This document shows, in pieces, positions 1 through 37,282 of a stretch of 37,282 nt of DNA. This DNA comes from Psammoneis japonica (Eukaryota). The notes beneath the pieces are model-generated. The model did no database searches. It was not told where the DNA came from and worked only from the letters and a program-made list of their open reading frames with translations. Within the stretch, counting starts at the first letter, position 1. Each line of letters starts with the position of its first letter. The position numbers and the translations under genes are program-made. Where the stretch lies: positions 106,183-143,464 of the forward strand of contig QPGO01000189.1 of NCBI GenBank assembly GCA_008632985.1. The letters run 5' to 3'.

Positions 1-1584
1 CTCCACCGACGTGCATGGGAAATGGTGCCAAGAACGGCAGATGTGAATGTGCCACCCGGCACATGGGCTTTCAAACTCAAACGACTCCCGGATGGTGCAC
101 CCTTGAAGTGCAAGGCACGACATTGCGTTCGCGGCGATCCACAGAAACACGGGATCGATTTTTTCGAGACCTGCGCGCCGGCAGTGCAATGGTCGTCCAT
201 GCGCCTTCTCCTCACCGCGGTGCTCAAGGAAGGTTGGACTGCACGTCAAGTGGACTGTGCTACAGCCTTCTGCCAAGCTGACATCAAGGAGAAGGCACAT
301 GTAGAGCCTCCCAAGGGTTTCCAGCCAAAATCGGGCGCCGATCTGGCACTGAAATTATTGAAAGGCCCACACGGCCTACGCCAGTCTCCCAAGTGCTTCT
401 ATGAAAAGCTGAGGGACGGATTGCTCGAAAGAGGATGGATTCAATCCGCCATTGACCCTTGTCTTTATTTCAAAAAGGGCATGTCATGTGTGGCACATGT
501 TGATGACACCGTGTTCGCCGGTGCATCGGCCCAAGCCTTGGAAGCAGAGATTGCCAAGTTGGGCATTTCTGATGATGAGCAACGCCATGTCTTTGATCTA
601 CGTGATGAAGGCGAAGTCGGTGACTTTCTAGGTGTCAAGATTCAAAAGCTCGAAGACGGCCGATTCCTCCTGACCCAACCCGGCCTAATTGAGAAAGTTC
701 TCCGCACCGCACAGATGACCAAGTGCAACGGCGCACCCACTCCTGCCTTGCCCACTCCTGCTGGCAGCGACACCGACGGGCCACCGTTCGACAAGCCTTA
801 TGACTGCCGTTCCGTGGTCGGCATGCTGATGCATCTAGCATCCAACAGCCGCCCGGACATTGCTTGCGCGACCCATCAAGTCGCACGGTTCTCCTGCGCA
901 CCCAAGGCCTCCCACGCTGCGGCTGTCAAGCGCATTCTTCGTCACCTGAAGGACACGGCCGACAAAGGACTCATCCTAACTCCAACCGCCGATCAACGAC
1001 TCGACTGCTATGTTGATGCTGATTTCGCGGGACTCTTCAGTGTTGAAGATGGACAAGATCCCACGTCTGTCAAGTCACGTGCGGGACATGTCATTTATTG
1101 TGCAGGATGTCCGATTGTCTGGGTGTCCAAGTTACAGACCCTCGTCGCACTCTCTGCCATGGAAGCCGAGTGTGTCGCCCTCTCCCAAGCGATGCGTGAT
1201 CTCATCCCCCTTCGCGAGATCGTGAAGGAAATCAACGCGCTCGTTTTCGGACAGCCGGACAGACAGACCGACATTTCGACACATTCGAAGGCTTTCCGAC
1301 ACGCCAACGACGGAACTGAGGATTCTCCCATTGACTCCACTAACCTCCCAGCATCCGTTGTGTACGAAGATAATGCTGCCTGCCTCCAATTCGCCCGCAT
1401 GCCAAAATTGTCCCCACGAACCAAGCACATCGGCATTCCCTGCCATTGGTTTCGTACTAAAGTTGAGGCTTTGGAGATCAAAATTGAGCCTGTGAGCTCA
1501 ACTGCACAGCTTGCTGACCAGTTTGCTAAAGGATTGACTGTTGATCTATTCTGTACTGGTCGCAAAGCCCTCATGGGCTGGTGA
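1..1584 (+). mobile_element. Ty1/Copia (CoDi-like) LTR retrotransposon A, RT-RNase H end of pol; frame open but mutated, 5' part outside window
   Basis: 520-aa ORF with Copia RT motifs (WAFKLKRLPDG..KARxCVRGD, GLRQSPK, DPCLY, HVDD at 496-507 in place of YVDD, SRPDIA) and RNase H motifs (CYVDADFAG, WVSKLQ, EAE, YEDN, RTKHI, ADQFxKGL). Most conserved Tyr residues are Cys or His. Confidence 0.95.
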
Positions 1585-1611
1585 CTGATAGTTCTCCTTC
1601 TCTTTTCGGTT

Positions 1612-1815
1612 GAGAGGGAGAGTCACGAGTCAACAACCGAGTCTGATTCACGGATGACGCTTCCGGTCATGGATCTCTTCTTCCGGAAGAAATGTCCGTT
1701 GAGTCTTCTAGCGACAGCAATCGGAGTGACACACACGACCGTTGGGTCATAATGTCATCTCCAATCCCTCGTGAGATCTTCTCACAATTCGTATCTTTGG
1801 CGTGTCTCATTGTCC
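1612..1815 (+). repeat. Polypurine tract (GAGAGGGAG, 1612-1620) and probable 3' LTR of Copia A; right end approximate
   Basis: Purine run 28 bp after the pol stop; the same PPT follows Copia B. No second LTR copy in the window to fix the boundary. Confidence 0.55.
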
Positions 1816-1822
1816 CAAAACT

Positions 1823-4800
1823 GCTTCTTGTCATCCTCTGTTGCATTGTACAACCTCAAGAGAGTCCTGAACTCTCCATCCTACACAGTGTGTTGTTGTG
1901 TCCCAAGTCTGATCCAACCAATGCACCCAAGCCCTCTTCTGATGAGGACGAGCTGGTCCGGACTGGGCTTCATTGTTGTGTGGTTGAGGACCCATCTCCT
2001 CCCACCCCGTGTGTTGCACACGTCTCCTGCAAGCCTGCTCCTGCATCTCAGAGGGAGTGCCCTCCAGTTCTTGTGGTCAAGACTGTCAAACCTGAAGATG
2101 CTGATGATTTCAGTGATTGCTTCAACAGCTGTGATGATCTCTTTTGGGACAACTCAATTGTCATGTTTCCAACCAAGCCCACCCCACCATCCATTGTTCC
2201 TGCCTTGGCCCCTCTGGCTCCTCTTGATGAACATTTCTTCAATGCCAAGTGCGAGCCCAAACCTGTGTTGGTCCCACCAGTTCCCAAGCTCACCATCCAT
2301 TGCTGTGGCATCTCCTCAAGCTCCCACTCTTCTGGATCTCTGCAATGCTTTGGAAAGGTCTCCTGTGGCTCATTTGCTCCTGGGATGATCCTCCTCCACC
2401 TCCTTGCCATGTCCGTGGCCTCCAGCACCAACCTGTGTTGCATCACCATCCTCATCATTGGGGCATGATTGTGTGCATGATTGCTCTTTGGCATTTTGTC
2501 TGTGGCAGCACTGCTCCTCCCCACCCCTTTCAGTCATTGGACCACCTCTCCTCTCAAACATTCCAAGTTGTCTCTGCTCTCAAACAGCATGTTGATCTGT
2601 CACCCGGTGCATTCGTTCAGCACCATGCCATCAAGGCCAGACAACTCAAATGTGAGTTAGCATGTTCAGAGGGAAACAAGTGAGACACATCCACTCTGCC
2701 TTTTGAGCTGTCCAAGTTGATGGACAAGAGTGAAGATGACGATTTCTTTGATGCACGCACAGAGCTGCCAGTTTGTCGGGAGTGCTTCTTTGATGCTGAA
2801 ACCTTCCATGAATCCAACTGCTCAAGCCCAGACATCTTTGGCATTGGCGACTTGTGTCACACCCACTTTTTCATTGGTTGCACTGCTGCTCCAGTGATTG
2901 CTCTGGAGGACATCCCTGCCTCTCATGCTTGGCATCCTCCCCTGCACTCTGTGCCATGTCTGGTGCAACACGACTCTCACGTCTTGCCACCAATCCCCAA
3001 GCCCTCTTCCACATTGGACCTCATGGACCTCCAGGTCATTTTTGATGCTGGTGCTTCACAGGCTGGCACACCTGACACCAATGACTTTGATGGTCCTGTC
3101 AGCTGTTTTTGCACTCCACTTGCCCTTGGCAGCATGGCTGACAGAATGCAAATTGTTGGCGAGGGCACCGTCACTTGGACCTTTCAAGCCAGGGAGGGCC
3201 ACAAAATCACTGGCCAGCTCTGCGCCTGTCTCGTGCCATCCTCCAAGGTTTGGCTCCTCTCTCCACACATTGTCTCTTCCATGCAGATGGTGTCAAAGGA
3301 CATTTTTAAGGCAAGAGCAAGATTTTCAAGGTTTGCTTTGATGAGACACCAGAGCTCACACTCAAGTGTGACAAGAACGCTCCCACTTGCCAATTGGCTG
3401 TGCAACTCTTGGCTCAATCCATGCACCACAAGTCAATCTGAGTGCAATCAGCAACCCAGACAATCTAAATCTGTCCACTGGACAGAAGCTCCTCAATGAA
3501 TGGCATGCACACTTTGGGCATCTCAATTGTCCCAGGATCCAAGCTCTTCTCCAAGGCCATCCATTCGAGGCAATGAAGTTCAAGGCTGCATCCAAGTGTG
3601 ATGTTCCCAAGTGTGACACATGCAAACATGCCAAGGCTCATCACCGTTCTTCATGGTCTGCTGTCAAGAAATCCAACCCTGAGCACAATGGGGCTTTGAA
3701 AGCTGAGCATCTCCAGCCCGGCCAGTCCATCAGCATGGATCACTTCAAATCGTGTCTCAAGGGCTGCACCTGCAATTCCCATGGAAAACCCTCCTCCCAG
3801 CAGCACACTGGCAGCTGTGTCTTTGTCAACCATGCCTCTGGTTACATCCACCTTGAACATCAAGTCAGACTCTCTGCTGTTGAAGCTGTTCAAGCAAAAC
3901 AGGCATGTGAGACCATGGCAATGGGACACGGCATGCCAGCAGCACTTTCAAGGCCAATCAGTTCATCTCCCATGTCCACAACTCCCAGCAATGCATGCAC
4001 TTCTGTGGCACAAATGCTCATCATCAAAATGGAGTTGCCGAGCACTCTGTTTGGCTGGCATCCAACATGGCTTGCGCCGCGATCCTCCATGCCTCCATTC
4101 GCTGGCATGGCAGTGTCAACAGCTCTCTTTGGCCCATGGCAGCCCACTGTGCTTCCCACATCTGCAACACCACTCCCGGCTTCCACGGTCTGTGTGGTTC
4201 CACCAACATCCATGCTGGCTCTGCCGTCCCACACCACCACCTCCGTGATCTCCATGTTTGGGGGTGTCCCGTCCGCATCTTGGATCCCAAGTTGCAGGAA
4301 GGGAAGAAACTTCCCAGTTGGCAGCTGCGTTCTTGGCACATGGTGTCTTTCTTGGTCTCAGCAACATTCATGCCAGTGAGGTGCCTCTGGTCCTCAATCT
4401 CAATGCTGGCTCCATTCATTTCTCCCCAGCACCACATTGCATTTGATGATCTCTTCACCATGGCTGCTTGTTTGATTGCAAGGGAGAGTGAGCCACCAGA
4501 TCACTGGGAAGAGTTGTGGTTGGAGAACACCACCCAAATCCCTTTAGACTCGTCCAACAGGCTGTTGTTTCTTCAAGATGACTGGCTCACTCCTGCTGAA
4601 CTTGAGCAGAAACAACAACATGAGACCAGGGAATGCAGTGTCTGAGCTGCACATTAACAGCAGCCAAACTTGCCACATCCCTCCAAGAAATCACAACGAG
4701 CAGCAGATTCTTTGCCATCCACAAGTCCACCATCTTCTGTGCCACAGATGTCAACAACTGCAGTTGATCTGTCACCACCACCATCGCCACCACACCAATG

Positions 4801-5401
4801 CCGTTGCTCCAAAACCCATCATTGCCAATGCCATCAGTTGATGATCCTCCGCCTTCAGTCTCACATCCACCACCCACTGGTGGCGATGGTCCAGACATGT
4901 CAGTCCCATCCATGACTGCTCCAGCCCCACCTGTGCCCTCATCAACAACTGAAACGCTGACTGTGTGTTGCTCTCAAGGGTTGAACACGGGTGTGCGCAA
5001 AACTGCTCTTTTTGCAGACGAAGTGTGTCTGGCCTTTGTGATCCCTGACAAGGTGGGGCACAACAGGCTCAGCTTGCCCACTTGGCTGAGATCCAGGCTG
5101 ACTGTGATTCAGGTGTTTTGCACATTCAGGACCCGCGGATCTACACCGCTGAGGTCAAACACGATGTGCATGATCCCAATGTTTGCAAGGCTCCCTCGGG
5201 CAATTTTGCCAAGCAATGCATTGAAGCCATGAAGACCAAGGCATTTGCTCTTGTCCACCATAAAACGTGGCAATTTGTGAAGTGCAAGAAGTCTGTGAAT
5301 GTGCTCAAGTCCACGCGGGCATTCAAGTTGAAACGATTGCCGGATGGCACACCTCTCAACTTCAAGGTGCAATTTTGTGTCTGTGGAGATCTGCAAAAAG
5401 A
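1823..5401 (+). mobile_element. Degenerate Copia B, 5' part (gag end, protease, GAG-pre-integrase, integrase, RT start)
   Basis: Protease VIFDAGAS (about 3035-3058, expected DTGAS); WHAHFGH..CDTC zinc-binding region (3500-3630); integrase HASGYIHLEHQ and HHQNGVAE (about 3830-4040); VWGCPV.ILDPKLQEGKKLP; RT start KLKRLPDGTPLNFKVQFCVCGDLQK ending at the LINE insertion. Many frameshifts; left boundary approximate. Confidence 0.88.
5386..5401 (+). repeat. 16-bp target-site duplication of the LINE (GAGATCTGCAAAAAGA), partner at 13973-13988
   Basis: Identical 16-mer on both sides. Removing the insert restores Copia RT ...CGDLQK-EGVNCFETCSPVVQW. Confidence 0.93.
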
Positions 5402-7272
5402 TAAAATGAAACCCAAAGTCTGCATTTTAAGTGCTGCTGCGCTTCCACCCTGCAACTCTGGCAACAAGCTAACCCACACTCCCAGCACACGTTGTGCAGG
5501 AGGAGCATGTGACAATTGGCCAGCATTGGCATTGCCGTCAGGCGATGCCAAACCAAAGCAACTGGTGACAGAACACATGCCCCGCAAAGCAAGCCGTTTG
5601 GCTTCCTTGATGCCAGACTTGAACATGGGCTTTGCCACAGCCAACCAGTTTCTCAGCTGATGAGCAGAGTGTGTCAAATGTTCTTTGACCAAATCAAACA
5701 GCTGTGACCTGTCTTTAGCCAAGCAATTGTCCATCTTGGAGCAAATGGCACACAATCTTCTGCTTCAGCACCCCGTTGTTGAGCTGATTTCCCAGTTTCA
5801 GAATCATGACAGTGCACCACATCATTGTGCAAATCCCACAGTTTCCACCATTTGGACCAAACAAAGCCACCAATTGTTGCCACCCAATCAAGTCTTTTCT
5901 CTTTGTCTGACAGTGAGCAACAAATGCGTGTCTCCAACAAGTGTGACAGCTGTGCTTCATTCCATGAAGCAGAGAACCTGCCACTGAAAATGTGCCACCA
6001 CCCATCCAATGTCTTCTTGTGAGTGAAACACAGCGTGGGCACTGCAATGAACATCATCAATGCAAAGCACTTCTTCTTGGAACCAGCCATCTAAAGCACA
6101 AAGAAGCATGTCTTGAAGTGCCGCGGACATGTTGATGTCATCACACTTTTTCCGGAGACCTTGAAGAAAGGTTTGTCACCACGCTTCATTGTGAGGGCAA
6201 CGGAGGATGTGATCGCGATCCTCCAGGGGGTGTTGGCAGTGAGTGCAACAGTTGGGACAGGTGGGATTGTGCCAATGAATGATCTTGTTGGTTGGAAGAA
6301 GATCTTGAACCAATTTTACCGCGCTGACCTTGCGCCTGACATTTTGTGACATGAGCTTTGAATGGACAGACCAGTCAACAGATCAAAACACTTCCTTGGA
6401 CCACCCACATTTCTCTCTCATGTGCTGCATCAAGGCAGGAATTGAAGCCTCACATCAAAGGACCGATTGGAACTTGGAGGTTTGGGTGCTGCCCTGAACA
6501 TGCAGGGCAGCGGCGCAACTGGGCATTGGGGGAGCTGTTGAAGTGTCGCTGTTGCACACACCTTGAAATCAAGTTGCCAGCATGTCAGCCCTGAAATTCA
6601 ATTTTGCAGGAGGGGATGGTGCATTGAATGGAGCATCTTTGTCCTGGTGTTCTTTAACCCAGTGCATGGACATGGAAGTGCCAGACTGTTGTGCAAATTC
6701 CTTTTCGTGCACCTGGTTCAATGACACAAAAAAAATCATGGAGAACATCCCAGTCGGGAGCCAAAGTGTCAGAAATGTGGTGACGGTGTCAACAATTGCG
6801 TTCTTTGTCCATCTCCTTGTTGTTGTCCAGGCACGGAGGCAAGGCCTTGAAGTTCTCAATGTTGTGCACCAGGGAAGAGTTGTCACAATGGCAGCCAATG
6901 CCCTTTTGAAAGGTGCGGTTGCAAAATTCCATCACGCGAAGAATGAATTGCACCACAGACAGAAAACCACAGGCTTCAGCACGACATGATGAAGGCCAAA
7001 AACAAACATCAGACCAGCACAGTCCACCAGATGAACACCATTGATCACCAACGTCCAGCAAAAGTGCCGTTAAAGTGTGCGATGGAGCCATTGCTCCCAA
7101 CGGTCACCCAACACTGAGACATTGATTCCGCCAGTTCAAACACAGACAAGTGCATGGTCAGATTGCAGAACAAAGAAGATTCCCATTTGGGCAGGGACTG
7201 CAACCATGCAACAAAGTCTCCAGGGATCAGAAGGTTGGAAGGAACTGAAACCGGGGAACAAGTGGACCTGAG

Positions 7273-8085
7273 ACCCGTCGCAGTCGTGACGAAGGGGTGT
7301 AATTCGGGGTGTAATTTTGGGGTGTAAAAACGCGCGTCGCGCGTTTTTACACCCCTCAAAAAAAAATACAGCCAACAATTACCCGTCTTGAGGCATGTAA
7401 TTTTTGCCTGTAATTTTTGGTAAGTGCCTGTAATTTTTCGTACGAAAACAGACTCATCATCGTCCATGACGGCAACAAACATCAGAATGTCGAACAACAA
7501 TGGCAACCAACAATCAACGACGAACTTCAACCAGTAAGAGATGCAAGAACTCGTTGATGGGGAACTATTATGATATATTTATGAAAGAAATAATGGCGAA
7601 AAACGATGAGATTGCCATCAACGGACAACAAAATGAATGCAAGTTCATGCCATTTCAGAAGAAAAACGCGTCATATGGTCGCTGAAACCTTGGCTATGGA
7701 TACAATAGTAACATATGATGTTAATCACGTTATTGTAAATGTACTAGACTTGTCAGAACAATGATTTGATATGCGTAAGGTCGCAGCGGAGCCGCCGAAC
7801 GCCATGGTGTTTTGATGCTGTCAATAGAATGTTCAGTTACGCGTACAAATAAGTTCATTAAAATTAGAGATATAGAGTTATTCCTGCTTTATTATCAACA
7901 ATTCTTGAGGAGTATATATTCAATGAATATATCATTCCTCGCAGAATTACAGGCATCCAATTTCACACTCTCGCAGTCGTGAGAAAATCGGGTGTAATTT
8001 TGGGGTGTAAATTCGCGCGATGCGCGTTTTTACACCCCCAAATTACACCCCGAATTACACCCCAATTTCCACGACTGCGACGGGT
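7273..8085. mobile_element. 813-bp non-autonomous TIR element (MITE-like) inserted in the LINE
   Basis: Termini ACCCGTCGCAGTCGTG...CACGACTGCGACGGGT; 5-bp TSD CTGAG (7268-7272 and 8086-8090); subterminal GGGGTGTAA repeats in inverted orientation. The empty site restores the LINE frame (QWCLRSTCSPVS). No transposase ORF. Confidence 0.92.
7319..7355. repeat. Perfect 18-bp-arm palindrome
   Basis: GGGGTGTAAAAACGCGCG-T-CGCGCGTTTTTACACCCC. Confidence 0.95.
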
Positions 8086-11000
8086 CTGAGACACCATTGA
8101 CCGTCGCTGGCAGTGTCAACCATGACAGGAGAAGCCAAAGAAGACAAATCTGGAACAGTCTCCAACTGACGTAAGGACTCGGCATGTCCATCCTTGACCA
8201 CACATGCATTGCAACCAAGATGAGATCAAATGCACAAGAACTCCTTGGATGGTTCGTAGCATGCCAGAGAAAGTGCACGCACATTTTGTTGACAGGAACA
8301 ACCCACTGGCCCAAAGGACATTTCAGTGCAGGAGTGACATCCTTGCATGGAAGTGCACAAGCTTGACACCATTGCTTCCAAGCCCTGGCAGACGGGGACA
8401 CTTGTTCCACAGGATCAAGAGATGAAGAACCACTCAGAAGCAAGTGCTCACCTTTCAACTTGAATGCATCCAGTTGTCTGCCATCTGGGAGAGTGACATC
8501 CAACACTGTGGGCACTCGAAGACAAAGCCTGCAGCAGTCAACCCATTGGATTTCCCATTCAGTAAATTTGCCGGATGCCATGACAACATCCACGTGGTGT
8601 GTTGATCATTGTCACGCTGGAGAGGCAATGCACTGGTGTCATCCAGATCAAAGGAAGCATTGACACATGCCAGGAATGATCAAAGGGACATGAACCATTT
8701 GGATTTGGAGTGGGGTGGTTTAGAGTGGACGTCCTTTAAAAAGCTCACTCCAGCACCCAGATGGAGTTGGACCCATGATGCTGTGATGTGGGAAAGAACT
8801 CAAGGCTGACCGTGACCGCGCCAATGTTGGAGAAACTGCAAGCACTGAGATGCACCTTGCTCAACATCTAGCAAGCAAAAGCCACCTCCTTTGAGAGCAC
8901 AAGGGCCAAACAATGCACCCCATTTGGTGCTCCAATTGCAACCACATTTGGCAAAGACAGTGCGCATTGCTTTCCACTGGATCTCCAGCAGCTCCTTGGG
9001 CAAGAAACAAGTTTTCTCGAGTGCACACGTCACAGAAGACAAGCAGCATGCAAAATGGTGAGTCCATGCTTCATGTCAATCCAAAGGGCATGACCAGAGA
9101 AAAAGGGCAATGCCATCACTCTTCTTCTTCAGTGCAGAGCATTGCATCTTCTGAGTGGCAGCGGGAGACTTGCAGTGGCCAAGAGGAGTCTTGTGGGATG
9201 AGTGGGATGACAATTGGGTGCTGGACCTTTTTGCAGTGCAATCAGTGGAGAACATCTTGGTGTTGATGTTGTCATGGAACGGGTGCAAACATGGTTCACC
9301 ATCTTCTGCAAACATCCATTCAACAGCATGAAAGGAGCACTTTGGGAGTTCAAGCTCGTGTCCCACTGCATTGAACAAATTGCACCACAATTGGTTGTCT
9401 TCTTGCATTTTCAGGGCCAAGTCTACAGCGGAAGGTTGAGGAGAAGCACAAAAATCATTGACTTGCTTGGAGGTGTCATCGACACATCCATGGATGTAAA
9501 TCTTGAGAGGCTGTTGTTGATGGGCGATTCAAAGTGCATGCCATGTGCCATTTTGTCAAATGGCCAAAACAAACTGTTGCGTGTTTGGTTCCAACAAAAG
9601 GGGGAATTGCCACCACCTTGTCCTGTGCCACAAATGGGAAAGTCAATGCAGTGAGAATGCAATGTCTCCAAAAGGCCAAGGACCATTTTCAACCAATGTC
9701 TGGTGCACCTTCCAAGGTTGCATTTGTGGACTGAGTGATCTCTTTGTGCATGCCGTTGCTTCTTCTCTCCAAAGCCGTTAGTGCCGGAATGTTGTGATTG
9801 CAACAGGAGGTGCAATCATTGTCATTGCAAACAGCGGTCTTCCAAGACACTCTGCTGATCTCCAACATGAGTTCTTCTGAGCACACGAGGGAGTTGGCAT
9901 TCAAGAATGGTCTGGTTCCATAAATGCTGGGATTGCACAAATGCTTGTGTTCCTCATTCTGAGCAAGAGAACTCCACTTCATGCTGGAGACAAGCTGAAA
10001 ATTGGCTTGTTAAACATGAATGACTCTGAGGCGGTGAATCTTGTTGTTGCCGGGCTCTTTGAAGATCATGGCATTGATGACATCTTTCCATCGGTCACAC
10101 AAATGTCCCCATCATAAAGCGCAGTTCAGCAAGTTGAGGCAAATTTGAGTCAAAGACTGCTGCATCACTTGATCCAGCAACACACGTTCCGGGGCAGGCT
10201 TGCCGTCAGCTGTTTGAGAGTGCGAGTGAGCATGAGGGGCGTGCATTGCTTTCCAATGCCCCAGGTGAAGGCCTGAATGAATGGACATTGATGTTGACTC
10301 TTTCCAAGGTTTGATCTTTCCTTCAAGGTCTTGAGTGGCAAGAAAGGAAGAGACTGAGACTGGAGACCTGCATTGCAAATGTTCAACAAACCAAGATGTT
10401 GCCTCATTGAGAGAAAATGTGTTGCATTCTCCATCCAAGATGAGATCCAACACAACAGTGTCTCCCGTGTGACCCAGATCAACAGACAAGGGGGGAACAG
10501 CAGGTGGAGCACCACGGGCCTGTCCAAAGTGTTTCTGGTTGCGTGATCGAAGAGCCACTGCCAACTCTTCTGGTGCATCAACAGTGGCCCAGTCTGTGCA
10601 TTCCTTTGGGTGAACAGCGGGGTTTCAAGGGACCTGAACACTGTTGATGCCGGTGTCGCATTGAGCTTTACATGAGTTGATCTTTCAAAACAACTTGATG
10701 GTCTCCACTGCTTTGCGGATGTTTTGTGGGATGGCAGCAGCCTTCTTCCTGGATGCCTTCATTCCCTCGAGATCCAACTGTGCAATCTCATTGGCAATCT
10801 CATTTTCCTGATGCACGACACTCTCAGCTGCAACCTGTTTGCACTCCGATTGTGCTTTGCACAGAGCCTGTTGACATTCCTGAAAGGTGGATGGAATGCT
10901 GAATGTCCCGGTGAGGTGAGAATGGATTTGTTGAATTTGGGCCACATGATCCAGATGGGTGCGCATCATCAACAGGATGCAAGTGAGGATGTGCACACGA

Positions 11001-13988
11001 CAACGCAAATCAGTCAACTTGACAGACCACTCCAGTTCTTGATGAAGGTGACACTCCTTTGCTGCAGCCAAGGAGAATTGCGGCAAGTCACGATCCAATC
11101 TTTTGGCCAGTTTGTGATCCGGTGTGTCAGCACCCACGTCTCAACTCTCCCGCATGGGACCGATGGATTGCAGGCAGTCTGCGACCTGTGCTTTTGAGGA
11201 TGCCTGCAAATCTCAAAAAGCTGCTTTGGGCAGATCAGCTGTGGGGTTGCTGAAAAGGGCAATGGTGTCAAGATTGACACAACAGGTGCAGTGATCCAAA
11301 GCAACACGGTGGCCAAAGGCTTCACATCTGCCCAAATGCACTGCAGCCAAGTCCCCTGGAGCAGTGAGAATGCAGTCCAACTGCCAAGATCCTCTTGCAC
11401 ATGTGGAAAAATCTGTGTCACCTGAGAGAGAGAACATCACATCAGAGAGATTGAGGTGTTGGGTGAGAGCAGAGAAGGAGTCCGTGTCCAGTGCAAAATC
11501 TGTGTTGATGTCTCCAAACAAGATCTCTTCACGTCCGGGTCCGCAAGGAAGTCTTGCAACAAACAAGACAAATCAGAGAAAAAGGCCTTCCTGGGATCAA
11601 GTGTCTGATGGCCTTGTTGTTGCAGCAGGTGGAGCTGTTGAGCACAAGCTGCAGTCTTCCCAGGCTGCAACTGATGTTTGGCACAAACCTGTGACAAGAG
11701 ACAAACATCACTTGATGTCCATTCCTGCCATCAAATGTCTGTGTGGACCAACGGCCTAAAGGATCGGAGTCTTGAGATTGACAATGAGCTGACACCAAGC
11801 TGCACAACAGCAGCGCAGCACCACCTGGTTTACGCTGGGTGGAGAATGGAGTTGAGCTGGAAGAGAAGGCACCTTGACCATGAAGAAGAGAGGTGGCAAC
11901 CGTCAAACGGCAGACCAAAAGAGCTGAATGCTGAGCAGCATCCAAGAAAACTTCAGATGCTCCTGCTGCATCTGCCTGAATTTCATTTGCAATCTGGCAG
12001 CAACTGGCAATGTCACCTCCACGTTTGTCAAACTTGCAACTGCTGGCATTGACTGCGTGCAAACAGGTGTGGTGCAGTGACTTGGGCAACAAGGGATCTC
12101 CAACAGGCTTGTTGGTTTTCAGTCAAGAGAAACCAATGTGTCGTTCAGTGGGAGGCTGGTGTTGGCACTCCAATCCGGCGTTTCCATTTGATTGTGAAGT
12201 TTTTGGGTGGAGCTCTGTGTGGGCAGACTGGACTTGAGAAGGTGGACAATTTGATTCATCTCTCTTGCATGCTCGTCATTTGGTGGGAGCACTGAGACTG
12301 CAAGGCAGCCACATCTTGGGCACGTTGTTTCGAAAATTTGGAGTCAAGCGCTTCCATGTCCTGGGAATGCTGCTGACGAAGCTCTTCCAAGGCCTTGTCA
12401 TTCTTCTCTTGCATTTTAGACAAAGTTTGTTGAACTTCAGCCATCTGAGTCAAGGTGAGGGAAGAACTGAATGCAGACTGGGCTTCCTGGGTGCAAGTGT
12501 GTTGGGGAGGAGCATGCAGGACAGTCCTGCACAACCAAATGTTGGAGGCAAGAATGACGGAAGCTGAGCAACACCATGAGGAGGAACTAGAGAGCCTTGA
12601 CCAGTGCAGCAACCAAGACTGCCTTGACCTTCATAACCTCTGCCAGGGTGAGATGACGGCCAAGGAGGACGGTGAGCACCTGAAGCCTGAGCATCAGTCA
12701 AAGGAGAGATGTCCAAAAAGGTCAGTGACTCAAGACTGTGGATGCCAGCCAACATGATGGATTTGCTCGTGTCCGACTGTTCGTCTGGGACACCAGAAAC
12801 CTGAGGACAGTCAGGGAAGGGTGACGGATGAGATTCGTCTGGGAGATCTGGAATTAAATTCATGATGCAGGTGGAGACAGCAGCCCTTACATTCCTAAAA
12901 TCCATGTGATTGACAAGGATGTTGCAACGTCCTTCGGTGGCATTGGCGGCAGGAAAAATTGCAGTCACACCTTTCAAAGCCTCAAGGTTGTTCTCCAAGA
13001 AAAACATCATGTCAGGGGAAGCATGCAACAGCGGGACAGCATGGGTGTTGTCATTGCGATGAGCTTGGATTTTAACGGCATTGTGGAAAACAAGGGGAGA
13101 CAAACAACAAGTCTTTGCCATGACGACATGAGACGGGAGCTTGTTGGATGTGCACAGCAAGGCTTTCCCAGCAGTGCAACAGTTGTCCTTGACAACTTCA
13201 ACAGCAAAGGTTGCTGTGTGAAGGGGAGCGGCGATGTTGTTGTTGTCAGCACAAATGGAAACAGGTGCCAAATGGAGCTTCAGCATCTCAGACTTGAATT
13301 CACCCAGATTGCTTGGAAACAATTTCGCAGCTTCATCAACCGGAGCATGCTCAGTTGCAGCTGCAATGCAACATGCAGGAGTGGCCATGTCAACAACAGA
13401 TTCATTCCAGTGGTTGCATTTCATGCCCATGTCATTCAGATCCAGGACACTCTGAATGTGCGGGTGAGAGCAAAGTTCAAGTAAAGAGATTTTTGTGAGA
13501 ATGTGGTGGCACAAGCGATGAGCAACCAGACGTTTCTCACCACTGCAAGCAGCAGAAATTGCAAAGTGTCATTCATGTTGCAAGGACGGTGCCCACTCTG
13601 CCACATTGACATTGGTGATTTGATCATTGTGGTTGTCAAGAATCTTCATGTCCTTGTGGCACGTGAACAAAACTTGTTGAAGAACTTGGAGATGGGCAGC
13701 AACAAGGGACACGGGCTTGCATGAAGCCTCAGGGCCACGAGTGTCAAAACAAAGAGTGATCTCTTCAAACTGTTGCTCTTTTGGCTTGGAAGAAGTCTTG
13801 GGAGAGGCATTGTCAACAGCAACATTGTCTGCCATGTTGGCATCATTGACAGGAGGAGAGGTGTGGCTGCCATCAGCGGCGGAAGAAGACGCCATGGTGG
13901 TTGGCTGTTCTACGGAGATCCTGGTGTTGAAAACACGCAGGTGACTTCAATGCCAATGTTCACAGAAATGCAGAGATCTGCAAAAAGA

Positions 13989-15388
13989 GGGAGTCAACTG
14001 CTTTGAGACCTGCTCTCCAGTGGTCCAATGGTTGACTGTCCATCTTGTGTTGAGCACTGTCATGCAAGAGGGATGGACCACCCGTCAGGTCAACTGCGCC
14101 AATGCTTTTCTTGTGCAGGCCAAGATGATGGAAGATGTTTGCATCAAACCACCCAAGTGTTTTGCTCCCAGTTTGGGATCCAATGTTGTTTTGAAGCTTC
14201 TTGAGAGTCTCTGCAGACTTGAGCAAGCCCCCAAGTGCTTCTTTGACAAGCTGCATGAAGGATTCTTAGAACAAGGGTGGGCACAATCACAAGTTGACCC
14301 TTGCCTGTTTTTCAAGGATGGAATGATTTGTGTGGTCTGTGTTGATGATGCCATTCTTGCCAGAAAGGATGGAGCCACCCCAGAAAGTGAGATCAAGGCT
14401 CCAGGCATCCAAGATGATGAACAATGCCATGCATTCAAGTTGCAAAACAAGGGAGAAGTTGGTGGTGACTTTCTCGGCATCAAGATTTGCAAGACGGGTC
14501 CCAAGGAATTTCTCCTTGCTCAGCCTGGACTTGTTGACAAAGTCCTCAAGGCAGCTGGTGTGGAAGACAGCCACTCTTCCCCTGCTTCAAGTGCTGCCTC
14601 TCCATGTCATGCGGACAAAGAGGGAGCCAAATTTGACAAGAACTGGGGCTGCCGTTCCATCATCGGCATGTTGATGCGTTTGTCCTCCAACTCCCGACCT
14701 GACATCTGCTGCACCATGCATCAGGCCACCTGCTTCTCCCATGCTCCCAAGCACATTTGCAAGGCACTGAGGACAAGGGACTCCACCCATGCCCCCTGGC
14801 AACAATGAACATGTCGATTGTTTCATTGACGCCAACTTGCTGGCCTCTGTGGACACGAAGACTCCCAAGACCCGGTTGGCATCAAGTCTCACACCGGGTG
14901 TGTCATCTTGCATGTGATTGTCCTGTTTCATGGGTTTCTAAGCTGCAGAGGCAAACTGCACTCTCTCCACTGTGGAGGCCAAGCACCTTGCTCTGTTGGT
15001 GGCAATGCATGACCTGATTCCAATTCGTGAAATTTTGAAGGAATTCAAGCGTCATGTTTTTGGACTCAAGGACTGCAAGACCCCCACCACTGCCAAGTCC
15101 AAGGCCTTTTCAGATGTGAAGGATGGCACGATCCCCTCTTTGGCAGTTTACAAGATGATCAGGCATGCCTCAAGTTTGCAAAAATGGCTGAGTTGTCTCC
15201 ACGCACCAAGCACATTGGCATTCCCTGTCATTGGTTCCGTGCCAAGGTCAAGGCTCTTGAGATCCAGATTGAGCCTGTGGGAACTGATTCCCAGCCAGCT
15301 GATCAACTTGCAAAGGGACTTGTTGCTGACAAGTTTGAATCTGGTTGGTTGAGTCTCTCAGGCTTGCAGCTCTGCGGTTGAGAGGGAG
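13989..15388 (+). mobile_element. Degenerate Copia B, 3' part (RT-RNase H, PPT)
   Basis: VVQW, EQAPK, DPCLF, CVDD (14338-14349), SRPDI, WVSKLQ, RTKHIGIPCHWFR, ADQLAKGL; PPT GAGAGGGAG at about 15380-15388. Confidence 0.92.
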
Positions 15389-15555
15389 AGTTGACATCTG
15401 TCATTCCACCTGTCAACTGCATGCAATCGCACGCTCCAATTTCAAATTCTGACACCAAAATCTCTGATCAATGTTGCAGTCATGATTTTCAGTCAATGGC
15501 TTTTGAAACACCAACAGCTGCCAGCACACAACCTGGAGCATCAGCTCTTTTGACA
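15389..15555 (+). repeat. Probable 3' LTR of Copia B (second copy about 24903-25070); end uncertain
   Basis: Directly follows the PPT; a candidate ...TTGACA end at 15555. No 5' LTR recognised. Confidence 0.4.
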
Positions 15556-15582
15556 TTCACAGTCATGCATTGGCGCAACAAG

Positions 15583-15805
15583 TCGGGGGACGTCTTTGGA
15601 AGTGAGATCATCAAAAAAGTCTGTGCACCAGTGCATTTGGGGTGCAAAAATTCCCAGACACTCGAAATTTGATGCCGATGATGATGGCAAAAGATGGCTC
15701 CCAGGGGCTTCTATTTTGCAGACTGCAATGCATTCAACACCTTTTGTTGACACCTTCATGACTGTTGCAAGCAATGATGAAAAAATCTTGCTGAGAATCG
15801 GGGTG
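15583..15805 (-). repeat. About 220-bp repeat, inverted and hypermutated copy of the sequence upstream of the CRN-like genes; other copies 18853-18978 (+), 25097-25323 (-), 27432-27686 (+)
   Basis: Reverse complement aligns to 27432-27686 and 18853-18978; most substitutions are TA->TG/CA or CG->TG/CA. Confidence 0.88.
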
Positions 15806-16141
15806 AAATGCAATGTTTCTCTCTTCTTGGCGATGAGCAGCTGCAAGCTTGGCGACTCTTTGCCATCACTCACCACCCTCTTGTTTGCTTTTCTCTTCTC
15901 TGGAGATGTCATCATTTGCTTGTCTTTGACTCCAGGTGGGTGCATGCTGACAAGGAACCACACTTTGCACTGCTCTGATTTGACCCACAGTGGAAAACAA
16001 GAAGCAAACATCCTTTTGCTCGAGTCCACACCCAAACATGCTCTCCTGCACACAAGAACAGTGGATCAACAGATCTCCTTTGTTGTCTCATCACTTGATT
16101 GAAACTTCATCTAGATTTCCCTCATGCCACTGATTTGACTT

Positions 16142-17880
16142 GTGGAGAGCCATGGAGCCCAAGAAGAATTCAAAGAGGAACTTGTGCAATGCAGAACAGC
16201 AGCGCAAGGCTCAATTCTCAGTTCTGCAAGGCATTGGTTGCCAGCCAAGGCAACTCAGAATGGTGCCATTCCTTGCAAGATTGACCACAATGAGAATGAG
16301 TCAGGCTTTGATGTTTCTTCTTGCTCTGTCAAGTGCACCGGGTGGGCCCCTGTTGAGACATGCTCTGATGAGGTTGCCAAAGATCAAGCAGGCTCTGATG
16401 TTCTGGAGATGAAGTGCTTTGCAGTGTTCCACTTTTGTGCCAGCAATTTCTGCAACAAGGGCTCCTCCAAAGGACACAATTCTGAATGCAGAGAGCACAT
16501 TTTAGAGTTGGGCAAACACCTTGGGGCAGTCACCAAGTTCAATGAAGAGTGCATGAATGGCATTTGTGGATGCTTTGCCAGCTGCATGCAGGCTGTTGAA
16601 GATCAAGAAGCCACAGCTGCAGATCAAGATGCTGAAGATGGGCGTGACTGTGGTGATGTGTGGGGTGATGATGGCAAGCGCAAGCTTGATGAAGATGCCC
16701 AAGATCATAAAGTGGAAGATGAAGCTGAGGCCGATGCCACAGAGGAGGAAGAACTGGCCTGTGATCACAATGATGAATGTCAAGATCACTCAATGAGCGC
16801 ATCAGGCATTGCCACAATCAAGCCATGGATGTGGGTGATTTCATGGAACATGTGGAAATGACTTTGGTGATGACGACTGTGGCCCAGTGCACCACATGGC
16901 ATCCCATTGTTGTGACGGTGGTTCTGAAGTCACCATTGGGGTCTCTTCTCTGATCAACATTGCTCCAACCATTGGAGACAAAGTGTCCCTTTCAGGAACT
17001 CGTCAGAGTGCAGTTCAATGCAACCAACTCTGTTTCTTGCAACAAAGATGAGTGTGTCTCCTGTCTTGATGATAAAGAAGGGGCACGTTTGTCATCTTTG
17101 GCTGCCTTCCGTTTGCTTTGTGTTTCACTCAAATGCTTTCTGCTTGAAGAATTGAAGCACGCCTTTGCCCCTTCTTTTGTTTTGTGCAAAGCAATTCTGG
17201 CATGGTTGGGATGAAAAACAAGATGAAAACAATACAACAACAACAACAACCAGAACAACGGCTGTGATGAATCTGAAGTTTTGGAGGTTTGCCACAAGCT
17301 CTGTGAACTGAGTGCAAAGCATCAACAGAACTTTGTCTTTGACACCAGCAAATGTCAACACGCTGGTTGTCAGGTGAGCAGCAATTGTCTGCAAACTGCG
17401 TTTTGCATCATTGTTCTTGACTTTTCACCTCAATGACTTGCATCTCTTGTTCTAATTTCACAGACTGCTGTCCAGAAGGCCAACCAAGAGCAAGTCTGCA
17501 ACTGCATGACAACCTTGAAGAAAGGAAATTGCAACAAAAGGGTGAGATTGTTGTCGGTTGGAATCACCCGCTTCACATTTCTGATTGGAACAACAAACAA
17601 GCTCACTTTGATGAGTTCTCCTGTGTCAAGGAGCAGGCATCAAAAGTGACTCCCAGCCACGTTGCTGCCCTTGACTTCTTTGGAATTGGCAGCTTGGCAT
17701 TGTGTGTATGGCATGTGTCATTTGGGCTCAGCTTGCCAACAAGAACATGCCTTGGAGACCTTGCTGAGGAAAGTGCACGCTGACCCGACAAACATCACAA
17801 GGCAGACCTCCGGCATTGTCCTTGGAAAGTCTGGCAGCAGCAATGATGGCATCTCCAGCAAAAAGCCCCACTCATCCAAT
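16142..17880 (+). pseudogene. Decayed silicanin-1-like (diatom type I membrane protein) gene, copy 1
   Basis: Reverting Cys/His to Tyr gives FDVSSYSVKYTG...ETYSDEV..KRFAVFRFC..NFC...SEYxEYILEL..YL, an acidic region with RKL, a C-terminal TM segment (VAALxFFGIGSLALCV) and a tail RQTSGIVLG. This resembles silicanin-family architecture; recognised from memory, not by search. About 17090-17430 looks foreign. Confidence 0.6.
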
Positions 17881-18107
17881 GATGATCTTTTGCACTTTGA
17901 ACCATCCAAGAACAATCGAAGATGTGAGAAGTGAAGTTCTCTGAAGTTTGCATGGTGTGTGCAACAGCGGTTCCCAGTTGCAACAAGCTTCATTTCATTT
18001 TTTGTGCGCCAGCAGCAAATCTAGAAATGCACTGTTGCCAAACTGCAAAATTGCAACAGAGGCACATTAATCATGACAACAGTGAAGCAAGCACCTTTCT
18101 TCTCATG

Positions 18108-18790
18108 TCACTGCAATCCCAAGCAAGCTGAAATGACGACGTGGTCACAGGGTTCCACTTGATTGGGAAAGGGCCCTGTTGGCCACGTTGCGGTTCACAA
18201 TTTTTTTCACCTTTGTGACTCCCCAGGCTTTTGACAAGAAAATGTAATCAAGAGTTCCAACAAAGGGATCATCTTGCCTCATGTGCTTGGCAAAATCTGG
18301 TTCTCCACAAATGGACTCTGCACAAGCACTCTTGAGTGCACAGCAGGAGATCATTCCACGCCATGCTTGGGCTTGGGACAGCTTGGATCACTCTTGTCCA
18401 GCTTGCCAGTGACAAGCAGTTAGTGGGCATCAAGTCAGGCAAGAGGTTGAACCCTCCCACCAGAGTGCAATGCAAGCCGCAGGACAGATCTTGAACATGT
18501 CTTGCAGTTTGCATGAATGCGCAATGCCGCGGGTGCACAAAATGCACACACGGCAATGCAAAAGGCTTCATTGGTTCTCTTGTCCTGTGAGGTTGTGGTG
18601 TGGAGAATGTTGTGGTGATGCTGAGATATTTTCCAGTGATCAATCGGTGTTTCCCTTGATGTCCAACAACCCAAATCTTCAAGGGAATGTTGGTTGGCCC
18701 CAGAGACTGTGCAGTCCATTCCAAGCACGCGGCGCCAAGCCACGTTCTGGTTCTGCAGGCCACCCACTGACTCGCTTGTCACTTAGCCAA
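18108..18790 (-). pseudogene. Decayed CCR4/nocturnin-like endonuclease-exonuclease-phosphatase (EEP) gene, 3' part
   Basis: Motifs LVGGFN (for LxGDFN), LKSAC(Y)A..GEPDF, DPFVGTLDYIFLS, EPCDH (for PSDH); frameshifted; 5' part missing. Confidence 0.75.
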
Positions 18791-19023
18791 GAAACATTAA
18801 CGTCGATTGTTTCAAACACAGAGATTGGGGACAACGTCATAGCTGCACCCGCGGGAGCCGTCTTTTGCCATCATCGTCGGCATCAAATTTCGAGTGTCTC
18901 GGAATTATTGTACCTCAAACGCACTGGCGTACAGACTTTTTTCGACATTCTCACCGCACTTCCAAAGACGTCCCCCAAACCCAACGAAGCGCAGTGAAAT
19001 TCGAGATTTCTGCGGTCAACACC

Positions 19024-21671
19024 ATGACGATCGTTGTTTGGTACAAGCTCGACAGTGCATCGCCTTCCAAAGTGAAAGTGCAAGATGGCGCTGATGTGGA
19101 TGACTTGAAGGAAGCTGTCAAAGAGAAGTCAGCAAATGCGTTGAAGAACACTGATGCTTCAGAACTCCAGGTCTTCGCTGCGGGTGCAGATCCGAACAAA
19201 GACAAGCCTCTCAAGCCTTACAAGCCCGTTCCAAGTGATACGACGGGTCCAAACCCTCTTATTGTAAAAGCTCTGCTGGACCACCAACCTCCGTGGCAGC
19301 AGCAGGGAGAAGGTTAGTTTAATTGTTGCTTGTACTTGTACTCTAATGTTCAATCACACCTACGCTTTCAACTCCACATGAGTCTAACACTGTGACTCGT
19401 GCAGCGTCACTGCAGAGCCCCTTCAAGACACCAGCTGCCACACCCCGGAATGGACAGAATACACAGGAATCTCCAGGGGTCCACCTGGACCGAGCGGCTA
19501 ATGGTCCTGATAGAGATCTTCTGACCGCGGCGAGTCTATCGCAGCAGCAGCAGCAACAACAACAACAAAATTCACTCACGGTACTATTCGACAAATTCCC
19601 GGCGCTAAAAGTTTCTGAATCTGATGAATCAGCTACCCCTTTGCCGTTCGTGAACCGCGAGGCAGAATGCGAGCAACTTGCCACGGTCTTACTTGCGAAT
19701 TACAAGAAGCGGAAGAGAAACCGAACAACGACAACTGGTTCACAATCTCAATACCGACTCAGTCTAGCAACATCAGCGCAGATGTTTGGCGCCGGGAAAT
19801 CAACTTTCGGGGCAAATTTTCTGCNNNNNNNNNNNNNNNNNNNNNNNNNNNNNNNNNNNNNNNNNNNNNNNNNNNNNNNNNNNNNNNNNNNNNNNNNNNN
19901 NNNNNNNNNNNNNNNNNNNNNNNNNNNNNNNNNNNNNNNNNNNNNNNNNNNNNNNNNNNNNNNNNNNNNNNNNNNNNNNNNNNNNNNNNNNNNNNNNNNN
20001 NNNNNNNNNNNNNNNNNNNNNNNNNNNNNNNNNNNNNNNNNNNNNNNNNNNNNNNNNNNNNNNNNNNNNNNNNNNNNNNNNNNNNNNNNNNNNNNNNNNN
20101 NNNNNNNNNNNNNNNNNNNNNNNNNNNNNNNNNNNNNNNNNNNNNNNNNNNNNNNNNNNNNNNNNNNNNNNNNNNNNNNNNNNNNNNNNNNNNNNNNNNN
20201 NNNNNNNNNNNNNNNNNNNNNNNNNNNNNNNNNNNNNNNNNNNNNNNNNNNNNNNNNNNNNNNNNNNNNNNNNNNNNNNNNNNNNNNNNNNNNNNNNNNN
20301 NNNNNNNNNNNNNNNNNNNNNNNNNNNNNNNNNNNNNNNNNNNNNNNNNNNNNNNNNNNNNNNNNNNNNNNNNNNNNNNNNNNNNNNNNNNNNNNNNNNN
20401 NNNNNNNNNNNNNNNNNNNNNNNNNNNNNNNNNNNNNNNNNNNNNNNNNNNNNNNNNNNNNNNNNNNNNNNNNNNNNNNNNNNNNNNNNNNNNNNNNNNN
20501 NNNNNNNNNNNNNNNNNNNNNNNNNNNNNNNNNNNNNNNNNNNNNNNNNNNNNNNNNNNNNNNNNNNNNNNNNNNNNNNNNNNNNNNNNNNNNNNNNNNN
20601 NNNNNNNNNNNNNNNNNNNNNNNNNNNNNNNNNNNNNNNNNNNNNNNNNNNNNNNNNNNNNNNNNNNNNNNNNNNNNNNNNNNNNNNNNNNNNNNNNNNN
20701 GCACAACCATCGAAGGGCGGTTCTGGGGATTTGAAGGGGACGTCATGACGCTGGAAGTGTGTAGCGCGTTTCCCTTGTACCTACAACGCTGGGATGCCGA
20801 TTGCCATTTTCTGGTCATACCCCCGGTCATCTTGGACAATGTTGCAGAGAAAAGTCCAGATCCGCGGCTTCCATTTTGGAGTTCGTTGTACAATGTATGC
20901 CCAATTCAGGCGAAAGCACAGAGATCAGGCGACTTGCTAGAGACAATGGTACAGCACATTCTTCGCTTGCGTGTGAGCGAGGAGCTCCATTTGGACCCTC
21001 GACCTCTCGGCCAGTCCCTGCCCTTCTTGGAAGGATCTATCATCGGTAAGGACACATTCCAATACGTCGACTTCAAATCATTTCCCAAAATTACGACCGT
21101 TCCAAGACCTGGAAAAACTGTCGCTGACTTGCGTAAGTTCTTCGACAACCCGTCTGCTGCTGGATTCAATGACGTCCACCCGGATGACCTTGCGAAAATA
21201 GTCGGCTTGTTTGAGAATGGAATCTTCTACGTTCCACGACCAATGTCTTCTTCTGGAGACCTGCTTTTCAGAACCGACCGTACGGATGCCATTGTCGAGA
21301 TGCAGTTCAAGAACGGCAAGCAGGAGGTGAATTCGACCATGATGGCTAAAGAGCTGCAGAAGTCGTGTTGTCACGTCAGTGAGAAGCAAGTAGTGTTTGT
21401 GATGGTCGCGCTGACAACGGACAAGACAAAACTACCAACGGGCACAGATGTTATCGACTTAAATGGGAATACAATTGCTTCGCGTTACGGCCATGGGGTG
21501 TCTTTCGGTGAAACTGTTGTCCCGTCAAATTTGGAAGTGATTGTTGTGCTTGAACCTGGTCTGGTATCATTCTTGACCGAAGCCAATGTTCAGATCCTTC
21601 GGAAAGACGGATTGGATTTAAACGACATGGCTGAGGCGACGCGGTCACCTTCAAAACGTCCTCTTGACTAG
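19024..21671 (+). CDS. Crinkler/CR-effector-like protein copy 1: ubiquitin-like header, polyQ linker, P-loop NTPase, PD-(D/E)xK-like nuclease; exons 19024-19312 and 19405-21671 (gap inside)
   Basis: Header VWYKL..DVDDLKEAVKEK..L.NTDASELQVF; GT-AG intron 19313-19404 with CTAAC branch point that keeps frame; PFVNREAE and Walker A-like AQMFGAGKST; C-terminal FYVP..SSSGDLLF..VEMQFK. About 290 codons hidden by Ns. Confidence 0.75.
19825..20700. other. Assembly gap
   Basis: Run of N. Confidence 1.
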
Positions 21672-21869
21672 TCAAAGCAAAAGGCAGATCTCTGTGCTGG
21701 AAAACAATGAAAATGCCGCGTATCTAGCTTCTCAGTGTGGACTTTTGTTTGTCGACTACTATGACACGTCGACTCAAGAGAGAATCCCTTGAATGGAGCC
21801 AATCAGAAGAACGCTCTGGTGGCTGTGTCCCGAAGCTTGAATGTTGAACAATAATTACGCAGACTTGAT

Positions 21870-22456
21870 ATGTGTCAATAGAAAATGTCCGAGAAAGTTT
21901 GTCTGGAAACATATATCCAAATTTCTCTCCGATTGTCCGTCTCCGTTGGTTCCCGCATTGTTTACCAATGCATCAATTTTGCTGTATCGACCAAGTACGA
22001 CTTTGGAAAATTCTCGAACCGAATCAAAGCTGCCGAGATCAAGCGGATGAACAAAGACGGCGTCACCTGCATGCTCTCCGGTGCAGGCTTGTTGAATGTG
22101 TTGAACCGCCTTTATTCCCTTTTCACGAGATCGACAAGCGAGCATAACCTCGTACCCTCTCTCCACAAGCGCCTTGGACGTTTCAAACCCAATGCCCGTT
22201 TTGGAACCCGTAACGATTACCACTTTTTTGCTCGTCACGGGTACAAACGGCACTTGCCTAGGTTCCAATAGTAGGGATGGAAAGGGGCATGCAAGGTGTG
22301 CTGCCGCCGAGTAAAGAACGGCAAGCGGGGAAAAACTGTGGAGAATAACGCGTTCGAATAAAACGGCGACGCTACTGCCGTCGATGGGATCATTGTGTAA
22401 GAGATCAACAGACCGAGTAAAGCTGACGACAAGGGAAACAACCGCAACGGCGACAT
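21870..22456 (-). pseudogene. 3'-truncated short-chain dehydrogenase (retinol dehydrogenase-like)
   Basis: Signal-peptide-like start, [48 protein letters not shown], then homology stops with no YxxxK; frameshift near 22270. Confidence 0.8.
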
Positions 22457-22748
22457 GACTTCTCCATGCCCGCGGTATCTTATGACGTGTCGTGTCGGAG
22501 GGAAAAATTCAAAAAAAAAAAGAGAAATCAAAAATTTCGAAAAAATGATGGGCAGAGGAGGTTGCCCGCGCAAAAGTCATAGCCAGACTGACTCACAAAG
22601 GTGCCGAAGAGACAAGACACCGACCAGCGACCAGGTGTTGTTTGTTATTACTTCTTCTCTTTGTTGTTTGTGGAGGCCAACCCTACCAACATATCGGTGT
22701 GCAGTATCCTTATTGTCACAGTTGTACCTCATCTCATCATAGTCTACA

Positions 22749-23368
22749 ATGGTGTGCATTCGAATGGCAACGGTGGATGATTTGCTGCAAATGCAAACCA
22801 CCAATCTTTGGTGTTTGCCAGAGAATTATCAAATGAAGTACTTTTATCACTTGCTAAGTTGGCCACAATTGCTATGGGTTGCCGAAGACTTTGACGGAAA
22901 AATTGTCGGATATGTATTGGCGAAAATGGAAGAAGATGAAAAGCAACCTCGTCATGGTGAGTTTTGAAGAAGTGTGCGAATCAAACGATGCGGTTGGTAT
23001 CTGTGCTTGCTATCATGCGCTGCTGTTTACTAAACATCTGTTTTTCAGGCCACATTACGTCTCTGTCTGTACTCCGGACTCACCGTAAACGTGGTATTGC
23101 CACTGCCTTGATGAGACGGTCTCAATTGGAAATGGAAGAAGTCTTTGAGGCAGGGTACGCGAGTCTCCATGTCCGTGAATCCAACCGTGCCGCCATTCAC
23201 CTTTACAACAAGACACTTCAATACGAAATCAATGATGTTGACAAGGGATATTATGCGGATGGAGAAGATGCGTATGATATGCGTTGTACCTTTGAGAAGA
23301 ATAAAAAACAAGACGGAGTAAAGGAGATTACCAAGGGCGTTGAAAAACAGGTGAAGGTGTCCGCCTAG
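22749..23368 (+). CDS. NAA10: N-alpha-acetyltransferase 10 (NatA catalytic subunit, ARD1); exons 22749-22956 and 23049-23368
   Basis: [87 protein letters not shown]...TTTCAG intron joins the frames. Confidence 0.95.
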
Positions 23369-23426
23369 AGATAGCATTCCCATCATTAAACTTTGTCCTT
23401 TATCTGCACAATCTATCTACACTTTT

Positions 23427-24493
23427 TTATTCGTCTTCTTCCCAATCTTCAAAGTCCACCACTTTGCTTGCGGCCTCTTGGCGAAAGGCCGTCAATCCAG
23501 ACGTGTTTTCTAGAAAGGTTCCATCAATCGACTCGCAAGTTTTTTCGACCAACCCCATCTTGTCCTCGCGATAGGCATTGACAATGGGACTGGAGCACGC
23601 TGTACAGTGTTCAAAAGCGGGTACCGTGGGTGTCATCATTGTGTAGCTCACCAGCGATCCACGAATCTGATGGGGAATAATGCCCAGCGGTGACGCTGCT
23701 TCCTCGCTCGACACGGTGGGAGCATAGTTACTCGAGGTTGCATTGGAAGGAGCCGGTGCTCCGTATCCTTGAGGGTGATGCAAAAGAGCAATGAATAGTT
23801 CAACAGCCATGGAACTTGCCACGGGCGCTAGTCCTGGCCTCGTCACGGTACATTGTTGATCCAACGTTCGATTCTTCATGGAGTTTTCAGGTGCCACGAC
23901 ATGTTGCAAAAGTAGCAGCCCAATCGATGTTGTTCGGAGCTGCCGCCACCAGGATTCTCTTGTGTCTGTCACAGTTAAAAGACCACGTCACAGTCCTGAA
24001 CCATTTGATCCAGATTCTCCACGGTCTCTTCCATGACGGCTCGATCCGATTCTACATGACCCGGCATTGGAATAGACAACACCTTGCCCTCACTCGAAAC
24101 ATTTGCCGCGATCAAGTGAAGTGCTTCAGCGGCAGCAACTGCCTTTGGACGACCTCCGCTGCCTGTCGTGGTGGTGGATGCCTTGTCGTCGCCATCACAA
24201 CGACAATCTTGTAGTGTAGAGAGATTCTGTCAGACTGGATTGGAGTACCTCACTCGACCATAATGGACAAACTTTAACTCACGTATCCCACCCCAACAAG
24301 ATTCGAGCAAAACACGGCATCCAAGCGTACCGGCACCCAGCAAGAGTGCCTTGGTCGATTGCAGCAATTCCAAATTGAGAGTGGGAATCATTTGCCACTT
24401 CATCAATTTGAGATTCAAATCAGCCGCTTGAATGGCAAGGTGCGTTTCGTCCAGTGGCGGACGCAAGTTGGGCCACCATGGTCCTGGTTTGGA
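23427..24493 (-). pseudogene. ATG7: ATG7 3'-half copy, 5'-truncated, with an internal deletion of about 89 bp and frameshifts
   Basis: Aligns to 31146-32299; deletion between GCCACC direct repeats at about 23950; ends abruptly against Copia RNase H at 24493. Confidence 0.92.
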
Positions 24494-24902
24494 GCTCTGT
24501 GGGCTGCGATGCGCGACCTGATTCAGATTCATGAAATTTTGAAGGAATTCAATAAGCGTCACTGTTTTCGGACTCAAGGACTGCAAGACCCCCGTCACTG
24601 CCGAGTCCAAGGCCTTTTCTTATGTAAAGGACGGCACGATCCCCTCTTCGGCAGTTTACGAAGATAATCAGGCGTGCCTCAAGTTTGCGAAAATGGCTGA
24701 GTTGTCTCCACGCACCAAGCACATTGGCATTCCCTGTCATTGGTTCCATGCCAAGGTCGAGGCTCTTGAGACCCAGATTGAACCTGTGGGAACTGATTCC
24801 CAGCCAGCTGATCAATTTACTAAGGGACTTATTGTTGCTGACAAGTTTGCATCTGGTCGGTTGAGTCTCTCAGGCTGGCAGCTCTGCGGTTGAGCGAGAG
24901 GA
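24494..24902 (+). mobile_element. Duplicated Copia B RNase H end plus PPT
   Basis: AVYEDNQACLKFA, RTKHIGIPCHWF, ADQFTKGL; aligns to 14987-15388 and is less mutated. Confidence 0.9.
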
Positions 24903-25655
24903 GAGTTGACGTTTGTCATTCTGCCTGTTGACTGCGTGCAATCGCACGCTCCAATTTCAAGTTCCAACATCAATGTCTCTGATGGATGTTGCAGTCATGG
25001 TTTTTAGTCAACAGCTTTTGCAACACCAACAGCTGCTAGTTTACAACCTAGAGCATCAGCTCTTTTGACATCCACAGTTGTGCATCGGCGCAACAAGTTG
25101 GGGGACGTCTTTGGAAGTGAGAGTGTCGAAAAAAGTCTGTGCACCAGTGCGCTTGGAGCACAAAAATTCCAAGACGAGACCAAAAATTTGATGCCGACAA
25201 TGATGGCAAAAGACAACTCCCAGGGGGTTCCATTTTGTAGACTGCAACGCATTCAACGCCTTTTGTTGACACCTTCATGACTGTTGCAAGTGATGATGAA
25301 AAAATCTCACTGAGAATTGGGGCGAAATGCGGTGTTTCTCACTTCTTGACAATGAGTGGCTGCAAGCTTGGTGACTCTTTGCCATCACTCACTGCCCTCT
25401 TGTTTGCTTTTCCATTCTCTGGAGACATTGCCACTTGTTTGTCTTTGACTCCAGGTGGGTCCATGCTGGTGGGAAACCACACTTCGCACCGCTCTGATTT
25501 GACTCACAGTGGAAAATGAGAAGTGAGCATCCTTTTGCTCAAGTTCACATCCAAACATGCTCTCCTGAACACAAAAACAGTGGACCAATGGATCTCCTTT
25601 GTAATCTCATAACTTGGTTGAAACCTGATCTAGATTTCCCTTGTGCCGCTGATTT

Positions 25656-27326
25656 TTGGAGAGCCATGGAGCCCAAGAAGAATTCAAACAGGAGCTTGTG
25701 CAATGCAGAACCACAATGCAAGACTCAGTTCTCAGTTCTGCAAGGTGTTGGTTGCCAGCCAAGGCAACTCAGAATGGCACCATTCCTCATGAGCTTGACC
25801 ACAATGAGGATGAGTTTGGCTTTGATGTTTCTTCTTGCTCTGTCGAGTGCACGGGTGCGCAGCTGTTGAGACATGCTCTGACAAGGTTGCTGAAAACCAA
25901 GCAGGCTCTGACATTCTGGAGAGGAAGTGCTTTGCATTGTTCTGCCTTTGTGCCAGCAATTTCTGCAACAAGTGCTCCCCCAAAGTGACACAATTCTGAA
26001 TGCAGAGAGCACATTTTAGAGTTGGGCAAACACCTCGGGGCAGTCACCAAGTTCAACAAAGAATGCATGGATGACATTTGCGGATGCTGTGCCCACTGCA
26101 TGCAGGCTGTTGAAGATTAAGAAGCCACAGCTGCAGATCAAGATGCTAAAGATGGACACAACTGTGGTGACACATGTGGTGATGATGGCAAGCACAAGCT
26201 TGAAAAAGATGCCCAAGATCACAAAGCACAAGATGAAGCTGAGGCCGATGCCGCAGAGAAGGAAGAACCGGCCTGTGATCACATTGATGAATGTCAAGGT
26301 CGCTGCAATGAATGCATCAGGTGGTGCCACAATGAAGCCATGGATGTGGGCAATTTCATGGAACATGTGGAAATTGACTTTGGTGATGCTGACAACTGTG
26401 GCCCAGTGCACCACATGGCATCCCATTGCAATGGTGGTTCTGAAGTCACCATTGAAGTCTTCTCTGATCAACATTGCTCCAACCATTGGAGACAAAGTGT
26501 CCCTTCACAGGAACTCACTGGAGTGCAGTTCAATGCAACCAACTCTGTCTCTTGCAACAAAGATGAGTGTGTCTCCTGTCTTGACAATGAAGAAGGGGCA
26601 CATTTGTCATCTTTGATTGCCTTCCATTTGCTTTGTGTTTCATTCAATCGCTTTCTGCTTGAAGAATTGAAGCTCGCCTTTGCCCCTTCTTTTGTTTTGT
26701 GCAAAGCAATTTTGGCATGGCTGGGATGAAGAACAAGATGAAAACAACAACAATGACACCACCACCACAACAGCAACCAGAACAACGGTCATGACAAATC
26801 TAAAGTTTTAGAGGTTTGCCATGAGCTCTGTGAGCAGAGTGCAAAGTGTCAACAGAGCCTTGTCTTTGACACCAGCTGCGCCAGTTGTCAGGTGAGCAAT
26901 TGTCTGTGAACTGCAATTTGCATCATTGTTCTCGACTTTTCACCTCAATGACTTGCATCTCTTGTTCCAATTTCACAGACCGCTGTCCAGAAGGCCAATT
27001 GAGAGCAAGTCTGCCAACTGCACGACAACCTTGAAGAAAGGAGCTCACAATGAAAGGGCAAGATTGTTGTTGGTTGGAATCACCCACTTCACATTTCTGA
27101 TTGGAACAACAAACAAGCTTGCTTTGATGAGTTCTCCTGTGTCAAGGAGCAGGTGTCAAAAGTGACTCCCGGCTGTGTTGCTGCCCTTGTCTTCTTTGGA
27201 GTTGGCAGCTTGGCACTGTGGGTCATGGCGTGTGTCATTCGCGCTCAGCTTGCCAACAAGAACATGCCTTGGAGACCTTGCAGAGGAAAGTGCACTGACC
27301 CAATGACCATCATGAGGCAGACCTCT
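25656..27326 (+). pseudogene. Decayed silicanin-1-like gene, copy 2
   Basis: Colinear with 16142-17810; independent TG/CA substitutions and frameshifts. Confidence 0.6.
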
Positions 27327-27724
27327 GCCACAGCTACACCCGCATGGAAGCATTGCATCATCAATGGGAGCATGACTCCACGAAGCTTCGCGCTGTGCCC
27401 CGCCATGCAACAACCATCAAAGTGTGCTCAACTGCCCCGATTCTCGGCGAGATGTTTTCATCATCACTTGTAACAGGTATGAAGGCTTCAATAAAAGGCG
27501 TTGAATACATTGTAGTCTACAAAATAGAAGCCCCCGGGAGCCGTCTTTTGCCATCATCGTCGGCATCAAATTTCGAGTGTCTCGGAATTTATACCTCAAA
27601 CGCACTGGCGTACAGACTTTTTTCGGCATTCTCACGCCACGCACTACTGTACACACACTTCCATCCTCCCTCCAAAGACGTTCCCCAAACGCAGTGAAAG
27701 TCGAGATTTCTGCGGGTCAACACC

Positions 27725-30365
27725 ATGACGATCGTTGTTTGGTACAAGCTTCTTGACCTCGCATCATCGGTGGATTACGTATCATTGGAAGATGGCGATA
27801 TTACACGTACTGTGGCAAATCTGAGGGTAAAAATCAAGGAGAAGTCAGCAAATGCGTTGAAGAACACTGATGCTTCAGAACTCCAGGTCTTCGCTGCGGG
27901 TGCAGATCCGAACAAAGACAAGCCTCTCAAGCCTTACAAGCCCGTTCCAAGTGATACGACGGGTCCAAACCCTCTTATTGTAAAAGCTCTGCTGGACCAC
28001 CAACCTCCGTGGCAACAGCAGGGAGAAGGTTAGTTTAACTGCTGCTTGTACTTGTACTCTAATGTTCAATCACACCTACGCTTTCAACTCCATATGAGTC
28101 TAACACTGTGACTCGTGCAGCGTCACTGCAGAACCCCTTCAAGACACCAGCTGCCACACCCCGGAATGGACAGAATACACAGGAATCTCCAGGTGTCCAT
28201 GGTTCTGATAGAGATCTTCTGACCGCGGCGAGTCTATCGCAGCAGCAGCAGCAACAACAACAAAATTCACTCACGGTTCTATTCGACAAATTCCCGGCGC
28301 TAAAGGTTTCTGAATCTGATGAATCAGCTACTCCCTTGCCGTTCGTGAACCGCGAGGCAGAATGCGAGCAACTTGCCACGGTCTTACTTGCGAATTACAA
28401 GAAGCGGAAGAGAAACCGAACAACGACAACTGGTTCACAATCTCAATACCGACTCAGTCTAGCAACATCAGCGCAGATGTTTGGCGCCGGGAAATCAACT
28501 TTCGGGGCAAATTTTCTGCCTCGCTTATATAAGTTGTGTTCTCAAGATNNNNNNNNNNNNNNNNNNNNNNNNNNNNNNNNNNNNNNNNNNNNNNNNNNNN
28601 NNNNNNNNNNNNNNNNNNNNNNNNNNNNNNNNNNNNNNNNNNNNNNNNNNNNNNNNNNNNNNNNNNNNNNNNNNNNNNNNNNNNNNNNNNNNNNNNNNNN
28701 NNNNNNNNNNNNNNNNNNNNNNNNNNNNNNNNNNNNNNNNNNNNNNNNNNNNNNNNNNNNNNNNNNNNNNNNNNNNNNNNNNNNNNNNNNNNNNNNNNNN
28801 NNNNNNNNNNNNNNNNNNNNNNNNNNNNNNNNNNNNNNNNNNNNNNNNNNNNNNNNNNNNNNNNNNNNNNNNNNNNNNNNNNNNNNNNNNNNNNNNNNNN
28901 NNNNNNNNNNNNNNNNNNNNNNNNNNNNNNNNNNNNNNNNNNNNNNNNNNNNNNNNNNNNNNNNNNNNNNNNNNNNNNNNNNNNNNNNNNNNNNNNNNNN
29001 NNNNNNNNNNNNNNNNNNNNNNNNNNNNNNNNNNNNNNNNNNNNNNNNNNNNNNNNNNNNNNNNNNNNNNNNNNNNNNNNNNNNNNNNNNNNNNNNNNNN
29101 NNNNNNNNNNNNNNNNNNNNNNNNNNNNNNNNNNNNNNNNNNNNNNNNNNNNNNNNNNNNNNNNNNNNNNNNNNNNNNNNNNNNNNNNNNNNNNNNNNNN
29201 NNNNNNNNNNNNNNNNNNNNNNNNNNNNNNNNNNNNNNNNNNNNNCTTTCTTGCAAGACTCGCGGCCGTTCGTCCAATATCTGGAAGAAAATGCTAGGGC
29301 GGAGTTGAATCCGCTTTGTGGGATGAAGGAAAAACAGAAAGAGTTCTTTGTGGAATTGATTCGAGTTGCCGCCCTGTGTCTCCCTCTATGTCTCAGCACA
29401 ACCATCGAAGGGCGGTTCTGGGGATTTGAAGGGGACGTCATGACGCTGGAAGTGTGTAGCGCGTTTCCCTTGTACCTACAACGCTGGGATGCCGATTGCC
29501 ATTTTCTGGTCATACCCCCGGTCATCTTGGACAATGTTGCAGAGAAAAGTCCAGATCCGCGGCTTCCATTTTGGAGTTCGCTGTACAATGTATGCCCAAT
29601 TCAGGCGAAAGCACAGAGATCAGGCGACTTGCTAGAGACAATGGTACAGCACATTCTTCGCTTGCGTGTGAGCGAGGAGCTCCGTTTGGACCCTCGACCT
29701 TCGGCCAGTCCCTGCCCTTCTTGGAAGGATCTATCATCGGGAAGGACACATTCCGATACGTCGACTTCAAATCATTCCCCAAAATAACGACCGTTCCAAG
29801 ACCTGGAAAAACTGTCGCTGACTTGCGTAAGTTCTTCGACAACCCGTCTGCTGCTGGATTCAATGACGTCCACCCGGATGACCTTGCGAAAATAGTCGGC
29901 TTGTTTGAGAATGGAATCTTCTACGTTCCACGACCAATGTCTTCTTCTGGAGACCTGCTTTTCAGAACCGACCGTACGGATGCCATTGTCGAGATGCAGT
30001 TCAAGAACGGCAAGCAGGAGGTGAATTCGACCATGATGGCTAAAGAGCTGCAGAAGTCGTGTTGTCACGTCACTGAGAAGCAAGTAGTGTTTGTGATGGT
30101 CGCGCTGACAACGGACAAGACAAAACTACCAACGGGTACAGATGTTATCGACTTAAATGGGAATACAATTGCTTGGCGTTACGGCCATGGGGTGTCTTTC
30201 GGTGAAACTGTTGTCCCGTCAAATTTGGAAGTGATTGTTGTGCTTGAACCTGGTCTGGTATCATTCTTGACCGAAGCCAATGTTCAGATCCTTCGGAAAG
30301 ACGGATTGGATTTAAATGACATGGCTGAGGCGACGCGGTCACCTTCAAAGCGTCCTCTTGACTAG
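27725..30365 (+). CDS. Crinkler/CR-effector-like protein copy 2; exons 27725-28028 and 28121-30365; 1-bp frameshift near 29700 (real or error)
   Basis: Near-identical to copy 1 apart from the header; same intron (28029-28120); CGACCTTCGG versus CGACCTCTCGG in copy 1. Confidence 0.7.
28549..29245. other. Assembly gap
   Basis: Run of N. Confidence 1.
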
Positions 30366-30563
30366 TCAAAGCAAAAGGCAGATCTCTGTGCTGGAAAACA
30401 ATGAAAATGCCGCGCATCTAGCTTCTCAGTGTGGACTTTTTTTGTCGACTACTATGACACGTCGACCTCAAGAGAGAATCCCTTGAATGGAGCCAATCAG
30501 AAGAACGTTCTGGTGTCTGTGTCCCGAAGCTTGAATGTTGAACAATAATTACGCAGACTTGTT

Positions 30564-30768
30564 ATGTGTCAATAGAAAATGTCCGAGAAAGTTTGTCTGG
30601 AAACACATATCCAAATTTCTCTCCGATTGTCCGTCTCCATTGGTTCCCGCATTGTTTACCAATGCATCAATTTTGCTGTATCGACCAAGTACGATTTTGG
30701 AAAATTCTCGAACCGAATCAAAGCTGCCGAGATCAAGCGGATGGACAAAGACAGCCTCACCTGCATGC
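30564..30768 (-). pseudogene. Internal SDR fragment (duplicate of 21870-22073)
   Basis: [30 protein letters not shown]; both ends missing. Confidence 0.85.
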
Positions 30769-31085
30769 ACATTACGTCTCTGTCGGTACTCCGGACTCAC
30801 CGTAAATGTGGTATTGCCACTGCCTTGATGAGACGGTCTCAATTGGAAATGGAAGAAGTCTTTGAGGCAGAGTACGTGAGTCTCCACGTCCGTAAGTCCA
30901 ACCGTGCCGCCATTCACCTTTACAACAAGACGCTTCAATACGAAATCAATGATGTCGAAAAGGGATATTATGCGGATGGAGAGGATGCGTATGATATGCG
31001 TTGTACCTTTAAGAAGAACAAAAAACAAGACTGTGTAAAGGAGATTACCAAGGGCATGGAGAAACAGGTGAAGGTTTCCGCCTAG
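30768..31085 (+). pseudogene. NAA10: NAA10 exon-2-only remnant
   Basis: [17 protein letters not shown]...[11 protein letters not shown] fused to antisense SDR at CTGCATGC|ACATTACG; exon 1, intron and promoter deleted. Confidence 0.9.
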
Positions 31086-31145
31086 AGAGATAGTATTCCC
31101 ATCATTAAGCTTTGTCCTTTATCTGCACAATCTATCTACACTTAT

Positions 31146-33244
31146 TCATTCGTCTTCTTCCCAATCTTCAAAGTCCACCATTTTGCTTGCAGCCTCTTGG
31201 CGAAAGGCCGTCAATCCAGACGTGTTTTCTAGAAAGGTTCCATCAATCGACTCGCAAGTTTTTTCGACCAACCCCATCTTGTCCTCGCGATAGGCAGTGA
31301 CAATGGGACTGGAGCACGCTGTACAGTGCGCAAAAGCGGGTACCGTGGGTGTCATCATTGTGTAGCTCACCAGCGAACCACGAATCTGATGAGGAATAAT
31401 GCCCAGCGGTGATGCTGCTTCCTCGCTCGACACGGTAGGAGCATAGTTACTCGAGGTTGCATTGGAAGGAGCCGGTGCTCCGTACCCTTGAGGGTGATGT
31501 AAAAGAGCAATCAATAGTTCAACAGCCATGGAACTTGCCACAGGCGCCAGTCCTGGCCTCGTCACGGTACATTGTTGATCCAACGTTCGATTCTTCATGG
31601 AGTTTTCGGGAGCCACGACATCGTTGCAAAAGTAGCAGCCCAGTCGATGTTGTTCGGAGCTGCCGCCACCATGTCTCATAACGAGCCAACTGTCCAAACC
31701 AAGGGCGGCGTTGATGAGAATCTTGTTGTGAGCCGCCGCCATTACGGTCGGTAGCCACCGGGATTCTCTTGTGTCCGTCAGTAAAAAGACCACGTCACAG
31801 TCCTGAACCATTTGATCCAGATTCTCCACGGTCTCTTCCATGGCGGCTCGATCCGATTCTACATGACCCGGCATTGGAATAGACAATACCTTGCCCTCAC
31901 TCGAAACGTTTGCCGCAATGGAGTGAAGTGCTTCAGCAGCAGCAACTGCCTTTGGACGACTTCCGCTGCCTGCCGTGGTGGTGGATGCCTTGTCGTCACC
32001 GTCACTACGACAATCTTGCAGTGTAAAGAGATTCTGTCGGACAGGGTTGGAGTAGCTCACTCGACCATAATCGACAAACTTCAAATCACGTATACCCCAC
32101 CCCAACAAGATTCGAGCAACACTGCATCCAAGCGTACCGGCACCCAGCAAGAGTACCTTGGTCGATTGCAGCAATTCCAACTTGAGAGAGGGAATCATTC
32201 GCCACTTCATCAATTTGAGATTCAAATCAGACGCTTGAATGGCAAGGTGCGTTTCGTCTAGTAGCGGACGCAAGTTGACCCACCGTGGTCCTGGTTTGGA
32301 TCTTGCATTCAATTCCCACCCAACAACCTTGTAAGGCTGTTGATCCATGGACGACACGGCGTCATTGTGGTTGTAGTCCTCCTTGGACGGTACCATGGCA
32401 GTCAACAAGAGGCTTGTATTGTCGCCTTGAGGCTCGGGTAAACCGTCAATGCGACGAAACTTCCGGGGACGATAACTCACAATCTTGACCGTTTTCCCTC
32501 CCAAGTTTAAATGAATTGATAAAAAGGCCACCAAATTGCGCATGGGCCAGCCGAGTGGTAATGTTTTTGCAGTTTCAGAGGATGAGGATGCTGGATCCAT
32601 AAATCCAAAAAACACCTCCTCCTCCCCCTCCTCGCCTTTGAGACTTTCATACGATTCTTTAGTCAACGGTAGACACGAATTGTGCATCGCAATAAAGAAT
32701 GGAGGACATCCTGTTTCACTCTCCAATCGCATCTTATCAATCTGGATCGCAAGATTCTGACATTTTTCTCGAGACCAACAGTTAGAGAGAAAATCTTGTT
32801 GCACAGCAGAAATCGGGTTCGACGGCAGGAGAGATGGCATGGCAAACCAATACAAGTTCTTGTGATTCTTCAAGTCGGCATATACCAACAGCACAAAGGA
32901 ATTCAAGTCTCCCTTGGCAAAGAGAGGAGCGTAGACACGCTGCAACAGCTCATTTTTGTTTTGCTTTGAAAACTTTCAACCGTATTGAATCCCATCAAAG
33001 TCCCTTGGTGTACACGAGCTCATTCTTGTAATCAGGAGAAAGAAGCGAAGATTCTTGTAGCTGCAAGCGCGGCTGTGCCGCATCTTCTTCTAGAGCATAG
33101 TGAGCCGTGATGTTAAGCGCTTGTTCACTCAATCGAATCGTGTCGAGCTTTTCTTGACAATACCGCACCCATAACGAAGACTCCACCGTCGATGCAAACG
33201 GAAGGAACTTTAGTACCCACGGTTCTGTGGGATGATTCAGACAT
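31146..33244 (-). CDS. ATG7: Ubiquitin-like modifier-activating enzyme ATG7; three apparent 1-bp indels in the first 300 bp
   Basis: LKFLPFASTV, ADLK..YWFAMP, LGWPMRN, VGWELN, DLNLKLMKWR, LLLGAGTLGC, VSYSNPVRQ, LTDTRESRWLP, LGCYFCNDV, catalytic NRTLDQQCTVTRPG, PHQIRG. Start ATG at 33244; frame slips at short homopolymers near 33230, 33002 and 32966. Confidence 0.92.
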
Positions 33245-34263
33245 GTTCAGCGACACGTGACTATGATTGGTTTGTTCTGGAACTTATTTTAGCTTCTGTC
33301 AATGCGATCGAAGCGTTGGGTTTGTCAAGAGACAAGACACTGCGACGGACGGCACAGAAGGCACAAGCGCTTTCATTGATTCGTTCGACTACATTCAACG
33401 TGCCGTTGGGCTCTTATCCTCACGTCGCCTCCATCCCTCGAGACATCTCCTTTCAGCAAGCGGTCGACTACGAAAGAAGTCTATTGACAAACTAATAAAC
33501 GACTCATATAGTATACCCAGAATTTGGTTACTACAGTAGCCAGGAAGTCCGAAACACAAACTGGAGGTGCGTCGTGTGTGTCAAAAACTGAGAGGTGGAT
33601 TGTTGTGTCGCTGTTTACAACGAGTTGAAAAGTGGGTTTTTCATATCTCAAGATGTTTACTCTTTCGAAACATGCTACTGAACAGCACGCATTTGCCTCC
33701 TGCCTAAAACGTTTTTAACTTGGGCAACACGACGTTGTTTCAATCAGCGCTACACCATATCGCCCTGTATTATCATAGCACGCGGAACCCGGCATAAAAA
33801 AAAAATGTGCGACCACTGTGTCTTGGATGCACAAAATAATAATCTTCAGCTCCGCAGGATGCTATTATTTGTCTGAAGGACAACGAATCACGAGTTCAAT
33901 ATTTCCGAAATTGTGTCAATCACGAGCGATTTTATTAAAGAAAAAAACCAATCGCTTATGAAAGTGTAACGGATTTCTGAACTCTTTAAGAAAAATGTGT
34001 CTGTCAATAAATCCATACTTATATAAAGTCCAAAAGTTGAAGTTGGCCATCACTTAACGTCTATCTTGCAGTGATTTAACGCACTTCTGACTCGTGGCAA
34101 CAGCATGAGAAATTTGCTCAGGCTAGTGGCACAAACCGATCACGCTCGCTCTCGCCACTGCTGCCAAACGCAAATCTTGAATCTAAAGTCTCACAAATCT
34201 CGATCTCGACGCAACAAGATCCATTACAACATCAACAAGATTTTCTAAGCATTTCCAATCATC

Positions 34264-34805
34264 ATGACTATGACGCTTACTGCTGAAGATTATTTCGCCG
34301 CTGAACCACACATTATCGGAGACAATTTCTTTGACGACGACTTGGTCAACGAAAACGGCCTTATCATACAAGAGTACGACGTGATTTGTGGACGCAGCCG
34401 CCTTTCTCAAAACCATACTGGAAACAAGAGATTCCGAGCTCTCATTGAAGAGAACAGAGTTCGATACCAGACCGCCAAGTCCCGACCTGAGAAAACAAGC
34501 ATCACGATTGAATTGGTGGAGACGATTCGTCGATTCCGACCCGGTGGTCGTTTTCTCCTATTGAATACAGAGACTGGACTTTGGGAAGATGCAGGAGAGG
34601 CTATGCACGCGAGAAGGTATCTCATGCCCTCCGTAGCGCTAAAAAGTCAACCAAGTTCCGTGCAGCCGTTTCGGGCAAAAAGAATCTGGAATCCTCAGCA
34701 AATCAAATGATTCAACAAGAAGTTGTTGCCAAGTTGATCGAAGATCAGCAACGAGTTTTCAGACAATTGATTGAACAAGACGAGCTTAACAATGGGAAAA
34801 GATAA
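34264..34805 (+). CDS. DUF6824-domain protein 1 (1-bp frameshift near 34600)
   Basis: DVICGR...HTGNKRFR..Y....EK..I...V..IR...GGRFL.....W......AREKVSHALR. Confidence 0.8.
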
Positions 34806-35226
34806 AATAGGATTCGTATATGAAGAACTACTAAACATTTTTGATGAAAGTCGTACAACGTGCGCTATTCTCTAGCAAAAAGTCCTGGATAAAATAATGT
34901 ATTGCATCTCGTCTCATTATAACGCTTCTGTCTGGTATGCTGTTGTCCAGTGTGCATTATAAAGCACCGATCCGGCGTTCGTGATAACTGCAGAAGTAGG
35001 AGACTGAATCGAGCGAGGAGCGTCTCAAAGGAGACCATCTTCAGTCGCAAGTGTTTTTCGCACGCTGCCGCGCTTGCTTTCTGTGAACGGGCAATACCGT
35101 ACGTATCACTGCATACAAGTACCATGGATCATCGTCTTGAACTTGTTCGTCAAAGCAGGAACGTGTTGCATGTCAACATACATCAGCTCTCAGAACTTAG
35201 AGAACTTCAACAGCAGATTCTGAAAC

Positions 35227-35890
35227 ATGGCCATGTCATCTGTTGAAGACATTGCGCTTGATATCTTCAATGATATGTTCGACGGCATTACAATACCAGA
35301 AGAGAATGATGTGATTTGTGGTCGAAGTAGCCTCACTCGAGTTCAAAAGGGAAACAAGAAATTTCGAGCTCTCATCGATAAACATCATGTTCGATACCAG
35401 GCTACCAAATCGCGGCCCGAAAAGACAAGCATCACGAAGGAACTGGTGGAGACGATTCGTAGATTCCGCCCTGGTGGTCGTTTCCTCCTCTTGAATCCCG
35501 ACACTGGACTTTGGGAGGAGGCAGGAGACTCCTACGCTCGCGACAAAGTTTCACACGCGGTAGGTAGAATCATTAATTCTGTACATGCATGTTTTCTGTT
35601 GCATTAGATGTCTCTCTCATCAACAGTGCCATCGTCTCTCTTAGCTTCGAAGTGCCAAGAAACCATCCAAGTTTCGTTCCGCGAGAGGCAAAAAGGCTAA
35701 CAGTAATCAGTGGGTCAGAAAAGAAGAAGAAAAAAAGAGCACGGATGACGAGGTCCTCGCAAAGTTGCTTGAGGTCCAGCAGCAGATTTTTCGAGAGCTG
35801 ATCATACAAGACGAGCTTAATTATGGTGGAGAAAGGCTTAGGTTTACATTTTTTGCAGTAATGCACAATTCATTCAAGTACATGTGGTAA
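35227..35890 (+). CDS. DUF6824-domain protein 2; exons 35227-35559 and 35645-35890
   Basis: Same motif set as gene 1; GT-AG intron 35560-35644 splits KVSHA|LRSAKK; C-terminus similar to gene 1 (QQIFRELIIQDELN). Exact stop uncertain. Confidence 0.8.
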
Positions 35891-36489
35891 CGACATTGCG
35901 AATATATTGAACGACGAAGTAGCAGGCTGAGGTGAACGGGATAACTCACGTGCGTTCTTTTACCAGTGACTAAACTCTTAATACTATTAATAAATTGTAG
36001 TTCTACAGTGAAAAGTAATACTGTACATGCAATTTATTTGAACACTCTCGTACTGTTCTATGGATCTGTTTGCTGTTGTCCCGTTTCCAGCTACCACAGC
36101 CCCGACGCAGGTTCTGAGGGGGCAGATGCCTGCTTGTCGAGAAGAAGATAAGTAAAATTTGTATTCGGTCATTATTACGTTTATTCAATTCTGCAGTTAA
36201 ATGTTGAAATATTATATCATCAACTATGAAGAATATATTCTGACGTGCGAATTTTCATAACTTCCCTCCGACAGTTTTCAATTTTTTTTGTTTCGTACTT
36301 GATGTTAAGACTCCGCCTATCGAATTACACAAGCAGCGTTGTGGAACAAATGCGACGATTATTCTAAAGAAAAACAAATGTGTTTATGTGATACCGAGAG
36401 TTTGATGCGGCGATACGCGATCAAGAACATCGAATTGTGCCCGTCTCCGTCTCCGTGCTGTTTTGCCCGCGATGCCTGCTGTCTGACTC

Positions 36490-37222
36490 TCAAGCAACAA
36501 CGTGCGAGTAAGCTTTGCGGTTTCGGCAGGCATGGCTGACTTTCTCTTTAGCTTGCTCGTCGCCAACGTCGCTATATTTTTCGTCCGCATTGTCGTACTT
36601 GAGGAATCGTCCGCCCCTTTCTCGTATCACACGGACGATTTCGAATGAAATGCGTGCCTTCTCGGATTTCCGGGTTGCTGCTTGGTACGATCTCTATACT
36701 TGTTGACAAGGTCACGAAATCGGATATTACCAGGTGGTCCTGAATTGCCTTGCCTTTACCGAGCAGAACGTCATCATCAGTCGGGACAATATCATTGCCG
36801 CTTCTAATTGAATGAATTGATGTGTCTGCTGAGGGGATTCTGGTGTCGATAACCTTGCGCTTCTTACACGGCAGCTTGAAGTCAGACATTGACTGATTCT
36901 CGCTTGATAACCCACGGGTACTCGCGAGTGCAGCGGTCCCGGAAACTATTCCTTTCTTGTGCATTCGATTGTAAAGCCTCTGCGAGAGCCCTTCTCGCAA
37001 CGCTTGCGAAACTTTGTCCTTGGCTTTGTCGTCTTCAATCTCAACGAACTCTGTGGAGACATCGGTAACAGGAACCTCCCGCCTTGATGGCGAATAGTTT
37101 GAAGAATTTCAGATGCAATTTCACCTTTGCGTAAACGGTCCGCTCTCAGATACCTCATTTTTTGCTGCTTGACGAGGTTTCGATACCGAATGTTGCCGGG
37201 ATGCCGATTTGACTTGCTTCCT
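36490..37222 (-). CDS. Two-domain DUF6824 protein, last exon (upstream exon outside window; several frameshifts)
   Basis: RHPGNIRYR..GGRFL..KVSQALRE, then DDVLLGKG..GNIRFR..GGRFLK..AKEKVSHACR; polypyrimidine tract and CAG acceptor at 37223-37250. Confidence 0.72.
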
Positions 37223-37282
37223 CTGTAGGTTTGTTTGAAAAGAAGAAAAAGAATGTTGATGTCACTCTTAATTTTTTCGTTG

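What the first reader, a model, noticed from the sequence alone, without database searches (positions are those of the whole stretch)
1..18790. Domain-restricted TpA->TpG/CpA hypermutation: a candidate genome-defence system distinct from RIP and CpG decay
Seen: TA dinucleotides are nearly absent across 1.8-7.2 kb, 8.1-18.8 kb and 24.9-27.4 kb (by eye about 10 in 1820-5400) but common in genes and in the MITE. Conserved TE residues are changed as TA->TG or TA->CA predicts: Y->C/H (KARHC, ETCAP, GPHG, EAEC, IPCHW), L->P, V->A, I->M, and T->A after a T-ending codon (DAGAS, QFAKG). Established: 5mC deamination and fungal RIP give C->T and lower GC; neither converts TA to TG/CA. Inference: an A:T->G:C mutator acting on both strands at TpA in silenced chromatin. 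Candidates are a DNA-acting TadA/ADAT-like adenine deaminase (engineered TadA editors favour a 5' T), a modified adenine, or error-prone repair. I do not know of a description of this in diatoms but cannot search the literature.
Basis: partly seen in the sequence, partly recalled or inferred. Interest (0 to 1): 0.93.

Follow-up and report, generated by a model that had tools for sequence, protein, structure and literature searches.

The report
TpA-to-TpG/CpA hypermutation of diatom transposons
In a pennate diatom, about 18 kb of transposon-derived DNA has had nearly every TA step turned into TG or CA by a very context-specific A:T-to-G:C mutation process, a signature so far reported only in a 2026 preprint on an unrelated alga.

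Summary
In 18,336 bp of three domains (1883-7070, 8057-18783, 25050-27470) only 65 TA remain, against about 624 expected at the rate of the neighbouring genes. Three tests that fix the direction of change agree.

- Paralogue pairs: ancestral TA became TG or CA and nothing else.
- Conserved codons: 24 of 30 conserved Tyr codons of Copia elements are now Cys (TGY) or His (CAY).
- Codon boundaries: A>G is about 20 to 30 times more frequent after T than after any other base.

The changes arose in place on DNA, on both strands, before and after a local tandem duplication.

The two processes are separable: the Copia copy at 1-1584 lost its Tyr codons but kept 17 of 17 Arg codons and CG o/e 0.90.

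A further preference appears: TAY is hit about four times faster than TAR.

The host is a pennate diatom. The same TpA-only signature was measured de novo in Bigelowiella natans in a 2026 preprint, and my searches found no diatom report.

Verdict: a new member of a just-described kind. The enzyme is unknown.

The parts
1..1584 (+). Copia RT/RNase H open frame (copy 1), cut by the window start. It is hypermutated at TA only (TA o/e 0.28, CG o/e 0.90 over 1-1882).
   Evidence: Pfam RVT_2 at 3e-33. Of 12 conserved Tyr columns, 6 are His, 5 are Cys and 1 is kept. 17 of 17 Arg columns are kept, 15 of them as CGN. The catalytic YVDD motif reads HVDD.
1883..7070 (.). TA/CG-poor domain I. It holds a degraded Copia gag/pre-integrase/integrase and RT N-terminal stretch (about 2684-5660, + strand).
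   Evidence: TA o/e 0.02-0.12 and CG 0.16-0.41. gag_pre-integrs hit at 2.4e-4 on 3372-4379. tblastn of Copia homologues covers 4136-5402.
7268..8090 (.). MITE-like insert with terminal inverted repeats, normal in TA and CG, lying inside the mutated domain.
   Evidence: TIRs 7268-7355 and 8002-8090 at 89% identity. 5-18 TA per 200 bp against 0-1 in the flanks. A contig of run X1 joins 7267 to 8086, so an empty site exists and the insertion is polymorphic.
8057..18783 (.). TA/CG-poor domain II. It holds an unnamed repeat-family ORF (12450-13568, - strand), a degraded Copia RT/RNase H (copy 2, 13708-15363, + strand) and the TE-derived unit 14990-17810.
   Evidence: TA o/e 0.02-0.17 and CG 0.16-0.40. 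RVT_2 at 2.4e-16 on 13945-14808. In copy 2, 14 conserved Tyr columns give 8 Cys, 2 His, 1 Arg, 2 Phe and 1 kept, and only 5 of 12 Arg are kept. The ORF at 12450-13568 has 62 distant homologues with no Pfam domain. Its Tyr content is 0.27% against their median 2.9%, and its Cys content 5.1% against 0.5%.
14990..17810 (+). Copy A of the TE-derived part of a tandem segmental duplication. Its partner is 24494-27325.
   Evidence: 88.7% identity over 2796 aligned bp, with 261 transitions and 54 transversions. 54 sites read TG in one copy and CA in the other.
25050..27470 (.). TA/CG-poor domain III, which is copy B of the duplicated TE-derived unit. Its left edge (24494-25050) keeps TA and CG that copy A has lost.
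15585..15803 (+). L1, a roughly 200-bp segment inside the mutated domain. It is a paralogue of unmutated segments upstream of the Crinkler-N genes. L2 is its tandem twin at 25117-25323.
   Evidence: Alignment A1. 8 of 9 ancestral TA sites are changed, always to TG or CA.
18853..18978 (-). R1, the unmutated inverted paralogue of L1/L2, just outside the domain boundary. R2 is at 27434-27635.
   Evidence: The boundary is sharp within 200 bp at about 18.8 kb and 27.4 kb.
18787..21671 (+). Host gene with a Crinkler N-terminal domain, interrupted by an N gap at 19825-20700. It is not mutated. Its duplicate lies at 28063-30365.
   Evidence: Pfam Crinkler at 1.5e-6. The duplicates are 94-98.5% identical with normal TA and 0 TG/CA discordant sites.
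31146..32945 (-). ATG7 gene, used as a composition control and as the taxon marker.
   Evidence: Pfam ATG7_N and ThiF. The best named relatives are raphid pennate diatoms.

Best explanation
A mutation process acting on DNA in place converts TpA to TpG or CpA (A:T>G:C transitions on either strand) in transposon-derived domains of a pennate diatom genome. It has run almost to saturation. It is separate from, and faster than, the 5mC-type CpG>TpG/CpA decay that affects most of the same domains. Shown here: the direction of change, the strict requirement for a 5' T, equal use of both strands, a roughly 4-fold preference for a 3' pyrimidine (TAY over TAR), action before and after a local tandem duplication, and sparing of adjacent genes, of duplicated genes and of a young MITE. 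Inferred, not shown: that the agent is an enzyme, most likely a DNA-acting adenine deaminase of the TadA/ADAT kind. Such enzymes see U33-A34 in their tRNA substrates, so a 5' T requirement is built in. Also inferred: that it is recruited to silenced, methylated chromatin and serves as genome defence by destroying Tyr codons and other TA-containing codons of mobile elements.
For: Composition: only TA and CG are lost and only TG and CA are gained. About 1352 sites are lost and about 1270 gained. Paralogue test (A1): at 9 ancestral TA sites, L1 has changed 8 and L2 has changed 8, all to TG or CA. Codon test against 120 Copia homologues: 24 of 30 conserved Tyr columns are Cys (TGY, 15) or His (CAY, 9), and 3 are kept. 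In copy 1, second-position A>G occurs in 5 of 12 cases after T against 1 of 76 after C, A or G (p=1e-4). First-position T>C occurs in 6 of 12 cases before A against 0 of 42 otherwise (p=4e-5). Across codon boundaries, A>G occurs in 8 of 11 cases after T against 1 of 39 otherwise (p=3e-6) in copy 1, and in 11 of 14 against 3 of 56 (p=5e-8) in the other copies. Lys AAR codons are kept in 16 of 17 columns and AA/TT o/e is unchanged, so AA is not a target. In place on DNA: the tandem duplicates carry 54 TG-versus-CA sites against 0 in three duplicated gene segments. 3 of the 9 polarised TA sites differ between L1 and L2. A host-derived segment is mutated only where it lies inside the domain. Separable from CpG decay: copy 1 keeps 17 of 17 Arg columns and CG o/e 0.90. 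Five environmental Copia loci show CpG loss with normal TA. TAY preference: for Tyr codons preceded by a pyrimidine, the outcome is Cys 12 to His 2 (p=0.013). Survival of TA is 0.014 for RTAY, 0.074 for mixed contexts and 0.34 for YTAR, and an independent-strand model predicts 0.069 for mixed. Not an assembly artefact: contigs of run X1 at about 58x match, for example 1329 bp with 1 difference. The same TpA-only A>G/T>C signature was measured de novo in B. natans (preprint Results and Discussion read).
Against: No enzyme, DNA modification, methylation or chromatin data are available, and the genome is not held, so the agent and its targeting are inference. A>G on one strand cannot be told from T>C on the other, so thymine-directed chemistry fits equally well. 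Ancestral states come from protein consensus at about 50-61% identity or from paralogues, not from a family consensus. The TAY estimate assumes that the ancestral tetranucleotide content resembled that of the genes, and a direct tetranucleotide balance was inconclusive. Recent differences between the window and run X1 inside the domains are mostly CG<->TG/CA rather than at TA. Current activity is therefore not shown, although few TA targets are left. A high-copy MITE inside the domain is untouched. Run X1 may be the strain from which the window was assembled.
Confidence: 0.74

Rival explanations
1. Thymine-directed chemistry. A thymine in 5'-(R)TA is enzymatically modified or oxidised (for example by a TET/JBP-type hydroxylase to 5hmU or 5fU). 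It then mispairs with G or is mis-repaired, giving T>C on either strand.
For: The sequence signature is identical by symmetry. TAY>TGY on one strand is RTA>RCA on the other. It shares the same domain restriction and in-place behaviour.
Against: Nothing in the sequence favours it over adenine deamination. From recall, modified thymine is known in dinoflagellates and kinetoplastids but not reported in diatoms. The 5' T requirement has a ready explanation for tRNA-type adenine deaminases and none here.
Confidence: 0.15
2. Error-prone repair synthesis. Pol-eta-like WA>WG errors arise during long-patch repair of lesions or T:G mismatches in methylated heterochromatin.
For: The domains are also CpG-decayed, so T:G mismatches would be frequent there. 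From recall, Pol eta has an A>G bias at WA motifs.
Against: WA includes AA, yet AA/TT o/e is 1.17 in both the poor and the normal DNA. Lys AAR codons are kept in 16 of 17 columns while Tyr is kept in 1 of 12. Copy 1 is TA-mutated with no CpG loss. No strand-coordinated runs are seen: 27 runs against 27.7 expected.
Confidence: 0.05
3. RNA-level A-to-I hyperediting of retrotransposon transcripts (ADAR- or ADAT-like), fixed by reverse transcription before integration.
For: The Copia elements replicate through RNA. From recall, RNA editors prefer a 5' U.
Against: Mutations continued after a DNA-level tandem duplication that includes host genes. A host-derived non-TE segment and a non-Copia family are affected. 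Both strands are hit equally (Cys 15, His 9). The 3' preference is for a pyrimidine, not for G.
Confidence: 0.03
4. No mutation at all. The elements would be natively TA-poor through codon usage or selection against TA, or the region would be foreign DNA of different composition.
For: One environmental Copia (L069) is TA- and CG-poor yet looks functional: 18 of its 25 TA sit at codon positions 1-2, almost all of them Tyr codons.
Against: In the window, conserved and catalytic Tyr residues are replaced (YVDD reads HVDD or CVDD). The paralogues outside the domain keep TA. The 120 closest homologues have 0-2 Cys/His at 14 Tyr columns, against 11 of 12 in copy 1.
Confidence: 0.02
5. Sequencing or assembly artefact.
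For: The window contains two N gaps and a collapsed-looking duplication.
Against: Contigs of a public DNA run cover all 30 bins of 1-19800 and agree over long pieces. Examples are 1329 bp with 1 difference and 3301 bp with 14 differences. The pattern respects codon and paralogue logic.
Confidence: 0.01

Closest known systems
TpA-restricted hypermutation of integrated viral DNA in Bigelowiella natans (Mettrop et al., bioRxiv 10.64898/2026.01.13.699255; outline, Results and Discussion read)
   Same: Exclusively TpA>TpG/CpA (A>G/T>C) on both strands. It is local to foreign or mobile DNA. [quoted passage not shown] RT and DDE Pfam families are enriched among TpA-depleted CDS. An ADAT2-like DNA adenine deaminase is proposed.
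   Different: The host belongs to a different supergroup (a rhizarian, against a diatom here). There the rate was measured de novo in mutation-accumulation lines on NCLDV and virophage inserts that are still TA-rich (Rho 0.45 or higher). Here only the end state is seen, near saturation (o/e 0.02-0.1), on LTR-retrotransposon domains. The main text I searched has no mention of CpG, of trinucleotide context or of diatoms. Its supplements could not be read.
Repeat-induced point mutation (RIP) of ascomycete fungi
   Same: Context-specific transition hypermutation that inactivates mobile elements in place and leaves a dinucleotide scar.
   Different: The direction is opposite. RIP makes TpA from CpA and lowers GC. 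Here TpA is destroyed and GC rises. RIP is triggered by duplication, whereas here 1.4-kb gene duplicates that are 98.5% identical are spared.
5-methylcytosine deamination (CpG decay) of methylated transposons
   Same: It produces TpG/CpA. It is present in the same domains (CG o/e 0.29) and is still the main source of differences from run X1.
   Different: It cannot remove TpA. Copy 1-1584 has the TpA signature with CpG intact. Five environmental Copia loci show CpG decay with normal TA.
tRNA adenosine deaminases TadA/ADAT2-ADAT3 and TadA-derived adenine base editors (recalled knowledge, plus statements in the preprint)
   Same: The chemistry is A>I, read as G. The natural target A34 always follows U33, which would explain a strict 5' T. 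Bacterial TadA's target is U-A-C, which matches the TAY preference.
   Different: The natural enzymes act on tRNA. No such gene could be examined here because the genome is not held. Eukaryotic ADAT2/3 substrates mostly have a purine at +1.
ADAR hyperediting and APOBEC editing of retroelements in animals (recalled)
   Same: Deaminase-driven hypermutation used against viruses and retroelements.
   Different: ADAR acts on dsRNA, tolerates a 5' A and prefers a 3' G. APOBEC gives C>T/G>A. Neither gives a TpA-only signature on DNA in place.

Membership tests
TpA-restricted localized hypermutation (B. natans type) | Substitutions are A>G/T>C and fall on TpA (TpA>TpG/CpA) | tested here: met
   For example, A>G occurs in 8 of 11 cases after T against 1 of 39 otherwise, and all 16 changed copies of the 9 ancestral TA sites in L1 and L2 became TG or CA.
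TpA-restricted localized hypermutation (B. natans type) | Confined to discrete regions of foreign or mobile origin, with neighbouring genes unaffected | tested here: met
   Boundaries are sharp within 200 bp. The domains hold Copia and an unnamed repeat family. Genes are at TA o/e 0.44-0.71. The targets here are transposons rather than integrated viruses.
TpA-restricted localized hypermutation (B. natans type) | De novo mutation rate orders of magnitude above background, measured across generations | not testable with these tools
   Only one run, held as contigs, was available. The differences seen were mostly at CpG.
TpA-restricted localized hypermutation (B. natans type) | Long-term scar: TpA depletion coupled to CpA+TpG enrichment in clusters of 3 kb or more | tested here: met
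Fungal RIP | C>T at CpA (raises TpA, lowers GC) | tested here: not met
   TpA o/e is 0.05 and GC is 49.1% against 46.9% in the normal parts. The direction is opposite.
Fungal RIP | Triggered by sequence duplication, with both copies mutated | tested here: not met
   Duplicated gene segments (94-98.5% identical) have normal TA and 0 TG/CA discordant sites. R1 and R2 are unmutated while L1 and L2 are mutated.
5mC-driven CpG decay | Loss of CpG to TpG/CpA | tested here: met
   CG o/e is 0.29. Arg CGN codons became His, Gln, Cys or Trp in copy 2. This is a second, co-located process, not the explanation of the TA loss.
5mC-driven CpG decay | Accounts for the whole signature | tested here: not met
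   About 559 TA sites are lost. Copy 1 has TA loss with CG o/e 0.90 and 17 of 17 Arg kept.
ADAR-type RNA hyperediting of retroelements | Editing occurs on RNA before integration, with 5' U or A tolerated and a 3' G preferred | tested here: not met
   Events occurred in place after the duplication. AA is untouched. The 3' preference is for a pyrimidine.
Pol-eta WA mutation signature | A>G at both TA and AA | tested here: not met
   AA/TT o/e is 1.17 in both poor and normal DNA. Lys is kept in 16 of 17 columns against Tyr in 1 of 12.
TadA/ADAT-like DNA adenine deaminase system | A CDA-fold deaminase gene (HxE...PCxxC) that acts on DNA | not testable with these tools
   No whole genome is held. 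No deaminase gene lies in the window.

The most novel reading that the evidence does not exclude
Diatoms and chlorarachniophytes would share an enzyme-driven genome-defence system that edits adenine in 5'-TAY-3' on DNA. It would mark newly silenced mobile DNA before, and independently of, cytosine methylation decay, and erase Tyr and other TA codons. A DNA-acting adenine deaminase of TadA type would be the effector. Mobile elements would counter-evolve by purging dispensable TA. The environmental Copia L069, which looks functional, fits this: 18 of its 25 TA sit at codon positions 1-2, almost all of them Tyr codons.
Probability: 0.3. Interest if true: 0.92.

Novelty: new member of a known kind. 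Interest (0 to 1): 0.75.

Why it matters
A natural, targeted A:T>G:C mutator on DNA would be the mirror image of RIP and APOBEC, and possibly a natural counterpart of engineered adenine base editors. Until a 2026 preprint on one rhizarian alga, nothing of the kind was described. Finding the same TpA-only scar, at saturation, on LTR retrotransposons of a pennate diatom shows that the process is not a peculiarity of one species or of integrated giant viruses. Two features add testable constraints on the enzyme and on the order of events in TE silencing: its separability from CpG decay and its TAY preference. It also moves the question into diatoms, a group with genetic tools. In practice, such domains yield long false ORFs in all frames (TAA and TAG are erased) and Tyr-free pseudo-proteins, which mislead gene callers and homology searches.

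Tried and rejected
- The whole genome is not held, so there is no genome-wide map, no family consensus and no search for deaminase genes.
The taxon came from named ATG7 relatives instead.
- No RNA holder was listed for the stretch, so nothing can be said on expression.
- Run X2 held next to nothing of the stretch.
- A test for strand-coordinated runs at the 54 TG/CA discordant sites found none: 27 runs against 27.7 expected. These sites mix TA and CG ancestry.
- A tetranucleotide mass balance, meant to tell 'TAY' from 'RTA' on one strand, was inconclusive because TE and gene ancestral compositions differ.
- A purine/pyrimidine-alphabet self-comparison, which is blind to transitions, found no further repeats or LTR pairs beyond those.
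- The 372-aa ORF at 12450-13568 has only distant, unnamed homologues (about 25% identity, no Pfam domain). The column-level Tyr test failed there: 4 conserved Tyr columns, none Cys or His. Only the composition is informative.
- The top 120 Copia homologue proteins show no hypermutated member, with 0-2 of 14 Tyr columns as Cys or His. The list is biased towards intact copies.
- Of 80 environmental Copia loci, only L069 and L045 are TA-poor, and both keep their conserved Tyr (10 of 13 and 8 of 13). They are not decayed copies of the window's kind.
- Our earlier findings gave nothing for this genome or its look-alikes. The 'TpA' word hits were phage or operon cases that do not bear on this.
- DUF6824 has no paper in the library.
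- The preprint's supplements (per-mutation tables) are closed, so I could not compare flanking context.

Full report
**Observation.**
Sliding 1-kb windows and the list of all TA positions confirm the finding. TA o/e falls to 0.02-0.12 across about 1.9-7.1 kb, 8.1-18.8 kb and 25.0-27.5 kb, and sits at 0.44-0.71 in the genes.

Pooled, the three poor domains (18,336 bp) hold 65 TA (o/e 0.05). The normal parts (15,491 bp) hold 571 TA (o/e 0.53). At the normal rate about 624 TA would be expected in the poor domains (Poisson P = 5e-181).

TG and CA are raised (1.76 and 1.71, against 1.21 and 1.16). All other 12 dinucleotides stay at 0.89-1.17. The books balance: about 559 TA and about 793 CG sites are missing, and about 1270 TG+CA are in excess. 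Roughly two fifths of the TG/CA gain therefore comes from TA and three fifths from CG.

Boundaries are sharp within 200 bp at about 1.8, 7.2, 8.2, 18.8 and 27.4 kb.

**Anatomy.**
- 1-1584 is the RT/RNase H part of a Copia element (RVT_2, 3e-33).
- 2684-5660 holds a degraded Copia gag/pre-integrase/RT N-terminal stretch.
- 13708-15363 is a second degraded RT/RNase H copy, and 24494-24878 a third fragment.
- 12450-13568 (- strand) belongs to an unnamed family with 62 distant homologues and no Pfam domain.
- 7268-8090 is a MITE-like insert with 89%-identical terminal inverted repeats.

From 14990 onward the locus is a tandem segmental duplication:
- 14990-17810 matches 24494-27325 (TE-derived, both TA-poor).
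- 18848-19824 matches 27531-28519.
- 20701-22074 matches 29396-30768.
- 23051-24496 matches 30768-32303 (host genes).

A roughly 200-bp segment occurs four times. Two copies lie inside the poor domains (L1 15585-15803, L2 25117-25323). Two lie inverted just outside them, upstream of the Crinkler-N genes (R1 18853-18978, R2 27434-27635).

The host genes are two Crinkler-N genes, GNAT and SDR fragments, ATG7 and a DUF6824 cluster.

**Direction and context of change.** Three independent tests fix the direction.

1. Paralogues (alignment A1). Nine TA sites are ancestral, supported by the unmutated R copies. L1 has changed 8 and L2 has changed 8, always to TG or CA. CG sites likewise became TG or CA.

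2. Conserved codons. The window was compared with 120 Copia homologues, using columns where at least 70% of at least 10 homologues agree.
   - Of 30 conserved Tyr columns in the four Copia pieces, 15 are now Cys (TGY), 9 are His (CAY), 3 are kept and 3 are other. Two of the 30 are the same ancestral site in the tandem copies.
   - In copy 1 alone, Tyr is 11 of 12 Cys/His, while Phe is kept 17 of 19, Cys 6 of 6, Lys 16 of 17 and Arg 17 of 17.
   - The catalytic YVDD motif reads HVDD in copy 1 and CVDD in copy 2.
   - Within codons of copy 1, A>G at the second position occurs in 5 of 12 cases after T, against 1 of 76 after C, A or G (Fisher p = 1e-4). T>C at the first position occurs in 6 of 12 cases before A, against 0 of 42 otherwise (p = 4e-5, using the counts).

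3. Codon boundaries. First-position A>G (Thr>Ala, Ile>Val, Met>Val, Lys>Glu, Asn>Asp) occurs in 8 of 11 columns when the preceding base is T, against 1 of 39 otherwise in copy 1 (p = 3e-6). In the other copies it occurs in 11 of 14 against 3 of 56 (p = 5e-8).

The unnamed family at 12450-13568 is too distant for a column test. Its composition agrees, though: Tyr 0.27% against a homologue median of 2.9%, Cys 5.1% against 0.5%, His 5.9% against 3.6%.

**In place, on DNA, on both strands, and not triggered by repeats.**
- The TE-derived tandem copies are 88.7% identical (2796 bp; 261 transitions, 54 transversions). They carry 54 sites where one copy has TG and the other CA. Each such site needs two independent hits on one ancestral TA or CG. 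The three duplicated gene segments (94.3%, 98.5% and 94.8% identical) have none.
- Of 315 differences, 183 involve TA/CG/TG/CA states. The remaining 132 (4.7%) match the divergence of the gene segments.
- At the nine polarised TA sites, six share the same outcome in L1 and L2 and three differ (TG versus CA, TA versus CA, CA versus TA). The process therefore ran before and after the duplication.
- CG sites are mostly discordant between L1 and L2, so CpG decay is later or slower.
- Both strands are used: Cys 15 and His 9, with no runs of one polarity (27 runs against 27.7 expected).
- Gene duplicates of 1.4 kb at 98.5% identity are untouched, and R1/R2 are untouched while L1/L2 are mutated. Targeting is therefore by position or domain, not by homology as in RIP.
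- The left edge of copy B (24494-25050), next to a gene fragment, keeps TA and CG that copy A, buried in the long domain, has lost.
- The MITE inside the domain is unmutated. A contig of run X1 bridges 7267 to 8086, so the insertion is polymorphic and probably young.

**Relation to CpG decay.**
The two processes share domains but are separable. Region 1-1882 has TA o/e 0.28 with CG o/e 0.90. Copy 1 lost 11 of 12 conserved Tyr yet kept 17 of 17 Arg, 15 of them as CGN. In copy 2 only 5 of 12 Arg remain, the rest being His, Gln, Cys or Trp. Conversely, five of 80 environmental Copia loci show CpG loss (o/e 0.03-0.29) with normal TA. TA loss thus appears to come first and to run faster. GC stays near neutral (49.1% against 46.9%) because the two processes offset each other.

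**Extended context.**
- Surviving TA in the poor domains are mostly YTAR: 35 of 65, against 87 of 574 in normal DNA. RTAY is nearly gone: 3 of 65, against 180 of 574 (chi-square p = 4e-14).
- Survival relative to normal DNA is 0.014 (RTAY), 0.074 (mixed) and 0.34 (YTAR). A model in which each strand's A is hit independently predicts 0.069 for the mixed class. It gives a rate about 4 times higher when the 3' neighbour is a pyrimidine.
- The polarised Tyr codons agree. In Y-TAY contexts the sense-strand A (3' pyrimidine) was hit 12 times and the antisense A (3' purine) twice (binomial p = 0.013). In the symmetric R-TAY contexts the split is 3 to 7 (not significant).
- This rests on small numbers and on taking gene DNA as a proxy for ancestral TE composition. 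A direct tetranucleotide balance was inconclusive.

**Reads.**
One public DNA run (X1, coded organism A) holds 79% of the sampled words of 9000-18990. Its contigs cover all 30 bins of 1-19800 at about 58x outside the high-copy parts, and long pieces agree: 1329 bp with 1 difference, and 3301 bp with 14 differences and 27 gap letters. The TG/CA bases are therefore not an assembly artefact, although X1 may be the strain that was assembled.

I annotated the 40 best-supported differences listed (181 more were not shown). Of these, 30 lie inside the poor domains, and 17 of those toggle CG with TG/CA. Only one of the 30 involves TA (4479), and it is paired with a change at 4480. CpG decay is thus ongoing, and current TA activity is not shown, because few targets remain.

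**Host.**
The best named relatives of the 599-aa ATG7 frame are raphid pennate diatoms: Seminavis robusta 59%, Mayamaea pseudoterrestris 59%, Cylindrotheca closterium 57%, Nitzschia inconspicua 57%, and Bacillariaceae MAGs. Unnamed hits reach 67%. The window also holds three or four DUF6824 genes, a family I recall as typical of diatoms. The long uninterrupted exons also argue, from recall, against intron-rich B. natans.

**Literature.**
Full-text searches return one relevant work, Mettrop et al., bioRxiv 10.64898/2026.01.13.699255. I read its outline, Results and Discussion, and searched the text for terms.

In B. natans mutation-accumulation lines, 230 of 231 single-nucleotide mutations in an integrated NCLDV and a virophage are A>G/T>C. 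The authors state that all of these fall on TpA, at about 6e-7 per site per generation. They report 124 TpA-depleted, CpA+TpG-enriched clusters, enrichment of RT and DDE domains, and a proposed ADAT2-like DNA adenine deaminase. The text has no occurrence of 'diatom', 'CpG' or 'trinucleotide'.

Searches aimed at diatoms found nothing. Passages of Maumus et al. 2009 (PMC2806351), Veluchamy et al. 2015 (PMC4504042) and the P. tricornutum mutation-accumulation study (PMC6604790, in which CG is the most mutable context) also show nothing of the kind. One search found no other natural A>G hypermutation at the DNA level.

**Elsewhere.**
- Among the 120 best Copia homologue proteins, none shows the Tyr>Cys/His pattern (0-2 of 14 columns).
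- Among 80 environmental Copia loci, two are poor in both TA and CG: L069 (TA o/e 0.02-0.18) and L045.
- Both keep conserved Tyr (10 of 13 and 8 of 13).
- L069 has a nearly open gag-pol frame in which 18 of 25 TA sit at codon positions 1-2, almost all of them Tyr codons.
- L069 therefore looks like a functional element purged of dispensable TA. That could be adaptation to the same pressure, but its host is unknown.

**Mechanism.**
Shown: an A:T>G:C transition process that is TpA-specific, symmetric between strands, acts in place and is restricted to domains.

Inferred: enzymatic adenine deamination on DNA. tRNA adenosine deaminases always meet U33 before A34, which would hard-wire the 5' T. 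Bacterial TadA's U-A-C target would fit the TAY preference. Both points are recalled. The preprint argues the same enzyme class.

By symmetry, a thymine-directed modification at RTA cannot be excluded. Pol-eta-type repair is disfavoured because AA is untouched. RNA editing before integration is excluded for the post-duplication events and for the host-derived segment. Native composition is excluded by the replaced catalytic and conserved residues.

Recruitment to silenced chromatin is inferred from the co-located CpG decay. From recall, diatom TEs are CpG-methylated. Copy 1 shows that methylation decay is not required.

**Verdict.**
The phenomenon belongs to the kind just described in B. natans, so it is not categorically new. 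It is new for diatoms, and it adds four things: saturation on LTR retrotransposons, independence from and precedence over CpG decay, position-based rather than homology-based targeting, and a TAY preference.

Noticed in passing
window 14990-32303: There is a tandem segmental duplication with units of about 9.5 and 7.8 kb. Each unit holds a TE-derived part, a Crinkler-N gene and a GNAT/SDR stretch. The junction at about 24494 truncates a second ATG7 copy: 23051-24496 matches 30768-32303 at 92-95% identity and lacks the N-terminal part. Both Crinkler-N copies carry an N gap at the equivalent place, which suggests that the duplication caused assembly trouble.
   Followed up: partly
window 7268-8090: A MITE-like element with roughly 88-bp TIRs has normal TA and CG inside a saturated domain. 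Word depth in run X1 is far higher there than in the flanks (949 against 60-90), so it belongs to a repeated family. One X1 contig joins 7267 to 8086, which is an empty site.
   Followed up: partly
L069 1-4349 (also L045): An environmental Copia element has TA o/e 0.02-0.18 and CG o/e 0.03-0.15 but a nearly open 1378-codon gag-pol frame. 18 of its 25 TA sit at codon positions 1-2, almost all of them Tyr codons. It may be an element adapted to a TA- and CG-removing host. The host is unknown.
   Followed up: partly
L043, L054, L023, L028, L036: These environmental Copia loci show strong CpG depletion (o/e 0.03-0.29) with normal TA (0.44-0.65). This is ordinary methylation decay without the TpA process.
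   Followed up: no
window 34249-37281: A cluster of three or four DUF6824 genes lies on both strands (E-values 4e-22 to 3.5e-5; the weakest, at 24.6 bits, is below Pfam's cut-off of 27). Two of them are paralogous at 77% DNA identity (34355-34627 against 35282-35558).
   Followed up: no
window 1-19000, all six frames: Because TAA and TAG are erased, the mutated domains show many overlapping open frames of 100-370 codons on both strands. One search lists 73 ORFs of at least 100 aa overlapping 1-19800, a few of which run through the N gap. Such domains will yield spurious Tyr-poor, Cys/His-rich gene models.
   Followed up: no
window 12450-13568 (-): This 372-aa frame belongs to an uncharacterised protein family. 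It has 62 representatives at E<=1e-3, most of them about 450-660 aa, and no Pfam domain. It may be a mobile-element protein.
   Followed up: partly

Follow-up and report, generated by a model that had tools for sequence, protein, structure and literature searches.

Organization of the locus

The window, by which we mean the whole 37,282-nt stretch analysed here, belongs to contig QPGO01000189.1 of the diatom Psammoneis japonica. It opens with the 3′ part of a copia-type element (Copia A), which is followed by a second copia element (Copia B) divided by an 8.3-kb insert, by a MITE-like element nested in that insert, and by a 9.5-kb tandem duplication composed of transposon-derived and genic DNA (Table 1).

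Table 1 Features of the window, with TA and CG given as o/e ratios.
Feature	Position	Strand	Description
Copia A	1–1584	+	Predicted Ty1/copia polyprotein, RT–RNase H end; hypermutated at TpA only
RT catalytic motif, now VAHVDD	490–507	+	Tyr of YVDD reads CAT (codon 166, nt 496–498)
3′ untranslated part of Copia A, with probable LTR	1585–1900	+	TA 0.29, CG 0.84
Copia B 5′ part (gag-pre-integrase, integrase, RT start)	2330–5402	+	Frameshifted; TA 0.04, CG 0.26
8.3-kb insert dividing Copia B	5403–13707		TA 0.06, CG 0.32–0.34; contains the MITE-like element
MITE-like TIR element	7271–8085		815 bp; 16-bp perfect TIR; 5-bp CTGAG target duplication on both sides
Copia B 3′ part (RT–RNase H)	13708–15363	+	Frameshifted; TA 0.04, CG 0.25
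Tandem duplication unit 1	14990–24496		Copia B end, TIR element, Crinkler-N ORF, N gap, SDR gene, truncated ATG7
TIR-bounded element, unit 1	15585–18976		Left repeat in affected block, TA 0.06; right repeat outside, TA 0.33, CG 1.49
Tandem duplication unit 2	24494–32303		Transposon half (24494–27325) 88.7% identical to unit 1
TIR-bounded element, unit 2	25098–27635		Left repeat TA 0.06; right repeat TA 0.67, CG 1.25

Judged by its sequence, Copia A is a Ty1/copia retrotransposon, its polyprotein ending C-terminally in an RVT_2-type reverse transcriptase (RT) and, after it, RNase H. The frame of about 520 residues recorded in a preliminary description of this DNA is reproduced as 527 open codons, running from base 1 to a TGA at 1582–1584. 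Pfam RVT_2 matches residues 5–250 (E = 3e-33), and all 527 residues align at 59–61% identity with the C-terminal ends of polyproteins of 2100–2300 residues that contain gag-pre-integrase and RVT_2. The family is abundant, with a summed contig depth of 2000–3600 versus ~60 for single-copy contigs. Depth is highest (8213) at 1645–1918, as expected of an LTR with solo copies, the window holding the 3′ side of the element only. The segment at 1585–1900, also high-copy in the contigs of the sequencing run, is in an intermediate state like that of Copia A, and the state shifts at ~1800–1900.

The composition of Copia A is likewise as described before, with abundant CG (106, o/e 0.90) and few TA (23, o/e 0.28). 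The CpG-rich strings quoted in that description are located at 123–134 and 331–340. The TA dinucleotides are unevenly placed: none falls in the first 260 bases, and all 23 lie elsewhere.

Conserved tyrosines of Copia A are replaced by single TA steps

Eleven alignment columns carry Tyr in at least 80% of 103 homologues. Copia A keeps Tyr in one of them and carries His (CAT or CAC) in five and Cys (TGT or TGC) in five. The claim that most conserved Tyr had been replaced therefore holds for 10 of 11, YVDD>HVDD included. In comparison, 190 of the 216 other conserved columns are kept (Fisher p = 3e-8 versus the Tyr columns). Overall Tyr content is 1.14%, versus a homologue mean of 3.28% and a minimum of 2.31%. 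With its catalytic YxDD reading HVDD, Copia A is, on this prediction, a dead copy.

Conserved Arg is kept at 16 of 16 positions, 14 of them encoded by CGN. Thus, 10 of 11 conserved TAY codons but 0 of 14 conserved CGN codons have decayed (p = 3e-6), indicating that TA conversion is separable from CpG decay. The replaced conserved residues (n = 36) point the same way: 23 are explained by single TA steps (10 TA>CA and 13 TA>TG), and one by a CpG step.

Copia B, its insert and the nested MITE

The elements beside Copia A are older and have TA o/e of 0.04–0.06 and CG o/e of 0.21–0.34. Copia B contains several frame changes and keeps 0 of the 11 conserved Tyr; that it is frameshifted and depleted in both TA and CG, as had been stated, is borne out.

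The 8.3-kb insert had been called a LINE. The loss of TA and CG attributed to it stands; the label is unconfirmed. A search of 131 ORFs of at least 70 residues between 1500 and 19400 gives no Pfam match in the insert at E ≤ 0.001, and its six read-through frames give none at E ≤ 0.1. With the limit raised to E = 5, the 22 largest ORFs hit neither an RT nor an endonuclease family, and the unrelated matches that they do give are weak and fall short of the curated cut-offs. Neither the solved structures nor the protein Atlas supplies an RT or endonuclease match for the insert. LINE identity of 5403–13707 is unproven rather than excluded, as heavy mutation may mask domains. On the minus strand at 9475–9492 there is a CVDD, which at a guess could be a decayed YADD.

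The segment at 7271–8085 is, by all of its features, a MITE or non-autonomous TIR element. It is multi-copy (summed contig depth ~930–2360, ~15–40 times that of single-copy contigs at ~60), it has no Pfam match, and a paralogous contig with an empty site (joint 7270>8116) identifies it as an insertion. Its TA o/e is 0.75 and its CG o/e is 1.41, in agreement with the earlier statement that the nested MITE has lost neither dinucleotide. It is untouched despite containing favoured sites (10 ATAT, 3 ATAC, and 3 GTAC) and lying inside the affected block. Either the MITE inserted very recently or region alone does not decide where the process acts.

Target context, block edges and open frames

TA density in the affected blocks is 3.7 per kb, compared with 36.3 per kb in genic DNA, where the o/e of TA is 0.48–0.54. 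The affected blocks have a CA+TG o/e of 1.65–1.8 and a G+C of 0.47–0.52, versus 0.46–0.48 in genic DNA. The products are balanced between strands (13 TA>TG versus 10 TA>CA in Copia A; 3311 CA and 3250 TG in the window). The changes are A:T>G:C transitions at TpA, which affect both strands about equally and prefer TAY.

This preference is seen in two comparisons, for which the baseline is genic DNA or foreign relatives and not true ancestors. Relative to genic density, survival in the affected blocks is 0.013–0.024 for RTAY and 0.2–0.48 for YTAR, so that RTAY survives 10–30 times more rarely. In addition, a pyrimidine lies 3′ of the target A in 20 of 23 inferred events versus 19 of 46 surviving targets (p = 3e-4).

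The effect does not extend beyond transposon blocks, and a few hundred bases from genes it dies away, with sharp edges of state at ~1800–1900, 7270, 8086, 18750, 25250, and 27400. GC-biased gene conversion was considered and rejected, as AT, AA, and TT steps are undepleted and the effect is TA-specific. TpA>CpA/TpG hypermutation, as something apart from CpG decay, is thereby confirmed as real, and the strength, locality and context specificity of TA loss support the earlier proposal of an active process rather than passive decay.

Stop triplets are scarce in the affected blocks (TAA 1.7 and TAG 1.0 per kb of strand, versus 8.4 and 6.7 in genic DNA), and long ORFs occur in all six frames. The open frame of Copia A, noted in the preliminary description, cannot serve as evidence of youth: TA>CA and TA>TG create no stop in any frame and erase TAA and TAG, and therefore an open frame is uninformative on age.

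A tandem duplication records mutation of chromosomal DNA in place

The genic parts of the duplication are 93.4–98.5% identical between units. The sites that differ are concentrated in the transposon halves, at 17 of 20 TA sites versus 20 of 117 in the genic parts (p = 5e-9) and at 57 of 71 CG sites versus 30 of 222 (p = 2e-25). Between the duplicated halves, 60–80% of TA and CG sites are lost, and other sites are ~4.7% diverged. Dinucleotides at which CA of one unit is aligned with TG of the other number 54 in the transposon halves and 0 in the genic parts, with 6 for the GT/AC control. The codon of the conserved Tyr 481 has become CAC in unit 1 but TGT in unit 2.

The TIR-bounded element provides an internal comparison. 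TA is kept by the repeats outside the block; inside it, one unit's copy has CA at a site where the other unit's copy has TG. All 9 TA sites that can be polarised have gone to CA or TG. A DNA element is thus affected alongside the retroelements.

As the duplicated transposon halves diverged at TA and CG sites after duplication, the process works on chromosomal DNA in place and not only on RNA or cDNA. We make no claim of spread into the truncated ATG7 copy, where the asymmetry is mild (9 versus 5 TA, 12 versus 9 CG).

Order of TA and CG loss

Three independent comparisons, all with small numbers, support an order in which TA is lost first. One is Copia A itself, with its 11 Tyr and 14 Arg codons. 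Another is the TIR pair, in which losses common to both units are 6 of 9 for TA versus 3 of 12 for CG (p = 0.09). The third is the state at duplication, which back-calculates to ~40 TA (o/e ~0.23) and ~125 CG (o/e ~0.7) in 2.8 kb if loss is assumed to be independent and even.

After duplication the two rates are similar. Unit 1 lost 12 of 15 TA and 36 of 50 CG, and unit 2 lost 5 of 8 TA and 21 of 35 CG, corresponding to a TA:CG ratio of per-site loss rates of ~1.1–1.3. Therefore, of the earlier claim that TA conversion is faster than, and separable from, CpG decay, separability stands, and the higher speed applies to the favoured TAY sites and not to TA as a whole.

The preliminary description had also read the nested elements as a time series. 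However, copies of equal age differ strongly with position: 14990–15730 in unit 1 has 2 TA and 13 CG, and 24494–25249 in unit 2, which adjoins genic DNA, has 13 TA and 30 CG. Because of this variation, the nesting is not a clean time series and stage cannot be read as age.

Contigs and environmental relatives

A DNA sequencing run (X1) contains 0.74 of the words sampled from the window. The runs matched by the sampled words, X1 and two runs of the same sample, include no RNA run. The X1 contigs (depth ~50–60) differ from the affected block at 1–7 places per 0.5–1.7 kb, which speaks against an assembly error, although X1 is possibly the source data and the check therefore not fully independent. 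The 823 variant places in contigs comprise 173 A>G, 151 T>C, 142 C>T, and 144 G>A, with 18–33 of each transversion type.

RT–RNase H relatives from metagenomes (n = 78) have a TA o/e of 0.62 ± 0.15, and one of the 78 is as low as Copia A or lower. In 8 of 78, CpG is low and TA is normal, indicating that the two processes occur apart. One metagenome locus out of 80 (L049) has a TA o/e of 0.04 and a CG o/e of 0.2.

A model for the affected block

We think it probable that 1–1584 is a dead Ty1/copia copy in a diatom that has been the target of TpA-directed hypermutation, with CpG decay as a separate process. Copia A represents a first stage, in which TAY has gone and CpG is preserved. The end stage is represented by Copia B together with the insert of 8.3 kb, where both TA (4–6% of expectation) and CpG (21–34%) are depleted and CA+TG reaches 1.7–1.8 times expectation; the nested MITE is untouched. 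Favoured TA sites may be lost early, perhaps in bursts shortly after insertion. CpG would then decay slowly by deamination of 5-methylcytosine in the silenced block, and the pace through the stages would also be set by depth within that block.

Most likely, an enzyme deaminates adenine in DNA at 5′-TA(Y) and the resulting hypoxanthine is replicated as G. The candidate would be a deaminase, TadA/ADAT2-like or of another kind, that is brought to DNA which is silenced or foreign, as has been proposed for the alga Bigelowiella natans. The outcome would be a defence in which Tyr codons, such as that of YVDD in RT, and TA-rich signals are removed while frames are left open. We suggest, more tentatively, that diatoms possess a RIP-like but chemically opposite defence, in which a double-stranded DNA adenine deaminase acts at 5′-TA(Y), is recruited before CpG decay, is shared with Bigelowiella and is old in SAR.

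Alternative explanations

The stages could reflect position instead of time, that is, depth in silenced chromatin or methylation, with little or no methylation at Copia A and at the unit 2 edge. Both would then be targets of the TA process that keep their CpG, and loss of TA before CG would not be a rule of kinetics. We regard this as somewhat unlikely, though it accounts for the difference between the equal-age segments of units 1 and 2, for the loss of TA and CG from the TIR repeat inside the block but not from its gene-side partner, and for the similar TA and CG loss rates after duplication. Against it, the shift at ~1800–1900 coincides with the likely end of the Copia A LTR and the edges of the MITE are exact element edges, which fits insertion age; moreover, most TA losses in the TIR pair are common to the two units, and most CG losses are confined to one. 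Position and insertion age may both act. A separate question is which base is attacked. TpA is self-complementary, so T>C on one strand is indistinguishable from A>G on the other, and thymine could be oxidized at TpA to 5-hydroxymethyluracil or a base-J-like product, with mispairing or error-prone repair giving T>C on either strand. Dinoflagellates carry 5-hydroxymethyluracil in place of much of their thymine, TpA being among the preferred sites. The flank preference, however, is described most simply as a pyrimidine 3′ of adenine, and TAY resembles the U-A-C of the tRNA loop on which TadA/ADAT2 enzymes act. The authors of the B. natans preprint also prefer adenine deamination and name ADAT2 as a candidate. 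A thymine-based chemistry thus appears a good deal less likely than deamination of adenine.

The remaining alternatives deny that the block was mutated where it stands. Transcripts or cDNA could have been edited from A to I by an ADAR- or ADAT-like enzyme, so that Copia A was inserted already mutated. Editing of the ADAR type, like that of the fungal ADAT type, favours an A preceded by U, and Copia A alone is compatible with an origin before insertion. Nevertheless, editing before integration is improbable, and for the block as a whole largely refuted: there is no strand bias (13 TA>TG and 10 TA>CA; Tyr to 5 Cys and 5 His), the halves of a duplication made at the DNA level diverged afterwards by the same changes, and a TIR element, which is DNA, is affected. 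It is more doubtful still, and contradicted by the data, that the element is intact and that low TA is a family trait of codon usage or selection against TA. Genic DNA is itself TA-poor (o/e 0.48–0.54) and the family is abundant, as such a trait would allow; but of the 11 Tyr conserved among 103 homologues 10 have been exchanged, that of the catalytic YVDD among them, all the Tyr replacements are one-step products of TA>CA or TA>TG, and TA is higher in 77 of 78 related elements. Finally, a modified base in transposons could have been misread in sequencing or assembly, so that TA and CG appear as CA or TG, and some long-read base callers are known to miscall modified motifs systematically. We give this artefact hardly any credence: the X1 contigs, possibly themselves the source data, agree with the affected block, and misreading would not give CA in one copy where the other, from the same ancestral site, has TG, as is seen at 54 sites.

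Relation to known systems

The closest parallel to TpA-directed hypermutation in this diatom is described in a preprint on B. natans. In mutation-accumulation lines of that alga, integrated viral DNA acquires A>G and T>C changes at TpA only, at ~1000 times background, and TpA-poor coding sequences are enriched in RT and DDE domains (Mettrop et al. 2026, bioRxiv 10.64898/2026.01.13.699255). Both cases show almost exclusively A>G and T>C, at TpA only and on both strands, limited to foreign or mobile DNA, and long-term TpA depletion with a gain of CpA and TpG. There are differences as well. B. natans is a rhizarian alga, whereas our case is a diatom (a stramenopile). The targets there are mainly single-copy giant-virus and virophage inserts, whereas here they are retrotransposons and a TIR element; the proof there consists of de novo mutations in accumulation lines, whereas here the evidence is comparative only. 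The depletion is deeper here (o/e 0.04–0.06 versus a Rho of 0.45 reported there for a viral region). We found no mention of a TAY preference, a relation to CpG decay, edge effects or diatoms in the preprint text, and our literature search found no diatom report of TpA loss or A-to-G hypermutation. On this basis, the same signature has been reported once before, in an unrelated alga.

Repeat-induced mutation of another kind is familiar from fungi. RIP consists of C>T changes mainly at CpA, generating TpA and stop codons. The likeness lies in a genome defence that acts in place on repeated or mobile DNA and makes, on either strand, a single type of transition within a single dinucleotide context. 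The direction is exactly the reverse here: TpA goes to CpA or TpG, stops are removed and G+C does not fall. RIP itself is ruled out by this direction, as TpA falls to an o/e of 0.04–0.06 at a G+C of 0.47–0.52. As for repetition, both duplicated transposon halves are mutated, and the multi-copy MITE and the duplicated genic halves are spared.

Deamination of 5-methylcytosine at CpG resembles what is seen in the older elements, where 66–79% of the expected CpG has gone to TpG or CpA. It leaves the TA loss unexplained, and Copia A shows none of it (0 of 14 CGN lost). The APOBEC and ADAR enzymes of animals also produce clusters of a single, deaminase-type transition in mobile elements, which are seen as innate defence. 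Their substrates are single-stranded cDNA or RNA and their traces are biased to one strand, whereas here the strands are equally affected and DNA duplicated in place continues to mutate.

Implications

If confirmed, TpA hypermutation extends beyond one chlorarachniophyte, as a defence in a second large algal lineage and against ordinary transposons. It would then become testable which non-fungal eukaryotes deliberately mutate their own repeats, and by what enzyme. To our knowledge, no natural enzyme deaminates adenine in double-stranded DNA, and a TA(Y)-specific one would for that reason be of biotechnological relevance. Adenine base editors have all been evolved from TadA.

There are also consequences for annotation. 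Ages of transposons that are based on divergence are inflated by the TpA process, and in such genomes an open frame is unreliable as a sign of an active element. As frames stay open while Tyr is lost, databases are seeded with long ‘proteins’ that are dead transposons. Among 149 representative homologues, 3 keep 0 of the 11 conserved Tyr, the replacements being mostly Cys or His, and one of these three, an open frame of 2061 residues with a single Tyr, is an example of such a ‘protein’.

TpA depletion with intact CpG in Copia A

Copia A, the RT–RNase H end of a Ty1/copia element at 1–1584, has a frame of 527 open codons running up to a TGA and matches Pfam RVT_2 with E = 3e-33. Its full length aligns at 59–61% identity to the C-terminal RT–RNase H of copia polyproteins (2100–2300 residues) from metagenomes and Fragilaria crotonensis. 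It contains exactly 23 TA (observed/expected ratio, o/e, 0.28) and 106 CG (o/e 0.90). In 78 related metagenome RT–RNase H stretches the TA o/e is 0.62 ± 0.15, and only one stretch is as low as Copia A.

Conserved columns were defined by at least 80% agreement among 103 homologues spanning Copia A end to end. Only 1 of 11 conserved Tyr is kept, compared with 190 of 216 other conserved columns (p=3e-8); five have become His (CAT/CAC) and five Cys (TGT/TGC). The catalytic Tyr of YVDD is among the losses, the motif reading HVDD (codon 166, CAT). As assigned from the present neighbouring bases, 23 of the 36 replaced conserved residues are one TA>CA (10) or TA>TG (13) step away, one is a CpG step, another kind of single step accounts for six, and two or more steps are required for the remaining six. 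Besides Tyr, the TA steps comprise Thr>Ala after T, Val (GTA)>Ala, Leu (CTA)>Pro, and Ile>Val after T. None of the 16 conserved Arg has been replaced, and 14 of these are encoded by CGN, giving codon losses of 10/11 for TAY and 0/14 for CGN (p=3e-6; Y, pyrimidine; R, purine). The preliminary description of this element as open, CpG-rich, with about 23 TA and most conserved Tyr replaced, is therefore accurate; Copia A is a dead copy, hypermutated at TpA but still intact in its CpG. TA loss is uneven along the element; window 1–260 has 0 TA but 22 CG.

In the one public sequencing run found to contain this DNA (X1), summed contig depth is ~35–60 times that of single-copy contigs over Copia A and ~140 times over 1645–1918; these are summed depths, not clean copy numbers. 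The latter piece is probably the LTR of Copia A. The intermediate TA/CG state stops at ~1800–1900, where the high-copy piece also ends.

Affected blocks and nested elements

The 37-kb window is eukaryotic. The best named relatives of its ATG7 are the raphid pennate diatoms Seminavis, Mayamaea, Cylindrotheca and Nitzschia (55–59% identity), and one further match is closer (66%). The dinucleotide profile divides the window into blocks with sharp borders. Genic DNA (18.8–24.5 and 27.5–37.3 kb) has a TA o/e of 0.48–0.54 and a CG o/e of ~1.0. Three affected blocks (~1900–7270, 8086–18750 and 25250–27400) have a TA o/e of 0.04–0.06, a CG o/e of 0.21–0.34 and a CA+TG o/e of 1.65–1.8. TA falls from 36.3 per kb in genic DNA to 3.7 per kb in the blocks; AT, AA and TT steps show no depletion in the window.

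Features of the window
Feature	Position	Strand	Description
Copia B, 5' piece	2330–5402		gag-pre-integrase, integrase, start of RT (tblastn)
MITE	7271–8085		815 bp, within 8.3-kb insert; 16-bp perfect terminal inverted repeats, CTGAG on both sides
Copia B, 3' piece	13708–15363		RT–RNase H (tblastn)
Unit 1	14990–24496		duplication (self-comparison)
TIR-bounded element, unit 1	15585–18976
Crinkler ORF	18787–19314	+	Crinkler effector N-terminal domain (Pfam PF20147, E=1.5e-6)
N gap, unit 1	19825–20700
Truncated ATG7 copy, unit 1	23427–23987	-	ORF
Unit 2	24494–32303		duplication (self-comparison)
TIR-bounded element, unit 2	25098–27635
N gap, unit 2	28549–29245
ATG7 gene	31146–32975	-	single open frame
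DUF6824 ORF	34249–34710	+
DUF6824 ORF	36572–37108	-

A tblastn search of the window with a full-length homologue reveals a second copia, Copia B, in two pieces. As had been described, it is frameshifted, with several changes of frame, and has lost TA and most CG: 0 of 11 conserved Tyr are kept, and the conserved Arg are kept in part, many now being His, Gln or Cys. The 8.3 kb separating the pieces are an insertion. The earlier reading of this insert as a LINE is upheld as to its being inserted and poor in TA and CG, but the label is unconfirmed, no protein family having been matched using 131 ORFs, six read-through frames, solved structures and the Atlas. At 5409–5490 lies a short piece of very high summed contig depth (5954 in bin 5207–5480, versus ~60 for single-copy contigs), and just before 5409, 20 contigs switch to unrelated sequence. 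Here, at the left end of the insert, an abundant repeat has its edge; a minus-strand LINE 3' end would fit such an edge, which is not proof of one.

The MITE nested in the insert has, as claimed, lost neither dinucleotide (TA o/e 0.75, CG o/e 1.41). A paralogous X1 contig joins 7270 to 8116 without it, and its depth, again summed and not a clean copy number, is ~15–40 times that of single-copy contigs.

Beside the DUF6824 ORFs, a 277-bp stretch (35282–35558) is 77% identical to 34355–34627; together they look like a small local gene family. The Crinkler ORF directly adjoins the transposon block, and the stretch just past its start is also present in unit 2 (18848–19824 aligns with 27531–28519).

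Properties of the TpA process

Both strands are equally affected, and a pyrimidine is preferred 3' of the adenine. Scaled to genic density, survival is 0.013–0.024 for RTAY, 0.014–0.13 for mixed tetranucleotides and 0.2–0.48 for YTAR; relative to related elements, it is 0.02 for TAT, 0.04 for TAC, 0.10 for TAG and 0.14 for TAA. In Copia A, a pyrimidine follows the adenine in 20/23 inferred events versus 19/46 surviving targets (p=3e-4), a comparison biased by detection through amino-acid changes. The preference for TAY explains why hardly any conserved Tyr codons are left even though 23 TA persist.

The process is unable to generate stop codons, whichever the frame, and eliminates TAA and TAG. 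Accordingly, neither youth nor activity can be read from the open frame of Copia A. Per kb of strand, the blocks have 1.7 TAA and 1.0 TAG, versus 8.4 and 6.7 in genic DNA, and they are rich in long ORFs in every frame. The nearest classical analogue is fungal RIP. RIP runs in the opposite direction (CpA>TpA) and creates stops, whereas the process here converts TpA to CA or TG and creates none.

Low CG with normal TA is found in 8 of the 78 related metagenome stretches; therefore, the TA and CG processes each occur without the other. Together with the TAY and CGN codons of Copia A, this bears out the proposal that TA conversion is separable from CpG decay. A distinct, active TpA-directed process is well supported.

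In-place loss after a tandem duplication

Self-comparison reveals a 9.5-kb tandem segmental duplication, whose junction fuses internal sequence of ATG7 with internal sequence of Copia B, with no N gap. The full ATG7 gene is in unit 2, and the two units have N gaps at matching relative positions. Their identity is 98.5, 95.6 and 93.4% in genic parts and 88.7% in the transposon part (14990–17810 versus 24494–27325). Next to the latter, 17811–18847 is 1037 bases in unit 1 versus ~200 in unit 2 (27326–27530), owing either to a post-duplication insertion in unit 1 or to a deletion in unit 2; the segment is already TA-poor (TA o/e 0.12, CG 0.38).

In the transposon part, 3 TA are common to both units, 5 are in unit 1 only and 12 in unit 2 only; the corresponding CG counts are 14, 21 and 36. 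Sites differing between units thus number 17/20 for TA versus 20/117 in genic parts (p=5e-9), and 57/71 for CG versus 30/222 (p=2e-25). CA faces TG at 54 places in the transposon part, versus 6 for the GT/AC control and 0 in genic parts; when a single ancestral TA or CG is lost independently in each copy, such discordance is expected half the time. Outside these classes, the units differ by ~4.7%, similar to the non-coding "mid" segment. Two sites show this directly for TA. The codon of conserved Tyr 481 has become CAC in unit 1 and TGT in unit 2. In the terminal repeats of the TIR-bounded element, GTAC is retained by the right-hand copies, outside the affected block, where the left-hand copies have GCAC (unit 1) and GTGC (unit 2).

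After the units separated, chromosomal DNA lost TA and CG in place, so that a process confined to RNA or cDNA is ruled out. This holds for a true duplication and for two haplotypes set in tandem alike. In genic parts (20701–24496 versus 29396–32303), TA and CG sites differ ~3–4 times more often than average sites, and the genic TA o/e is itself only 0.48–0.54; the TA process may operate weakly throughout the genome.

Order of TA and CG loss

Nine TA sites are kept by the outer copies of the TIR repeat pair. Six were lost identically in both units, probably before the duplication, and three after it. For 12 CG sites, three were lost identically, eight after duplication, and one is retained in all four copies (shared loss 6/9 versus 3/12, p=0.09). 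If loss is assumed to be independent between the units, back-calculation for the 2.8 kb at duplication gives ~40 TA (o/e ~0.23) and ~125 CG (o/e ~0.7); the estimate is rough, since the segment has not lost its sites evenly. This is the state of Copia A today. Copia A, the TIR pair and the back-calculation are three small independent signs supporting that favoured TA sites go first.

The preliminary description had gone further, with TA conversion faster than CG loss and the nested elements forming a time series. After duplication, per-site losses of the remaining TA and of CG are similar (TA 12/15 versus CG 36/50 in unit 1; 5/8 versus 21/35 in unit 2), which speaks against a simple rate rule. 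Moreover, unit 2 still has 13 TA and 30 CG in its first 750 bases, which now adjoin genic DNA, versus 2 and 13 in the same bases of unit 1, deep inside the block; this speaks against a simple clock. Overall, the preliminary interpretation is partly supported: "TA before CG" is supported for favoured sites, on small numbers and confounded by position in the block.

Known systems and related sequences

A 2026 preprint (bioRxiv 10.64898/2026.01.13.699255) describes mutation-accumulation lines of the chlorarachniophyte Bigelowiella natans. It reports that A>G or T>C changes make up 230 of the 231 mutations in an integrated giant virus and a virophage, that these GC-biased mutations are all at TpA, and that the rate is ~1000 times background, in some lines only. 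RT and DDE domains are enriched among TpA-poor coding sequences, and an ADAT2-like adenine deaminase is proposed there. By analogy, adenine deamination would be the chemistry in the present case. The words diatom, stramenopile, CpG, trinucleotide and flanking are absent from the preprint text. In the literature, we found no report of the signature in diatoms and no report of it other than this preprint, relative to which the host lineage, the transposon targets, the flank preference and the relation to CpG decay are new.

One of 80 related metagenome loci carries the same signature (L049:293-1786, on a 1.8-kb contig; TA o/e 0.04, CG 0.2). Among 149 representative homologues, three keep 0 of 11 conserved Tyr, the replacements being mostly Cys or His. 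One of these three, P0376, an ENA metagenome protein, is open over 2061 residues, of which just one is Tyr (0.05%). Both L049 and P0376 are copia relatives from other public assemblies, and both show the signature. Evidently, databases contain Tyr-free "proteins" that are hypermutated transposons.

What the first reader, a model, noticed from the sequence alone, without database searches (positions are those of the whole stretch)
15583..15805. Internal before/after control shows the direction and context of the mutations
Unmutated copy (reverse complement of about 27490-27530) TTCTATTTTGTAGACTACAATGTATTCAACGCCTTTTATTGA versus 15709-15750 TTCTATTTTGCAGACTGCAATGCATTCAACACCTTTTGTTGA: four TA->CA/TG changes, one CG->CA, nothing else. 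Likewise GTCTGTACGCCAGTGCGTTTG (18917-18937, reverse complement) versus GTCTGTGCACCAGTGCATTTG (15619-15639). The copy at 25229 reads TTCCATTTTGTAG, so a different TA was hit there and the two mutated copies were edited independently after duplication.
Basis: seen in the sequence. Interest (0 to 1): 0.85.

Follow-up and report, generated by a model that had tools for sequence, protein, structure and literature searches.

The report
TpA-erasing hypermutation in diatom transposon DNA
In a transposon-filled stretch of a diatom-like genome almost every TA and most CG dinucleotides have been changed to CA or TG, and an untouched sister copy next to a gene shows the direction of change; no described mutational system removes TA in this way.

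Summary
15583-15805 is one arm (A1) of a four-copy ~200-nt repeat. A1 and A2 lie inside transposon-derived domains; B1 and B2 lie just outside them, upstream of Crinkler-like genes.

- **Asymmetry.** B2 has TA (9) or CG (8) at 17 sites where A1 has CA/TG. The reverse occurs 0 times.
- **Scale.** About 18 kb of the window (~1900-18500 minus a young insert, and ~25050-27470) has TA o/e 0.05, CG o/e 0.28 and CA/TG o/e 1.74. GC content is unchanged.
- **Outgroup polarity.** At 9 of 9 Tyr columns conserved in 139 Copia homologues, the window's Copia copies carry His or Cys.
- **Location and timing.** The change happened in place on DNA and continued after a tandem duplication. It depends on position, not on duplication: neighbouring duplicates and an equally old ATG7 pseudogene keep their TA.
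- **Character.** It hits both strands equally, without clustering, and favours R-T-A/T-A-Y.
- **Two components.** TA loss and CG loss are separable.

CG loss fits 5mC decay of methylated diatom transposons. TA loss (A:T to G:C) has no known counterpart, and its enzyme is unknown. No whole genome or methylome was available.

The parts
15585..15805 (+). Arm A1 of the four-copy repeat (the finding): the mutated copy, with 1 TA and 4 CG
25098..25323 (+). Arm A2: the mutated copy in the second tandem unit, with 1 TA and 7 CG
18853..18976 (-). Arm B1 (truncated): near-ancestral copy, 48-171 nt upstream of the ATG (19024) of a Crinkler-like gene
27434..27635 (-). Arm B2 (full length): near-ancestral copy with 10 TA and 13 CG, starting at the edge of the mutated domain
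1900..18500 (.). Hypermutated domain 1 (TA o/e 0.00-0.17, CG o/e 0.1-0.5 per 500 nt), interrupted by the unmutated insert at 7268-8092. Edges lie at about 1880-2000 and 18500-18780.
25050..27470 (.). Hypermutated domain 2, in the second tandem unit
14990..24496 (+). Tandem duplication unit 1. Segment A (14990-17810) is mutated. Segments B-E (18848-24496) are not.
24494..32303 (+). Tandem duplication unit 2. Identity to unit 1 is 87% for A', 88.7% for B', 98% for C', 95% for D' and 92% for E'.
1..1581 (+). cop1: the 3' part of a Copia pol (RVT_2). TA is lost (o/e ~0.25; 0 of 9 conserved Tyr kept) but CG is kept (o/e ~1).
3035..5399 (+). 5' part (gag, integrase, start of RT) of a second Copia, fully hypermutated and split by an ~8.5 kb nested insert
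13945..15363 (+). cop2: the RT/RNase H part of the split Copia, with 0 Tyr in 473 residues. The tandem duplication starts inside it, at 14990.
23457..24493 (-). 5'-truncated, frameshifted ATG7 pseudogene (3 in-frame stops). It is a neutral control of the same age and keeps TA (22 per kb) and CG (58 per kb).

Best explanation
The 223-nt piece lies inside a transposon-derived block of a nuclear genome whose ATG7 is most like those of pennate diatoms. In that block a DNA-level process, confined to the block, has turned nearly all TpA and most CpG into CpA/TpG by single transitions. The same sequence just outside the block, in front of Crinkler-like genes, kept its ancestral TA and CG.

Shown here:
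- The direction of change.
- It acts in place, and continued after a tandem duplication.
- It depends on position in the block, not on being duplicated or on being non-functional.
- Each site is hit independently and both strands are hit equally.
- Only TA, CG and CA/TG frequencies change.
- TA flanked as R-T-A/T-A-Y is lost most completely.
- TA loss and CG loss can each occur without the other.

Inferred:
- The CG component is deamination of 5-methylcytosine in CG-methylated, silenced transposons, as described for diatoms.
- The TA component is a second, chromatin-targeted activity that recognises the TpA step of duplex DNA. It changes either the A (deamination to hypoxanthine, read as G) or the T (oxidation to a G-pairing form), and one hit destroys the site on both strands. 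I give the adenine-deamination version about 0.25 and the thymine-modification version about 0.15. The rest goes to an unknown chemistry.
For: **Asymmetry in the arms.** 17:0, 17:1, 7:0 and 7:0.

**Composition.**
- TA is 64 in 17,953 nt in the domains against 502 in 13,752 nt outside. CG is 305 against 777.
- Strand-symmetrised o/e changes only for TA (0.52 to 0.05), CG (1.02 to 0.28) and CA/TG (1.17 to 1.74). AA/TT is 1.17 vs 1.18.

**Outgroups.**
- At 9 conserved Tyr columns in 139 homologues, cop1 has His 6 and Cys 3. cop2 has Cys 6 plus R, I and G in a degraded part.
- The YxDD-box Tyr (column 238, Tyr in 88% of homologues) is His in cop1 and Cys in cop2.
- Ten codon-aligned outgroup loci all show the TA asymmetry.

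**In place and after the duplication.**
- A vs A' has 54 CA-vs-TG double mismatches, against a mean of 5.25 and a maximum of 14 in 2000 random placements.
- A further 57 sites are CG vs CA/TG and 17 are TA vs CA/TG. Segments B-E have 0 CA|TG doubles.

**Position effect.** In the first 560 nt of the duplicated segment, unit 2 now abuts genic DNA. There it keeps 14 CG and 7 TA where unit 1 has CA/TG, against 2 the other way (p = 7e-5). The rest of the segment gives 27:24.

**Not duplication-triggered and not neutral decay.** Duplicates C-E (92-98% identical) and the ATG7 pseudogene keep TA.

**Strand symmetry.** CA is 1893 vs TG 1888, chi2 is 74.2 on 69 df, and the runs test gives P = 0.48.

**Flank rule.**
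- Density relative to unmutated DNA is 3% for ATA, 5% for GTA, 16% for CTA and 20% for TTA.
- Residual TA is YTAR in 35 of 64 cases, against 76 of 502 outside. It is RTAY in 2 of 64, against 162 of 502.
- Lost Tyr codons preceded by Y gave Cys 7 and His 1. Those preceded by R gave Cys 2 and His 5 (Fisher p = 0.04).

**Separability.**
- cop1 has lost TA but kept CG, with 8 of 8 conserved Arg columns kept.
- Metagenome Copia loci include L051, L061 and L066 with CG loss only, and L077 with TA loss only.

**Not a base-calling artefact.** Contigs of run X1, at word depth about 60, match the TA-poor sequence with 0-4 differences over 353-895 nt.
Against: - No outgroup copy of the 200-nt arm itself was found outside the window. 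Its polarity rests on asymmetry, composition and the Copia outgroups.
- Eight of 12 arm sites mutated in both A1 and A2 carry the same state. Part of the TA loss may therefore predate the duplication.
- An 825-nt TIR element inside the domain (7268-8092) has normal TA (o/e about 0.8). Either the process is not acting fast now, or it does not act on that element, or the insert is very recent.
- The late TA changes, 17 one-copy events in A vs A', do not follow the flank rule.
- The flank rule assumes that ancestral composition resembled today's unmutated DNA.
- Run X1 may be the data the window was assembled from, so it is not independent.
- No methylome, modified-base data, genome or candidate enzyme was available. 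The chemistry is inference only.
Confidence: 0.8

Rival explanations
1. Reverse direction: CA/TG is ancestral, and the gene-proximal copies gained TA by a RIP-type CpA to TpA change.
For: RIP makes TpA from CpA (recalled). One site (column 94) has TA in B2 only.
Against: B would also have had to gain CG from CA/TG at 8 sites, which is the opposite transition. B1 and B2 have ordinary TA and CG densities, while A1 and A2 are the outliers. Conserved Tyr are lost in 9 of 9 columns. All 10 outgroup loci point the other way. TpA/ApT is 0.06 and (CpA+TpG)/(ApC+GpT) is 1.94 in the domains, the mirror image of a RIP footprint.
Confidence: 0.02
2. Selection, not mutation: active retroelements evolve low UpA and CpG in their RNA to escape host RNA surveillance, as RNA viruses do.
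For: Joint CpG and UpA suppression in cytoplasmic RNAs and RNA viruses is described (PMC3829696, abstract start seen in the listing). Metagenome locus L026 (TA o/e 0.04) still keeps Tyr at 3 of 9 conserved columns.
Against: The YxDD-box Tyr and all other conserved Tyr are destroyed. cop2 has stops and a degraded frame. Both strands are affected equally. Non-coding flank is affected, including the arm. Changes arose independently in two tandem copies that never transposed.
Confidence: 0.04
3. Editing before integration: retroelement RNA or cDNA is edited (ADAR- or APOBEC-like) and the edited copy integrates.
For: The domain is largely Copia-derived. A-to-G and G-to-A editing footprints in retroelements are a known kind (recalled; review listings).
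Against: Editing of one nucleic-acid strand should give strand-biased clusters. Observed are CA 1893 vs TG 1888 with no clustering. There are events after the duplication and a position effect in non-transposing tandem copies. The depletion runs across nested elements and flanks.
Confidence: 0.04
4. Collateral damage of repair: frequent 5mC deamination in methylated transposons recruits patch repair by an error-prone polymerase that mis-inserts G opposite T, as in the A:T phase of antibody hypermutation.
For: This would explain TA loss in a methylated element that still keeps its CG (cop1) and the confinement to a silenced block. The polymerase eta WA hotspot with A to G is recalled, not tested.
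Against: A WA-type error should also erode AA, but AA/TT o/e is 1.17 in the domains vs 1.18 outside. The T-A-Y/R-T-A flank rule is not the WA rule.
Confidence: 0.07
5. Artefact: modified bases in transposon DNA are miscalled, giving CA or TG at random at each palindromic site.
For: Random CA/TG resolution of palindromic sites is what strand-specific miscalls would give. The window is a scaffolded draft with N runs.
Against: Contigs built from exact 31-mers at depth about 60 in run X1 reproduce the sequence. That implies accurate reads, though the library type is not on record. The same footprint occurs in an unrelated metagenome contig (L026) and in 3 of 142 representative Copia proteins with 0-0.9% Tyr.
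Confidence: 0.03

Closest known systems
Repeat-induced point mutation (RIP) of ascomycete fungi
   Same: It irreversibly disables transposon DNA by dense transitions in a dinucleotide context. It acts on genomic DNA in place and leaves a diagnostic dinucleotide skew.
   Different: RIP is C:G to T:A, mainly at CpA, and creates TpA (recalled). Here TpA is destroyed (A:T to G:C) and CpA/TpG are created. RIP needs duplication, but here duplicates of 0.55-1.4 kb at 92-98% identity are untouched. No strand-clustered tracts are seen. A RID-type gene could not be looked for.
CpG decay of CG-methylated transposons (DNMT5-dependent methylation in diatoms; Hoguin et al. 2023, PMC9998398, passages read)
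   Same: The CG to TG/CA half of the footprint matches. It is confined to transposon DNA, symmetric on both strands and independent site by site.
   Different: It cannot produce TA to CA/TG. Among 80 metagenome Copia loci, CG-only depletion is common, while strong TA depletion is seen in 1 locus and moderate depletion in 2.
RIP-like TCG hypermutation in basidiomycetes (Horns et al. 2012, PMC3318451, abstract start seen in the listing)
   Same: It is transposon-directed C to T in a CpG-containing context. Here TCG is the most depleted NCG, at 20% of the unmutated density against 31-38% for the others.
   Different: It has no A:T to G:C component.
Symmetric 6mA at ApT in eukaryotes (PMC12695648, passages read)
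   Same: It is a palindromic A/T dinucleotide mark on duplex DNA, kept symmetric on both strands.
   Different: It sits at ApT, marks transcribed genes and is not linked to ApT depletion. Here ApT is unchanged (o/e 0.89 vs 0.90) and the target is TpA in silent transposon DNA.
Very-short-patch repair and CTAG scarcity in E. coli (recalled, not checked here)
   Same: It is a repair bias that turns T:G mismatches into C:G and so erodes a TA-containing word into CA/TG-containing words.
   Different: It is bacterial, tied to one methylation site and weak in effect. Here every TA context is eroded about tenfold, and only inside a block.

Membership tests
RIP (repeat-induced point mutation) | Mutations are C:G to T:A transitions | tested here: not met
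   The TA component is A:T to G:C. Only the CG component is C to T.
RIP (repeat-induced point mutation) | CpA is the preferred target, giving TpA excess and CpA/TpG deficit (index thresholds recalled) | tested here: not met
   TpA/ApT is 0.06 and (CpA+TpG)/(ApC+GpT) is 1.94 in the domains, against 0.58 and 1.20 outside.
RIP (repeat-induced point mutation) | Triggered by sequence duplication | tested here: not met
   Duplicated segments C, D and E (98, 95 and 92% identical; 1.4, 0.9 and 0.55 kb) keep TA o/e 0.3-0.66. Identical sequence is mutated or spared according to position.
RIP (repeat-induced point mutation) | Depends on a RID/DNMT4-type gene | not testable with these tools
   No whole genome is held for the window. 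DNMT4 exists in some diatoms with unknown function (PMC9998398).
Methylation-driven CpG decay | CG to TG/CA transitions, symmetric on both strands, site by site | tested here: met
   CG o/e is 0.28 vs 1.02. There are 57 CG-vs-CA/TG sites in A vs A'. CA is 1893 vs TG 1888.
Methylation-driven CpG decay | The affected DNA is 5mC-methylated | not testable with these tools
   No methylome is available. This is inferred from diatom literature.
RNA/cDNA editing footprint (ADAR- or APOBEC-type) | Changes of one type on one strand, in clusters, acquired before integration | tested here: not met
   Both strands are hit equally with no clustering. Changes occurred after the duplication in tandem copies.
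Ty1/Copia LTR retrotransposon (the mutated substrate) | RVT_2 reverse transcriptase above Pfam's gathering score, in the order gag / integrase / RT | tested here: met
   RVT_2 scores 115.9 bits (1-1584) and 60.5 bits (13945-14808) against a cut-off of 31.6. Full-length homologues map to 3035-5399 plus 13975-15348 in order. LTRs were not identified.
Crinkler (CRN) N-terminal domain (the gene beside the unmutated arms) | PF20147 above the gathering score | tested here: met
   The score is 29.4 bits against a cut-off of 24.6 for the ORF 18787-19317. The rest of the gene lies partly in an N run and was not examined.

The most novel reading that the evidence does not exclude
Some diatoms may possess a previously undescribed genome-defence or chromatin-linked mutator that works on duplex DNA of silenced transposon blocks and converts TpA to CpA/TpG. 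This would be an A:T to G:C mirror image of RIP. It would not be triggered by duplication and would have its own T-A-Y/R-T-A specificity. It implies either a eukaryotic DNA adenine deaminase or a TpA-directed thymine modification that nobody has described. Because it erases TAA and TAG stops and all Tyr codons, it would also generate long open frames from dead transposons.
Probability: 0.4. Interest if true: 0.92.

Novelty: new variant of a known kind. Interest (0 to 1): 0.8.

Why it matters
Context-specific hypermutation of transposons is known from fungi (RIP, C to T), and CpG decay is known wherever transposons are methylated.

A process that removes TpA about tenfold by A:T to G:C changes, confined to transposon blocks with edges sharp to a few hundred bases, would be new on two counts. 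It would be a new mutational chemistry acting on eukaryotic chromosomes. It would also be a new way for a major group of marine algae to kill transposons.

It has practical consequences:
- Such DNA loses TAA and TAG stops, so it carries long false open frames (stop triplets; ORFs).
- Its proteins lack Tyr, and such proteins are already in public protein sets (3 of 142 representatives).
- Similarity searches and transposon dating by divergence are distorted.

The tandem duplication in this window is a natural experiment. It separates sequence from position and gives a relative rate: TA and CG are lost at least tens of times faster than other sites change. Background divergence is about 5% in the same time.

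Tried and rejected
- **Whole genome.** None is held for this window. No genome-wide survey or enzyme search was possible.
- **The listing of cluster members.** Their sources remain unknown.
- **Earlier notes of this scan.** Nothing was found by place, sequence or words.
- **RNA.** No RNA holder was listed for 13000-19800.
- **Strand-coordinated clusters.** Looked for and not found.
- **LTR pair of the split Copia.** Not detected by self-BLAST. I could not decide whether the arm is LTR or flank. Loose ends at 15585 in run X1 suggest a junction there.
- **DNA-level outgroup of the arm.** No metagenome locus matches the window beyond short Copia stretches of 64-80% identity.
- **Splitting the 54 CA|TG doubles into TA-derived and CG-derived.** An independence model gives about 27 from CG. 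Rate heterogeneity makes this unreliable.
- **Flank rule in other data.** L072 and L049 have RTA fractions of 0.38 and 0.43, below all 75 ordinary loci (minimum 0.45). L026 does not fit (0.60, only 5 TA). This is weak.
- **Literature.** Searches found no report of TA to CA/TG loss in diatom or other transposons.
  - Term searches inside PMC2806351 and bioRxiv 10.1101/2025.10.24.684338 found no relevant passage.
  - Supplements were not opened.
  - The library lacks most subscription journals.
- **Polymerase-eta-type WA errors.** Rejected because AA/TT is unchanged.
Full report
**1. What the window is**

The window is eukaryotic nuclear DNA.
- An intron-free ATG7 (31146-32975, minus strand) finds its best named relatives in pennate diatoms: Seminavis, Mayamaea, Cylindrotheca and Nitzschia. 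The top hit is 66% identical.
- It also carries Copia-type retroelement pieces, a short-chain dehydrogenase and an ORF with a Crinkler N-terminal domain.
- No whole genome is held for it.
- Two N runs of 876 nt each lie at 19825-20700 and 28520-29395.

**2. The observation**

The piece at 15583-15805 is one of four copies of a ~200-nt sequence:
- A1 at 15585-15805 (+)
- A2 at 25098-25323 (+)
- B1 at 18853-18976 (-, truncated)
- B2 at 27434-27635 (-)

A1/B1 and A2/B2 belong to the two units of a tandem segmental duplication, 14990-24496 and 24494-32303. B1 lies 48-171 nt upstream of the ATG (19024) of the Crinkler-like gene.

Over the whole arm, A1 vs B2 (201 aligned columns) shows the following:
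- 17 sites where B2 has a palindromic pyrimidine-purine step (9 TA, 8 CG) and A1 has CA or TG
- none the other way
- 7 other transitions and 6 transversions

The other pairs give A2 vs B2 17:1, A1 vs B1 7:0 and A2 vs B1 7:0. B1 and B2 differ at only 4 of 106 columns.

The 17:0 split has p = 1.5e-5. A1 holds 1 TA and A2 holds 1 TA, where 8 are expected at the density of unmutated DNA. B2 holds 10 where 7.4 are expected.

**3. It is the visible tip of a much larger feature**

In 500-nt windows, about 2000-18500 and 25000-27500 have TA o/e of 0.00-0.17, mostly 0.03-0.08. CG o/e is 0.1-0.5 and CA+TG o/e is 1.5-2.0, at unchanged G+C of about 0.5. The gene-bearing remainder has TA o/e 0.3-0.7 and CG o/e about 1.

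| Measure | Domains | Outside |
|---|---|---|
| TA count | 64 in 17,953 nt | 502 in 13,752 nt |
| CG count | 305 in 17,953 nt | 777 in 13,752 nt |
| TA o/e | 0.05 | 0.52 |
| CG o/e | 0.28 | 1.02 |
| CA/TG o/e | 1.74 | 1.17 |
| AA/TT o/e | 1.17 | 1.18 |
| AT o/e | 0.89 | 0.90 |
| TpA/ApT | 0.06 | 0.58 |
| (CpA+TpG)/(ApC+GpT) | 1.94 | 1.20 |

Of the ten strand-symmetrised dinucleotides, only TA, CG and CA/TG move. TAA and TAG triplets fall five- to six-fold. This is why ORFs of 120 aa or more stand on both strands throughout the domain.

Edges are sharp to a few hundred bases:
- the last TA before the left edge is at 1882
- the right edge of unit 1 is at about 18500-18780
- unit 2 runs from about 25050 to 27470, where arm B2 begins

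**4. Polarity from outgroups**

The domains are largely Copia.
- cop1 (1-1581) is the 3' half of a pol.
- A second element is split by an 8.5-kb nested insert into 3035-5399 and 13975-15363 (cop2).

A search of 1.84 billion representative proteins gave 150 relatives. Of these, 142 had a stretch covering at least 380 query residues. Three with 0-0.9% Tyr were set aside, leaving 139.

In the nine columns where at least 60% of these carry Tyr:
- cop1 has His 6, Cys 3 and Tyr 0
- cop2 has Cys 6 plus R, I and G in a degraded stretch
- cop2 has no Tyr at all in 473 residues
- the Tyr of the YxDD box (column 238) is His in cop1 and Cys in cop2

Other conserved residues of cop1 are intact: D 9/9, P 12/12, K 6/6, Q 6/6 and R 8/8. 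TAY to CAY or TGY is exactly TA to CA/TG.

At the DNA level, codon-aligned comparisons were made with ten metagenome Copia loci. In all ten, outgroup-TA over window-CA/TG exceeds the reverse:
- cop1: 16-47 vs 4-9
- cop2: 11-38 vs 0-2

**5. In place, after the duplication, and by position**

*Substitution spectrum of segment A.* Segment A (14990-17810) and its copy A' (24494-27325) align over 2796 columns with 315 mismatches: 261 transitions and 54 transversions. The breakdown is as follows.
- 108 of the mismatched positions form 54 CA-vs-TG double mismatches. This is the signature of one ancestral TA or CG resolved one way in one copy and the other way in the other.
- Random placement of 261 transitions gives a mean of 5.25 doubles and at most 14 in 2000 trials.
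- A further 57 sites are CG vs CA/TG and 17 are TA vs CA/TG.
- So 182 of 261 transitions are of this kind.
- Duplicated segments B-E have 0 CA|TG doubles, with transition:transversion ratios of 31:23, 14:7, 28:12 and 23:13.

*Sites within the arm itself*.
- One TA and three CG were resolved as TG in A1 and CA in A2.
- Six further sites changed in one copy only.
- Eight sites (6 TA, 2 CG) carry the same derived state and may be older than the duplication.

*Position effect.* The duplication junction put the Copia tail of unit 2 next to genic DNA.
- In its first 560 nt, unit 2 keeps 14 CG and 7 TA where unit 1 has CA/TG, against 2 the other way (p = 7e-5).
- Further in, the counts are 27 and 24.
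- Identical sequence is therefore mutated or spared according to where it lies.

*Neither duplication nor lack of function is sufficient.*
- Segments C-E are 92-98% identical duplicates and are not depleted.
- The unit-1 ATG7 copy is a 5'-truncated, frameshifted pseudogene with 3 in-frame stops.
- That pseudogene still has 22 TA and 58 CG per kb, against 3.6 and 17 in the domains.

**6. Properties of the process**

*Strands.* Both strands are hit equally and without clustering.
- CA is 1893 vs TG 1888 in 70 bins, with chi2 of 74.2 on 69 df.
- The order of CA and TG at the 54 doubles passes a runs test (P = 0.48).

*Flanks matter.*
- Relative to unmutated DNA, ATA and GTA survive at 3% and 5%. 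CTA and TTA survive at 16% and 20%.
- Surviving TA is YTAR in 35 of 64 cases, against 76 of 502 outside. It is RTAY in 2 of 64, against 162 of 502.
- Lost Tyr codons preceded by a pyrimidine became Cys 7 times and His once. Those preceded by a purine became Cys twice and His 5 times (Fisher p = 0.04).
- All this fits a half-site R-T-A, equivalent to T-A-Y on the other strand.
- The 17 late one-copy TA changes do not follow the rule. The rule also assumes an ancestral composition like today's unmutated DNA.

*The two components are separable.*
- cop1 has lost TA (o/e about 0.25, no conserved Tyr left) but kept CG (o/e about 1).
- Among 80 metagenome Copia loci, several have lost only CG (L051, L061, L066).
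- L077 has lost mainly TA (0.32 / 1.02).
- Only L026 shows the full footprint (TA 0.04, CG 0.20). L072 and L049 are intermediate.

*Rate.* Non-YR divergence between A and A' is about 5%, from 79 other transitions plus 54 transversions in 2796 columns. Over the same time most TA and CG were lost. The per-site rate is therefore at least tens of times the background. This is inference.

**7. Is it real DNA?**

Contigs of public run X1 hold 73% of the sampled words of 13000-19800. At word depth about 60 they match the TA-poor sequence with 0-4 differences over 353-895 nt.

That argues for accurate reads and against miscalled modified bases. However, the library type is not on record and the run may be the assembly's own data.

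Independent hints come from L026 and from the three Tyr-poor Copia proteins among 142 representatives. Their origin could not be looked up.

**8. Mechanism**

*Shown:* a directional, in-place, block-confined, site-independent conversion of TA and CG to CA/TG.

*Inferred for CG:* deamination of 5-methylcytosine.
- Diatom transposons are CG-methylated by DNMT5a (PMC9998398, passages read).
- CG-only decay is common in related elements.

*Inferred for TA:* a separate activity that recognises the TpA step in silenced chromatin. One hit removes the site on both strands, which explains why no CG|TA double changes are seen in A vs A'.
- Candidate 1 is deamination of adenine. A 5' T preference and a T-A-C natural substrate are recalled for TadA-type enzymes. 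TadA's pocket accommodates adenine, and a D104N alteration increases its adenine deamination in DNA (PMC5889660, passages read).
- Candidate 2 is modification or oxidation of thymine at TpA. 5hmU at TpA in dinoflagellates and base J in telomeric repeats are recalled, not checked.
- Known eukaryotic 6mA does not fit. It sits at ApT, marks active genes and is not linked to ApT loss (PMC12695648, passages read). ApT is unchanged here.

*Rivals examined:* reverse direction, selection on RNA, pre-integration editing, polymerase-eta-type repair errors and artefact. Each fails at least one test above and is listed in the Rival explanations section.

**9. Comparison with what is known, and limits**

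The footprint works like RIP in outcome, since transposons are killed by dense context-specific transitions. It fails all three testable defining features of RIP: base change, dinucleotide and duplication dependence. Its CG half is ordinary methylation decay.

I found no description of the TA half in seven full-text searches or in two diatom transposon papers searched for terms. The library lacks most subscription journals and I opened no supplements.

Not available here: the rest of the genome, any methylome or modified-base data, RNA, and candidate enzymes.

An unmutated 825-nt TIR element inside the domain (7268-8092) shows that the process is either not fast at present, or does not act on that element, or that the insert is very recent.

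Noticed in passing
window 7268-8092: An 825-nt, AT-richer element with ~88-nt terminal inverted repeats (89% alike) sits inside the hypermutated domain. It has normal TA (o/e about 0.8) and CG. It is a young MITE-like or DNA-transposon insertion, or a sequence the process does not touch.
   Followed up: partly
window 19825-20700 and 28520-29395: Two N runs of exactly 876 nt sit at the same relative place in both tandem units, inside the Crinkler-like genes downstream of the N-terminal domain. They were left alone.
   Followed up: no
window 18787-19824 and 27531-28519: Tandemly duplicated genes with a Crinkler (PF20147) N-terminal domain occur in a diatom-like genome, directly beside a transposon block. 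The two copies are only 88.7% identical, with many gaps and a near-even transition:transversion ratio (31:23).
   Followed up: partly
window 23457-24493 (-) vs 31146-32975 (-): The tandem duplication cut ATG7. Unit 2 keeps the full 609-aa frame. Unit 1 holds a 5'-truncated, frameshifted copy with 3 in-frame stops (73-76% aa identity).
   Followed up: yes
window 21855-22508 (-) and 30549-31118 (-); 22074-23051: A short-chain dehydrogenase gene is duplicated with the unit. Unit 1 carries about 1 kb (22074-23051) that has no counterpart in unit 2.
   Followed up: no
window 17810-18848 vs 27325-27434: Unit 1 has about 1 kb of TA-poor DNA where unit 2 has about 110 nt, and arm B1 is truncated at that point. 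This is a rearrangement after the duplication.
   Followed up: no
proteins P0256, P0210, P0162; loci L026, L072, L049, L077: Public protein and metagenome collections already hold Copia sequences with the same footprint: 0-0.9% Tyr with His/Cys at conserved Tyr columns, and L026 with TA o/e 0.04. Gene callers translate such dead DNA as proteins.
   Followed up: partly
window 34355-34627 and 35282-35558; 36572-37108 (-): There is a 77% direct repeat about 930 nt apart in the unmutated right end, and an ORF with a weak DUF6824 match (24.6 bits, below the cut-off of 27).
   Followed up: no
window 13000-19800, run X1: Word depth rises from about 60 to 250-730 over 13681-15723. Further contigs at 90-95% identity differ mostly by transitions (A>G 27, G>A 22, C>T 19 and T>C 23, against 24 transversions). 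The genome therefore holds more diverged copies of this Copia tail.
   Followed up: partly
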